In this document: piece after piece, positions 1-64,000 of the stretch
Layout: each line of letters begins with the position of its first letter
How positions within the stretch are numbered: position 1 is the first letter of the stretch
DNA from: Ranitomeya imitator
Taxonomy: Eukaryota
Assembly: GCF_032444005.1 (NCBI RefSeq)
Contig: NC_091283.1
Span: forward strand, 791,182,001-791,246,000
Length of the DNA stretch: 64,000 nucleotides
Direction of reading: 5' to 3'
Made by a program: the position numbers and the translations under genes
Notes under the pieces: model-generated
What the model was told of the DNA's origin: nothing
What the model saw: only the letters and a program-made list of their open reading frames with translations
The model's database searches: none

Positions 1-1262
1 CGAAACCCCTAATTTTGCCACAAAAAACTGGGAAAACTTATTGACTCGAATATAAGCCTAGGGTGGAAAATGCAGCAGCTACTGGTAAATGTCAAAAATA
101 AAAATAGATACCAATAAAAGTAAAATTAATTGAGACATCAGTAGGTTAAGTGTTTTTGAATATCCATATTGAATCAGGAGCCCCATGTAATGCTCCATAC
201 AGTTCATGATGGGCCCCATATAATGTTCCATACAAAATACACCCCATATAATGCTCCATACAGTTCATGATGGGCCCCATAAGATGTTCCATACAAAATA
301 CACCCCATATAATGCTCCATACAGTTTATGATGGCCCCATAAGATGCTCCATACAAAATACGCCCCATATAATGCTCCATACAGTTTATGATGGGCCCCA
401 TAAGATGTTCCATACAAAATACGCCCCATATAATGCTGCACAAATGCGGATTATGACCTCATAAGATGCTTCATACAGACATTTGCCCCATATAATGCTG
501 CGCAAATGCGGATTATGCCCCATAAGATGCTCCATACAGATATCTGCCCCATATAATGCTGCACATGGCCCCATAAGATGCTCCATACAGATATTTGCCC
601 CATAAGATGCTCCATACAGTCATTTGCCCCACATGCTGTTGCTGCAATAAAAAAAAAAAAAAATCACATACTCACCTCTCGTCGCTGAAGCCCCCGGCAC
701 TTGCTGTATTCACCTGCTCCGCATTCCAGAGTCGACCGCCGCTGTGTCTTCCCCGTCCTCCGCACTGACTGTTCAGGCAGGGGGCGGCGCACACTAATCG
801 CGTCACCGCGCCCTCTGACCTGAGCGTCAGTGCAGAGGATGCAGAAGACGCAGCGGCGTCTGGCGACGGTGGAACGGGGAGCAGGTGAATATCGCGCACT
901 GCTTATACTCACCTGCTCCTGGCGCGGTACCTGCATCCCCGGTGCTGACAGCTTCTTCCTGTATTGAGCAGTCACATGGTACCGCTCATTACAGTAATGA
1001 ATATGCGGCTCCACCCCTATGGGAGTGGGGTCCATATTGATTACTGTAATGAGCGGTACCATGTAACCGCTCACTACAGGAAGAGGCTGCCAGCGCTGGG
1101 GAACCAGGGACTGCGCCAGGAGCAGGTGAGTATACTTAGACAGCCGCGACTCCACCTCCCCTGCCGACCCCTGGGTATGACTCTAGTATAAGCCGAGAGG
1201 GGCAATTTCAGCCTAAGAAAATGGGCAGAAATTTTCGGCTTATACTTGAGTATATTACGGTA
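1..1262. mobile_element. Right part of a probable pogo/Tigger-like non-autonomous DNA transposon (left end outside window), containing a minisatellite
   Basis: Ends in TCGGCTTATACTTGAGTATATTACGGTA, the reverse complement of a TACCGTA(A)TATACTC(A/G)AGTATAAGCCGA-type terminus. A related motif occurs near 40-60. The partner TIR and TSD are not visible. Confidence 0.45.
181..625. repeat. Minisatellite, ~30-bp subunits forming ~60-bp units (CCCCATAWRATGYTCCATACA...)
   Basis: Directly visible tandem repeat. It explains the repetitive ORFs 204..443, 267..464 and 386..586. Confidence 0.9.
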
Positions 1263-1502
1263 TTTTGATAATGTTTATATCTATGTATGGGATACTGCTA
1301 TGTCTTTTTTTTTATTGTTTTTTTTTTCCCCTGTTTTTAAGCTGTATAAAATACTGTATAAAATATATGAAGAAACCACCAGCCACACACAAAGCTGTCT
1401 AAAAGTCATACATATGTGCCTACACCATGACTATACCTTGACAGAGTGTGATATGTGCCTTTGAAGTCTAGGGCCACATTTGAGGCCCCCGTACATTATT
1501 AC

Positions 1503-1817
1503 TAGTGATGATCGAATATACTCGTTACTTGAGGTTTCTCTAGCACGCTTGGGTGTCCTCCGAGTATCTTTTAGTGCTCGGAGATTTAGTTTTTATTGCC
1601 GCAGCTGAATGATTTACAGCTATTAGCCAGCATAAGTACATGTGGGGATTCCCTAGCAACCAGGCAACCCCCACATGTACTTATGCTGGCTAACAGATGG
1701 AAATCATTCAGCTGCGGCAATAAAAACGAAAACTCCGAGCACAAAAAAATACTTGGAGGACCCCCGAGCGTGCTCGAGAAATCTTGAGTAACGAGTATAT
1801 TCGCTCGCTCATCACTA
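1503..1817. mobile_element. hAT-type MITE (TAGTGATGAGCGA-family TIR)
   Basis: Starts TAGTGATGATCGA and ends TCGCTCATCACTA. Largely palindromic. 8-bp flanks ATTATTAC/ATTATCAC match 7/8. Confidence 0.8.
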
Positions 1818-2125
1818 ATTATCACTTGTATAGAGCATGGCTTACCTTGGAGCTGCGGTGAGTCAGAACCATACTCTATACAAGTTATACTTAATATTCC
1901 TCTTACAACTTTTCAACATTTGGTTTGTTGGTTCCTTTCTGGTTTCATTGTTCGCATGAAATTCTGCTGCCTCTGTTATAAAGTCAGTGCTTTCCTTTGC
2001 TAGCCATGGCCAGATGTAAAGAACACAGACCTGATTGCATTATGTCTATATAGTATAACGTGACATTTATATTTTATCCTCCATCCATTAATGTGTTGTG
2101 TTTTTTTTCTTTCATTGCTGTGCAG

Positions 2126-2219
2126 GCTTTCGGAATGCCCACTATAGTGGCTCATATAAATCAAAAGCCACAATTGTTTTTTGGATCTGATCGGTATGAA
2201 ATTTTAGCTCATCAGCTGG
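2126..2219 (+). CDS. GSTK1: Glutathione S-transferase kappa 1, penultimate coding exon (AFGMPTIVAHINQKPQLFFGSDRYEILAHQL+G)
   Basis: Polypyrimidine tract and CAG acceptor, GTCAGT donor, 94 nt ending in phase 1. Contains the AFGxP and FGSDR motifs of kappa-class GSTs. Confidence 0.92.
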
Positions 2220-2540
2220 GTCAGTATAATCCGTACTAAGTATCTTTTGCTGTTTTTTTTTTTTTCATCTTGATGTAGTGAATGTACCATGTGATTAAAT
2301 ATATTGCACATGTATGTTTTATTGGCCGGCTTGTCACTCATTGTTCCACTGCTGTATAGCAGCTTTTTACATATTTTACAATATAAATAAACATTATTTT
2401 GCTTCAGATTACCACTATAGCCGCAAGTAAATCACTTTTAAATGTGAAGATATCCTAATAATGTCACTTGTTATAAACATACTCACATACTGTATATGCA
2501 GTGTCTGTATATAAATTGGTCATACAACTACTGCTGTAAC

Positions 2541-2851
2541 TAGTGATGACCGAGTATACTCGTTGCTCATTTTTTCCTGAGCTCGCTCGGGGGTCCTCCG
2601 AGTATTTGTAAGTGCTCGGAGATTTAGTTTTTGTTGACGCAGCTGAATGATTTACATCTGTTAGCCAGGCTGAGAACATGTGGGGATTGCCTGGTTGCTA
2701 GGGAATCCCCACATGTAGTCAAGCTCGCTAATGGCTATAAATCATTTAGCTGCCGCGATGAAAACTAAGTCTCCGAACACTAACAAATACTCGGAGGACA
2801 CCCGAACGAGCTCAGGAAATCTCGAGCGACGAGTATACTCGCTCATCACTA
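2541..2851. mobile_element. hAT-type MITE, same family as 1503-1817 (GSTK1 intron)
   Basis: TIRs TAGTGATGACCGA / TCGCTCATCACTA. Perfect 8-bp TSD GCTGTAAC at 2533-2540 and 2852-2859. Confidence 0.9.
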
Positions 2852-2998
2852 GCTGTAACATAAACCTAAATAAAGATGTTATATCACCCCCTACTGGCAA
2901 TAAGGAAAATTACACCATAGTTAAAATTCCATTATGGCTTTTCAACATGAGTTTAATCACTGCAAGGAGAAATAATCTGTTGTGTGAACTTACCTTAA

Positions 2999-4285
2999 CC
3001 CCTTCATGACCTTGGGATTTTTTCGTTTTTCCGTGTTCGTTTTTCACTCCCCTCCTTCCCAGAGCCATAACTTTTTTATTTTTCCGTCAATTTGGCCATG
3101 TGAGGGCTTATTTTTTGCGGGACGAGTTGTACTTTTGAACGACATCATTGGTTTTACCATGTCGTGTACTAGAAAACGGGAAAAAAATTCCAAGTGCGGT
3201 GAAATTGCAAATAAAGTGCAATTCCACACTTGTTTTTTGTTTGGCTTTTTTGCTAGGTTTACTAAATGCTAAAACTGACTTGACATTATGATTCTCCAGG
3301 TCAGTACGAGTTCATAGACACCTAACATGACTAGGTTATTTGTTACCTAAGTGGTGAAAAAAAATTCCAAACTTTGCTAAAAAAATAAAATAAAATTGCG
3401 CCATTTTCCAATACTCGTAACGTCTCCATTTTTCATGATCTGGGGTCGGTTGAGGGCTTATTTTTTGCATGCCGAGATGACGTTTTTAATGATCGCATTC
3501 TGGTGCAGATACGTTCTTTTGATCGCCTTTTATTGCATTTTAATGCAATGTCGCGGCGACCAAAAAAACGTAATTCTGGCGTTTCGAATTTTTTTCTCGC
3601 TACGCCGTTTAGCGATCAGGTTAATGCTTTTTTTTAATTGATAGATCGGGCGATTCTGAACGCGGCAATACCAAATATGTGTAGATTTGATTTTTTTTTT
3701 TATTGATTTATTTTGATTGGGGCGAAAGGGGGGTGATTTAAACTTCTATATTTTTTTTTATTTTTTTCACTTTTTTTTTTTCACTTTTTTTTTTTACTTT
3801 TGCCATGCTTCAATAGCCTCCATGGGAGGCTAGAAGCAGGCACAGCACGATCGGCTCTGCTACGTAGTAGCGATCTTATGTTCGCTGCTATGTAGCAGAA
3901 AATCAGGTGTGCTGTGAGCGCCGACCACAGGGTGGCGCTCACAGCTACCGGCGATCAGTAACCATAGAGGTCTCAAGGACCTCTATGGTTACCATTCTGA
4001 AGCATCGCCGACCTCCGATCATGTGACGGGGGCCGGCGATGCCGTCATTTCCGGACGCCCGGCCGGATGCGGTAGTTAAATGCCGCTGTCTGCATTTGAC
4101 AGCGGCATTTAACTAGTTAATAGGCGCGGGCAGATCGCGATTCTGTCCGCGCCTATTACAGGCACATGTCAGCTGTTCAAAACAGCTGACATGTCCCGGC
4201 TTTGATGCGGGCTCACCACCGGAGCCTGCATCAAAGCAGGGGATCTGACCTCGGACGTACTATCCCGTCCGAGGTCAGAAAGGGG
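2999..4285. mobile_element. piggyBac-type non-autonomous element in the last GSTK1 intron
   Basis: TTAA on both sides (2995-2998, 4286-4289). Ends CCCCTTCATGACC and GGTCAGAAAGGGG. No transposase ORF. Confidence 0.8.
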
Positions 4286-4328
4286 TTAACACTAGAAAAC
4301 ACTCAATGTCTTTTTCTTTTTTTCCCAG

Positions 4329-4372
4329 GTGAAAAATGGCTGGGTCCTGTGCCACCAAAATCCCACCTGTGA
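4329..4372 (+). CDS. GSTK1: GSTK1 last coding exon (G-EKWLGPVPPKSHL*)
   Basis: T-rich tract and CCCAG acceptor. Phase matches the previous exon. GEKWxGPxP C-terminus of GSTK1; TGA at 4370-4372. Confidence 0.9.
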
Positions 4373-4580
4373 TGACCTCTTGGATCGGAAGTAGTAAAGG
4401 CGGAGATACCAATGTTGTATTACTGGTTTCTACACATATAATGTGCTCTTATAATTCCTCTTACTGTAGTGAATGTATAAGTAAACTGTGCACAGGTTGG
4501 AGTCGCCACCAAAGCTGGATGTTGTTACAAAGATGGACCATAAAGTGTTAAGGACCTATAGCTACCACCTTTTCTGCCTT

Positions 4581-4586
4581 AATAAA
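4581..4586 (+). terminator. Candidate GSTK1 polyadenylation signal AATAAA
   Basis: First AATAAA, ~210 nt after the stop codon. No transcript evidence. Confidence 0.45.
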
Positions 4587-7500
4587 GTCAGTCTATGTAT
4601 TTGCAGTGTCATGGCTTCTCTGTGCCTGTAAAGGTCTGTAAGGTCACATCGCCTTGTTCTGCATGATGAAAATTATTAATACAGTTCATGTGGTTTTGTC
4701 ATAAGTGTGTTTTCATGAAAGAAGATAATTATAATGCCGCATGTATTAAGCGGTTTGCACAGAGTCTTTCCATACTGTCCGACCTGACAACGTTTCCATG
4801 ATCTGCTTCTCCAAGCTGCATATATATTGATTTCCTCTTCACCTCCACTAAGTTGGTTGAATGTATCATAAGGCTAGTTTCCCACAATGAGTTTTTTGTG
4901 GATTTTTTTTTTCTTTGTGTCGCAGCATTTATGCGCCTTAAGTTATTTGCTTTTTTTCCTCTTCATTGCATTTTCGAGTGCACATTTGATACTGCGGTTT
5001 TTGTCTCTTTTTTTGGTATGTCATGTTTATAAATTAAACAGCATCGTTGTGGAGGCTTCCTAGTATTTGGCTTTAACCCCTTTACCCCCAAGGGTGGTTT
5101 GCACGTCAGTGACCAGGCCAATTTTTACAATTCTGACCACTGTCCCTTTATGAGGTTATAACTCTGGAACGCTTCAACGGATCCTGGTGATTGTGACATG
5201 GTTTTCTTGTGACATATTGTACTTCATGCTAGTGGTAAAATTTCTTTGCTGTTACCTGCGTTTATTTGTGAAAAAAAAAACGGAAATATGGCGAAAATTT
5301 AAATCACAGAGATATGTCACACAAAATACTTAATAAGTAACATTTCCCACATGTCCCCTTTACATCAGCACAATTTTGGAACCCAAATTTTTTTTGTTAG
5401 GGAGTTATAAGGGTTCAAAGTTGGCCATCAATTTCTCATTTTTACAACACCATTTTTTTAGGGACCACATCTCATTTGAAGTCACTTTGAGGGGTCTATA
5501 TGATAGAAAATACCCAAGTGTGACACCATTCTAAAAACTGCACCCCTCACTGTGCTCAAAACCACATTCAAGAAGTTTATTAACCCTTCAGGTGTTTCAC
5601 AGGAATTTTTGAAATGTTTAAAAAAAAAAATGAACATTTAACTTTTTTTCACAAAAAATTTACTTCAGCTCCAATTTGTTTTATTTTACCAAGGGTAACA
5701 GGAGAAATTGGACCCCAAAAGTTGTTGTACAATTTGTCCTGAGTACGCGGATACCCCATATGTGGGGGTTTACCATTGTTTGGGCGCATGGCAGAACTCA
5801 GAAGAGAAGGAGCGCCGTTTGACTTTTCAATGTAAAATTGACTGGAATTGAGATGGACACCATGTCGCATTTGGAGAGCCCCTGATGTGCCTAAACATTG
5901 AAACCCCCCATAAGTGACACCATTTTGGAAAGTAGACCCCCTAAGGAACTTGTATAGATGTGTTGTGAGAACTTTGCACCCCCAAGTGTTTCACTACAGT
6001 TTATAAAGTGAAAATAAAAAATCTTTTTTTTTTTTTTCCACAAAAATTATTTTTTAGCCCCCAGTTTTGTATTTTCCCAAGGGTAACAGGGGAAATTGGA
6101 CACCAAAAGTTGTTGTCCAATTTGTCCTGTGTACGCTGATACCTCATATGTGGGGGGGAACCATCGTTTCGGCTCATGGCAGAGCTTGGAAGGGAAGGAG
6201 CTCCGTTTGGAATGCAGACTTAGATGGATTGGTCTGCAGGCATCACATTGCGTTTGCAGAGCCCCTGATGTACCTAAACAGTAGAAACCCCCCACAAGTG
6301 ACCCCATATTGGAAACTAGACCCCCCAAGGAACTTATCTAGATGTGTTGTCAGAACTTTGAACCTACAAGTATTTCACTACAGTTTATAACACAGCGCCG
6401 TGAAAATAAAAAATCTTTTTCTTTTCCACACAAGTTTTTTAGCCCCCGGTTTTGTATTTTCCCAAGGGTAACAGGAGAAATTGGACCCCAAAAGTTGTTG
6501 TCCTATTTGTCCTGAGTACGCTGATACCCCATATATTTGGGTAAACCCCTGTTTGGGCGCACGGGAGAGCTGGGAAGGGAAGGAGCACTGTTTTACTTTT
6601 TCAACGCAGAATTGGCAGGAATTTAGATCGGATGCCATGTTGCTTTCTTTATCGCCTCTCATTGGGGGACACAGGAACCATGGGTGTATGCTGCTGCCAC
6701 TATGAGGCTGACACTACGCAAATAAAAAAGTTAGCTTCTCCTCTGCAGTGTACACCCCACCGACTGGCATTATACTCTTCAGTTTAGCTTAGTGTCAGTA
6801 GGAGGTGGACACGGGTCTTTCATTAGACCCTTATCTACCTCAATGTGCGTCGTTTCTTTTCAGGTTTTTCCGGAGGGATACAGGGTGAACAGTCACACCT
6901 GTAGTCCCACAAGGCGGACTATGAGTACGGCGTGTACTGCCACCCCGTATCCTCATAGATCCCTCTCCAGGACCAAGAGCCTAGCACACAAGCGTGCTCA
7001 GAAGTCCGGTCCTGGCTCCATCCCCCACCCACTTGCCCACCAGAGCCTGTCGGTTGGAGGAGACGAGGACGTCCACCACCAGCTCCCATGGACGTCTGAT
7101 ACCTTCCCCAAGGTTTGAGGTTAGTAACGGACAGCGTGGGATGATTTAGGTGAGTATACTTCCCGGGGGTCCCTTGTTTTCAGTTTTCCAGGCCACTTTT
7201 TTGGCCTGGTCGGCGTGCCTTAATGGGGTCCCAGTACTCAGCAGGGGTCCTCGCAGCACCTTTCCCCATTCTCTGCGCGGTGGTCCGGTCTGGCGCGGCG
7301 GTTTTTCTGCCAGCCGTGCTACCTTTCCTGCACCTAGCACCACCGCGGCCCCCCGGCGGTCGCCTTTTCTTCATAATTCAGGCCCCAGCTTCCTCCGGGG
7401 CCTACTTGCGGCGGCCGTCTTCTCTGACATCAGCCTGCGGCAGCGCCCTCTCCTCTCCCCTTTCTAGGCGGCGGCCTCGCTAGCTGCCGCACCGCTCACC

Positions 7501-8245
7501 TTCCAGCCGATTAGCGCTGGCACCGCGGCCTTTTCCTCCGGTCGCCGGCTCCTACCTCTACTCGGCGGGCTTTTTCCCCGCCGAACATCCCCACCTCGGC
7601 ACGAGGCGTTGCTCCGCCCACCGACGCCATCTTTGTACTCCTGGCACGCACGTCCCTGAAATCGGTGTGCTGCAGGGGCTTACTGGGGGTTCGGATTTAC
7701 CTGGCTGGACTGCTGCACATCCAGAAGGGAAAAGCGTTCCCTCCAACCTTCCCTGAGGGACCACGACCTGGGCTGCGTCTTCCGTCTGCCATTTCGTCAA
7801 CCGTGAGTGGCTCTGCAACTGCAGACTTACCTCTGCTCCCACTGTCCCCTAACCCTCTGACATTCTCTTCAGACCTTTTCCTCAGGTCAGTTCTCTACAC
7901 TCTGTCAGGCCCGATTGTTCCCACCTCCCAGGATCCCCCTGCCGATCCGCCCGAGAGTGATACCCCCATCCCTGGCTGGGCTTCCTCTCTGTCACAATCG
8001 GTGGCCAATCTAACACGGGTTTTTCAAACTCTGGTTTCTGTGCTGGATCGATTATCTCCGCAGACCCCCGCAGTAGCTAGCGGGTCGCAGGAGCCTCCGT
8101 CCGAGCCCTCCATGACAAGCCACAAAGGTCCAGACAGGAACGACGGTCTGAGTCCTCTTCCCGCTCCATCTCGCCACACGGTCCTCCTCTGCGGTCGGCG
8201 TCCTCCCGATCCTCCTCCCCTGAGTCAGGCGAGGCGTTCTCTGAT

Positions 8246-9241
8246 GTGCCCTCGGAGGATATTTCGGAGCTGGATTCTAACCAAATCGCCACCATGAGGG
8301 ATATGGTCCAGAATCTCATTGGAGCTGTAAACCAGACCTGTGGCATCAAGGATCCCTCTACGGAACCCGCAGATCAGGTGGTTTCGTTTAGACGGGCTAA
8401 ATCACCTCCCAAGTTTTTTGCTCCTCATCCTGAATTTGAGGAAATCATGTCCAGAGAGAGCGAATCCGACCAGACGTTTTCAGAGGGGAAAACGCCTGGG
8501 TGTGTTATAACCTTTTTCTCCTGAACTTAGCGCCAATTGGACGGTCTCTCCCGGTGGATCCCCCTGTTTCCAGGCTGTCCACCAACATGGTGCTTCCACT
8601 GTCACACGGAGCATCACTGAAGGATTCTAACGAAAAGAGTTATAGAATCCTTTGCGAAGTCAGCCTTTGAACCGGCTGCAGCGGCTCTATGCCCAGCCTT
8701 TGCTTCCACTTGGGTTTCAAAATCCATTTCCAAATGGGCCAAAGAACTTCGCCGAGATATCCTGGACGGGGCACCTCCCGTGCAACTGGCAGAGCTTGCC
8801 AACCAGATTTCCCACGCTGATGAATATCTGCGTCTTGTGCGGCTCAGGCGTCCAGCAACGCTGTTGCCATCCGCAGGACCGTTTGGGTCAAGGCCTGGCA
8901 GGCGGACTTATCTTCCAAAAAGTCCCCTTACCAGTCTGCCCTTCCAAGGCTCTCGTCTCTTTGGTTCCAAGCTGGACCAAATAATTAAGGACGCCACCGG
9001 GGGTATAAGTTCTCTTCTCCCCCAGGCTAAACCTTGTCGCCCTCCCCCTAGACGGCAATTCCGATCCTTTCTGCCTTTTCGTCGCTTCGCGGCGTCAAAC
9101 TCTCTTTCCCAGCAACAACAGAGGCCACAGGCACGTCAGGAGAAGAAAGCGTCATCCTTTAGGCCCACTCCGTCCTGGTGTCCTCGCTACTCCCAGGGTA
9201 GATCCTCCAGGCCCAGGGCTGGAAGATCCTCCTCGGCATGA
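8246..9241 (+). pseudogene. DIRS-A gag/ORF1 remnant (frameshifted)
   Basis: Fragmented ORFs 8246..8524 and 8780..9241 lie upstream of pol. Similar peptides occur in DIRS-C (ELANQIS; SNAVAIRR). Confidence 0.7.
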
Positions 9242-9272
9242 CTCTCGGCAAGATCCCAGCCCACCTCTCAGG

Positions 9273-10460
9273 TTGGGCGGCCGTCTTCTCTTCTTCAGAG
9301 ACGTGTGGATCTCCGCAGTGGAGGATGCATGGGTCAGGGAAGTTGTATCCCGTGGATACAAGATACACTTTGTTTCTCGACCCCGGGATCGTTTCTTCGA
9401 ATCCCGACCTCCAAGTGATCCCGCTCTAGTTTCGGGTTTCTTCACAGCCAAAGCCGGGGTAATCGTTCCCGTCCCAGAAAAAGAACGGTTCACAGGTTTC
9501 TACTCAAACCTTTTTGTGGTACCGGAAAAAGACGGCAAGGTTCGCCCCATTCTGGACCTCAAATTGCTGAACAGGAGGGTTTGTCTGAGACACTTCGGGA
9601 TGGAATCCCTTTGTTCAGTAATGGCTTCCATGGAGGCTCAGGAATTTCTGTGTTCCACGGATATTCGGGACGCCTACCTCCATGTTCCGATATTCCCGGG
9701 ACATCACCGATACCTGCGCTTTGCAGTGCTTCAGGAACATTTTCAGTTCGTCGCCCTGCCGTTCGGTCTACCAACCGCCCCAAGAGTTTTCACGAAGCTC
9801 ATGGCGGCGCTGTTGGCAGTCTTGAGGGTCAGAGGCCTGGTTCTGTTTCCATACCTCGACGACATGCTCATCAAGGCTCCGTCTTTTTCTCAGGCCCGCC
9901 AAAGCCTGTCGATCGTTCTCGACACCCTAGCCCGCTTCGGCTGGCTGGTCAACCTGAAGAAGTCATGCCTTATTACTTCTCAGCGCATCATATTTCTGGG
10001 CATGCTCTTCGACACTCGTCACACCAAGGTCTTTCTTCCCGAAGACAAGAGATCCATCCTTCGTCGGGACATACGCATGCTCCAAGGCCTTCGGTCTCCC
10101 TCCTTCCTATCGGCCATGAAGATTTTGGGGAGGATGGTAGCAACATTGGAAGCGATTTCTTTCGCCCAGTTTCTCTCGGGACCTCTCCAGCAAGCCATCC
10201 TGTCTCACTGGGAGAGGTCTGTCTTCTACCTGGACCGCCCGATTTGACTTTCTGCCTGGGTCAAACGGTCTCTCAACTGGTGGCTCACGTCACCTCATGT
10301 CTCCCAGGGCAGGTCTTTCCTTCCAGTTCACTGGCAAGTGGTGACGACGGATGCCAGCCTGCTCGGCTGGGGCGCAGTGTTTCGCAACCTGACGGTTTAG
10401 GGCCGTTGGTCGCCGCAGGAGTCAACGTCAATCAATGTCCTCGAGATCCGGGCCATTTTT
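9273..10460 (+). pseudogene. DIRS-A pol (RT and N-half of RNase H), with stops, interrupted by DIRS-B
   Basis: RPILDLK, D-I-R-D-A-Y-L-H-V-P-I, LPFGLPTAPRVFTK and PYLDD RT motifs. RNase H start TTDASLLGWG at ~10345. In-frame stops at ~10245 and ~10398. Confidence 0.9.
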
Positions 10461-10789
10461 CTATTCGCCACGACAGCACCCACTAGAGAGAGGGGATCCG
10501 CCCCTAGGAACAGGAAACCTACAGAGAGATAAAAGGGGCGGCCCCCCCTCGCTCCTCAGTTGGTTTCCTCGATCTGGCCTATGCTTTCCCTCCATGGAAT
10601 CTATTACCTATAGTAATAAGAAAAATAAGGGAGGAGGGCGCAAAAGTTCTTTTGATAGCCCCATTTTGGCCCATGAGGCCATGGTTCTCATGGCTGAGGG
10701 CAATGTCAGTGTCAGATCCATGGATTCTGCCTCAGTCCAAGGACCTGCTCTCTCAAGGTCCATTCCTCCATCCTCAGGCAAAGGGCATG

Positions 10790-11067
10790 AACTTAACTGC
10801 CTAGAGTTTGAGAGGCGGTTACTAAATCTCAGGGGGTTTTCTAATGGGTTAATCGATACTCTTATGAAGAGCAGAAAACCTTCAACTACCAGGATTTATG
10901 TTAGAATTTGGAGGAAATTCCTTCAATTTCATACTACACAATTTTCCTCTGAGATTCCTATATTTGCAATGTTAGAATTTCTACAAAAAGGGCTGGAATT
11001 AGGGCTCTCCGTGAGCACTCTGAAGGTGCAGGTTTCAGCATTAGGAGCTCTTTTTAATCATAACATT
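10790..11067 (+). pseudogene. DIRS-B tyrosine recombinase, N-terminal part
   Basis: SRKPSTTRIYVRIWRKF...LSVSTLKVQVSAL. Cut by the PLE1 insertion at the 14-bp TSD. Confidence 0.85.
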
Positions 11068-11681
11068 TAATACAGGAGAAAAAAAGGAGCTTACAGATAT
11101 AAAGTATAAAAACTACAAAATTTTATTAAGATACTAACAAACACATACTAACAAATACACACATAGAAATAAAATAAGGACACTAAGAACCATCCCTATC
11201 CCCCATCTAATCCAAGGAGTAATGTGATATACACAAACGGTAGAGGAAAAGACCGTGTGCCTATATGGACAATGGGTCAATGTAAGCCATAAACCTCACA
11301 GAAGTACATATGAGGTACAGGATAGCAGCACAAGTAGCGCTGAATAGTACTATCCTAAAAGCGATCCAAAGTCCAGGGCATACTAACAAGAGATCTACCA
11401 GACTGCCAGTAATATAACTGCCACTGGCGTAAGGAAAGCAGTACAGATAATCTCCAGTGGTCCCTCTTACCCCGGTATAGAGATGGATAACGTTAGGCGA
11501 GACCCCCGACACACGTTTCGCTCCAGCGATCTGTTAGCTTTCTCAAGGGGAAGTGTCCGTACTCCACCACAACAAGCCTTATATCCACTGTTTCCGGTCA
11601 CATGAGGAGCACGTGACCCGGAAATCAGCAGGGACTGCCAATACACGGCGCATGCGTCAATAACCCCCGGCGCCGCAACCA
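11068..11681 (-). repeat. PLE1 left inverted repeat (614 bp)
   Basis: Reverse complement of 15117-15730; only one mismatch noticed by eye (11511 vs 15287). Confidence 0.95.
11503..11551 (-). ncRNA. Second copy of the hammerhead-like motif in the inverted repeat
   Basis: Reverse complement of 15247-15295 with one change in the stem III loop (GTGT). Confidence 0.6.
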
Positions 11682-11773
11682 AAGACTTACTAAGAAAAAG
11701 GACTAAGATCTGGTGGAATCATGCTTTTCTAGATAGATATTTACAAAAGGGGTTAATCCCCAGGGGTCTTCGG

Positions 11774-14653
11774 GTGCAAGTGTTCCCCTCGTTCCCGGTA
11801 GAAGATGCCAGTATTAGGGAGAGATGGGAGCAATGCGCGAGTAAATGCTCTATGGGCTTCATGGAGATCCTTAAGGAGATGAATTCGGTCTCCATTAGAG
11901 AAATTGAGAGCGAAATTGATGCTCTGCAAACTTTAATTAAAAAGGATTTGTCTAGTGAAGCCCTAAGCAAATTTAATAATGAAGTGGAGGTTGAGGTCCA
12001 GAAATGGGTGGAGGATATACAGCAAATTAAGTCTAAGAAATTTCAACGAGACATCAACGACAAACAGACAAACAAGATGTATAAATGGAGAAGTGGGAAT
12101 GAACGATCTCGCCCATACTACAGGAATGAGTCAAGATCAAGGTCCCGATCTACATCCTATAAATCCTCCACATCCATGGATGGTAGGCATACATCTCAAA
12201 AGGGCACCCATGGAGGGGAGAAAGAGGACCCCCAAATTAGTGTAAGAATGACTACGAGACAAAACACCAAAAAGGGCCAAATGGGCAAACAATCGGACGG
12301 TCGAGGTCATCAAGGGGGGCTTCAGGTAATAAATTTGTCAAACCATGTCCTCTCTGAGAGCCAATTGAGTGTATTAAGTAGAGGCTTATCATTTTCACCT
12401 ACTAATGGGTTTAATTTTTTTACAGCCTTGAAAGATTTACACCTTTTCTCACGTAAATTGATTCTCAAAAAATTGCACTCAAGAGGTGGACAGGGATCAG
12501 ACGTTCTGGACTGCACTGAGGGGGAGGCCCTCCGGGTTTTGGAGGAGCTTTTGGAGGAGCAATCGGCTCCTGGAAAAGGTGAGTTCCCACCGGCTATTCT
12601 TCCTAAATCCACGAGGTTTCCCCCTTTGTCTTTGTGCCCCGCAGTGGAGGTGTTTACTAAATTAGTGATGGAGGATTTTAGGGAGCTCTCCACAAGGAGG
12701 CGTTTTGATAATCTTACATTTAAAGAAAGGGAGGCTATCAAACAGCTTCAGTCCCTTGGTGATGTGGTATTCAAGGCCGCAGACAAAGGGGGAAACATCG
12801 TGGTGTGGCCGGTGGAGATGTACGAAAAAGAGGCCTCTAAACAACTGCGTAATGCTAGCGTTTATTCCAGGCTTTCCCATAATCCGGTGGCCTCCTTCTC
12901 GGTGCAGTTACAGGTTATCCTTGACAGGGCCTTCGAGGAGGGAACAATTAGCAAGAAGGTTTTAGATGGTTTGAAGGTCAAATTCCCAAAAGTACCGACA
13001 TTTTACCTTCTTCCGAAAGTCCACAAAGACCGAGTCAACCCTCCGGGACGTCCTATTGTTTCTGGGATACAGGGGCTATGTGACCCGATATGTAAATTTG
13101 TTGATTTCTACCTTAAGAATCTGGTGGAAACACTTCCATCATTTGTCAAGGACACAACGGACGTCCTGGCGAGGGTTGACGGAGTCTCTGTGGACCAGGA
13201 CGTCCTATTGGTTACAGCGGACGTAGAGGCCCTGTATACGTGCATCGATCACACCGATGGACTACGGGCGGCCCGTTTTTTCCTGGAGGCCTCCGACCTG
13301 GACGGCCCATTGTGTGAGCTTATCCTCGAGCTGCTGGAATTCGTTCTGACGCATAATTTTTTTACTTTTAAAGATTGTTTTTATCATCAGAAACGCGGCG
13401 CAGCCATGGGGGCGGCCTGTGCGCCAGCTTACGCCAACCTCTTTCTGGGGTTTTGGGAGAGGTTGGTGTTTGGTGGTGCTGGGGGGGAGGCCGCCGACCA
13501 TGTGCTGTGCTGGTGGCGTTATATTGATGATGTTTTATTTTTATGGCGTGGAACGGAACAGCAGCTCGGGGATTTTATGACTGTGCTCAATACTAATACG
13601 TTTAATATCAGATTAACCTATAAGTGTGACCCCCGTGAGATTGACTTTCTGGACATACTCCTGAGGGTAGGGGATGATCAACTTATAGCGACAGAGGTTT
13701 TTCGAAAAACCACGGCGGTTAATGCTTTGGTTCATGCTACCTCAGGGCACAGTCAAGCCACAATTAGGGGCGTCCCGGTCGGACAATTCCTCCGGGTTAG
13801 GCGGATCTGCTCGGATGATCACACTTTTGAACGTCAGGCTAGTGATTTAAAAACACGTTTTGAACAGCGGGGATATAGCCATCGGTGTGTGAGATATGGG
13901 TATAACAGGGCCAAAAACACCCCACGTAATCGGTTGTTATATTCAAAAAAGGCAAAAGGGACAGATGAATCAATACGATTCATATCTGAATTCAATCACG
14001 AGTGGGACAGTATACGTACCATTTTGAATAAACATTGGCGGATTCTTAGCACTGAGCCCTCCTTGAGTCCCTTCCTGTCCGATCACCCTTTGATGACCCC
14101 GAGGAGGGCAAGAAATTTAAAAGATCTTCTGGTTAAGAGCCATTACGTGGCCCCTGTGACTTCTCCTTTCGGTTCAGTACACCGCACCTTGGGATGCTAC
14201 ACGTGTGGACACTGTGCTGCCTGCGCCAATATCCTGCGCAGTTCCTCATTCTCCTCAGCAGACGGCAAAAGAAATTTTGAAATTAGACATTTTATATCTT
14301 GCAGTAGCAAAAACGTTATCTATTATGCTACTTGCAGCTGTCATTTAATTTATATTGGCTTAACATCACGCGAGTTGAGAGTGAGGGTGAGGGAGCACGT
14401 GCGGGACATTGGCGCGGCCAGGACGGCAGAGGATGTCTCCCAATTAAAAACTATACCAAAACACTTTTATAAATATCATGATTGTAATCCGAGTGAGTTT
14501 ATGGTAAGGGGGATAGACCTTGTCCACACGGGCATACGAGGTGGCAATATCAAACAACTTCTTGCCCAACGAGAGCTTAGATGGATTGTGACTTTGGGCA
14601 CCACCAGACCAGGGGGCCTCAATGAAGCTCTTAATTTTGCCCCGTTCTTGTAG
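11774..14653 (+). CDS. Penelope-like RT / GIY-YIG endonuclease polyprotein (959 codons from a GTG; frame open back to the inversion junction at 11681; true start missing)
   Basis: PPGRPIVS, GAAMGAACAP and RYIDD RT motifs. Cys-rich linker CYTCGHCAAC. GIY-YIG-like VIYYATCSCHLIYIG...RVREH. No internal stops. Confidence 0.9.
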   Translation: MQVFPSFPVEDASIRERWEQCASKCSMGFMEILKEMNSVSIREIESEIDALQTLIKKDLSSEALSKFNNEVEVEVQKWVEDIQQIKSKKFQRDINDKQTNKMYKWRSGNERSRPYYRNESRSRSRSTSYKSSTSMDGRHTSQKGTHGGEKEDPQISVRMTTRQNTKKGQMGKQSDGRGHQGGLQVINLSNHVLSESQLSVLSRGLSFSPTNGFNFFTALKDLHLFSRKLILKKLHSRGGQGSDVLDCTEGEALRVLEELLEEQSAPGKGEFPPAILPKSTRFPPLSLCPAVEVFTKLVMEDFRELSTRRRFDNLTFKEREAIKQLQSLGDVVFKAADKGGNIVVWPVEMYEKEASKQLRNASVYSRLSHNPVASFSVQLQVILDRAFEEGTISKKVLDGLKVKFPKVPTFYLLPKVHKDRVNPPGRPIVSGIQGLCDPICKFVDFYLKNLVETLPSFVKDTTDVLARVDGVSVDQDVLLVTADVEALYTCIDHTDGLRAARFFLEASDLDGPLCELILELLEFVLTHNFFTFKDCFYHQKRGAAMGAACAPAYANLFLGFWERLVFGGAGGEAADHVLCWWRYIDDVLFLWRGTEQQLGDFMTVLNTNTFNIRLTYKCDPREIDFLDILLRVGDDQLIATEVFRKTTAVNALVHATSGHSQATIRGVPVGQFLRVRRICSDDHTFERQASDLKTRFEQRGYSHRCVRYGYNRAKNTPRNRLLYSKKAKGTDESIRFISEFNHEWDSIRTILNKHWRILSTEPSLSPFLSDHPLMTPRRARNLKDLLVKSHYVAPVTSPFGSVHRTLGCYTCGHCAACANILRSSSFSSADGKRNFEIRHFISCSSKNVIYYATCSCHLIYIGLTSRELRVRVREHVRDIGAARTAEDVSQLKTIPKHFYKYHDCNPSEFMVRGIDLVHTGIRGGNIKQLLAQRELRWIVTLGTTRPGGLNEALNFAPFL

Positions 14654-15116
14654 CCCATAGTTAGATCTGTTTCTCCCCTTTGTTATAAGGTGTCTGCTTC
14701 ACCTTTTTTATGTTCTTTTTAAATATTGTGTGTAACTTGTGCCTTTTTCCTGTTTATTATAGTCTTCTATATGATGCCCTTCGTATCCTCTGAATACTTC
14801 AACCACACACCGGCATGCAGAAGCTTCTCCTACAGATCTATTATGTGTTCTCTATATTATTGGATACTGTGTTTATGTATATTGTCATGTGATAGCAGTT
14901 TTGGGTCTTTATACTGTCATTGTATTTGTATCGGTACTGGTATTATATGTTATGCCTTCTGCGGTGGTGGGGTTTGGGTCTGCAGTGCGCGTGCGGACTT
15001 TCCCTCCTGGCTCCGCCCCTCCTTGGTCCGGCCGCTTGGCGTCCTCGGCCGGTGACTGGGTGTCATGGTTACTCCATGCTCCCATTCACTCGGCGTTGGA
15101 GGCTGGCCGGGCGGGG

Positions 15117-15730
15117 TGGTTGCGGCGCCGGGGGTTATTGACGCATGCGCCGTGTATTGGCAGTCCCTGCTGATTTCCGGGTCACGTGCTCCTCATGTGA
15201 CCGGAAACAGTGGATATAAGGCTTGTTGTGGTGGAGTACGGACACTTCCCCTTGAGAAAGCTAACAGATCGCTGGAGCGAAACGTGCGTCGGGGGTCTCG
15301 CCTAACGTTATCCATCTCTATACCGGGGTAAGAGGGACCACTGGAGATTATCTGTACTGCTTTCCTTACGCCAGTGGCAGTTATATTACTGGCAGTCTGG
15401 TAGATCTCTTGTTAGTATGCCCTGGACTTTGGATCGCTTTTAGGATAGTACTATTCAGCGCTACTTGTGCTGCTATCCTGTACCTCATATGTACTTCTGT
15501 GAGGTTTATGGCTTACATTGACCCATTGTCCATATAGGCACACGGTCTTTTCCTCTACCGTTTGTGTATATCACATTACTCCTTGGATTAGATGGGGGAT
15601 AGGGATGGTTCTTAGTGTCCTTATTTTATTTCTATGTGTGTATTTGTTAGTATGTGTTTGTTAGTATCTTAATAAAATTTTGTAGTTTTTATACTTTATA
15701 TCTGTAAGCTCCTTTTTTTCTCCTGTATTA
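15117..15730 (+). repeat. PLE1 3' pseudo-LTR region (614 bp)
   Basis: Partner of 11068-11681. Contains the hammerhead-like motif and AATAAA. Confidence 0.9.
15247..15295 (+). ncRNA. Minimal type-I hammerhead ribozyme-like motif, U3-A8 variant
   Basis: CCCC-TTGAGAA-A-GC(15 nt)GC-GAAAC-GTGC-GTC-GGGG. Stem I is CCCC/GGGG, with a GUC cleavage triplet. The C3-G8 pair is replaced by U3-A8. Confidence 0.65.
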
Positions 15731-15828
15731 GATATTGCCGTTTGGAGCAGGATTTGGTAGTGCTCAGGACATGGTTTCTGGACACTCTACAATATGAGCC
15801 TGGGTTTATGTATATTAATCATAACATT

Positions 15829-16600
15829 GCAGGAAATAAATGGATATCCCGGTTTATATCCGCTTGTGAAAGATCAAAACCAATTAACATTCCTCGGGTT
15901 CCTCAGTGGGATCTTTCGATAGTTTTAAATGCATTAACACAACCACCTTTTGAGCCTCTCCATACAGCCTCACTAAAGAATATTTCTTTGAAGACAGTTT
16001 TGTTAGTGGCGTTAGTCTCTGAGAAGAGTGAGCGATCTCCATGCATTATCTATAGATCCTCCCTTTTTAACGGTAACATCAGATAGGATACTTTTAAAAA
16101 CAGATCCTTGTTATCTCCCTAAGGTGGCTTCTACCTTTCATAGATCCCAGGAGATCTTGTTACCCACCTTTTATGAGAACCACTCAACTCCAGAAGAAGA
16201 AAGACTTCACACCCTAGATGTAAAAAGGTCTGTCCTAGCCTATTTAGAGAGAACTAGGGACTGGAGGAAGAGTAGGGCTCTCTTTGTGTCTTTCCAGGGT
16301 AAAACCAAGGGTGCCGGAGTCACAAAGAACACATTATCTCGCTGGATCAGAGAGGCCATAATCTTGGCGTATAAAGCTGGAGGGAAAGATCCTCCAATGC
16401 ATGTGGGAGCGCACTCTACAAGAGCCTTGTCGACTTCCTGGGCAGAAAGGGCGAATGTGCCAATAGACCTTATATGTAAGGCTGCAACTTGGTCTTCACC
16501 AAATACCTTCTATAAGCATTATAGATTAGATCTATCCTCTGCTTCTGATCTAACTTTTGGTGTATCGGTCCTTGACTCAGTAAACCCACCCAGTCTATAG
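15829..16600 (+). pseudogene. DIRS-B tyrosine recombinase, catalytic part (one frameshift near 16020)
   Basis: Continues NHNI|AGNKW in frame across the TSD. RVSDL (Arg), AHSTR (HxxR) and TFYKHY (Tyr) motifs present. Confidence 0.88.
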
Positions 16601-16610
16601 TCTCTGCAAT

Positions 16611-16696
16611 TCTCTCTAGTGGGTGCTGTCGTGGCGAATAGAAAATACCGGATTACGTACCGGTAATGCTCTTTTATAGAGCCCACGACAGCACCC
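16611..16696. other. DIRS-B internal complementary region (ICR)
   Basis: TAGTGGGTGCTGTCGTGGCGAATAGAAA is complementary to the left terminus. It is fused to ATACCGGATTACGTACCGGTAATGCTC..., complementary to the right terminus. Confidence 0.9.
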
Positions 16697-16802
16697 GTTC
16701 ACATCCCTCCCTTTTCTGTATATATTTGCACATGGTGCTTGTTTGGTGAGATGTAAATATTAGAAAGATGTAGCATGAAGTTGTAAATATGTGTATATAT
16801 AT

Positions 16803-17843
16803 AATGACATACCAGAACTGACCATATATTATGACCATATTAAAGGGAAAACTCGAAAAAGCTATAAAGAAAACATGAGAAAACCAAGAGTCTTTAAATC
16901 CTAAAGTATAAACAAATACTAATAATAATGAAAAAATGTCCAAGAAAAATAATAACTATCAAAATATCTTTAATAATACTGCAAAAACACACAAAGGACA
17001 TAAAAGAGACATACAATACAATACAAAAAGATTATATAATTGGATAGGTCTAATGAACAATAATGCAAACTGGCGGAGGGTAATCAATTTCACATAAGAG
17101 GGAGAGCAAGGTACTCAAAAAAATATATATACAATCAATCCCAGCAATAATATATGTAAGCTGGAAAGCACAAGTGTGCATAGATACTGAAACAAAAGAG
17201 TGACCATACACTAACCCTCATATCATGTGGGAAAGACACACCAGGGATCACAGGGGCCACTCTATAATAGTATAAGCCATGTGGCAGGGAGATCAAACCC
17301 CCATGACTCACAGGGTACCTGTGCGGTGGGTGTTCGGCTTCTCGTGGTAAGACACATGCAACTTTGTACATATGCGTACTATTGGCACTTTTATTCGGGG
17401 AGTCATGGGGGTTTGATCTCCCTGCCACATGGCTTATACTATTATAGAGTGGCCCCTGTGATCCCTGGTGTGTCTTTCCCACATGATATGAGGGTTAGTG
17501 TATGGTCACTCTTTTGTTTCAGTATCTATGCACACTTGTGCTTTCCAGCTTACATATATTATTGCTGGGATTGATTGTATATATATTTTTTTGAGTACCT
17601 TGCTCTCCCTCTTATGTGAAATTGATTACCCTCCGCCAGTTTGCATTATTGTTCATTAGACCTATCCAATTATATAATCTTTTTGTATTGTATTGTATGT
17701 CTCTTTTATGTCCTTTGTGTGTTTTTGCAGTATTATTAAAGATATTTTGATAGTTATTATTTTTCTTGGACATTTTTTCATTATTATTAGTATTTGTTTA
17801 TACTTTAGGATTTAAAGACTCTTGGTTTTCTCATGTTTTCTTC
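16803..17843. mobile_element. PLE2: ORF-less Penelope-like 3' remnant forming a 443-bp-arm palindrome
   Basis: Arms 16867-17309 and 17400-17842, 90-bp spacer, 64-bp extension on the left. 14-bp TSD ATGTGTATATATAT (16789-16802, 17844-17857). PLE assignment rests on architecture only. Confidence 0.65.
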
Positions 17844-18057
17844 ATGTGTATATATATGTATATACTTGGACCTGTTAACTAAAACTTGGCGGCGGTTCCT
17901 CCTATTCTCTGTAAAACAACTGAGGAGCGAGGGGGGGCCGCCCCTTTTATCTCTCTGTAGGTTTCCTGTTCCTAGGGGCGGATCCCCTCTCTCTAGTGGG
18001 TGCTGTCGTGGGCTCTATAAAAGAGCATTACCGGTACGTAATCCGGTATTTTTTTTT

Positions 18058-19699
18058 CTTTCCCTTCATCTCTGGGAAAGGATTCTCAGGGGCCTTCCAA
18101 TCCGAATCCAGGCGGACAATGCCACGGTGGTGGCATATGTCAACCATCTAGGGGGGACTCGGAGTTTCTTGGCCTTGGCCGAAGTATCCAAGATCCTCCT
18201 CTGGGCAGAGTAAAACGGTTCCGGGGTTATCTGCGGTGCATATACCCGGCGTGGACAATTGGGCCGCCGACTTCCTCAGACGCAAGGGTCTCACGGCAGG
18301 GGAATGGTCCTTGCATCCGGAGGTCTTCCATCAGATTTGTCTTCGATGGGGGACTCCGGACATGGACCTCACGGCGTCTCGAATGAACAGGAAGGTTCCG
18401 CAGTTCGTCTCCAGGTCTCGCGATCCTCTTGCAGTGGGCGTCGACGCTCTGGCCATTCCTTGGTCACAGTTTGTGCTGCCCTACCTGTTCCCGCCCTTTC
18501 CGCTTTGATCTTTTTCAACAGTTTGGGAAGTAATGGAAGGGGTGCCGGTCATTCTGATCGCCCCGGTTTGGCCCAGGAGAGCTTGGTTCGCGGAGCTCGT
18601 CAATCTTCTCGCGGACGCTCCCTGGCGCCTTCCACACAGGCCCGATCTGCCACCCGAATTCTCGGTTGCTCAGTTCAACGGCGTTGCTGTTGGGACTGCA
18701 GTTCTAAGAGCGTCCGGTCTTTCGGACCGGGTGACTCACGCCATGATTCAGGCTCGGAAGCCTTCGTCTTCCAGGGCCTATTATCGTACCTGGAAGGTTT
18801 ACTTCTGTTGGTGCGAGTCCAACCGCGTTTCATCTATGTCCTTTTCCCTGCCTTCCATTTTGGCCTTCCTTCAGGCAGGACTGGGTTCAGGCCTAGCTCT
18901 TAGTTCCCTGAAGGGCCAAGTCTCTGCTCTTTCCATCCTTTTTCAGAAGACTTTTGCCTCCCGACCACAGGTTAAGACCTTCCTTCAAGGAGTAGCACAC
19001 GCTGTCCCTCTGTACAGGGCCCTTGTGGATTCATGGGATTTAAACCTGGTCCTGGACGTTCTGAGGGTTTCCCCCTTTGAGCCTCTCAGAACTGACATGG
19101 GAATCTCCCTATCTTGGAAGGTGGCCTTTCTTGTGGACAGTTCTTCTATCCGCCGCGTTTCCGAGTTGGCGGCCCTCTCTTGCCGTCCTCCGTTCTTGGT
19201 CATTCTCCAGGACAAGGTGGTCCTCAGGCCTCCGCCTTCCTTCCTTCCTAAGGTGGCGTTCTACCTTCTTTTTGTCCAGCTCCGACTCATCCCCTGGAGT
19301 GATCGTTGAACAAGCTGGACCTCGTCACGGCAGTGAGGATCTACCTGGATAGAACGTCCACTTTCCGGAAGACTGATTCTCTTTTCGTCATGCCTGATGG
19401 CACGCACAGAGGCCAATCGGCTTCTAAGGTGACTATTGCTCGCTGGATCAGAACGGCAATGCTGGAGGCTTAACGGGTCAAGAACAGAGTGCTCCCTCCT
19501 GGGATCAAGGCTCACTCTACCCGGGCTGTCGACGCCTCCTGGGCGGTGCACCACAGTGCTTCCGCCCTACAGCTTTGCAAAGCGGCAACCTGATCTTCCA
19601 TCCACATGTTCGCCAAAATTTACAAGGTCCATACCTACGCTTCGGCGGACGCCTGCCGAGGCGGAAGGATCTTGCAGGTGGCAGTGGTCAGTCCTCTGA
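18058..19699 (+). pseudogene. DIRS-A RNase H C-half, methyltransferase-like tail and tyrosine recombinase (disrupted)
   Basis: IQADNATVVAYVNH, YLFPPF, ARKPSSSRAYYRTW, RRVSELAAL and KAHSTR (~19507) motifs, with stops and frameshifts. Confidence 0.88.
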
Positions 19700-19747
19700 C
19701 CTGATGGAAGTCTGTTTTTCCCGCCCTGGGGACTGCTTTGGGACGTC

Positions 19748-19848
19748 CCATGGTTCCTGTGTCCCCCAATGAGAGGCGATAAAGAAAACAGGATTTTTGG
19801 TTGCTTACCGTAAAATCTGTTTCTTGGAGCCTCCATTGGGGGACACAG
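19748..19848. other. DIRS-A internal complementary region (ICR)
   Basis: CCATGGTTCCTGTGTCCCCCAATGAGAGGCGATAAAGAAA is complementary to the left end. It is joined to ACAGGATTTTTGGTTGCTTACCG..., complementary to the right end. Confidence 0.9.
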
Positions 19849-22250
19849 CACCCTCCCAATGTTTCTCAGTTCCTGTTGGTTGTTGTTCTATGACTGTCCT
19901 CACGTTTACAGTTCTTAAGTTTGTGGTTATGGTTTTCAACCTTGTTATTTTTTCTCCTACTGCTTTCTCACTAACTGAAGAGTATAATGCCAGTCGGTGG
20001 GGTGTACACTGCAGAGGAGGAGCTAACTTTTTTATTTGCATAGTGTCAGCCTCCTAGTGGCAGCAGCATACACCCCATGGTTCCTGTGTCCCCCAATGGA
20101 GGCTCCAAGAATCAGATTTTACGGTAAGCAACCAAAAATCCTGTTTTTGGAGAGCCCCTGATGTGCCTAAATAGTGGAAACCCCCAATTCTAACTGAAAC
20201 CCAAACACACCCCTAATCCCAACCGTAAATGTAATCCAAACCCTAACTTTAGCCTCAACCCTAATGGGAAAATGGAAATAAATACATTTTTAAAAATTTT
20301 ATCTTTCCCTAACTACGGGGGTGATGAAGGGGGGTTTGATTTACCTTTTTAGCGGATTTATATGATTGGCACATGTCACACACTAAAAGACGCTTTTTAT
20401 TGCAAAAAATAGTTTTTGCGTCTCAGCATTTTGATAGCTATAATTTTTCCATATTTTGGTCCACAGAGTCATGTGAGGTCTTGTTTTTTGTGGGACGAGT
20501 TGACGTTTTTATTGGTACCATTTTCGGGCACGTGACATTTTGTGATCGCTTTTTATTCCGATTTTTGTGAGGTAGAATGAACAAAAACCAGATATTCATG
20601 AATTTCTTTTGGGGGGGCGCTTATACCGTTCCACATTTTATTCTTCGGGTCAGTAGGATGACAGCAATACCTCATTTATATCATTTTTTTATGTTTTGGC
20701 ACTTTTATACCATAAAAACTAGCTTATATAAAAAATTATTATTTTTGCATCGCTTTATTCTGAGGACTATAACTTTTTTATTTTTTCGTTGATGACGCTG
20801 TACAGTGGCTCGTTTTTGTGGGACAAGATGACGTTTTCAGCGGTACCATGGTTATTTATATCCGTCTTTTTGATCGTGTGTTATTCCACTTTTTGTTTGG
20901 AGGTATGATAGTAAAGCGTCGTTTTTTGCCTCGTTTTTTACGGATGTGGCGATACTAAATATGTGTACTTTTATTGTTTTGTTTTCTTTAATTAGATAAA
21001 GAAATGTATTTATTGGAGCAATATTTTTTTTTCTTTATTTAGGAATTTTTTTTTTCTTTTTACACTTGTAAATATTTTTTTTTTACATTGCCCCGGGAGG
21101 GACATCACATTAAAATGACAGATCGCTGATCTGACACTTTGCAGTGCACTGTGTCAGATCAGCGATCACACAGGCACTGCAGGGAGGCTACCCGGCGCCT
21201 GATCTGAGCAGGCGCTTGAAAGCCACCTCCCGCAGCCATTTTGCATCCGGGCCTGCAGGGAGGGGGAGGTAGGAGACCCTCGGAGCAACGCGATCACATC
21301 GCGTTGCTCCGAAGGTCTCAGGGAAGCACACAGGGAGCCCCCTCCCTGCGCGATGCTTCCCTTTGCCGCCGGAACGCTGCGATCATGTTTGATCGCAGTG
21401 TTCCGGGGGTTAATGTGCCGGGAGCTGTCCTGGATGTCTGTAATAATCAGCTGACGCCCTCACGGGGGGAGCGCGGCTGATCGCCTATGGCGTACTATCC
21501 CGTCACTGGGAATTAAGTATCAGGTCACCTCGACGGGATAGTAGTTCATAGTGGATTAAGGGGTTAACAAACCTTTATATAATTGTGCAGTTTCCCTTAT
21601 TCTTGACCTGTTGTTGCATTTTTTACATGTGAATTCTCTGCATTTAATGTAATTATATGGGAAAAATCGGCACTAAAACTCAGCGCTGCCATACGAGAAA
21701 TCGACATGTTGTAGATTTCAAACACATTACAGGTCAGTTTTATGGTGTGTGTGTTAAAAAAACAAACAGTGGGGTGCGAGTTCTATGAATTGGGTTCATA
21801 CCAGAAACCTAGTGTCCAGTGCTGAACTCCAAACACTGTCTTTCCCAGACGTTTGTTTTCCTGTTCGGTTTGGTCCCAAATAAAGTTTGTGGAAAGGCTG
21901 CAGCCAATCAAAATGCTTTTAGGCTGTGGGCACTTCTGGAGCCATAACAGCCATGCCATGCACAACTCGTGAGCTGGCCTGTATAAACACCGGATCACAG
22001 ATGATGGGCGCCATTGTGCTTTGTCTTACATAGGGACGAGGAAGCTGCTCAAGTGAGGGACAGTGTGAAAAAAATAATTTTTAAAAACGGCTTGGGGTCC
22101 CCTGTATTTTTAATAGCCTTATAAAAAATTAAAAAGAAAGCGATCAAAAAATGTTGCATGCCAGAAAATCTCGTCCCACAAATAAAAAAGCCTTCACATG
22201 ACTCGGTCTGCAGAAATAGAAAAGTTATAGCTCTCAAAATATGTCAGTAA

Positions 22251-22563
22251 GGCTATGTTCACATTTGCGTTGTTGGGCACAGTGTCGTCGACGCAACCAA
22301 CAACGCATATACACAACGCTGCGTTTTTTGACCCATGCGTTGACATAAACTAGTAATGTTCATGAATTTTGGCGCAGGGAAAACGCTACAAGTAGCATCG
22401 TCCGCGCCCTGTCTGGTGCGTCAAATTGACGCATGCGTCGTAAAACGCAATACAACGCATACCGGCGCATGTCCATGCGCCCCCATGTTAAAGATAGGGG
22501 CGCATGACGCATGCGTTGGTATGCGTCGACGCTGCGCCCAACAACGCAAATGTGAACGTGGCC
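22251..22563. mobile_element. PIF/Harbinger-type MITE
   Basis: TIRs GGCTATGTTCACATTTGCGTTGTTGGGC / ...CAAATGTGAACGTGGCC, with 3-bp TSD TAA on both sides. Confidence 0.8.
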
Positions 22564-22694
22564 TAAGGCTCGGTGCACATTTATCATGTGCTCTATGCTG
22601 AACACTTACAGTGGGGTTTCCGTGTAAATCTCTGAAATATGTGATTCAGACTGGACCCCCAACGGAATATTCTCTTTAATGATGGAGACCTATA

Positions 22695-23419
22695 CAGTGG
22701 GTATGGGAAGTATTCAGACCCCTTTAAATTTTTCACTCTGTTTCATTGCAGCCATTTGGTAAATTCAAAAAAAGTTTTTTTTTTCTCACTAGTGTTCACT
22801 CTGCACCCCATCTTGACTGGAAAAAAAAAACAAATGTAGAAATTTTTGCAAATTTAAAAAAAAACTGAAGTATCACATGGTCATAAGTATTCAGACCCTT
22901 TGCGCAGTATTGAGTAGAAGCACCTTTTGAGCTAGTACAGCCATGAGTCTTCTTGGGAATGATGCAACACGTTTTTCACACCTGGATTTGGGGATCCTCT
23001 GCCATTCTTCCTCTCCAGTTCTGTCAGGTTGGATGGTGAATGTTGGTGGACAGCCATTTTCAGGTCTCTCCAGAGATGCTCAGTTGGGTTTAGGTCACGG
23101 CTCTGGCTGGGCCAGTCAAGAATGGTCACAGACTTGTTCTGAAGCCACTCTGTTATTATTTTAGCTGTGTGCTTAGGGTTATTGTCTTGTTGGAAGGTGA
23201 ACCTTCGGCCAAGTCTGAGGTCTAGAGCACTTTGAAAGAACTTTTCATCCAGGATATCTCTGTACTTGGCCGCATTTATGTTTCCTTCAGTGGCAACCAG
23301 TCGTCCTGTCCCTGCAGCTGAAAAACACCCCCATAGCATGATGCTGCCACCACCTGAATACTTATGACCATGTGATATTTCAGTTTTTCTTTTTTAATAA
23401 ATTTGCAAAAATGTTTACA
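22695..23419 (-). mobile_element. Tc1 remnant, internally deleted, cut by DIRS-C
   Basis: TA-CAGTGGG terminus. The minus-strand ORF 22932..23339 has WGCFS, FQQDN and WPSQSxDLNPxEHLW Tc1 motifs. Confidence 0.85.
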
Positions 23420-24666
23420 TTTCTCCTTCGCCACATTGGGGGACACAGGACCATGGGTGTATGCTTCTGCCAGTAGGAGGCTGATACTAAGTGAATACAA
23501 AAAAGTTAGCTCCTCCCCTGCAGTATGCACCTCCCCTGCAGTATACATCACCCACTGGCTATAGAGGGAACCAGTTCATGCTTAGTGTCCGTAGGAGGCA
23601 CACGGGGTCTGCTATTCAGACTATACTTTTTATTTTATTCCTTTTAATTTTTTTCTACAAGGAAGAAGCATCGGACCCTTTCACGGGGCCGATCTCTCCC
23701 AATCAACAACAGGCAAGCACGGGGAGTGTCGCCTCCCCGTATCCTCTCCTGCAATGCAAGTCAGGCCTTCAGGGCACTGGTCTCCCCGCACAAGCAACAG
23801 ATGGGAACATGGACTGTCACCTCCATGTACCCCCTTGTGAGCCAGGCTACAGCCGGATACAGCCCTGTTCCATCCTAGGGGAGCGAACCCTTAGGATGCA
23901 CAGAAGCTCCTATGGTGTCCATGCTGCTCCCACTGCACCAACACTGATACAACAGCGGCGCTGCATGGAGCTGGACGGTCCCTTTCCACCTCCCCCATAG
24001 AAGGGGACGGTGGATAAGAGGGTCCCTGCACCGTCCATTTCTTACCTGCAATCCAGGCTCTGCAGTAAGCAACGCCTTCCATCCAGGCTCTGCAGTTAGT
24101 TGAGGACCCGGAGGGGGGGAAGGGGCTCCGTTAGCGCTTCGTGGGTCTGGTCGCGTTTCTTGGCAGGGCGCCGCTAATTTAGTCCCCGGCTGCGGCCTCT
24201 GCTAGGCTGCAAGCCCGGTTGGTAGCTCCACCCACAAACGTGCGAGTGCGCCGGTGGTACCGCCCACCTTCCTGGCGCTTCTTATTCTTCAGGAGAAGCG
24301 ATTTTCTACTCGGCAGCCATCTTACATGGAGCTGGCAAATCACAGGAGGACAGGACTGCACCGAACGGCCTTGACTCAGTTCCACGACCTGGCATGTTCC
24401 TACCTAAGACTTCCAAAAAGGCCACCGACACACATACAGTGTTTTTCACCTCAGCTCTGCAAAACGTGATACCAAATGCGCTCAGGAGCCTCCTGCTGCT
24501 ACCGATCCTGTGACTAGTCCCCCTGAGTGGGTTGCATCCTTATCACAGTCCATGGCTTCCTTAACCAAGGCCATTGAGTCCCTTCAGGATGCCTCCAGGA
24601 TAGGGGACACTGATCTGCCTGTCTCAGAGGATTCCCCTACATCTCGGGAACTGTTGGCCTGCAGGG

Positions 24667-25406
24667 TGTCATGATCCCAATGGCAGGGGATCACTAAAGG
24701 ACAAGCACAGATACAAACAAGCTCTAGGGCGATGGAACCTGAGCTGACCGCGACCCTGAACCTAACACACAAATAAAAGTAGCCGGGGAACGTGCCTACG
24801 ATGATCCTAGACGTCTCGCTCCAGCCGAAGATCTAACTTCCCCTATTAGAAGAAACACAGACCTCTCTTGCCTCCAGAGAAATCCCCCACAGAAATAGCA
24901 GCCCCCCACATATAATGACGGTGAAATGAGAGGAAAGCACATACGCAGTATGAAAACAGTTTCAGCAAAATGAGGCCCGCTAAAGCTAGATAGCAGAGGA
25001 TACAAAAGTGAACTGCTCGGTCAGCGAAAAACCCTTCAAAAAACCATCCTGAAATTACTTGAACTCATGTGCCAACTCATGGTACATGAGGAGCAATTTC
25101 AGCCCACTAGAGCAACCAGCAGCAAGAATCACATATCTGCAGGCTGGACTAAAAACCAAATAAAGCAAAACACCAAAACAGGAAAATCAAAACTTAGCTT
25201 GACCAGAAGGTTCTAGGAGCAGGGAGCAGAGGTAACAAGACACACTGGATACATTGATAACCGGCGAGGAAATGCCAGCAAAGCCAGGTTAAATAGGAAA
25301 CTCCCATATGCTGATGGAACAGGTGGAACCCAGAAACCCAGGAAAGACAAGTCACCCAGTACCATCAGCAACCACCAGAGGGAGCCCAAAAACAGAACTC
25401 ACAACA
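24667..25406 (-). mobile_element. Solo LTR (740 bp) inside DIRS-C
   Basis: TG...CA ends (TGTCA / ACAACA) and a 6-bp TSD GCAGGG (24661-24666, 25407-25412). Strand is a guess. Confidence 0.8.
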
Positions 25407-26160
25407 GCAGGGGCCGTCCCTGCTTAAAGCAAACACAGGCATCAAGGAAATGGATGCATAGCATGTCTCCCAGGCCCTCTGGCACCTCGTCATCCATTAG
25501 CTCCGTTTCTCGCTCTCCCTCTCCAGTGATTGATAGCGAACAAGCCTCTGAGTACGAGTCTGAAGGGCCCCTTGTCTTAGAATCTCTGGGTTACCAGACA
25601 ACAATAGCTAGTGTCATAGAAGCCATCGACCAGACCTTGCAGGTTAGCGAAGAACCTGCTTCTGCACGCGCAGATGATGCGGTGTCCTTTAAAAGGGCTA
25701 AACTTCCTCATAGGGTGTTTGCCAATCACCCTGAGTTCCAGGACATAGTTCGGCGCCACAGATTGCGGCCAGACAAACGCTTTGCAGGACAGAAGTCCTT
25801 GAGGCCAGATATCCTTTCCCATCTGACCTCCGCAAACAATGTGCAGAATCCCCTCCAGTGGATCTTCCTGTGTCCCGATTGGCTCTCCAAAACTCTTCTG
25901 TCCTTGCCTGATGGATCCTCCATCAGGGATCCCACGGATCGCCTAACCGACAGCCTTGCCCGTTCTGTTTTCAAGGCATGAGGTTCTGCACTTGCTCCCT
26001 CCTTTGCAGCAACATGGGTAGTTAAAGCCATGGTATCCTGGGCAGATTCTCTGTATAAGACTATACAAAAGAGTAATCTTCCCCTGGAGATATCAGAGCT
26101 GGCAAATCAGATTTCTTTGGCCAGGGACTATGTGGTAAATGCATCCATAGATGCGGCTAA

Positions 26161-26578
26161 GGGCTCTTTCACACTTCCGTTGTTTGGCCACCGTCGCAAT
26201 GCGTCGGATTGGAGAAAAACGCATCCTGCAAAGTTGCCCACAGAATGCGTTTTTTCCCCATAGACTTGCATTAGCGACACATTGCGCCGTATGGCCATAC
26301 ATTGCATGCGTCGTCCACTGGATGCATCGGGTTATGGCGGCCCGTCGTCTCGAAAAAACATTCAAGGGAACGTTTTTTCGTACGTAGCATCCTGCAATTT
26401 GGACTGCGCATGCCTGGGCGGAGATCGCTATCTCCTCCCCGGGACTTTAGAATGAGCAGCGGACGTGTTGAAAAACTGCGTCCGCTGCTCACGTTTGGCA
26501 CAATTTCACCAACGTCCGTCGGTACGTCGCACCGACGCTTTGTGATGGCCGAGTACCGACGGAAGTGTGAAAGAAGCC
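26161..26578. mobile_element. PIF/Harbinger-type MITE inserted in DIRS-C gag
   Basis: TIRs GGGCTCTTTCACACTTCCG / CGGAAGTGTGAAAGAAGCC; TSD TAA. Removal restores the gag frame. Confidence 0.85.
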
Positions 26579-27836
26579 TAATTGCGCTGCGCTTGCGGCT
26601 TCAAACGCAGTAGCTATCAGAAGAGCGCTATGGCTCAGGGACTCGCGAGCTGACTAGAGTTGCTGTCCTTTTCCTCTCTAAAGAGGCTGAACTCTTAAGA
26701 GCACAGGACTGATCTTTGCTAATCTCCTCCTATCTAGAACTCCATTTTCCAAGCAGTAGGAGCTGTATAACATCATGGTAAATACAGTCCTGGGATGTCT
26801 TTGTCTTGTTGCTTAGCAGCAGCTGATTGAAGGACATAAACCACCTCATGTGAGACTGGTCATAAAAGTCTGTCAGTTGTCAAATATAGTATAAAGAAAA
26901 GCTTACCCGTTACTAGGATCTTATTGTGAGGCTAAGATATCTTTCATGTAGCTGTACAACATCATATGAAACAGGAGTGAATACAAAAATGCACAAACAC
27001 CAGCCATACAGTTGTGCTCAAAAGTTTTCCTTCCCCCGGCAGAATTTTTGCTTTCTTGGGCTTTTTTTCAGAGAATATGAATGATAACACCAAAACTTTT
27101 TCTCCACTCATGGTTAGTGGTTGGGTGAAGCCATTTATTGTCAAACTACTGTGTTTTCTCTTTTTAAATCATAACTATGAGTGGAGATAGTTTTGAATGT
27201 TATCATTGAAGTTTTGGTGCTATCATTCATATTCTCTGTATGAGTTTACGAGAATTACCTGATAAAATCAGTTTACCCCCTTGGAAAAGCATCCTTTATT
27301 TTTCTTTATTCCTATCATGAACTTGAATATTTAACATGCTAGTTGAGGCCTTTACAATCTGAGCTGGAGCTCTTGAGTTGTTTGTAATTTCTCTGAACTT
27401 TGCACGGTTTGATATTGTGAATTTGCTGGGACGTCCACTCCTGGGAAGATTGTAAAATGTCTTGAATGTTTTCCTCTTCTGAATATAATCTTTCTCACTG
27501 CAGTATGATGTTTAATCTGTCTCTATTAAGGATAAAGTAACTAAATTTCCAGAAATGGCGGAACTAGAGTCCGATGTATTCTGCTGCAAAATTTGGACCT
27601 GAGCCCTCCCCCCGGATGTTGGTTAGATGTATGAGCCCTTAGTAGCTTTCTAAATCCTATAAAGACATTCACTCCCCTCCCTTTTTCATTATGTAGTAAT
27701 GGACCCCTTCCTGGTATATGTCCCACATCCTGGGTCCCTTCCTGGTATGTATGTCTCCGATCCTGGGCCCCTTTCCTGGTATATATGTTTCCCATCCTAA
27801 TATAAATGTCTCTTATCTTGTGCCCATCCTGGTATA

Positions 27837-29521
27837 CAACCTCTGGCAAAAATTCTGGAATCACCGGCCTTGGAGGATGTTCATTCAGTTGTTTTAATTT
27901 TGTGGTAAAAAAGCAGATCACAGACATGGCACAAAACTAAAGTAATTTCAAATGGCAACTTTCTGGCTTTAGGAAACACTAAAAGAAATCAAGAATAAAA
28001 AATGTGGTAGTCAGCAATGGTTACTTTTTTAACCAAGCGTAGGGGAAAAATTATGGAGTCACTCAATTCTGAGGAAAAAATTACGGAATCACCCTGTAAA
28101 TTTTCATACCAAAAAAGAACACCTGCCTCAAATTAGATCTGCTCGTTAGTCTGCATCTAAAAAGCAGTGATCACACCTTGGAGAGCTGCTGCACCAAGTG
28201 GACTGACATGAATCATGGCTCCAACACGAGAGTTGTCAATTGAAACAAAAGTGAGGATTATCAAACTCTTAAAAGAGAGTAAATCATCTCGCAATGTTGC
28301 AAAAGATGTTGGTTGTTCACAGTCAGCTGTGTCAAAAATCGCGACCAAATTCAAACAACATGGGAAGGTTGTTAAAGGCAAACATACTGGTAGACCAGGG
28401 AAGACATTAAAGCGTCAAGACCGGAAACTTAAAGCAATATGTCTCCAAAACAGGAAATGCACAACAAAACAAATGAGGAACGAATGGATGGAAACTGAAG
28501 TCAACGTCTGTGACTGAACTGCAAGAAACAGCCTAAAGGAAATGGGATTTACATACAGAAAAGCTAAACGAAAGCCATCATTAACACCTAAACAGAAAAA
28601 AACAAGGTTACAATGGGCTAAGGAAAAGCAAACGTGGACTGTAGATGACTGGATGAAAGTCATATTCAGTGATGAATCACGAATCTGCATTGGACAAGGT
28701 AATGATGCTGGAACTTTTGTTTGGTGCCGTTCCAATGAGATTTATAAAGATGACTGCCTGAAGAGAACATGCAAATTTCCACAGTCATTGATGATATGGG
28801 GCTGCATGTCAGGTAAAGGCACTGGGGAGATGGCTGTCATTAGATCTTCAATAAATGCACAAGTTTATGTTGATATTTTGAACACTTTTCTTATCTAATC
28901 AATTGAAAGGATGTTTGGGGATGATTAAATCATTTTTCAAGATGATAATGCATCCTGACATAGAGCAAAAACTGTGAAAACATTCCGTGAAAAAAGACAC
29001 ATAAGGTCAATGTCATGGCCTGCAAATAGTCCGGATCTCAATCCAATTGAAAATCTTTGGTGGAAGTTGAAGAAAATGGTCCATGACAAGGCTCCAACCT
29101 GCAGAGCTGATCTGGCAACAGCAATCAGAGAAACTTGGAGCCAATTGATGAAGAGCACTCTATGACACTTTTTAAGTCCAGGCCTCGGAGACTGCAAGCT
29201 GTTATAAAAGTCAGAGGTGGTGCAACAAAATACTAGTGATGTTTCGGAGTGTTTTTTTGTTTTTCATGATTTCATAATTTTTTCCTCAGAACTGAGTGAT
29301 TCCATAATTTTTCCCCTATGCTTGATTAAAAAAAAGTAACCATTACTGACTACCACATTTTTTGTTCTTGATTTCTTTTAGGGTTTCTTAAAGCCAGAAA
29401 GTTGCCATTTGAAATGACTTTAGTTTTGTGCCATGTCTGTGATCTGCTTTTTTCTACAAAATTAAACAATTGAATGAACATCCTCCAAGGATGATGATTC
29501 CATAATTTTTGCCAGGGGTTG
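27837..29521 (+). mobile_element. Full-length Tc1 element (1685 bp) with ~250-bp TIRs
   Basis: TA-CAACCTCTGGCAAAAATT ... AATTTTTGCCAGGGGTTG-TA. Inserted in a short CCCATCCTGGTATAT tandem repeat. Confidence 0.92.
28215..29236 (+). pseudogene. Tc1 transposase pseudogene
   Basis: MAPTRELS... start; FSDE, FQDDNA and SPDLNPIE DDE motifs; GGATKY* end. Several in-frame stops (e.g. 28515, 28896) and a late frameshift. Confidence 0.9.
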
Positions 29522-29599
29522 TATATGTCCCTCATCCTAGTAAATATGGCTCCCATCCTGGACCCATCATGGCATATATGTCCCCCATCCTGGTATATA

Positions 29600-30168
29600 C
29601 AGTGGGGAAAATAAGTATTTGATACACTGCAGATTTTGCAAGTTTTCCCACCCACAAAGAATGTAGAGGTCTGTAATTTTTATCGTAGGTACACTTCAAC
29701 TGTGAGACAGAATCTAAAAATAAAAACTAGGAAATCACATTGTATGACTTTTACATAATTATTTCATGTACTAAAATTCAATTTAATTATTTGATCTTCT
29801 ACCAACCAGCAAGAAGTCTGGCTGCACAGTCCTGTTAGTTTTTCTTTATGAAGCCCTCCTACTCAGCACTCATTACCTGTATTAATTGCACCTGTTTGAA
29901 CTTAACACCTGTATAAAAGACACCTGTCCACACACACAATCAATCACACTCCAACCTCTCCACCTTGGCCAAGACCAAAGAGCTGTCTAAGGACACCAGT
30001 GACAAAATTGAACACCTGCATGTAACTGGGATGGGCTACGGGACAATAGGCAAGCATCTTGGTGAGAAAGAAACAATTGTTGGCACAATTAGAAAATGGA
30101 AGAAACACAAGATGACTGTCAATCTTCCTTGGTCTGGGTTTCCATTCAAGATCTTGCCTTGTGGGTAA
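29600..30168 (+). mobile_element. 5' fragment of a second Tc1 family
   Basis: TA-CAGTGGGGAAAATAAGTATTTG terminus. ORF 29965..30168 resembles a Tc1 transposase N-terminus (AKTKELSKD...GYGTI...TIRKWK). Confidence 0.75.
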
Positions 30169-32274
30169 GGCCTCCTTAACACGTTCTTGGGATTCATGTA
30201 TATGAAAAACCATTACAGGTGAGGTTCTTGTCCTTGTGTACATATGTGATATTTGTATGACATTCGTGTATCCGTCTGTTTTCCGTGTGTCACATCCGTG
30301 TGCCATGTATCGGCACCTGGGAAAAGCAGTACAGTTCACGCTGATCCCAAGTGCCGCCTGCTGAAGGCAGCTGTCATCCCAGGGCAAGTGGGAAGAGTGA
30401 GGCTAAGCATCAGATTTTGCACATCTTATGGCTGCTCCAATTCTGGGGCGGCTGAGGTTTGATGTTGGTAGTCTTGGAGAACGCAATATCTCTGACCCCT
30501 TCACAGCCTATTAATATCAACCCACAGCTGTCTGTTTAGTCTTTGCTGGTCTGAACTTGTAGGGGGACCCTACATCATTTTTTTTCTGGGATCCCCCGTA
30601 AATTCACCAGGAAAGGCTAAGCAAACAGCTGTGAGCTGTTATTAATATATAACAATATAAAACAAATAGTAAAAATAAAATGCCCTCAGAAAGCAGCACT
30701 GTGCTTTTTTCATGCCTACAGTACTACTAATTTACTGGCCTGATCGTATAGTAATATACGGTAGTAATGATTGTATTTGAAACCATTAGGGATGCTAAGG
30801 GTATATTTACACCGAGTTTATTTTTGTGGTGGAAAAATCATCTGCTAATATTAAGCAATAAATTTATCAGCCAAATCAAAACCATTGAGATCCTAGAACA
30901 GCACAAAAACCGAAAGAAGAAAGATCCCTAAAATATAACTTAATGAATCAAGTTAAAAAATGGAATCTGTTTTGTTTTTTGACCATCCGCCATCTTGTTG
31001 TGGTTTTCTGGCTGCTGGTCTTTTTCCCCTGGTGCTGGGTTGTCTTAGGTCAGGTGATTGTATCACCCTTTATTACCCAGCACCTGCCTCCCATTCCTTG
31101 CTGGACAACAGTGTTAATCCGCTTGAGTTCTGGCTAGGTGCTTTGATAGCTTTCTGTGTTTCATATTGTGCAGTTCTGGTATCTCTGGTTCTGCTTAGAG
31201 TTGAGCGACCTTGACCTTTTTAGAGTCGAGCCGGGTTTTGCGAAACCCGACTATGTCCAAAGTCGGGTCGAGTGAAATCGGCCGATTATGACGTAAAGTC
31301 GGGATCGACCGAAACACGAAACCCAATGCAAGTCAATGGGGCAGCATAGTCGGCAGTGAGTGGGGGCCAGGAAAACACCTAGAGTGGCCATTTTAATGTC
31401 AAAACCATCCATTCTTCTTAATGAAGCTTGTCAAGCGTAATTTACCTTATAATAATTGGAAGGCATTTGAAATTGGGGGTCATTTGGCTAAAGTTGTGGG
31501 GGGTAGGGCTGGTTCAAGTAATTAGTGGGCCCAGGAAATCTGGACCACGTCACGGCAGTGGAGCAGGGAGAGGTAAGTATTTCAACTTTGCAAGTGCTGT
31601 GAACCTGAGCAAGCAGGGGGGGCCCACTCGTTGGCATTGGCACTGGCACAGGGCCCCTCAAAGTACAGCGGTGTGTTTGCACGGCGGGGGCGCCTCCCAC
31701 CGGCAGCAACACTTTTGCGTACTATGAGAGGCCCTGTGCCAGTGACGTCGCCAACTAGTATTCCTCCCCCCACCTGATGAAGGAACCTGCACTTTCATCT
31801 GCACCTTCCTCTTTGTCCCCGTGTAAGGTGGTATGGTATGCGGGAAGAGCAACCTGACTTTCAGCAGGGTCACAATGTTGTTGTGTAGCGTGCACGGGGA
31901 ATGTTGCGTTATGGGTCAATGTACCAGCAGACTCATCTATCACTGGCTGGGCAATGGGCACGATGAAGTGGAAACACAGATATAGGCCCAAAGAAGAAAG
32001 TGGGCTAAATGCAGTTCAAAATTGGTAACACAGGAATAACCAGGGGGCATTGCAGTGGAGGACAACTGGAATGAGAGGCTGACACAGAGAGTAGGGCCAA
32101 ATCAGTAAGTAGTCGAAATGCAGTTCAAAATTGGCAACCGTAGTAAACAGGCGGCACAGCTTTGTTCAGTGGAGGAGAACAGCAAGGAGTGGCAGACACC
32201 GATAGTAGGCCCCAAACCAACTAGTACGCCAAATGCAGTTGTTCCATTTAACCACAATTTAATGAGAGCCTGAA

Positions 32275-32850
32275 GATAGAAGCTCAGGAAAGGCAACCTG
32301 GGGAACACCTTGGAGTGTAACACACCATCTCTCTCCACCCCATACCCATTTTGTATGGCCTAATGCAGTGTACTTTTCTACAACTACTAAACGAGAGTCG
32401 GAAGACCGAAGCAATGGCAAGGAAACCTGGGGAACACCTTAGAGTGTAACACACCCTCTCTCTACACCCCATACCCAATTTGAAGGCCTAATGCAGTGTA
32501 GTTTCCAAGAACTACTAAACGAGAGCCGGAAGATCGAAGCTCAGGAAAGGCAACCTGGGGAACACCTTGGAGTGTAACACACCCTCTCGCTACACCCCAT
32601 ACCCAATTTGAAGGCCTAATGCAGCGTAGTTTCCAACAACTACTAAACGAGAGCCGGAAGATCGAAGCTCAGGAAAGGCAACCTGGGGAACACCTTGGAG
32701 TGGAACACACCATCTCTCTACACCCCATACCCAATTTGAAGGCCTAATGCAGAGTAGTTTCCAAGAACTACTAAACGAGAGCCGGAAGATCGAAGCTCAG
32801 GAAAGGCAACCTGGGGAACACCTTGGAGTGTAACACAACGTCTCTCTACA
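32275..32850. repeat. Tandem array of ~120-bp units (~5 copies) inside the hAT
   Basis: Repeats of GAAGATCGAAGCTCAGGAAAGGCAACCTGGGGAACACCTTGGAGTG... Confidence 0.9.
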
Positions 32851-33300
32851 CGACGGAAGGGCTGATTCTTAGGAAGGAAGGCTGTTGGAAATAAGCATTG
32901 CGCGTCCGAGGGTGATTATATTCTTATTAGGTATATACTCACCCTCGGACGCGCCCTGCTTCTTTATTTGGAATGAATGTTTATTTGCAATGTGGTGTTG
33001 ACTTTCTCTATTATTTTGGTAATTAATGATTTTATTATTTTCATTATTTTGCATCTTCTCGGCAATAATATAAAGAAGACGCGACAGGACAACACTCGGT
33101 GGATGCCATATGTGTGTTTTCAATTTAAAAAAACTTTCAGTTAACTACTTGCAGGAGAAAGTAATTGTAGCTGGTGGCCATTTTTAGTACTGTACCAGAT
33201 TAGAGTTGTGTGTTTGTTTTTAATGTTAAAATGTCTGCATTTGATATCTCACCAGTATTTTCTTTTTTATAAGCAAAATACTTATTTTTATATTTTCTGA

Positions 33301-35940
33301 TGTTGGTTCCAGGGGTACACGGCCAGCAGTGCCCTGGTCAGTGTAGTAGTAGTTGAAAGAATGGACCGCAGACAGGCATCGAAGGCCTAAAATAATAACA
33401 CATGGCTGTAGGCAATTTTAAATTGGTTCCAGGGGTACACGGACAGCAGTGGTGTGGTCAGTGGAGGCCTAGTGGAAGGAGTGACCGCAGACAGGCATCG
33501 AAGGCCTAAAATAATAACACATGGCTGTAGGCAATTTTAAATTGGTTCCAGGGGTACACGGACAGCAGTGGTGTGGTCAGTGGAGGCCTAGTGGAAGGAG
33601 TGACCGCAGACAGGCATCGAAGGCCTAAAATAATAACACATGGCTGTAGGCAATTTTAAATTGGTTCCAGGGGTACACGGGCAGCAGTGACCTGGTCAGT
33701 GTAGTAGTAGTTGAAAGAATGGACCGCAGACAGGCATCGAAGGCCTAAAATAAAAAAATTGGGCTGGCTGTAGGCAATTTTAAATTGGTTCCAGGGGTAC
33801 ACGGGCAGCAGTGACCTGGTCAGTGTAGTAGTAGTTGAAAGAATGGACCGCAGACAGGCATCGAAGGCCTAAAATAAAAAAATTGGGCTGGCTGTAGGCA
33901 ATTTTAAATTGGTTCCAGGGGTACACGGGCAGCAGTGGTGTGGTCAGTGGAGGCCTAGTGGAAGGAGTGACCGCAGACAGGCATCGAAGGCCTAACATAA
34001 CAAACTTGGGCTGGCTGTAGGCACTTTTAAATTGGTTCCAGGGGTACACGGGCAGCAGTGGTCTGGTCAGTGGAAGTCTAGTGGAAGGAGTGACCGCAGA
34101 CAGGCATCGAAGGCCTAAAATAATAACACATGGCTGTAGGCAATTTTAAATTGGTTCCAGGGGTACACGGACAGCAGTGGTGTGGTCAGTGGAGGCCTAG
34201 TGGAAGGAGTGACCGCAGACAGGCATCGAAGGCCTAAAATAATAACACATGGCTGTAGGCAATTTTAAATTGGTTCCAGGGGTACACGGACAGCAGTGGT
34301 GTGGTCAGTGGAGGCCTAGTGGAAGGAGTGACCGCAGACAGGCATCGAAGGCCTAAAATAATAACACATGGCTGTAGGCAATTTTAAATTGGTTCCAGGG
34401 GTACACGGGCAGCAGTGACCTGGTCAGTGTAGTAGTAGTTGAAAGAATGGACCGCAGACAGGCATCGAAGGCCTAAAATAAAAAAATTGGGCTGGCTGTA
34501 GGCAATTTTAAATTGGTTCCAGGGGTACACGGGCAGCAGTGGTGTGGTCAGTGGAGGCCTAGTGGAAGGAGTGACCGCAGACAGGCATCGAAGGCCTAAC
34601 ATAACAAACTTGGGCTGGCTGTAGGCACTTTTAAATTGGTTCCAGGGGTACACGGGCAGCAGTGGTCTGGTCAGTGGAAGTCTAGTGGAAGGAGTGACCG
34701 CAGACAGGCATCGAAGGCCTAAAATAATAACACATGGCTGTAGGCAATTTTAAATTGGTTCCAGGGGTACACGGACAGCAGTGGTGTGGTCAGTGGAGGC
34801 CTAGTGGAAGGAGTGACCGCAGACAGGCATCGAAGGCCTAAAATAATAACACATGGCTGTAGGCAATTTTAAATTGGTTCCAGGGGTACACGGACAGCAG
34901 TGGTGTGGTCAGTGGAGGCCTAGTGGAAGGAGTGACCGCAGACAGGCATCGAAGGCCTAAAATAATAACACATGGCTGTAGGCAATTTTAAATTGGTTCC
35001 AGGGGTACACGGGCAGCAGTGACCTGGTCAGTGTAGTAGTAGTTGAAAGAATGGACCGCAGACAGGCATCGAAGGCCTAAAATAAAAAAATTGGGCTGGC
35101 TGTAGGCAATTTTAAATTGGTTCCAGGGGTACACGGGCAGCAGTGACCTGGTCAGTGTAGTAGTAGTTGAAAGAATGGACCGCAGACAGGCATCGAAGGC
35201 CTAAAATAAAAAAATTGGGCTGGCTGTAGGCAATTTTAAATTGGTTCCAGGGGTACACGGGCAGCAGTGGTGTGGTCAGTGGAGGCCTAGTGGAAGGAGT
35301 GACCGCAGACAGGCATCGAAGGCCTAAAATAATAACACATGGCTGTAGGCAATTTTAAATTGGTTCCAGGGGTACACGGGCAGCAGTGACCTGGTCAGTG
35401 TAGTAGTAGTTGAAAGAATGGACCGCAGACAGGCATCGAAGGCCTAAAATAAAAAAATTGGGCTGGCTGTAGGCAATTTTAAATTGGTTCCAGGGGTACA
35501 CGGGCAGCAGTGGTGTGGTCAGTGGAGGCCTAGTGGAAGGAGTGACCGCAGACAGGCATCGAAGGCCTAAAATAATAACACATGGCTGTAGGCACTTTTA
35601 AATTGGTTCCAGGGGTACACGGGCAGCAGTGGTCTGGTCAGTGGAAGTCTAGTGGAAGGAGTGACCGCAGACAGGCTTCGAAGGCCTAACATAACAAAAT
35701 TGGGCTGGCTGTAGGCACTTTAAATTGGTTCCAGGGGTACATGGGCAGCAGTGTATGGTCAGTGGAAGTCTAGTGGAAGGAGTGACGGCAGACAGTCTTC
35801 GAAGGCCTAACATAACAAAATTGGGCTGACTGTAGGCACTTTTAAATTGGTTCCAGGGTAACACGGCCAGCAGTGGCCTGGTCAGTGTAGTAGTTGTAGA
35901 AAGAAGGGACCGCAGACAGGCTTCGAAGGCCTAACATAAC
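33301..35940. repeat. Tandem array of ~22 units of 119-122 bp with higher-order structure, inside the hAT
   Basis: Repeats of AAATTGGTTCCAGGGGTACACGG...GACCGCAGACAGGCATCGAAGGCCTAA. Identical ORFs at 33780 and 34384 show a 604-bp period. Confidence 0.95.
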
Positions 35941-36403
35941 AAAAATGTCAAAACAATGGTATTGTCAGTGCCAGGCATTGAAGGATGTCAGCGGCTAGAC
36001 TACACATTGGTGAAGCTGTGAGAGATAATTTTGCTAGTGGTAGAGCACTGTTTGAGCTGGGGGGGGGAACTGTCTTGTGGCCGGCGGTACAGGCACAGGG
36101 CCCCTCATATTACAACGGTGTGTCTGACGTTGGGTGCGCACCACCACCGCCAGAGACACTTTATTGTACTATGAGGGACCCAGTGGCAGTGCCGTCGACC
36201 AAAAGCGGCCACACCCACCTCTTCAGACAAACAGCACTCTCAAGGGTCCAAGCGCAAAGTGGCGATAGCACGGCCCCGTGTGGGGAGTTTGGCCATTTCG
36301 TGAGGTGGAAACATGTCGTATGCTGGACAATCAGGTGAAGAAAATTACGAGATTGGAAAAGTCATTCAGAATAGTCCACAGGCAAGACCTTTTCATAGGA
36401 AAG

Positions 36404-39400
36404 CTAGGTGTCAGCCGGGCAGGGTGGGGCAAAAGATTTTGAAATCCAGTTGTGGTTCATTTTAATGAAGGTTAGATCATCTACATTTTGGGTAGCCAGA
36501 CGAGTCCTTTTTTCTGTTAGTATTGAACCTGCAGCACTGAATACTCTTTCTGATAGGACACTAGCTGCCGGGCAAGCAAGCTCCTGCAATGCATATTCTG
36601 CCAATTCTGGCCAGGTGTCTAATTTGGATGCCCAGTAATCAAATGGGAATGACGGTTGAGGGAGAACGTCGATAAGGGATGAAAAATAGTTTGTAACCAT
36701 ACTGGACAAATGTTGTCTCCTGTCACTTTGAATTGATGCTGCAGTACCTGTCCTGTCTGCGGTCATAGAAAAATCACTCCACAACCTGGTCAGAAAACCC
36801 CTCTGTCCAACGCCACTTCTGATTTCTGCCCCTCTAACACCTCTGGTCTGCTGGCCCCTGGAGCTCGTGTGAGAACGATCACGGGCGCTGTGTGCAGGGA
36901 ATGCCAGAAGCAAACGGTCAACAAGAGTTGATTGTTTTGTTGCTAATATTAGTTCCAAGTTCTCATGTGGCATAATATTTTGCAATTTGCCTTTATAGCG
37001 AGGATCAAGGAGGCAGGCCAACCAGTAATCGTCATCGTTCATCATTTTTGTAATGCGTGTGTCCCTTTTGAGGATACGCAAGGCATAATCCGCCATGTGG
37101 GCCAAAGTTCCCGTTGTCAAATCTGCGGTTGTGCTTGGTTGAGGGGCAGTTGCAGGCAAATCTACGTCACTTGTGTCCCTCAAAAAACCAGAACCCGGCC
37201 TTGCCACGCCACCAATTTCCCGTGCCCCCGGGAAAGCTTCCTCATTAAAAATATACTCATCCCCATCATCCTCCTCATCCTCCACCTCCTCTTCGCCCGG
37301 TACCTCGTCATGTACACTGCCCTGACCAGACAATCGCTGACTGTCATCAAGGCTTTCCTCTTCCTCTGGTGCAGACGCCTGATCCTTTATGTGCGTCAAA
37401 CTTTGCATCAGCAGACGCATTAGGGGGATGCTCATGCTTATTATGGCGTTGTCTGCACTAACCAGCCGTGTGCATTCCTCAAAACACTGAAGGACTTGAC
37501 ACATGTCTTGAATCTTCGACCACTGCACACCTGACAACTCCATGTCTGCCATCCTACTGCCTGCCCGTGTATGTGTATCCTCCCACAAAAACATAACAGC
37601 CCGCCTCTGTTCGCACAGTCTCTGAAGCATGTGCAGTGTTGAGTTCCACCTTGTTGCAACGTCTATGATTAGGCGATGCTGGGGAAGGTTCAAAGAACGC
37701 TGATAGGTCTGCATACGGCTGGAGTGTACAGGCGAACGGCGGATATGTGCGCAAAGTCCACGCACTTTGAGGAGCAGGTCGGATAACCCCGGATAACTTT
37801 TCAGGAAGCACTGCACCACCAGGTTTAAGGTGTGAGCCAGGCAAGGAATGTGTTTCAGTTGGGAAAGGGAGATGGCAGCCATGAAATTCCTTCCGTTATC
37901 ACTCACTACCTTGCCTGCCTCAAGATCTACAGTGCCCAGCCACGACTGCGTTTCTTGCTGCAAGAACTCGGACAGAACTTCCGCGGTGTGTCTATTGTCG
38001 CCCAAACACTTCATAGCCAATACAGCCTGCTGACGTATGCCAGTAGCTGCCCCATAATGGGAGACCTGGTGTGCAACAGTGGCAGGTGCGGATGGAGTGT
38101 TTGTGCGACTGCGGTCTGTGGACGAGCTCTTGCTTCTGCAGGAGGACGAGGAGGAGGAGGAGGAGGGGGTGCGAACGGCTACAGACAACTGTTTACTAGA
38201 CCGTGGGCTAGGCAGAACTGTCCCAAACTTGCTGTCCCCTGTGGACCCTGAATCCACCACATTTACCCAGTGTGCCGTGATGGACACGTAACGTCCCTGG
38301 CCATGCCTACTGGTCCATGCATCTGTTGTCAGGTGCACCTTTGTGCTCACAGATTGCCTGAGTGCATGGACGATGCGCTCTTTAACATGCTGGTGGAGGG
38401 CTGGGATGGCTTTTCTGGAAAAAAAGTGTCGACTGGGTAGCTCGTAGCGTGGTACAGCGTAGTCCATCAGGTCTTTGAAAGCTTCGCTTTCAACTAACCG
38501 GTAGGGCATCATCTCTAACGAGATTAGTCTAGCTATGTGGGCGTTCAAACCCTGTGTACGCGGATGCGAGGCTAAGTATTTCCTTTTTCTAACCATAGTC
38601 TCATGTAGGGTGAGCTGGACTGGAGAGCTGGAGATCGTGGAACTAGCGGGGGTGCCGGTGGACATGGCAGACTGAGAGACGGTGGGAGATGGTATTGTTG
38701 CCGCCGGTGCCCTAGATGCAGTGTTTCCTACTACGAAACTGGTGATTCCCTGACCCTGACTGCTTTGGCCTGGCAAAGATACCTGCACAGATACAGCAGG
38801 TGGTGCGCTAAATGGTGGTCCTACACTGCCGGAAGGGATGTTGCGTTGATGACTAGCTTCATTGGCCGAGGGTGCAACAACCTTAAGGGACGTTTGGTAG
38901 TTAGTCCAAGCTTTCAAATGCATGGTGGTTAAATGTCTATGCATGCAACTAGTATTGAGACTTTTCAGATTCTGACCTCTGCTTAAGGAAGTAGAACATT
39001 TTTGACAGATGACTTTGCGCTGATCAATTGGATGTTGTTTAAAAAAATGCCAGACTGCACTCTTTCTAGCATCGGATACCTTTTCAGGCATTGCAGACTG
39101 AGCTTTAACCGGATGGCCACGCTGTCCTCCACCAGGTTTTGGCTTTGCCACGCGTTTTGGGCAAGATACGGGCCCGGCAGATGGAACCTGTGGCGATGTT
39201 GATGCCTGCTGCGGCCCCTCCTCCTCCTCTGCTTCAGAACTGCTGCCGCCTGCACCCTGTTCCCCCAATGGCTGCCAATCGGGGTCAAGAACTGGGTCAT
39301 CTAATAACTCTTCTTGTACCTCCTGCGCAACTTCGTCTGTGTCACCGTGTCGTTCGGTGGTATAGCGTTCGTGATGGGGCAACATAGTCTCATCAGGGTC

Positions 39401-39979
39401 TGATTCTTGATCAGCACCCTGCGAGGGCAATGTTGTGGTCTGAGTCAAAGGACCAGCATAGTAGTCTGGCTGTGGCTGTGCGTCAGTGCACTCCATGTCA
39501 GATTCAATTTGTAATGGGCATGGACTGTTAACTGCTTCACTTTCTAAGCCAGGGACGGTATGTGTAAAGAGCTCCATGGAGTAACCCGTTGTGTCGCCTG
39601 CTGCATTCTTCTCTGTTGTTGTTTTTGCTGAAGAGGACAAGGAAGTGACTTGTCCCTGACCGTGAACATCCACTAACGACGCGCTGCTTTTACTTTTACC
39701 AGTTTCACGAGATGAGGCAAAAGAGCTAGAGGCTGAGTCAGCAAGATAAGCCAAAACTTGCTCTTGCTGCTCCGGCTTTAAAAGCGGTTTTCCTAATCCC
39801 AGAAAAGGGAGCGTTCGAGGCCTTGTGTAGCCGGACGACGAACCTGGCTCCACAGCTCCAGACTTAGGTGCAATATTTTTTCCCCCACGACCACCTGATG
39901 CTCCACCACTACCACTACCCTCATTACCAGCTGACAATGAACGCCCCCGGCCACGACCTCTTCCACTAGACTTCCTCAT
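36404..39979 (-). CDS. hAT transposase (BED zinc finger, DDE catalytic domain, hATC dimerisation domain), 1191 aa, uninterrupted
   Basis: BED motif VWHFF..ICQKC..HRHLTTMH. Catalytic and structural motifs LTTDAW, VVSDNG, CLAH (CxxH), TRWNST and SVLSERVFS. Confidence 0.95.
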   Translation of the reverse strand: MRKSSGRGRGRGRSLSAGNEGSGSGGASGGRGGKNIAPKSGAVEPGSSSGYTRPRTLPFLGLGKPLLKPEQQEQVLAYLADSASSSFASSRETGKSKSSASLVDVHGQGQVTSLSSSAKTTTEKNAAGDTTGYSMELFTHTVPGLESEAVNSPCPLQIESDMECTDAQPQPDYYAGPLTQTTTLPSQGADQESDPDETMLPHHERYTTERHGDTDEVAQEVQEELLDDPVLDPDWQPLGEQGAGGSSSEAEEEEGPQQASTSPQVPSAGPVSCPKRVAKPKPGGGQRGHPVKAQSAMPEKVSDARKSAVWHFFKQHPIDQRKVICQKCSTSLSRGQNLKSLNTSCMHRHLTTMHLKAWTNYQTSLKVVAPSANEASHQRNIPSGSVGPPFSAPPAVSVQVSLPGQSSQGQGITSFVVGNTASRAPAATIPSPTVSQSAMSTGTPASSTISSSPVQLTLHETMVRKRKYLASHPRTQGLNAHIARLISLEMMPYRLVESEAFKDLMDYAVPRYELPSRHFFSRKAIPALHQHVKERIVHALRQSVSTKVHLTTDAWTSRHGQGRYVSITAHWVNVVDSGSTGDSKFGTVLPSPRSSKQLSVAVRTPSSSSSSSSCRSKSSSTDRSRTNTPSAPATVAHQVSHYGAATGIRQQAVLAMKCLGDNRHTAEVLSEFLQQETQSWLGTVDLEAGKVVSDNGRNFMAAISLSQLKHIPCLAHTLNLVVQCFLKSYPGLSDLLLKVRGLCAHIRRSPVHSSRMQTYQRSLNLPQHRLIIDVATRWNSTLHMLQRLCEQRRAVMFLWEDTHTRAGSRMADMELSGVQWSKIQDMCQVLQCFEECTRLVSADNAIISMSIPLMRLLMQSLTHIKDQASAPEEEESLDDSQRLSGQGSVHDEVPGEEEVEDEEDDGDEYIFNEEAFPGAREIGGVARPGSGFLRDTSDVDLPATAPQPSTTADLTTGTLAHMADYALRILKRDTRITKMMNDDDYWLACLLDPRYKGKLQNIMPHENLELILATKQSTLVDRLLLAFPAHSARDRSHTSSRGQQTRGVRGAEIRSGVGQRGFLTRLWSDFSMTADRTGTAASIQSDRRQHLSSMVTNYFSSLIDVLPQPSFPFDYWASKLDTWPELAEYALQELACPAASVLSERVFSAAGSILTEKRTRLATQNVDDLTFIKMNHNWISKSFAPPCPADT

Positions 39980-40299
39980 TGTTTTAAAAACGTAACCAAA
40001 CTAACGTTATTTGTTGCAGTCACACAACTTACACGGTGAGCTATAACTTCTGTATGATTTAGCTACCCCTTTACAGGTTGGTGAGACCACAGCGAAAATC
40101 AGGCCCAATGTTACACACTCTTTTTTTGGTGGCTGCAAATTAGAGAGATGCCCCACACGCAGGACTGTCACTGAAGCACAAATGTTAATATTAATGTCAC
40201 ACTATTATTTTTTTTTTATTTTTATTTTTTTCAGGAACACTTTAGAAACCCCCCAAAAAAAAAAAAATAGATTTTTGCAGGGAGAATTTAGAAAACAAA

Positions 40300-41603
40300 T
40301 GTAACAAACTATATGCTTTCTATGGGCCACTGAGTGAGAGATGACGCACACAGGAATCAGGAGTGGCACACAAGCCCAGAGGCCAATATTTTTCTACCAA
40401 TGATTGATGGAGTTATTTTCTCTGGTAGATTTTGGAACCCAAATCAAGGAAAAAAAATGTAGGCTTTCTATGGACCACAATTGGAGAGAGAGAGAGAGAG
40501 AGATGGCACACCCAGGAGTCAAGACTGGCACACAAGCAGAAAGGCCAATATTAATCTCCCACTGTTTTTTTTGGTTGTTTTTTTTTTTTTTTTTTTCAGG
40601 GAGACTTTAGAAAAAAAAATAATAAAAAAAATATGATTTTATCAGGAAGAATTTAGAAACCAAATAAAATAAAATGATTTTTTCAGGGAGAATTTAGAAA
40701 ACAAATAAAACCAAAAATAGGCGTTCTATGGCCCACTGACTGAGAGATGACGCACCCAGGAGTCAAGACTGGCACACAAGCAGAAAGGCCAATATTAATC
40801 TCCCACTGTTTTTTTTGGTTGTTTTTTTTTTTTTTTTTTTCAGGGAGACTTTAGAAAAAAAAATAATAAAAAAAATATGATTTTATCAGGAAGAATTTAG
40901 AAACCAAATAAAATAAAATGATTTTTTCAGGGAGAATTTAGAAAACAAATAAAACCAAAAATAGGCGTTCTATGGCCCACTGACTGAGAGATGACGCACC
41001 CAGGAGTCAAGACTGGCACACAAGCAGAAAGGCCAATATTAATCTCCCACTGTTTTTTTTGGTTGTTTTTTTTTTTTTTTTTTCAGGGAGACTTTAGAAA
41101 AAAAAATAATAAAAAAAATATGATTTTATCAGGAAGAATTTAGAAACCAAATAAAATAAAATGATTTTTTCAGGGAGAATTTATAAAACAAATAAAACCA
41201 AAAATAGGCGTTCTATGGCCCACTGACTGAGAGATGACGCACCCAGGAGTCAAGACTGGCACACAAGCAGAAAGGCCAATATTAATCTCCCACTGTTTTT
41301 TTTTTTTTTTTTCAGGGAGACTTTAGAAAAAAAAATAATAAAAAAAATATGATTTTATCAGGAAGAATTTAGAAACCAAATAAAATAAAATAATTTTTTC
41401 AGGGAGAATTTAGAAAACAAATAAAACCAAAAATAGGCGTTCTATGGCCCACTGACTGAGAGATGACGCACACAGGAGTCAGGAGTGGCACACAAACCCA
41501 GAGGCCAATATTTTTCTACCAATGATTGATGTAGTTATTTTCTCTGGTAGATTTTAGAACCCAAATCAAGGAAAAAAAATATAGGCTTTCTATGGACCAC
41601 AAT

Positions 41604-41652
<49 letters not shown>

Positions 41653-42990
41653 CACCCAGGAGTCAAGACTGGCACACAAGCAGAAAGGCCAATATTAATC
41701 TCCCACTGTTTTTTTGGTTGTTTTTTTTTTTTTTTTTTTTCAGGGAGACTTTAGAAATAAAAATAATAAAAAAAATATGATTTTATCAGGAAGAATTTAG
41801 AAACCAAATAAAATAAAATGATTTTTTCAGGGAGAATTTAGAAAACAAATAAAACCAAAAATATGCGTTCTATGGCCCACTGACTGAGAGAGAGAGAGAG
41901 ATGGAACGCTTAGTACTGGCACACAAGCCCAAAGGGCAATATTAATCTCCCTTTTTTTTTCCAGGGAGAATTTCTGAAACCCAAAAAAAAAATAAAATAG
42001 GCTTTCTATGGCCCACTATTTGTGAGAGAGATGGGACGCTCAGGACTGGCACAGATGGCACGCTCAGGACTGGCACAGAAGCCCAGAGGCCAATATTAAT
42101 CTCCCTTTTTTTCTGGGAGAATTTATAAAACCAAAAAAATATTTAAATAGGCTTTCTATGGCCCACTATTTGTGAGAGAGATGGCACGCTCAGGACTGGC
42201 ACAGATGGCACGCTCACAACTGGCACAGAAGCCCAGAGGCCAATATTAATCTCCCTTTTTTTCTGGGAGAATTTATAAAACCAAAAAAATATTTAAATAG
42301 GCTTTCTATGGCCCACTATTTGTGAGAGAGATGGCACGCTCAGGACTGGCACAGATGGCACGCTCACAACTGGCACACAAGCCCAGAGGCCAATATTAAT
42401 CTCCCTTTTTTCAGGGAAAATTTATAAAACCAAAAAAAAAATTAAATAGGCTTTCTATGGCCCACTATTTGTGAGAGAGATGGCACGCTCAGGACTGGCA
42501 CAGATGGCACGCTCACAACTGGCACACAAGCCCAGAGGCCAATATTAATCTCCCTTTTTTCAGGGAAAATTTATAAAACCAAAAAAAAAATTAAATAGGC
42601 TTTCTATGGCCCACTATTTGTGAGAGAGATGGGACGCTCAGGACTGGCACAGATGGCACGCTCAGGACTGGCACAGAAGCCCAGAGGCCAATATTAATCT
42701 CCCTTTTTTTCAGGGAGAATTTATAAAACCCAAAAAAAAATAAAATAGGCTTTCTATGGCCCACTATTTGTGAGAGAGATGGCACACTCAGGACTGGCAC
42801 ACAAGCCCAAAGGCCAATATTAATCTCCCACTGTATTTTTATCAGGGAGAATTTATACACCCCACAAAAAAAAATACAGAAAAATGAAAAGGCTTTCTAT
42901 GGCCCACTATGTGAGAGAGATGGCACACACAGGGATGGCACTCTAGCAGAAATGCCAAATTGCCAATCTTAATCTCCCACCAAAAAAAAA
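40300..42990. repeat. A/T-rich tandem arrays inside the hAT (~243-bp units at ~40500-41850; 150-bp units at ~42000-42900)
   Basis: Recurring TTCTATGGCCCACT, GGCACACAAGC and GGCCAATATTAATCTCCC motifs. GCTTTCTATG occurs at 42001, 42151 and 42301. Confidence 0.9.
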
Positions 42991-43475
42991 AAAAAAAAAA
43001 AAACAGGGAATGTCCTACAATTACTATCTCCCTGCCTGCAGTAATCTCAGCCAGGTATGGCAGGCAGCTACTATCTCCCTGCCTGCAGTAATCTCAGCCA
43101 GGTATGGCAGGCAGCAATAAGGAGTGGACTGATGCACAAATGAAATAAAAAGTGTGGACAAACAAAAAAGATAGCTGTGCAGAAAGGAAGGAACAAGAGG
43201 ATTTGTGCTTTGAAAAAAGCAGTTGGTTTGCACAGCGGCGTACACACAGCAATGCAGCTATCAGGGAGCCTTCTAGGGCAGCCCAATGAGCTACAGCGCT
43301 GAGGGGAAAAAAAAAAAAAAAAAAAATTCCACTGTCCCTGCACACCGAGGGTGGTGTTGGACAGTGCAAATCGCTGCAGCACAAGCGGTTTTGTGGTTAA
43401 TGGACCCTGCCTAACGCTATCCCTGCTTCTGACAAAGCGGCAGCAACCTCTCCCTAAGCTCAGATCAGCAGCAGT

Positions 43476-43620
43476 AAGATGGCGGTCGGCGGGAACGCCT
43501 CTTTATAGCCCCTGTGACGTCGCAGACAGCAAGCCAATCACTGCAATGCCCTTCTCTAAGATGGTGGGGACCAGGACCTATGTCATCACGCTGCCCACAC
43601 TCTGCGTTTACCTTCATTGG
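43476..43620 (-). promoter_or_regulatory. Candidate Pol II promoter of the hAT transposase
   Basis: On the minus strand, in order: CCAAT (43616-43620), a reversed CCAAT (43534-43538), a CRE-like TGACGTC (43515-43521), TATAAAG (43501-43507), then CGCCATCTT (YY1/initiator-like, 43476-43484). Confidence 0.55.
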
Positions 43621-44714
43621 CTGAGAAATGGCGCTTTTCGCGTCATTGAAACGCGACTTTGGCGCGAAAGTCGCGTACCGCATGGCCGACCCCGCACAGG
43701 GGTCGGATCGGGTTTCATGAAACCCCGACTTAGCCAAAAGTCGGCGACTTTTGAAAATGTTCGACCCGTTTCGCTCAACCCTAGTTCTGCTATCTTTAGT
43801 TTCTGTTTTCAGTTGGTTTCTGCAGCCATCTCCAAAATTGGAGGTAAAGCAACAAATATAAATAGATTACCATAGGGAAAAATGTATCTTAATAGTGTGT
43901 CCTATTGTGCCCTGCGGGTCCACTGTACTGACCCCTGCCTGGCAGCGGAGGTTGGTACCCTAAGTTTCAGCAGTAGGCGCCCCCACTCAACGACGGCTTG
44001 CCCTAATATCCTTACAAATCCCTATGGTAACTAGAATTGTGTCCCAATACACCCATTGCCCAAAGAAAAACAAGCAAAAAATACAAAAAATTTGGAAAAA
44101 CAAAAAATAATTAAATAGAGGGGATATTTGATCCTTAATATAGAGGCTATAATAGATAATTTACCTCTAAATATCCCTATTGAAACTCAAATGTCTAAAT
44201 GCAGTCTGGGCAAATAGATTGTAAAAAGATGTGCATTTGTCCTAGTACTTAATAATAAAAAGAGATGGACGGGGCTCTGCAATAAACGACCCTTTAGCTA
44301 TACATTATCCATAAAAGGGCTACACAGAATCACAGTTAAAGTAGCATCTGATGTGCATAGTATGGTACAATGAACTTGCATTCTTTTGAGCTATAATGGG
44401 TAACAGTTGTAGCGGAGATAGCCATCCACATAAAGTCACCGGTCAGACTCTATAAAGATTGTACTTTTCAACATCATAATACATAGTAGTGTCAAGGACA
44501 GGGCTCCGCAAAACCACAGCTCTTTAACCATGTATTGTCCATAATAGGGTTTCATACATAATCTTATAACGTATAGTAAATAGTTGTAATGATGTTTAAT
44601 TCATATATATAGTGCAATGATCATATACTCATCTGTGCTGTATTGCACCACCTCCAAGGCAGAGATCACCGTCCGACCTGAGCCACCAGTGAGCTTCATA
44701 TAGGAATGACAGCC

Positions 44715-45234
44715 CTAACAATGCCCAATGCGTACTGTCAGTCGGACTGACTGACCTTCATTTCTTAAAGTAATGATGGCCACTTGTTTTTCTTTACTTA
44801 GCAGCTTTTCTTCTTGCCATAATACAAGTTCTAACAGTCTATTCAGTAGGACTATCAGATGTGTATCCACCAGACTTCTGCACAACACAACTGATGGTCC
44901 CAACTACATTTATAAGGCAAGAAATTCCACTTATTAAACCTGACAGGGCACACCTGTGAAGTGAAAACCATTCCCGGTGACTACCTCTTGAAGCTTATCA
45001 AGAGAATGCCAAGAGTGTGCAAAGCAGTCATCAAAGCAAAAGGTGGCTACTTTGAAGAACCTAGAATATAAGACATAATTTCAGTTGTTTCACACTTTTT
45101 TGTTAAGTATATAATTCCACATGTGCTAATTCATAGTTTTGATGCCTTCAGTGTGAATGTACAGTTTTCATAGTCATGAAAATACAGAAAAATCTTCAAA
45201 TGAGAAGGTGTGTTCAAACTTTAGGTCTATACTG
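44715..45234. mobile_element. Internally deleted Tc1-like fragment (duplication copy 1)
   Basis: Ends ...GGTCTATACTG-TA. Contains a Tc1 C-terminal-like stretch (RMPRVCKAVIKAKGGYFEE). Confidence 0.65.
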
Positions 45235-45700
45235 TACATACCGATAATTTTTTTTTACTTACATTTTTTCACGTAAAAAAATAAAATATTTTTATCTTTT
45301 TTTTTAAACAATAAAAGGCCAATATTGTTTAAAAAGTAGCTGCTATTTGCTTACTACATAGAAAATAATAGTTCCCTATTGGACACAAAAAAATATGTAA
45401 AATTCAATTTAATAGAAAAATGTAAAAATTATTTGAACGTGAAAAATGGCACTGGTCATTGCAACATGAAATGTTTCCCGAGGCAAGAAAAACCCTTTAG
45501 CTAGCATTCATCTTACAAAAGATAAGATGGCAGATAAAAAAAGTTATCTGGCATGGTAGCTAATTCCAAAGTGACTTCGAAAATTGCTGTGGTGCAACAT
45601 AAGACAGGAATAAATCATACTACTCAAACTGCCGGTGAGTAATCACATGGCATGTCTCTTTAAGAAAGGAGAGATGACGATGGGTGGACATTCCCCACCA

Positions 45701-45707
45701 TATAAAA
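45701..45707 (+). promoter_or_regulatory. TATA box of the upstream YBX3 promoter copy
   Basis: TATAAAA ~170 nt upstream of the exon-1 ATG. Identical in copy 2. Confidence 0.55.
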
Positions 45708-45873
45708 GACACTGAAGGGCCATTTTTAGGTCAGTAAGATCAGTGACAGAAAGAGAACAAGACCGATCGAGGAAAGAGATCCCTCGAACTACCATCTGCA
45801 ATCCTCCCTGCCTCTCCTTCCCTCCTCTCCCAACACCATTTAGCAGGGAACAGAACAATAAGGATTCACAGTC

Positions 45874-45973
45874 ATGAGCGAAGGAACAGCTGAAGAACCA
45901 AAGCCCAAAACTCCAGGGACTGAACCAAGTGCGGCTGCCCCTGGTGCAGGCGAAGTGGAGAGGACAGTGCTAG
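45874..45973 (+). CDS. YBX3: Duplicated YBX3 coding exon 1, upstream copy (MSEGTAEEPKPKTPGTEPSAAAPGAGEVERTVL+A)
   Basis: Identical to 51030-51129, with intact ATG and GTGAGT donor. Phase 1 is compatible with exon 2 at 51581. Its use in transcripts is unproven. Confidence 0.6.
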
Positions 45974-46037
45974 GTGAGTATTGTAAACTAATTCTGCAGT
46001 AGTGTGAACTCACACCGCCCTACAACATGTTGATTTT

Positions 46038-47274
46038 ACAACAAAACAAATGAGGAACGAATGGGTGGAAACTGGAGTCAACGTCTGTGACTGAACTGCA
46101 AGAAACCGCCTAAAGCAGGGGTCTCCAACTCCAGTCCTCAAGGCCCACCAACAGGTCATGTTTTCAGGATTTCCTTAGTCTTGCCCAGGTAATAATTGCA
46201 TCACCTGTGCAATGCAAAGGAAATCCTGAAAACATGACCTGTTGGTGGGCCTTGAGGACTGGAGTTGGGGACCCCTGGCCTAAAGGAAATGGGATTTACA
46301 TACAGAAAAGCTAAACGAAAGCCATCATTACCACCTAAACAGAAAATAACAAGGTTACAATGGGCTAAGGAAAAGCAATCGTGGTCTGTGGATGACTGGA
46401 TGAAAGTCATATTCAGTGATGAATCGTGAATCTGTATTGGGCAAGGTGATGATGCTGGAACTTTTGTTTGGTGCCGTTCCAATGAGATTTATAAAGATGA
46501 CTGCCTGAAGAGAACATGCAAATGTCCACAGTCATTGATGATATGGGGCTGCATGTCAGGTAAAGGCACTGGGGAGATGGCTGTCATTACATCTTAAATA
46601 AATGCACAAGTTTATGTTGATATTTTGGACACTTTTCTTATCCAATCAATTGAAAGGATGTTTGGGGATGATTAAATCATTTTTCAAGATGATATTTCAT
46701 CCTGCCATAGAACAAAAATTGTGAAAACATTCCGTGAAAAAGACACATAAGGTCAATGTCATGGCCTGCAATTAGTCCGGATCTCAATCCAATTGAAAAT
46801 CTTTGGTGGAAGTTGAAGAAAATGGTCCATGACAAGGCTCCAACCTGCAAAGCTGATCTGGCAACAGCAATCAGAGAAAGTTGGAGCCAGATTGATGAAG
46901 AGTCCTGTGTGACACTCATTAAGTCCATGCCTCAGAGACTGCAAGCTGTTATAAAAGTCAGAGGTGGTGCAACAAAATACTAGTGATGTTTCGGAGTGTT
47001 TTTTTGTTTTTGTTTTTCATGATTTCATAATTTTTTCCTCAGAACTGAGTGATTCCATAATTTTTCCCCTATGCTTGATTAAAAAAAAGTAACCATTACT
47101 GACTACCACATTTTTTGTTCTTGATTTCTTTTAGGGTTTCTTAAAGCCAGAAAGTTGCCATTTGAAATGACTTTAGTTTTGTGCCATGTCTGTGATCTGC
47201 TTTTTTCTACAAAATTAAACAATTGAATGAACATCCTCCAAGGATGATGATTCCATAATTTTTGCCAGGGGTTG
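46038..47274 (+). mobile_element. 5'-truncated duplicate of the 27837-29521 Tc1
   Basis: Begins at the duplication junction and ends GCCAGGGGTTG-TA. Shares the GACTGA and GATTAA stops with copy 1. Confidence 0.9.
46116..46277. mobile_element. hAT-type MITE, 162 bp, private to copy 2
   Basis: ~60-bp TIRs CAGGGGTC(T/C)CCAACTCCAGTCCTCAAGG. 8-bp TSD GCCTAAAG (46108-46115, 46278-46285). Empty site at 28531-28538. Confidence 0.93.
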
Positions 47275-47352
47275 TATATGTCCCTCATCCTAGTAAATAT
47301 GGCTCCCATCCTGGACCCATGATGGCATATATGTCTCCCATCCTGGTATATA

Positions 47353-47922
47353 CAGTGGGGAAAATAAGTATTTGATACACTGCAGATTTTGCAAGTTTTC
47401 CCACCCACAAAGAATGTAGAGGTCTGTAATTTTTATCGTAGGTACACTTCAACTGTGAGACAGAATCTAAAAATAAAAACTAGGAAATCACATTGTATGA
47501 CTTTTACATAATTATTTCATGTACTAAAATGCAATTTAATTATTTCATCTTCTACCAACCAGCAAGAAGTCTGGCTGTCACAGCCCTATTAGTTTTTCTT
47601 TATGAAGCCCTCCTATTCAGCACTCATTACCTGTATTAATTGCACCTGTTTGAACTTAACACCTGTATAAAAGACACCTGTCCACACACACAATCAATCA
47701 CACTCCAACCTCTCCACCTTGGCCAAGACCGAAGAGCTGTCTAAGGACACCAGTGACAAAATTGAACACCTGCATATAACTGGGATGGGCTACGGGACAA
47801 TAGGCAAGCATCTTGGTGAGAAAGCAACAATTGTTGGCACAATTAGAAAATGGAAGAAACACAAGATGACTGTCAATCTTCCTTGGTCTGGGTTTCCATT
47901 CAAGATCTTGCCTTGTGGGTAA
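47353..47922 (+). mobile_element. Duplicate of the Tc1 5' fragment at 29600-30168
   Basis: Near-identical sequence; ORF 47719..47922. Confidence 0.75.
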
Positions 47923-49871
47923 GGCCTCCTTAACACGTTCTTGGGATTCATGTATATAAAAAACCATTACAGGTGAGGTTCTTGTCCGTGTGTACATATG
48001 TGATATTTGTATGACATTCGTGTATCCATCTGTTTTCCGTGTGTCACATCCGTGTGCCATGTTTCGCACCTGGGAAAAGCAGTACAGTTCACGCTGATCC
48101 CAAGTGCCGCCTGCTGAAGGCAGCTGTCATCCCAGGGCAAGTGGGAAGAGTGAGGCTAAGCACCAGATTTTGCACATCCTATGGCTGCTCCAATTCTGGG
48201 GCGGCTGAGGTTTGATGTTGGTAGTCTTGGAGAACGCAATATCTCTGACCCCTTCACAGCCTATTAATATCAACCCACAGCTGTCTGTTTAGTCTTTGCT
48301 GGTCTGAACTTGTAGGGGGACCCTACATCATTTTTTTTCTGGGATCCCCCGTAAATTCACCAGGAAAGGCTAAGCAAACGGCTGTGAGCTGTTATTAATA
48401 TATAACAATATAAAACAAATAGTAAAAATAAAATGCCCTCAGAAAACAGCACTGTGCTTTTTTCATGCCTACAGTACTACTAATTTACTGGCCTGATCAT
48501 ATAGTAATATACGGTAGTAATGATTGTATTTGAAACCATTAGGGATGCTAAGGGTATATTTACACCGAGTTTATTTTTGTGGTGGAAAAATCATCTGCTA
48601 ATATTAAGTAATAAATTTATCAGCCAAATCAAAACCATTGAGATCCTAGAACAGCACAAAAACCGAAAGAAGAAAGATCCCTAAAATATAACTTAATGAA
48701 TCAAGTTAAAAAATGGAATCTGTTTTGTTTTTTGACCATCCGCCATCTTGTTGTGGTTTTCTGGCTGCTGGTCTTTTTCCCCTGGTGCTGGGTTGTCTTA
48801 GGTCAGGTGATTGTATCACCCTTTATTACCCAGCACCTGCCTCCCATTCCTTGCTGGACAACAGTGTTAATCCGCTTGAGTTCTGGCTAGGTGCTTTGAT
48901 AGCTTTCTGTGTTTGATATTGTGCAGCTCTGTTATCTCTGGTTCTGCTATCTTTAGTTTCTGTTTTCAGTTGGTTTCTGCAGCCATCTCCAAAATTAGAG
49001 GTAAAGCAACAAATATAAATAGATTACCATAGGGAAAAATGTATCTTAATAGTGTGTCCTATTGTGCCCTGCGGGTCCACTGTACTGACCCCTGCCTGGC
49101 AGCGGAGGTTGGTACCCTAAGTTTCAGCAGTAGGCGCCCCCACTCAACGACGGCTTGCCCTAATATCCTTACAAATCCCTATGGTAACTAGAATTGTGTC
49201 CCAATACACCCATTGCCCAAAGAAAAACAAGCAAAAAATACAAAAAATTTGGAAAAACAAAAAATAATTAAATAGAGGGGATATTTGATCCTTAATATAG
49301 AGGCTATAATAGATAATTTACCTCTAAATATCCCTATTGAAACTCAAATGTCTAAATGCAGTCTGGGCAAATAGATTGTAAAAAGATGTGCATTTGTCCT
49401 AGTACTTAATAATAAAAAGAGATGGACGGGGCTCTGCAATAAACGACCCTTTAGCTATACATTATCCATAAAAGGGCTACACAGAATCACAGTTAAAGTA
49501 GCATCTGATGTGCATAGTATGGTACAATGAACTTGCATTCTTTTGAGCTATAATGGGTAACAGTTGTAGCGGAGATAGCCATCCACATAAAGTCACCGGT
49601 CAGACTCTATAAAGATTGTACTTTTCAACATCATAATACATAGTAGTGTCAAGGACAGGGCTCCGCAAAACCACAGCTCTTTAACCATGTATTGTCCATA
49701 ATAGGGTTTCATACATAATCTTATAACGTATAGTAAATAGTTGTAATGATGTTTAATTCATATATATAGTGCAATGATCATATACTCATCTGTGCTGTAT
49801 TGCACCACCTCCAAGGCAGAGATCACCGTCCGACCTGAGCCACCAGTGAGCTTCATATAGGAATGACAGCC

Positions 49872-50391
49872 CTAACAATGCCCAATGCGTACTGTCAGTC
49901 GGACTGACTGACCTTCATTTCTTAAAGTAATGATGGCCACTTGTTTTTCTTTACTTAGCAGCTTTTCTTCTTGCCATAATACAAGTTCTAACAGTCTATT
50001 CAGTAGGACTATCAGATGTGTATCCACCAGACTTCTGCACAACACAACTGATGGTCCCAACCACATTTATAAGGCAAGAAATTCCACTTATTAAACCTGA
50101 CAGGGCACACCTGTGAAGTGAAAACCATTCCCGGTGACTACCTCTTGAAGCTTATCAAGAGAATGCCAAGAGTGTGCAAAGTAGTCATCAAAGCAAAAGG
50201 TGGCTACTTTGAAGAACCTAGAATATAAGACATAATTTCAGTTGTTTCACACTTTTTTGTTAAGTATATAATTCCACATGTGCTAATTCATAGTTTTGAT
50301 GCCTTCAGTGTGAATGTACAGTTTTCATAGTCATGAAAATACAGAAAAATCTTCAAATGAGAAGGTGTGTTCAAACTTTAGGTCTATACTG
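49872..50391. mobile_element. Duplicate of the Tc1-like fragment at 44715-45234
   Basis: Near-identical sequence. Confidence 0.65.
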
Positions 50392-50856
50392 TACATACCG
50401 ATAATTTTTTTTTACTTACATTTTTTCACGTAAAAAAATAAAATATTTTTATCTTTTTTTTAAACAATAAAAGGCCAATATTGTTTAAAAAGTAGCTGCT
50501 ATTTGCTTACTACATAGAAAATAATAGTTCCCTATTGGACACAAAAAAATATGTAAAATTCAATTTAATAGAAAAATGTAAAAATTATTTGAACGTGAAA
50601 AATGGCACTGGTCATTGCAACATGAAATGTTTCCCGAGGCAAGAAAAACCCTTTAGCTAGCATTCATCTTACAAAAGATAAGATGGCAGATAAAAAAAGT
50701 TATCTGGCATGGTAGCTAATTCCAAAGTGACTTCGAAAATTGCTGTGGTGCAACATAAGACAGGAATAAATCATACTACTCAAACTGCCGGTGAGTAATC
50801 ACATGGCATGTCTCTTTAAGAAAGGAGAGATGACGATGGGTGGACATTCCCCACCA

Positions 50857-50863
50857 TATAAAA
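50857..50863 (+). promoter_or_regulatory. TATA box of the proximal YBX3 promoter copy
   Basis: TATAAAA ~170 nt upstream of the ATG at 51030. Confidence 0.55.
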
Positions 50864-51029
50864 GACACTGAAGGGCCATTTTTAGGTCAGTAAGATCAGT
50901 GACAGAAAGAGAACAAGACCGATCGAGGAAAGAGATCCCTCGAACTACCATCTGCAATCCTCCCTGCCTCTCCTTCCCTCCTCTCCCAACACCATTTAGC
51001 AGGGAACAGAACAATAAGGATTCACAGTC

Positions 51030-51129
51030 ATGAGCGAAGGAACAGCTGAAGAACCAAAGCCCAAAACTCCAGGGACTGAACCAAGTGCGGCTGCCCCTGG
51101 TGCAGGCGAAGTGGAGAGGACAGTGCTAG
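51030..51129 (+). CDS. YBX3: Y-box binding protein 3, coding exon 1 (proximal copy)
   Basis: ATG AGC GAA (MSE) start, ends ...ERTVL+G, GTGAGT donor. Joins exon 2 as VL-A-TKV. Confidence 0.8.
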
Positions 51130-51580
51130 GTGAGTATTGTGAACTAATTCTGCAGTAGTGTGAACTCACCGCCCTACAACATGTTGATTTTCCAGAATGT
51201 GCTCTCTCTATTGTGAATTAATTACCTAATGTTCCTGTTATGGGCTATTTCTGGTCTGGATGAATCCCATCTGTTCATCTACTCCCTGATAATATTTCAC
51301 ATGTTACCAAGCATAGTCATGAATGAGACGTGAAGAAGACCTTTTTCTATATTATATCACCATCGGTCTTGTGTTACGTTATTATACAGCTTTACCATAC
51401 TTGTTAGAACATATCTGCACATTCAACCATATAATACCCTATCAATTAAAATGTACTAATATTTTAGCTGTACACATACCCACCAAACAGAAAGAGCTCT
51501 GAGCTAAAGGTATAAACATATCTTTAGATTTGGGAATACTATGGTACTATGAGTTTGAAATTACACTTTTTTTTTTCCAG

Positions 51581-51644
51581 CAACGAAAGTCCAAGGGACG
51601 GTTAAATGGTTCAATGTAAGGAATGGCTATGGATTCATAAATCG
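51581..51644 (+). CDS. YBX3: YBX3 exon 2, cold-shock domain (ATKVQGTVKWFNVRNGYGFINR)
   Basis: 64 nt with canonical AG/GT sites; RNP-1 motif KWFN..GYGFI. Confidence 0.95.
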
Positions 51645-52989
51645 GTAAGCTTTCAATCAAAACTAAAATATATTTGTCTATTTCTTAGATTAATATACAC
51701 ATTAAAGGTTTTTTGATCGCTGGGTGTTTGACCGGTGGAGACCCCTAATCTTCCTGAGGACAGGGTTCCTCCCATCTGAATAGAGTGAAGGTCAAGCATG
51801 TCCACCTCCCCTCCATTCATTATCAATGCAAGTGGCACAGAGCTATCCCTGGCTGTCCCATTACTCTTGTACACATGAGAGCATTACAGCCTCACACAAC
51901 CTGCTGTGTTACGGCGAGATCATGTCTCTTTGGTTCTACTATACCTTTGTATGACTTAGATTTCATGAGGAGGCATGCAGTGCTATGTATTCTGTCGGAT
52001 TCCCTAAATAATTGGTGACATGTTTTGGACACCACATAGAGCACCATATGATAAGACTTGGAATACCTATGGCTCGGTAGTACAGAGCTGCAGGGATTTC
52101 ATGTGCCTCTGTATAGCCACAATACACACGGCACAGTCCGAATGAAGCCTAAAACTTGGGTACAAAATGTTCACTTGACCGAATTGTTGGAGTATTTTCT
52201 GATCCATATTACAGCCACAATTCCCAGTCTGACCATTGGTCTACTGACCCAAACTAACTGTATCATAGGCATAAAATATTCAGTTGGTTCAGGCCATGAC
52301 ATCCGCATTCAAACGAGGAATTGCAGTCATAATATGGACAAAAAATGCAGTCAAACCTCTGCCGTGTGAGTCTTACCTTATCCACAAGGTAGGTCAGAGG
52401 GATATGATTGGTGCAGGTTTGACCTCCGGGACCCCATATGATCACAAGAACAAGAACTGAGGCACTAAAGTCCCCAATGTGGCATTAGAGAGCATGTGTA
52501 ACCACTACTCCATTAATTGTGTGTAATGCCTATATACTCACTTATATAGCGCCAATAATTCTACAGCGCTTTACACTTATCAGTGGAGCAGAGGTCTGAA
52601 ATGTTCACTAGTGCTTCATTCACACACTGGAATTTGCAGCCCTGGTACTCGCATTTAGCGGGCTTTCAGTGATCATACCCCCACCAATCATACTTTAGAA
52701 GTCTGGCCTATGAATAGGTGATACATATTATTTATAGGACAACCCCTTTAAAGAAAAATCAGATATCTTGGATCGCATAGGTTGCACATAAAGGAATATA
52801 ATATAAATACAAAGAAATGTTGGGCAGATGGTCTCTAATCTTTGACCATAGTTCTGAATTAGTCAAATATCCAATTAAAGTCTAACTACTCATATAATAG
52901 TTAAGCAGAATAGTTTCAAAATATTTCCTTAATGTAATGTTTGTTGCTGCTATTGTTGAGTAAAGCGGAAAGGAAATCCGGGAATATTG

Positions 52990-53157
52990 GTAAATGATTC
53001 AAAAGGTGAAGGGAAGGAATTTTTTCCCCAATGTGGAGCTTAGTGTTTTCCGCATGGGTTTTTTTTTTGCCTTCCTCTGGATCAACATGTTAAGATATGG
53101 GTTGAACTAGATGGACTTAAAGTCTTCCTTCAACCTTAAATACTATGTTACGATGTT
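52990..53157 (+). mobile_element. CR1 LINE 3' end fragment
   Basis: GGTTGAACTAGATGGAC...TTCAACC followed by a (TATGTTAC)-like tail. Left boundary approximate. Confidence 0.6.
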
Positions 53158-53169
53158 ACCTTCTGCTGA

Positions 53170-53567
53170 GTCCAATAGTAGAGAAAACACACATCCGCAC
53201 TGCTCAAAGGTCCAACTCAGTGACCGTATTATAATATCGGTCTAGCACCACAGAAAGTGATACTGGCTGTATGAATCCTTTACACCTGAATCAACGGGGT
53301 GCTGCTGCCAGGAAAAATGTGTGCAGAATCCAAATGGCAAAAAAGAAAAAGTAGGCGCGCACTTACCCTGTTGCGGTGAATATCACTTTATTAGGACATA
53401 TAAACAAACAAACATATAAACAACGGGTCCCGTTGAAGTGCCGTAGAGCACGAAACGATCGTTGTCCGTGGCTGACCCTATCCCTCCCTGCTATCCGTTT
53501 GTTTATATGTCCTAATAAAGTGATATTCACCGCAACAGGGTAAGTGCGCGCCTACTTTTTCTTTTTT
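53170..53567. mobile_element. PLE3: micro Penelope-like insertion in YBX3 intron 2
   Basis: Perfect 71-bp inverted arms (53339-53409, 53497-53567). 12-bp TSD ACCTTCTGCTGA (53158-53169, 53568-53579). Degenerate hammerhead-like motif in the spacer; AATAAA and GTAAGT in the arm. Confidence 0.7.
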
Positions 53568-53802
53568 ACCTTCTGCTGACTATGCTTATAATAACACATC
53601 TATTAGCTCAAGAAGAGTGTTTGTTGCCTCAAGAACCTGCAATTTCTTACATTCTTATCTAGGCTCTCACTGTTCATGTGGAAGGCACTGATCTGAGCTG
53701 AGCAACCTCTCTCACCATTAGGATGGTTTATCCAGAATTGCAGACACATATGGGCCCTGGGGCAAAAGAGAGAAGTGGGGTGGGAAGGTTCCATCAGATT
53801 AC

Positions 53803-54114
53803 TAATGATGAGTGAACATGCTCTGATGATAACATCTTATCAGAGCATGCTCGGGTGTTATCCGAGCATCTGTCAGTGCTCGTATATTATGTTCAAGTCC
53901 CTGCGGTTGCATGATTTGCGGCTGTTAGACAGCCTGAACATACGTGAAGATTGCCTGTTTGTTATGCAATCCCCATAAGTGTTGAGGCTGTCTAACAGCC
54001 GCACATTATGCAGCTGCAGGGACTTGAGCATAATATATGAGCGCTGCCAGATGCTTGGATAACACCCGAGCATGCTCTGATAAGAAGTTATCTGAGCACG
54101 TTCGCTCATCACTA
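53803..54114. mobile_element. hAT-type MITE (TAGTGATGAGCGA family)
   Basis: TAATGATGAGTGA ... TCGCTCATCACTA, with perfect 8-bp TSD CAGATTAC. Confidence 0.88.
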
Positions 54115-54284
54115 CAGATTACCAATATTATAAAAAGACCCATGATAGTGGGTTCCCTGTTGGAGACTTTGCATTGCGGTCCACAAGCTTCAAGTTATTC
54201 CACTGCCCATCACCTTACTATTTTATCTTTACATCTCTCAATAGAACTGTGTAATATTTTTCTAATTTGCTGTTATCTTTCTAG

Positions 54285-54318
54285 AAATGACACCAAAGAA
54301 GATGTCTTTGTCCACCAG
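54285..54318 (+). CDS. YBX3: YBX3 exon 3 (NDTKEDVFVHQ)
   Basis: 34 nt, TAG/GTGAGA sites; RNP-2 motif VFVHQ. Confidence 0.95.
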
Positions 54319-54393
54319 GTGAGATGTGAAACAATCCTTTGTAAGAGTGTGAGGGTATAACAAAGGTATTATGAAAGGTTTAAGGAAGCCGGA

Positions 54394-55155
54394 GGGTATG
54401 TTCACACGTAGGAAGGGGGCTGCGGGTTTCCCCGCAGCGGATTTGATAAATCTGCAGGGCAAACCCACTGCGGTTATCCCTGCAGATTTATCGCGGTTTG
54501 TGTTGCGGGTTCCGCTGCGGGTTTATCCTGCACTGGTTTTACTATTGATGCTGCATATGCAGCATCAATAGTAATGTTAAAAATAATAAAAATAATGATA
54601 TACTCACCCTCTGACATCCCGATCTCCTCGGCGCTGCAGGCGGCAGTCCGGTTCCAGAGATGCTATGCGAGAAGGACCTTCGTGACGTCACGGTCATGTG
54701 ACCGCGACGTCACCGCAGGTCCTGCTCGCATAGCAAACCTGAGACCGGACGGCCGCGTGCAGCGCTGGGAGGTGAGTATATCATTATCTTTTATTTTAAT
54801 TCTTTTTTTTGTTTACACAAATATGGTTCCCGGGGCCTGGAGGAGAGTCTCCTCTCCTCCACCCCGGGTACCACCCACACATTATCCGCTTACTTCCCGC
54901 ATGGTAGGCACAGCCCCATGTGGGAAGTAAGCGGATCAATGCATTCCTATGGGTGCAGAACCGCCGCGATTCTGCACAAAGAAGTGACATGCTGCGGGTT
55001 GTAAAACGCTGCGTTCCCGCGCGGTTTTTCCCGCAGCGGTTTGCGGTTTCCATAGGGTTTACATGTTACTGTAAACGCAATGGAAACTGCAGCGGACCCG
55101 CAGCTGCAAAATCGCCGCGGTTCCACGGTAAAAACAGCAAAATGTGAACATGGCC
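54394..55155. mobile_element. PIF/Harbinger-like non-autonomous element
   Basis: GGGTATGTTCACAC ... TGTGAACATGGCC ends with CCGCAGCGG palindromic cores. TSD not clean. Confidence 0.55.
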
Positions 55156-56700
55156 TAAACCTAAGCATAAGCATTTCCAGCAATCCATATTCAGGAAAGT
55201 GATCTACAACAGCCCTGTTACGGCTTGTTCAGACGACGTGTTCTGTTCCTGTTAAAATTGGATAGCACACAGACTAATATTCTGTAGGGCTGTTCAGATG
55301 ACAGCTCTTTCACACAGACCAGGTATCCGTATGAAAAAAAATTGCAGCATGAACTAGTCTCTTCCTTATTTTGGATGAGACTCGCCTATTGAAGTATATA
55401 TGGATCGTTCACATTGCATCTGTTATTTACTGACACATTGCAAATACTAACAAAGGAAACTGTATTTGGCCTTGCAATTTTTTTTAACTGGTGATATATA
55501 AAAACCTATGACATACAGATGTCATATAGGTGCAAAAAATGGGCAAACTGATGGCACATGGATGCAATATAGATGACAATATGGATGAAAATTATCAATT
55601 TGTTCTGGATGAAAATTCAACGATTTTTCATGCTCATCTGATCCTGACCTTAAAAACATATATATATTTTTTCATGACTTTGTCTTTGCCTAAATCCAAT
55701 TACACTGGTACTATATTGTTTTTTTGTATCTTTATCTACAAATCCCCGGAATGTTCTATGGTTAGAGTAATGATTGATGTGTCGCTGACTTCATCCTTTC
55801 TGGATCGGCGTTTAGTGCTGATGAGTTAAAATAGAACACCATCCGCTGCCAGGTCTGTCAAAATGTAACTTGAGAAAGTCACTAACACTGAGAGGGCAGT
55901 GAAGGGTCAATTGGAGGAATCAATGGGACAAACTTGTCTGAATAGTAGTAAACTCACCTTTGATGGCCAGAAAGACCCCAGACAATTCATCATCATCGCG
56001 AGAGACTGTGGACCAGTGGAATGACAATGCCATTTATTTGTATGACAGCGCACTTTGCTTACCTTGGTAATGAGCAGTCTGGGTGACTGGAGGGGCTCCA
56101 ACTTTCAAGTAGTGTTTCATTCCATTCGATGGCACTGAGCCTGTTATTGCTACCGTCCTATGTAGCGGCACCTGTTCCCTTCACACACTGCCTGGTGCCT
56201 AGCACAGCAAAAGCGCTGATGAGGTGAACTTCATAGTCTGAGTTTTATGATGAAGCGGGGTCATCATCTTCCCCTGTGGTGTCACTCATCTTATTTAAAA
56301 CTACTTGTCTTCACACTACATTGTTCGTGAAGATTAATTATACATATGAATAGTATGAAGAAATACAATATACAGTGGTGTTCAAGGCCGGAGTATACAA
56401 GTCAATCGTCTAACGGCATCCACCAAATAGTGGACTAGTTAAATAAGATGCTCGGAGTACACATACTCCTCTCTCCCCATTGAAAACACATGGCTGAGAC
56501 GAGTGTTTGTATGTATAGGGATATCACGGGAGATAGGTGTCGGGTGAATGGGCCTTCAGCTGACATATGGTATCTAAGGTTAATGGCACAAAAAGGAATT
56601 AAAATCAAATGTTCTATCTCCCGGCACTGCTAGCTAGATAACATAATCGAGCATGCTATGGTTATCTCCCAATTACCACAGGATTGTATGAAGTTAATAA

Positions 56701-57103
56701 AGGGAACCTGTCAGTCGAATCATGGTGCCCAAACTACGGGCAAGTATGTTTTTCTCTGAAACACTCCAGGATTTCAAAGAAAAGATAGTATGAAGAGCTG
56801 GCCGTGAATCACAGGAAAAGATTAGCCAATTTTAGCCTAGCAGCCAGACGGCTTCTCCCTGCACTGCTCTAGTTGATTGATATACCACATACTTCTTCCA
56901 TACGTGTACATCAGGAAGGACTTGTCAATCATCTAAAACAGTGTGGGGAGAAGCCAACTGAGGGCAGCACTGGGCGAGTCTTGTCTTTTCTTGTGGTTCC
57001 TGGTTGACTCATCAAACTGCTTCCTCTGAATCTCCAGTGTGTTTCCGACTCTGATTCCTGCTACCCGAGGTTTGGGGAGCATGAATCGACTGACAGGTTC
57101 CCT
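56701..57103. mobile_element. Kolobok/T2-type MITE
   Basis: TIRs AGGGAACCTGTCAGTCGA(A)TC / GAATCGACTGACAGGTTCCCT. Flanks ATAA/TTGA look like a degenerate TTAA. Confidence 0.7.
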
Positions 57104-57884
57104 TTGAAATTCATGCCCTAAATTAGATTGGCATTGGGTCTTGTCATCATCAGTGACATATAGTGAGAATCTAATAACCATTTATAGTTTTACGTATAAA
57201 CTTTGACATTGCTAGTAGAAAAATCGCCAAATCGGTCTCAAATAATCATGACCCTCCTATAATGGTTAATGGCAGCGTAAAGTGAAGGCTACTAGTCTGA
57301 GTAGTAAGCAGTTTTTGTAACGTCTCTATGTGACCACAATGGACCTGAATGGAGGTTATTATAAGGGCTGAAGCAACATTTCATGACCTTGAATACTAGG
57401 ATTTTTTTCTATTAACTCACCCATTATGTCAAATGTTTATACTCCGAGAATTGGTCTTAATTATAGTTGAGCAAAATGATTCACAGAACATTGGTCCAGT
57501 CGAGACATTGGTGTTACGTGGCTGCCAGGCCAGAGCCCTGCGAACCTCTTCTTCCCCGCTAGCATCCCCGGTGTCTCTACTGATTTAGTAGGCCTGCATG
57601 ACGTTATTTCTGCGACATTGTGGATCTTTTTGCTCAACACTAGTTTTAGGCCTCATTCACACGTCATTATTTTTGATCAATATTTCATTATTGTTTGTAT
57701 GTCAAAACCAGGAGTGGAACTTACAGAGAAAAACTATAATTAAAAGATTGAAACTTGTCCTGTGTTTTGGGGACACTCCTGACGTTGGTATACAAATACT
57801 AAAGAAATACTGATCAAAAATTCTGATGTGCTAATGACACATTTGTATACATTTTTGTAAAATGTCATGTGTTCTATTTTACAG

Positions 57885-57974
57885 ACCGCAATCAAGAAAA
57901 ATAATCCTCGCAAATACCTGCGGAGCGTAGGGGATGGAGAGGTGGTGGAGTTTGATGTTGTTGCTGGGGAAAAG
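57885..57974 (+). CDS. YBX3: YBX3 exon 4 ([30 protein letters not shown])
   Basis: 90 nt, canonical splice sites; conserved cold-shock-domain sequence. Confidence 0.95.
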
Positions 57975-58343
57975 GTAAATCACTCTGTGTGTTTGTTTTA
58001 AAAATGTGCAATATTCACAGGACATGTAACATAATCAGAGGTATAAGAAGTAGACAAAACTTTATTTTTCTAATCAAAAAGATTTTTTTCTTGATTTGTT
58101 CCGTTCAGCTGTTCAGCTGTTACAGTTTATTCCATGCAAAGATTCTTTAGGCCCTTCTTTGCTGCGCTGTTGCAGCTATGGTAGACAGGGGAACAAGTGA
58201 TTGTGTGTGATCTGACATTTATAACCTCACACAGTGGCTAAGTGATAAATCTTTATGGCCACCTAAACACCCCTTTAAGTGCTGTATTAACATGATTCAT
58301 AACTCCATTAATCTGCAGTATGTTTTCAAAACTAATTTTTTAG

Positions 58344-58466
58344 GGCGCCGAAGCAGCTAATGTAACAGGCCCAAAAGGAGCTCCTGTCCAGGGTAGTCGT
58401 TATGCTGCTGATCGCCGTAGATATCGCCGCGGTTATTATGGACGCAGAAGAGGACCTTCAAGAGAG
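58344..58466 (+). CDS. YBX3: YBX3 exon 5 ([41 protein letters not shown])
   Basis: 123 nt. [21 protein letters not shown] matches YBX3 rather than YBX1 or YBX2. Confidence 0.92.
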
Positions 58467-58818
58467 GTATAGGTGATAATAGTTGTGTTTTTGTTTTTTA
58501 TTTTATATTTTTTAATAGTGTGTGTGAATATATCCTATTTACTAGGATACACAAATGAAACCTAATTTTTTTTTCTTATAATTAACGCTTTACAATACAA
58601 ATTGTTACTATATGATGCATATGTGGGCACTGCAAATATACGCTGCACTGAAATATTGATTACGGCAATGAAGTTTAGTTGTATCCCAGTTCACTATTTC
58701 CAACGTATTGGTGGTTCAGGTAATATAGTAACGGCCAAACGACAAAACAAAAAAAAACACAAATGAAGCTATAGAGTTGTCCAATATTGTAGATATTTAC
58801 ATGCCATTCCACTCATTA

Positions 58819-59226
58819 GGCCTCCTTCACAGGTCCGTATAAAACATGTGCCTAAATAAATGGTACCGGTGTCAGCAGCGTCATCATTGTTTTTCCAGAA
58901 TGAATAAAGAAAGAATTACCGGTAAATTACAAAGTTTTCCTATACTTTGCAATGTTAAACACGGACAGAACATGGATGGCAGACGGAATGCTTACTGATG
59001 CCATCCGTGTCCTGTACTTGTTTTCACGGACTCATAGACTTGTATTTGGCTCTTGTCATCCGTGCTGACGGTAAAAAATAGACATGTCTTCGTGTGTTTT
59101 GCACGAACACATGGTCTGTTTAAAAACATTGACATGTGCATAGCACCGTAGGTTATGGGAATGTGTGATATCCGTGAAAAAAACAGATATGACAAATACT
59201 GGAAAGACAAACGTGTGAACGAGGCC
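58819..59226. mobile_element. PIF/Harbinger-type MITE
   Basis: TIRs GGCCTCCTTCACA / TGTGAACGAGGCC, with TSD TTA on both sides. Confidence 0.8.
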
Positions 59227-59761
59227 TTAATAAATTTCTGCAAGATTTTCTCTTTCATGGCTGACTGCCCACGGTATACACCTGAGCTGCCACATATACA
59301 TAATGTGAGTTAAATTAATAAACAGAACAGGTAAACTAATGGAGCTGATATAGATGTCATAGCGCTAACGTTTAAATGACTGTGAGTCGTGTCTTCTTGG
59401 AAATGAACGAGTAGATTAAAAAAATTAACCACAGCAGCTGCTGTTGTTGAAAGTCTAAATTTGTCTCAGTCTGTGTGAGAAGTAGAAACAGATGCTCCGG
59501 ATTATAAGGGAAAAAAGGAGCGTGAAAGCACAGTCAACTTCAGCAACTCAGATTACAAACACACCTGTCTGTCATGCCCACAATGACTGGTCATGTTTAA
59601 AGGGCTGGGGAAGTGCTGGATGGTCAAGCCCATCTAATACTACATCCATATTTAGAAATAATTGTGGATATGAATAATCTTTCTATATATGTACTCATGT
59701 TTGACAGCTTGTCAAGTTGGATCTTCGAAGAAATTTTGATCTTTCTAGTATCAAGGAATAT

Positions 59762-60426
59762 TGTCACGACACAGCTGTTGGGTGACCCGGGACCAGGGTC
59801 TCCTTTCCTGTCCCTAACACTAGGGGGTGCCCTAGATCACCCTGCTCCCCGGGATACTTCAGATGGCGAAGATGCCGGGGCCTTCGCCCTTGCCTTATCT
59901 CCTAAGTTAGCTCTCCATTTGTTCTCTTCCCCCACCCAGGGAAGAGGGAGCGCTACTGTGTACCACAGCACACCAACTCGACAAACAGGGCAACACAGAC
60001 AAGGGTCAACAGAAAACTCCAGATATACAAACTATTCACTCACATATAACAGAGGAATCCACTGGGGTGTGCAGGAAGGGGAAAAAAAGAAAATGGAGAA
60101 GGGTAAGGAATTACCACATGTACAAACCAAGCAACAGTCACTAATAACTCCCCCCAACTCTCCTTCTCATACCAACTCTTTTTCCACTATTAGCCATACA
60201 GCAATAAAACTAACTGTCGAGGATTAGTAACAGAGCCCAGATTATATAGGAGAAAAGAAGTGGCTAACCGAGCACAGCTGAGCACAGGGATTTCCAACTT
60301 GGAACTAACCAATGTTTTGCCAGAAGAAATAAACACATTTAATATGTGCTTCTTCTCAGCGCCGGAGTAGGAGCAATCAGACGCTGCGGTCTTATTACTC
60401 CACACTGTCGCGGTAGCCCCATGACA
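59762..60426. mobile_element. Solo LTR (665 bp) in YBX3 intron 5
   Basis: TGTCACG ... CATGACA inverted ends. 5-bp TSD AATAT (59757-59761, 60427-60431). Confidence 0.85.
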
Positions 60427-60992
60427 AATATATTGATGCTAGAATGTAAACTATTTTAAAAGACCCATTCTGTGAAAACTTTTCTTCATATTCCAAACTC
60501 CATCTAGACGAAATCTGATGGCTGGCCATGACTGTTTATTGCCATAAAAAGAGGGGGATACGTGGCTGCCACACACCTTTATTGCATTTATGTCTGGTTT
60601 GAGCAAAGAATTGACAATAACAACATTGACAATCCTTGTTTCATCCAACAGAACACAGTAGGCTTCATAATAACTATGACGTTGCAGGCGAATTAGGGCA
60701 AGTGGTGACAAAATCTAACATTTATGCACAGCTGGATCAAGATTAATCGAAGTTCCAGAGAAAGAAATTAGTGCCTCCAACCCATTAACAGTGTCCTCCT
60801 CGATTAATCTTGATCCAGCTCATTTTCAGAGAAACCAGTCGTTTCAATTTTCCAATATAGTTTGGGGAATTAAATCTCAACTCCTGATATTGGTTGGATA
60901 CTACAATGTTGTATTAATGAAATTATGTTATTTTCTTTTTACATAACACAATACTGTACAAATGTATAAGATAGCCTTTTACCATACTACAG

Positions 60993-61087
60993 GGAGGTGA
61001 CGGTGAGATCAAAGACGGTGTCCTTGAAGCAAACCAAACCCAGCAACCACTTCGCCAGCCAACCAACTACAGAGCAAGGTTTCGTAG
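60993..61087 (+). CDS. YBX3: YBX3 next coding exon (GGDGEIKDGVLEANQTQQPLRQPTNYRARFR+R)
   Basis: 95 nt, TACAG/GTAGGT sites, phase 0 start. Resembles the mammalian YBX3 AGEIGEMKDGVPEG...YRPRYR exon. Confidence 0.8.
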
Positions 61088-61859
61088 GTAGGTTCTTCAA
61101 AGTATTAATTTGTATTTTTATTATTAACTAATTATTATTATATTATAGTAATTTATTTTCTATTAAAGTGTCTGGTGTTCTGAATAAAACTCCAATGGTC
61201 ATGATAGCCAAATAATATTAGCTCATTAATATTGTAATTCTCTTCCAAATACTAATTACTGAATAATGCTATATAATATTTCCATTTCCATGAGACTAGA
61301 TTCTGACAATTCAGCAAATTATTAGAGTTTATTGGAGTTAATTGCATCAAATTAATAAAAGTGTGCGAGCCTCTGGTGCATTTTGGGCTAAAGAAAGTAA
61401 AATCATTTGCACAACAAATTTTCTGCATTTAGAAAATGAGAAAGTTACTGAACATGTCCCTTCACACTTTTCTCACCGTGCACCATAATTTAGAACTTTT
61501 TTACACCTGATGAAAATTGATAGACCTTTTCATCTGATGGATACCTTTAAATTATCATTCTAGTTATTTTTTAGTTCATTCTCTAATTTATACACTGTTG
61601 CCTTAGTTTGTTTTCCCTTTGAATGTTCATTAAAATGTATGTATTCCTTACATTCAATTAAGTCATGTGATTTCATTTTGATCCTCTAGGAATTATATAC
61701 CTTTACGTTCTCTCAAGCGAGACACTATCTCAGTCTGGGATGAGGGATAGAAACTCCTATCCTAGTTACAGATGATGATTAGACAGCTCCTATGTAAATC
61801 TCTGTTACATTTCTAAATAAATCTTTTTACTAACGACATTGTAGATGGGATTCTAGGTA

Positions 61860-62710
61860 AAATATGTGTTTTAATGATCACGCATAACTTTGCAGGGCAA
61901 TAAAAGCCAAACTGGATTGTATAATATTACCAAAAGACCTAAATAAGCTGGCCACTGGGCAAAAAATGTAACTGATGAATAGTAATGTTGATGAATGTAA
62001 AGTAATGCACCTTGTCCTGCATTTACACTAGATGTACGTAAACTAGTGATAACTAAATAAGTTAAGGAATTATGTATTCAGGTTACAAGTAAGATAAGCA
62101 GCAGTACTCAGCTTTAAACAGTCGCTACCGTTGAAAATAAGAGTTTATGATTACGATGTATAGAAATAAATAACAACCCAGGATACCATTGTAATATTAC
62201 CCCTCTATAAATCCCTTATAAGGCCACATCTTGAATATGGGATCTAGTTGTAGACAGAAAGGATTCAAAGTCGGCAACCAGATTAATTAAGCAATATAAG
62301 AGATCTTTCTTAAAATGAGAGGTTAAAAAACCTGTCCAGGTTACCAAAAAGGCTCCTCAGAAGTGATCTCATTTAGATTTATTAATAAATATGTGGTCAA
62401 TACAAAAAACGGGTATATGATTTGTTCCTGCCAAAGACCTTCCAAAAGACCAGGGGCCATTCATTATGTGTGGAGGAAAGGCAATTTAGACATCTAAACA
62501 CGAGAAGGTTCTTTACAGTTAGAGCATACAGACAATGGAAAGCTCGACCACTGGAGGTAGTAATGGCAGATAATATATCAGCTGGTAAAAAAAGAGGCTG
62601 GATAATTTTCTCATAACAAATGGCATTGAGGGTTATTATAATTTAGTGATAAATGTATCATTGACCTAGAAAGGTTGCATTTGATGAATTTGTGTAGCTA
62701 TGTAACAGTT
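61860..62710 (+). mobile_element. Decayed CR1 LINE ORF2/3' fragment
   Basis: KCKVMHL-like (~61995), RPHLEYG (~62221) and RRFFTVRA (~62500) peptides typical of CR1 ORF2. Boundaries approximate. Confidence 0.7.
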
Positions 62711-62840
62711 CAGCCTCTCACACTGCATACTTATAATATATTAGCTTACTTAAAGCACCACTCCTATGTTTGTTTGTTTTTCGTTCACTGACAAAGTGGT
62801 TTTGCTAATGTCTGTTTCCAGCCCTTAGTAAAATACTTAC

Positions 62841-63151
62841 AATGTTTACCCTGGTTACCATTGTAAATGTAAAAAAAAAAAAAAAACACTACATACTCAC
62901 ATTCCGGTGCCTGTCACGTCCACCGCCGTCAGCTTCCCGCACTGACTGTGAGCGCCGGCCGTAAAGCACAGCGGTCCTGCGCTTAGTAACCCGATGTTTA
63001 CCCTGGTTACCCGGGGACTTCGGCATCGTTGGTCGCTGGAGAGCTGTCTGTGTGACAGCTCTCCAGCGACCACACAACAACTTATCAACGATCACGGCCA
63101 GGTCGTATCGCTGGTCGTGATCGTTGGAAAGTTGCTCTGTGTGAAGGTACC
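62841..63151. mobile_element. Truncated Harbinger-like non-autonomous element
   Basis: Right end TGTGTGAAGGTACC and internal hairpin GTCGCTGGAGAGCTGTC/GACAGCTCTCCAGCGAC. Left TIR not seen. Confidence 0.5.
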
Positions 63152-64000
63152 TTTAGGCCAAAGGGCAGATGCAATTATCCATTTGCAGGCAGCTATGCTA
63201 TTGTTGATAGCACATTTCTGTTTACGTGGTGTAAAGCTGCAGTAGCATCGTACGCAGTGAAGAGGCAGTGACCCACAAATTCAAACACAAAAGTCTCTTA
63301 ATGTGTTTCTTCACAGCATTAAAGTCCAATTCACATAAATGCATATAACTTCAGTGGATATTATCAGTGACCAGTTTACACCAGTTCAAAGCAATACGTA
63401 TCACATGGCTTTAGATTTGTGGTCCCTAAACAGGCCAGACTTCCCTTGTCCAGTTTCCCTGGGCGACCGCACGCCATCTCACAGTCTCTCTACGTCTCCA
63501 TACACACAGCCTCATATGTTGCAGACACTACACACGCCAGCCCTCCTCTGACTAGTTCTCGTGGGTGTCCTGCATCGCTGTATCACAGTCTCTTTACAGG
63601 CTCTTTACTCACACAGTCGTACACAGTTCAGGATATCCTCCGGATAGCAGCCAGGCACCATAGCCACCTGTTTGCAATCATAGCACATGCTAGTCCTCTT
63701 TGGGGTACAGGACATCCACCTCCGGGCACAGGACTGTCCACATCCGACTCATTCGGGCACAGGACAACAGATATGGTTTCTCCATGTATTTCATAGAAGG
63801 CCATTAATTTCAGTTGTCATCATTTAATACATGTATGCCTGGCCTTAATTTCCTTAGGTGAAAACCAGGATTTTTTATAGATGTCAGGCACATTAATATC
63901 ACCCATCACCAGGCTGGCTTCATTATCTAAGAAAACTTTTATGGTGGAACAACCCACTGAAGCTGTTACTTAGCATTTGCACAACTAGGAAACAAAGAGC

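Follow-up and report, generated by a model that had tools for sequence, protein, structure and literature searches.

In variable-first-exon arrays such as those of UGT1A and the clustered protocadherins, promoter/first-exon cassettes are spliced to common downstream exons. In genome assemblies, false heterotype duplications on the same scaffold are typically gap-separated, and the gap is one of four published hallmarks, the others being half read depth, discordant read pairs, and haplotype-specific 1-copy k-mers (Ko et al. 2022, PMC9516828). In maize, alternative (reversed-ends or sister-chromatid) transposition of the hAT-type elements Ac/Ds is known to create tandem direct duplications (PMC3744419), in which the breakpoint abuts a transposon terminus with an 8-bp target-site duplication (TSD) (Zhang, Zuo and Peterson 2013, PMC3744419).

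The duplication described in this study, found in a 64-kb window of the genome of the mimic poison frog (Ranitomeya imitator) that includes the 5' end of YBX3, shares features with each of these systems. A unit of promoter, first exon, and donor recurs head to tail ahead of common exons, as in the UGT1A and clustered protocadherin arrays, but there are only two cassettes, with identical exons and 5'UTRs, and hence no protein or UTR diversity. Near-identical adjacent copies with haplotype-like variants, including the presence or absence of transposable elements (TEs), are also typical of false heterotype duplications (Ko et al. 2022, PMC9516828), whereas the frog locus is gapless and its join is blunt and non-homologous. 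As in the maize Ac/Ds duplications (PMC3744419), a few-kb tandem direct duplication lies in a region with hAT-family elements; unlike in maize, the frog hAT element and MITE appear to be ordinary insertions, either later than the duplication or already polymorphic. The locus is probably a genuine germline tandem duplication, at least in the assembled haplotype, and an ordinary partial gene duplication.

Self-BLAST of the window revealed a 4.98-kb unit present twice in direct tandem, head to tail, with copy 1 at 28461-46037, copy 2 at 46038-51191, and one novel junction sequence between them, as is characteristic of a tandem segmental duplication. The unit begins within a Tc1 transposase, takes in the YBX3 promoter and first coding exon (100 nt), and stops 64 nt into intron 1; it measures 4981 and 4984 bp in the two copies when both private insertions are subtracted. 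On the forward strand, the 5' part of copy 1 (28461-31195), comprising the Tc1 interior, the Tc1 right end, and the upstream flank, was compared with 46038-48948 by self-BLAST and a list of differences and was 96 to 97.6% identical. Within it, 28461-28538 matched 46038-46115 at 96.2%, and 28531-31195 matched 46278-48948 at 97.6%, with 54 mismatches and 5 gaps. The 3' part (43784-46037, forward strand), which covers the promoter, 5'UTR, and exon 1 together with ∼1.9 kb upstream of them and the initial 64 nt of intron 1, was 99.65% identical to copy 2 in an alignment of 43781-46037 with 48938-51191. Copy 2, delimited in the same way on the forward strand, is 5,154 bp long counting the MITE and the extra TSD.

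The copies meet at 46037/46038, where intron 1 (...GTTGATTTT) is joined directly to the Tc1 interior (ACAACAAAAC...). The bases before copy 1 (...AAATGC) and after copy 2 (CCAGAATG...) are unlike the junction, which is therefore blunt, with a microhomology of 0 bp, and which includes no TE terminus or N. With no N letters in the whole 64-kb window, the copies are not separated by a gap. The longest open frame over the junction has 54 codons, just 8 of which lie past it.

The unit begins at 28461, within the transposase frame of a degenerate Tc1-family transposon (27835-29523, forward strand). This relic has TA TSDs at each end, inverted repeats of about 259 bp that are 91.6% alike, and a paired-type HTH transposase with stops in frame, the combination expected of Tc1/mariner elements; its HTH_SB and HTH_Tnp_Tc3_2 matches were below the Pfam cut-offs because the frame is broken. 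Two stop codons are common to both copies of the relic, and two are private to each. Further copies of this Tc1 family were not found within the 64-kb window. Nonallelic homologous recombination (NAHR) between two copies of Tc1 was dismissed as an origin, since the sequence to the left of the junction belongs to the intron and not to Tc1.

Copy 1 alone carries a hAT element of 12,588 bp (31196-43783, reverse strand), with 13-bp terminal inverted repeats (TAGAGTTGAGCGA and TAGGGTTGAGCGA) that differ by 1 mismatch, three internal satellite arrays, and an 8-bp TSD (GTTCTGCT) at 31188-31195 and 43784-43791. An uninterrupted transposase open reading frame of 1191 codons (36404-39979, reverse strand) encodes a BED zinc finger at residues 307-354 (PF02892, 9.8e-10) and a hAT dimerisation domain at 1110-1174 (PF05699, 7.3e-11), each above its Pfam cut-off. 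The 8-bp TSD, short inverted repeats, BED finger, and C-terminal dimerisation domain place the element in the hAT superfamily, and it looks autonomous. Its target site is empty in copy 2, where a single intact GTTCTGCT is present at 48941-48948 without a footprint. Conversely, copy 2 alone carries a palindromic MITE of 162 bp (46116-46277), with arms that are 90% complementary and a hAT-type 8-bp TSD (GCCTAAAG) at 46108-46115 and 46278-46285; in copy 1, the corresponding site (28531-28538, GCCTAAAG) is empty. These results bear out the initial annotation, which had described a tandem unit of ∼4.98 kb, a blunt junction at 46037/46038, and reciprocal filled and empty transposon sites with the hAT element confined to copy 1, except that the right-hand TSD of that element is now placed at 43784-43791 and its length, given as 12.6 kb, is set at 12,588 bp.

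Both copies contain an intact promoter/exon-1 cassette. Over a 687-bp block that includes the TATA box, 5'UTR, ATG, exon, and GT donor, the two copies (45298-45984 and 50454-51140) are the same at every position. On the forward strand, the TATA box (TATAAAAG) is at 45701-45708 in the distal cassette and at 50857-50864 in the proximal one. The coding sequence of exon 1 (MSEGTAEEPKPKTPGTEPSAAAPGAGEVERTVL and the first base of the codon after it) occupies 45874-45973 and is followed by a GTGAGT donor; the proximal exon (51030-51129, forward strand) and its donor are identical, with the ATG at 51030. The two cassettes are spaced 5,156 bp apart, and both exon-1 copies are in phase with the acceptor of exon 2 at 51580/51581. 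The distal cassette is free of disabling changes and retains 1.9 kb of its upstream sequence, its TATA box lying 1.9 kb downstream of the hAT element. Two cassettes with TATA box, ATG, identical 100-nt exon, and GT donor had been proposed previously, and this stands with the distal ATG repositioned to 45874; the proposed distances, ∼5.2 kb between the promoters and ∼1.9 kb from the hAT element to one of them, also hold, the promoter concerned being the distal one.

Downstream, cold-shock domain (CSD) matches in Pfam were obtained on two exons. Exon 2, which encodes the start of the domain, follows the acceptor ...TTTTCCAG at 51581-51644 (E = 5.8e-07), and a further cold-shock-domain exon was located at 57885-57974 with approximate borders, both on the forward strand. 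The exons were searched singly and not as a spliced protein, and the paralogue was assigned from one of them, exon 5 (58344-58466, forward strand, borders approximate). Its best full-length matches, at 88 to 90% identity, without exception bore the name YBX3 or DNA-binding protein A, compared with 69 to 78% for matches named YBX1; a protein atlas gave a weak family-level match to a YBX1-named cluster (score of 0.80). On these comparisons the gene is YBX3, as previously annotated, that being the name carried by the closest full-length relatives of this exon. A cold-shock domain together with a C-terminal region nearer to YBX3 than to YBX1/YBX2, the latter judged on this one exon, is what is expected of a YBX3 orthologue. 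The frog gene thus resembles vertebrate YBX3 (CSDA, or DNA-binding protein A) in its cold-shock-domain exons and in a C-terminal exon 88 to 90% identical to proteins named YBX3 in birds, turtles, and mammals, but has a short N-terminal exon 1 of 33 codons.

The two copies are distinguished by 68 small events and a private TE apiece, and the divergence between them is strongly mosaic, at 4.95% (over 727 bp), 0.26%, 1.54%, and 0.27% in successive segments. The small events, the private TEs, and the private Tc1 stops together indicate independent decay of both copies by as much as 5%, a depth that would be very great for a pair of alleles. The step from 1.54% to 0.27% was best placed 53 bp beyond the hAT site, with a 2-lnL support interval of 30428-44004. 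Such a step in rate near the hAT site is what exchange between paralogues would give if it were blocked by a large heterology. The outermost differences are 27 bp from the unit start and, for the last two, 52 and 26 bp from the unit end; the chance of a difference so near the 3' end is ∼7%. Among the differences around the identical block, A at 45985 in copy 1 stands against G at 51141 in copy 2, copy 1 has an extra CA at 46011-46012, also in intron 1, and upstream variants are located at 44905, 45025, and 45297.

If the duplication is genuine, the following course of events would account for these data. Intron 1 would have been joined to a point in the upstream Tc1 relic by a non-homologous event, of either end-joining or replication type. 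An autonomous hAT element would later have entered copy 1 and a MITE copy 2; alternatively, the join would have occurred between two homologues, with the hAT element and the MITE already polymorphic on the joined haplotypes. Exchange between the copies since then may have kept the promoter/exon part nearly identical, the 12.6-kb hAT element forming the edge of homology at which exchange ends. The locus is of interest as an internal record, combining two dated transposon insertions with a sharp divergence step at the hAT site, and could show how a large insertion stops exchange between tandem copies.

The first alternative is that each chromosome has one cassette, that the hAT element, the MITE, and the ∼68 small variants are heterozygous, and that the two haplotypes were written serially by the assembler or by later patching. 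This is a possible, if on balance unlikely, account. It would explain why exactly one private TE is present per copy with a clean empty site opposite, and the mosaic divergence is as seen for recombined haplotypes. With variants 26 to 52 bp from its 3' end and 27 bp from its 5' end, the unit is tightly bracketed, as a graph bubble would be, and a large heterozygous insertion rich in satellite arrays would be hard for an assembler. Uncollapsed heterozygosity was present in the 2021 wtdbg2 draft of R. imitator. The gap, the one of the four hallmarks of Ko et al. (2022) that was examined, is absent both between the copies and elsewhere in the 64-kb window, and a divergence of 4.95% over 727 bp with private stops on both sides would be extreme for alleles. 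Since the join is between unrelated sequences, no read overlap could make it, and an overlap-based long-read assembler could write a blunt, gapless join only from a read containing it. The gapless, non-homologous junction, in what appears to be a chromosome-level contig of the VGP assembly aRanImi1, therefore favors a real duplication over a false heterotype duplication. The source of the assembly was presumably HiFi reads. The window lies more than 760 Mb into its contig, in line with aRanImi1 and not with the 2021 draft, whose largest scaffold was 59 Mb and in which 23% of BUSCOs were duplicated. Were the locus an artefact nonetheless, a chromosome-level reference contig would contain a false duplication without a gap, of a kind missed by the usual gap-based screens, and annotations would gain a false second transcription start.

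For a genuine duplication, the output of the second cassette has to be considered. Two active promoters giving one protein would fit the sequence, which has the TATA box, donor, and phase needed for a variable first exon and to that extent is competent for such use. Both cassettes may start transcription, and since first exons lack an acceptor, the distal exon 1 would have to splice past the entire proximal cassette to exon 2. Both promoters would then yield the same mRNA and protein; the mature mRNA cannot tell them apart, nor could CAGE or 5'RACE, as the copies share the same 5'UTR and exon. The likely effect would be a modest change in dosage, or some interference at the proximal promoter from transcription begun at the distal one. 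For YBX3, a regulator that binds RNA and DNA and is sensitive to dosage, a second intact promoter could mean a different level or timing in this species. Alternatively, there may be a single working promoter, the distal one being silenced by the adjacent hAT element or its transcripts being lost, with a neutral outcome for YBX3. Such an arrangement is unlikely but is in keeping with the large, repeat-rich transposon located 1.9 kb ahead of the distal TATA box; the near-identity of the promoters is explained by exchange and does not require selection on both copies. It is countered by the undamaged state of the distal cassette, with its 687 identical bp and its 1.9 kb of upstream sequence kept. 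Whether the duplication is genuine or an artefact, its significance is local and not general.

A more specific form of the genuine duplication, which at present must be regarded as quite unlikely, combines several of these elements: a non-homologous exchange between homologues would have fixed two old haplotypes in series, both promoters would be active, and the hAT element would limit ongoing exchange. If this were true, the locus would provide a young, datable case of how promoter/first-exon arrays begin, in which a transposon insulates one half of a duplicate from homogenisation.

A hAT-mediated origin by alternative transposition, which might be suggested by the two hAT-type elements in or near the unit, is highly improbable and was rejected on the junction sequence: intron 1 there abuts the interior of Tc1, and neither a hAT terminus nor a duplicated 8-mer is present. 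The hAT element and the MITE are each flanked by an ordinary TSD, and the site of each is cleanly empty in the opposite copy; both therefore inserted independently of the junction. The hAT-type terminus nearest to the junction is that of the MITE, which lies 78 bp away and has its own TSD.

Self-comparison of the window revealed a unit of ∼4.98 kb present twice in direct tandem, as copy 1 (28461-46037) and copy 2 (46038-51191). The copies matched in three segments, 28461-28538 versus 46038-46115 (96.2%), 28531-31195 versus 46278-48948 (97.6%), and 43781-46037 versus 48938-51191 (99.65%). Excluding insertions private to either copy, the units measured 4981 and 4984 bp and were separated by 68 small difference events. 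The junction at 46037/46038, read directly, consisted of ...GTTGATTTT followed immediately by ACAACAAAAC... No sequence was common to the junction and the bases 5' of copy 1 or 3' of copy 2, and the junction is therefore blunt, without microhomology. Neither a transposon end nor an N was present at this point, and N was absent throughout the 64 kb. The tandem arrangement described in the initial annotation was thus confirmed in the assembled sequence, and its coordinates held except for the ATG of copy 1, which is placed at 45874, and the right-hand target site duplication (TSD) of the large hAT transposon, which is placed at 43784-43791.

Each copy carried a TATA box (45701 and 50857), a pyrimidine-rich 5' untranslated region (UTR), an ATG (45874 and 51030), and a 100-nt coding exon followed by a GTGAGT donor. 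A 687-bp block was without difference between the copies (45298-45984 and 50454-51140). Exon 1 ends in phase 1, compatible with the acceptor ahead of 51581, where the next exon opens the cold-shock domain (Pfam CSD, E = 5.8e-07), and additional exons were located near 54290, 57885, 58344, and 60975. Exons were searched singly, without joining them into a spliced protein. When exon 58344-58466 was used alone as the query against 1.84 billion representative proteins, each of the best full-length matches (88 to 90% identity) carried the name Y-box-binding protein 3 or DNA-binding protein A, with YBX1-named proteins ranking below them; on these matches, therefore, the gene is YBX3. Extended past its donor (45874-46002 and 51030-51158), exon 1 gave 42-codon frames with a single residue difference (copy 1, K; copy 2, E), and the variant at 45985/51141 would thus mark unspliced transcripts by copy.

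The unit begins within a transposase frame, now broken, that belongs to a Tc1-family relic (27835-29523); this relic shows TA target duplications and has ∼259-bp inverted repeats. Two stop codons in this frame were common to both copies, and each copy had two more of its own. Only copy 1 contained the hAT element of 12,588 bp (31196-43783), bounded by the terminal inverted repeats TAGAGTTGAGCGA and TAGGGTTGAGCGA and the TSD GTTCTGCT; in copy 2, the target site was single and without footprint (48941-48948). Its unbroken open reading frame of 1191 codons encodes a BED finger and a hAT dimerisation domain, and ∼300 residues at the transposase N terminus are of low complexity. Three satellite arrays fill nearly half of the 12.6 kb (128 bp × 4.6; 119 bp × 22; arrays of 244 and 150 bp). 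The element looks recently active and is polymorphic between the two copies. Only copy 2 contained a palindromic 162-bp MITE (46116-46277), with an 8-bp TSD, GCCTAAAG, and a matching empty site in copy 1 (28531-28538). The MITE is a nearly perfect palindrome (arm complementarity of 90%) with termini CAGGGGTCTCCAAC... Because these termini are unlike those of the large neighbouring hAT, the latter is probably not its mobiliser.

Divergence between the copies was strongly uneven (chi-square p = 8e-20). It reached 4.95% in the Tc1 interior (28461-29187, compared with 46038-46934; 36 events, ts:tv 17:17), 0.26% in the Tc1 right end and flank (29188-29567; 1 event), 1.54% in the upstream flank (29568-31195; 25 events), and 0.27% in the promoter and exon (43792-46037; 6 events). 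The 380 bp after the Tc1 interior contained no substitutions. Within the Tc1 block, copy 1 carried A at 17/34 substituted sites, including 11 of the first 13, and we suspect that ectopic conversion, with other copies of Tc1 as donors, produced this odd spectrum. Divergence fell from 1.54% to 0.27% at a step best located at 43844, 53 bp beyond the hAT insertion point (2-lnL support, 30428-44004). Should the duplication be real, this pattern is most simply explained by exchange between copies that maintains similarity over the promoter part and ends at the homology edge created by the hAT.

We favour, with moderate confidence, a real event, namely an ordinary partial tandem gene duplication into which transposons inserted later. 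A false duplication, in which the assembly wrote two haplotypes in series, would be expected to show both a single private transposon in each copy and mosaic divergence, and is also in keeping with variant sites lying 26 to 52 bp from the 3' end and 27 bp from the 5' end of the unit. It appears less likely, however, as gapless sequence here joins non-homologous stretches, and read overlaps give such a join only if a read contains it; the assembly, aRanImi1 (VGP, chromosome-level), was presumably built from HiFi reads. Moreover, a Tc1 interior 4.95% apart with private stops on each side is very deep for two alleles. Four hallmarks of false duplication have been listed, namely gaps that separate copies on one scaffold, halved depth, discordant pairs, and 1-copy k-mers (Ko et al. 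2022, PMC9516828); the one assessed at this locus, the gap, is absent. Non-homologous exchange between two homologues, which would set two pre-existing haplotypes in series, is a variant that would account both for a real junction and for copies that differ as haplotypes do. The junction has neither a hAT terminus nor an 8-bp duplication, which contradicts an origin driven by hAT elements of the kind described for maize Ac/Ds (PMC3744419). Nonallelic homologous recombination (NAHR) between Tc1 copies is excluded, since the sequence to the left of the junction is intronic.

For a real duplication, the two-promoter interpretation of the initial annotation is plausible from the sequence, and both cassettes (promoter, 5' UTR, exon 1, and donor) look competent by prediction. 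Since the only acceptor ahead of distal exon 1 is that of exon 2, the distal transcript would splice over the entire proximal cassette, with an intron of ∼5.6 kb, and the mRNA and protein made from the distal promoter would not differ from those of the proximal promoter. With one UTR and exon sequence common to both copies, mature mRNA carries no information on which promoter was used. A modest effect would be expected, either extra YBX3 transcript or read-through interference with the proximal promoter, and the hAT, located 1.9 kb 5' of the distal TATA box, may have some influence. Arrays of promoters and first exons spliced to common exons are known from UGT1A and the clustered protocadherins. 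The YBX3 locus resembles these in sharing its downstream exons but differs in having two cassettes only, which are identical. Upstream of the duplication, two pairs of long inverted repeats, 99.5 to 100% identical, were also observed (11062-11681/15117-15736 and 16864-17309/17400-17845).
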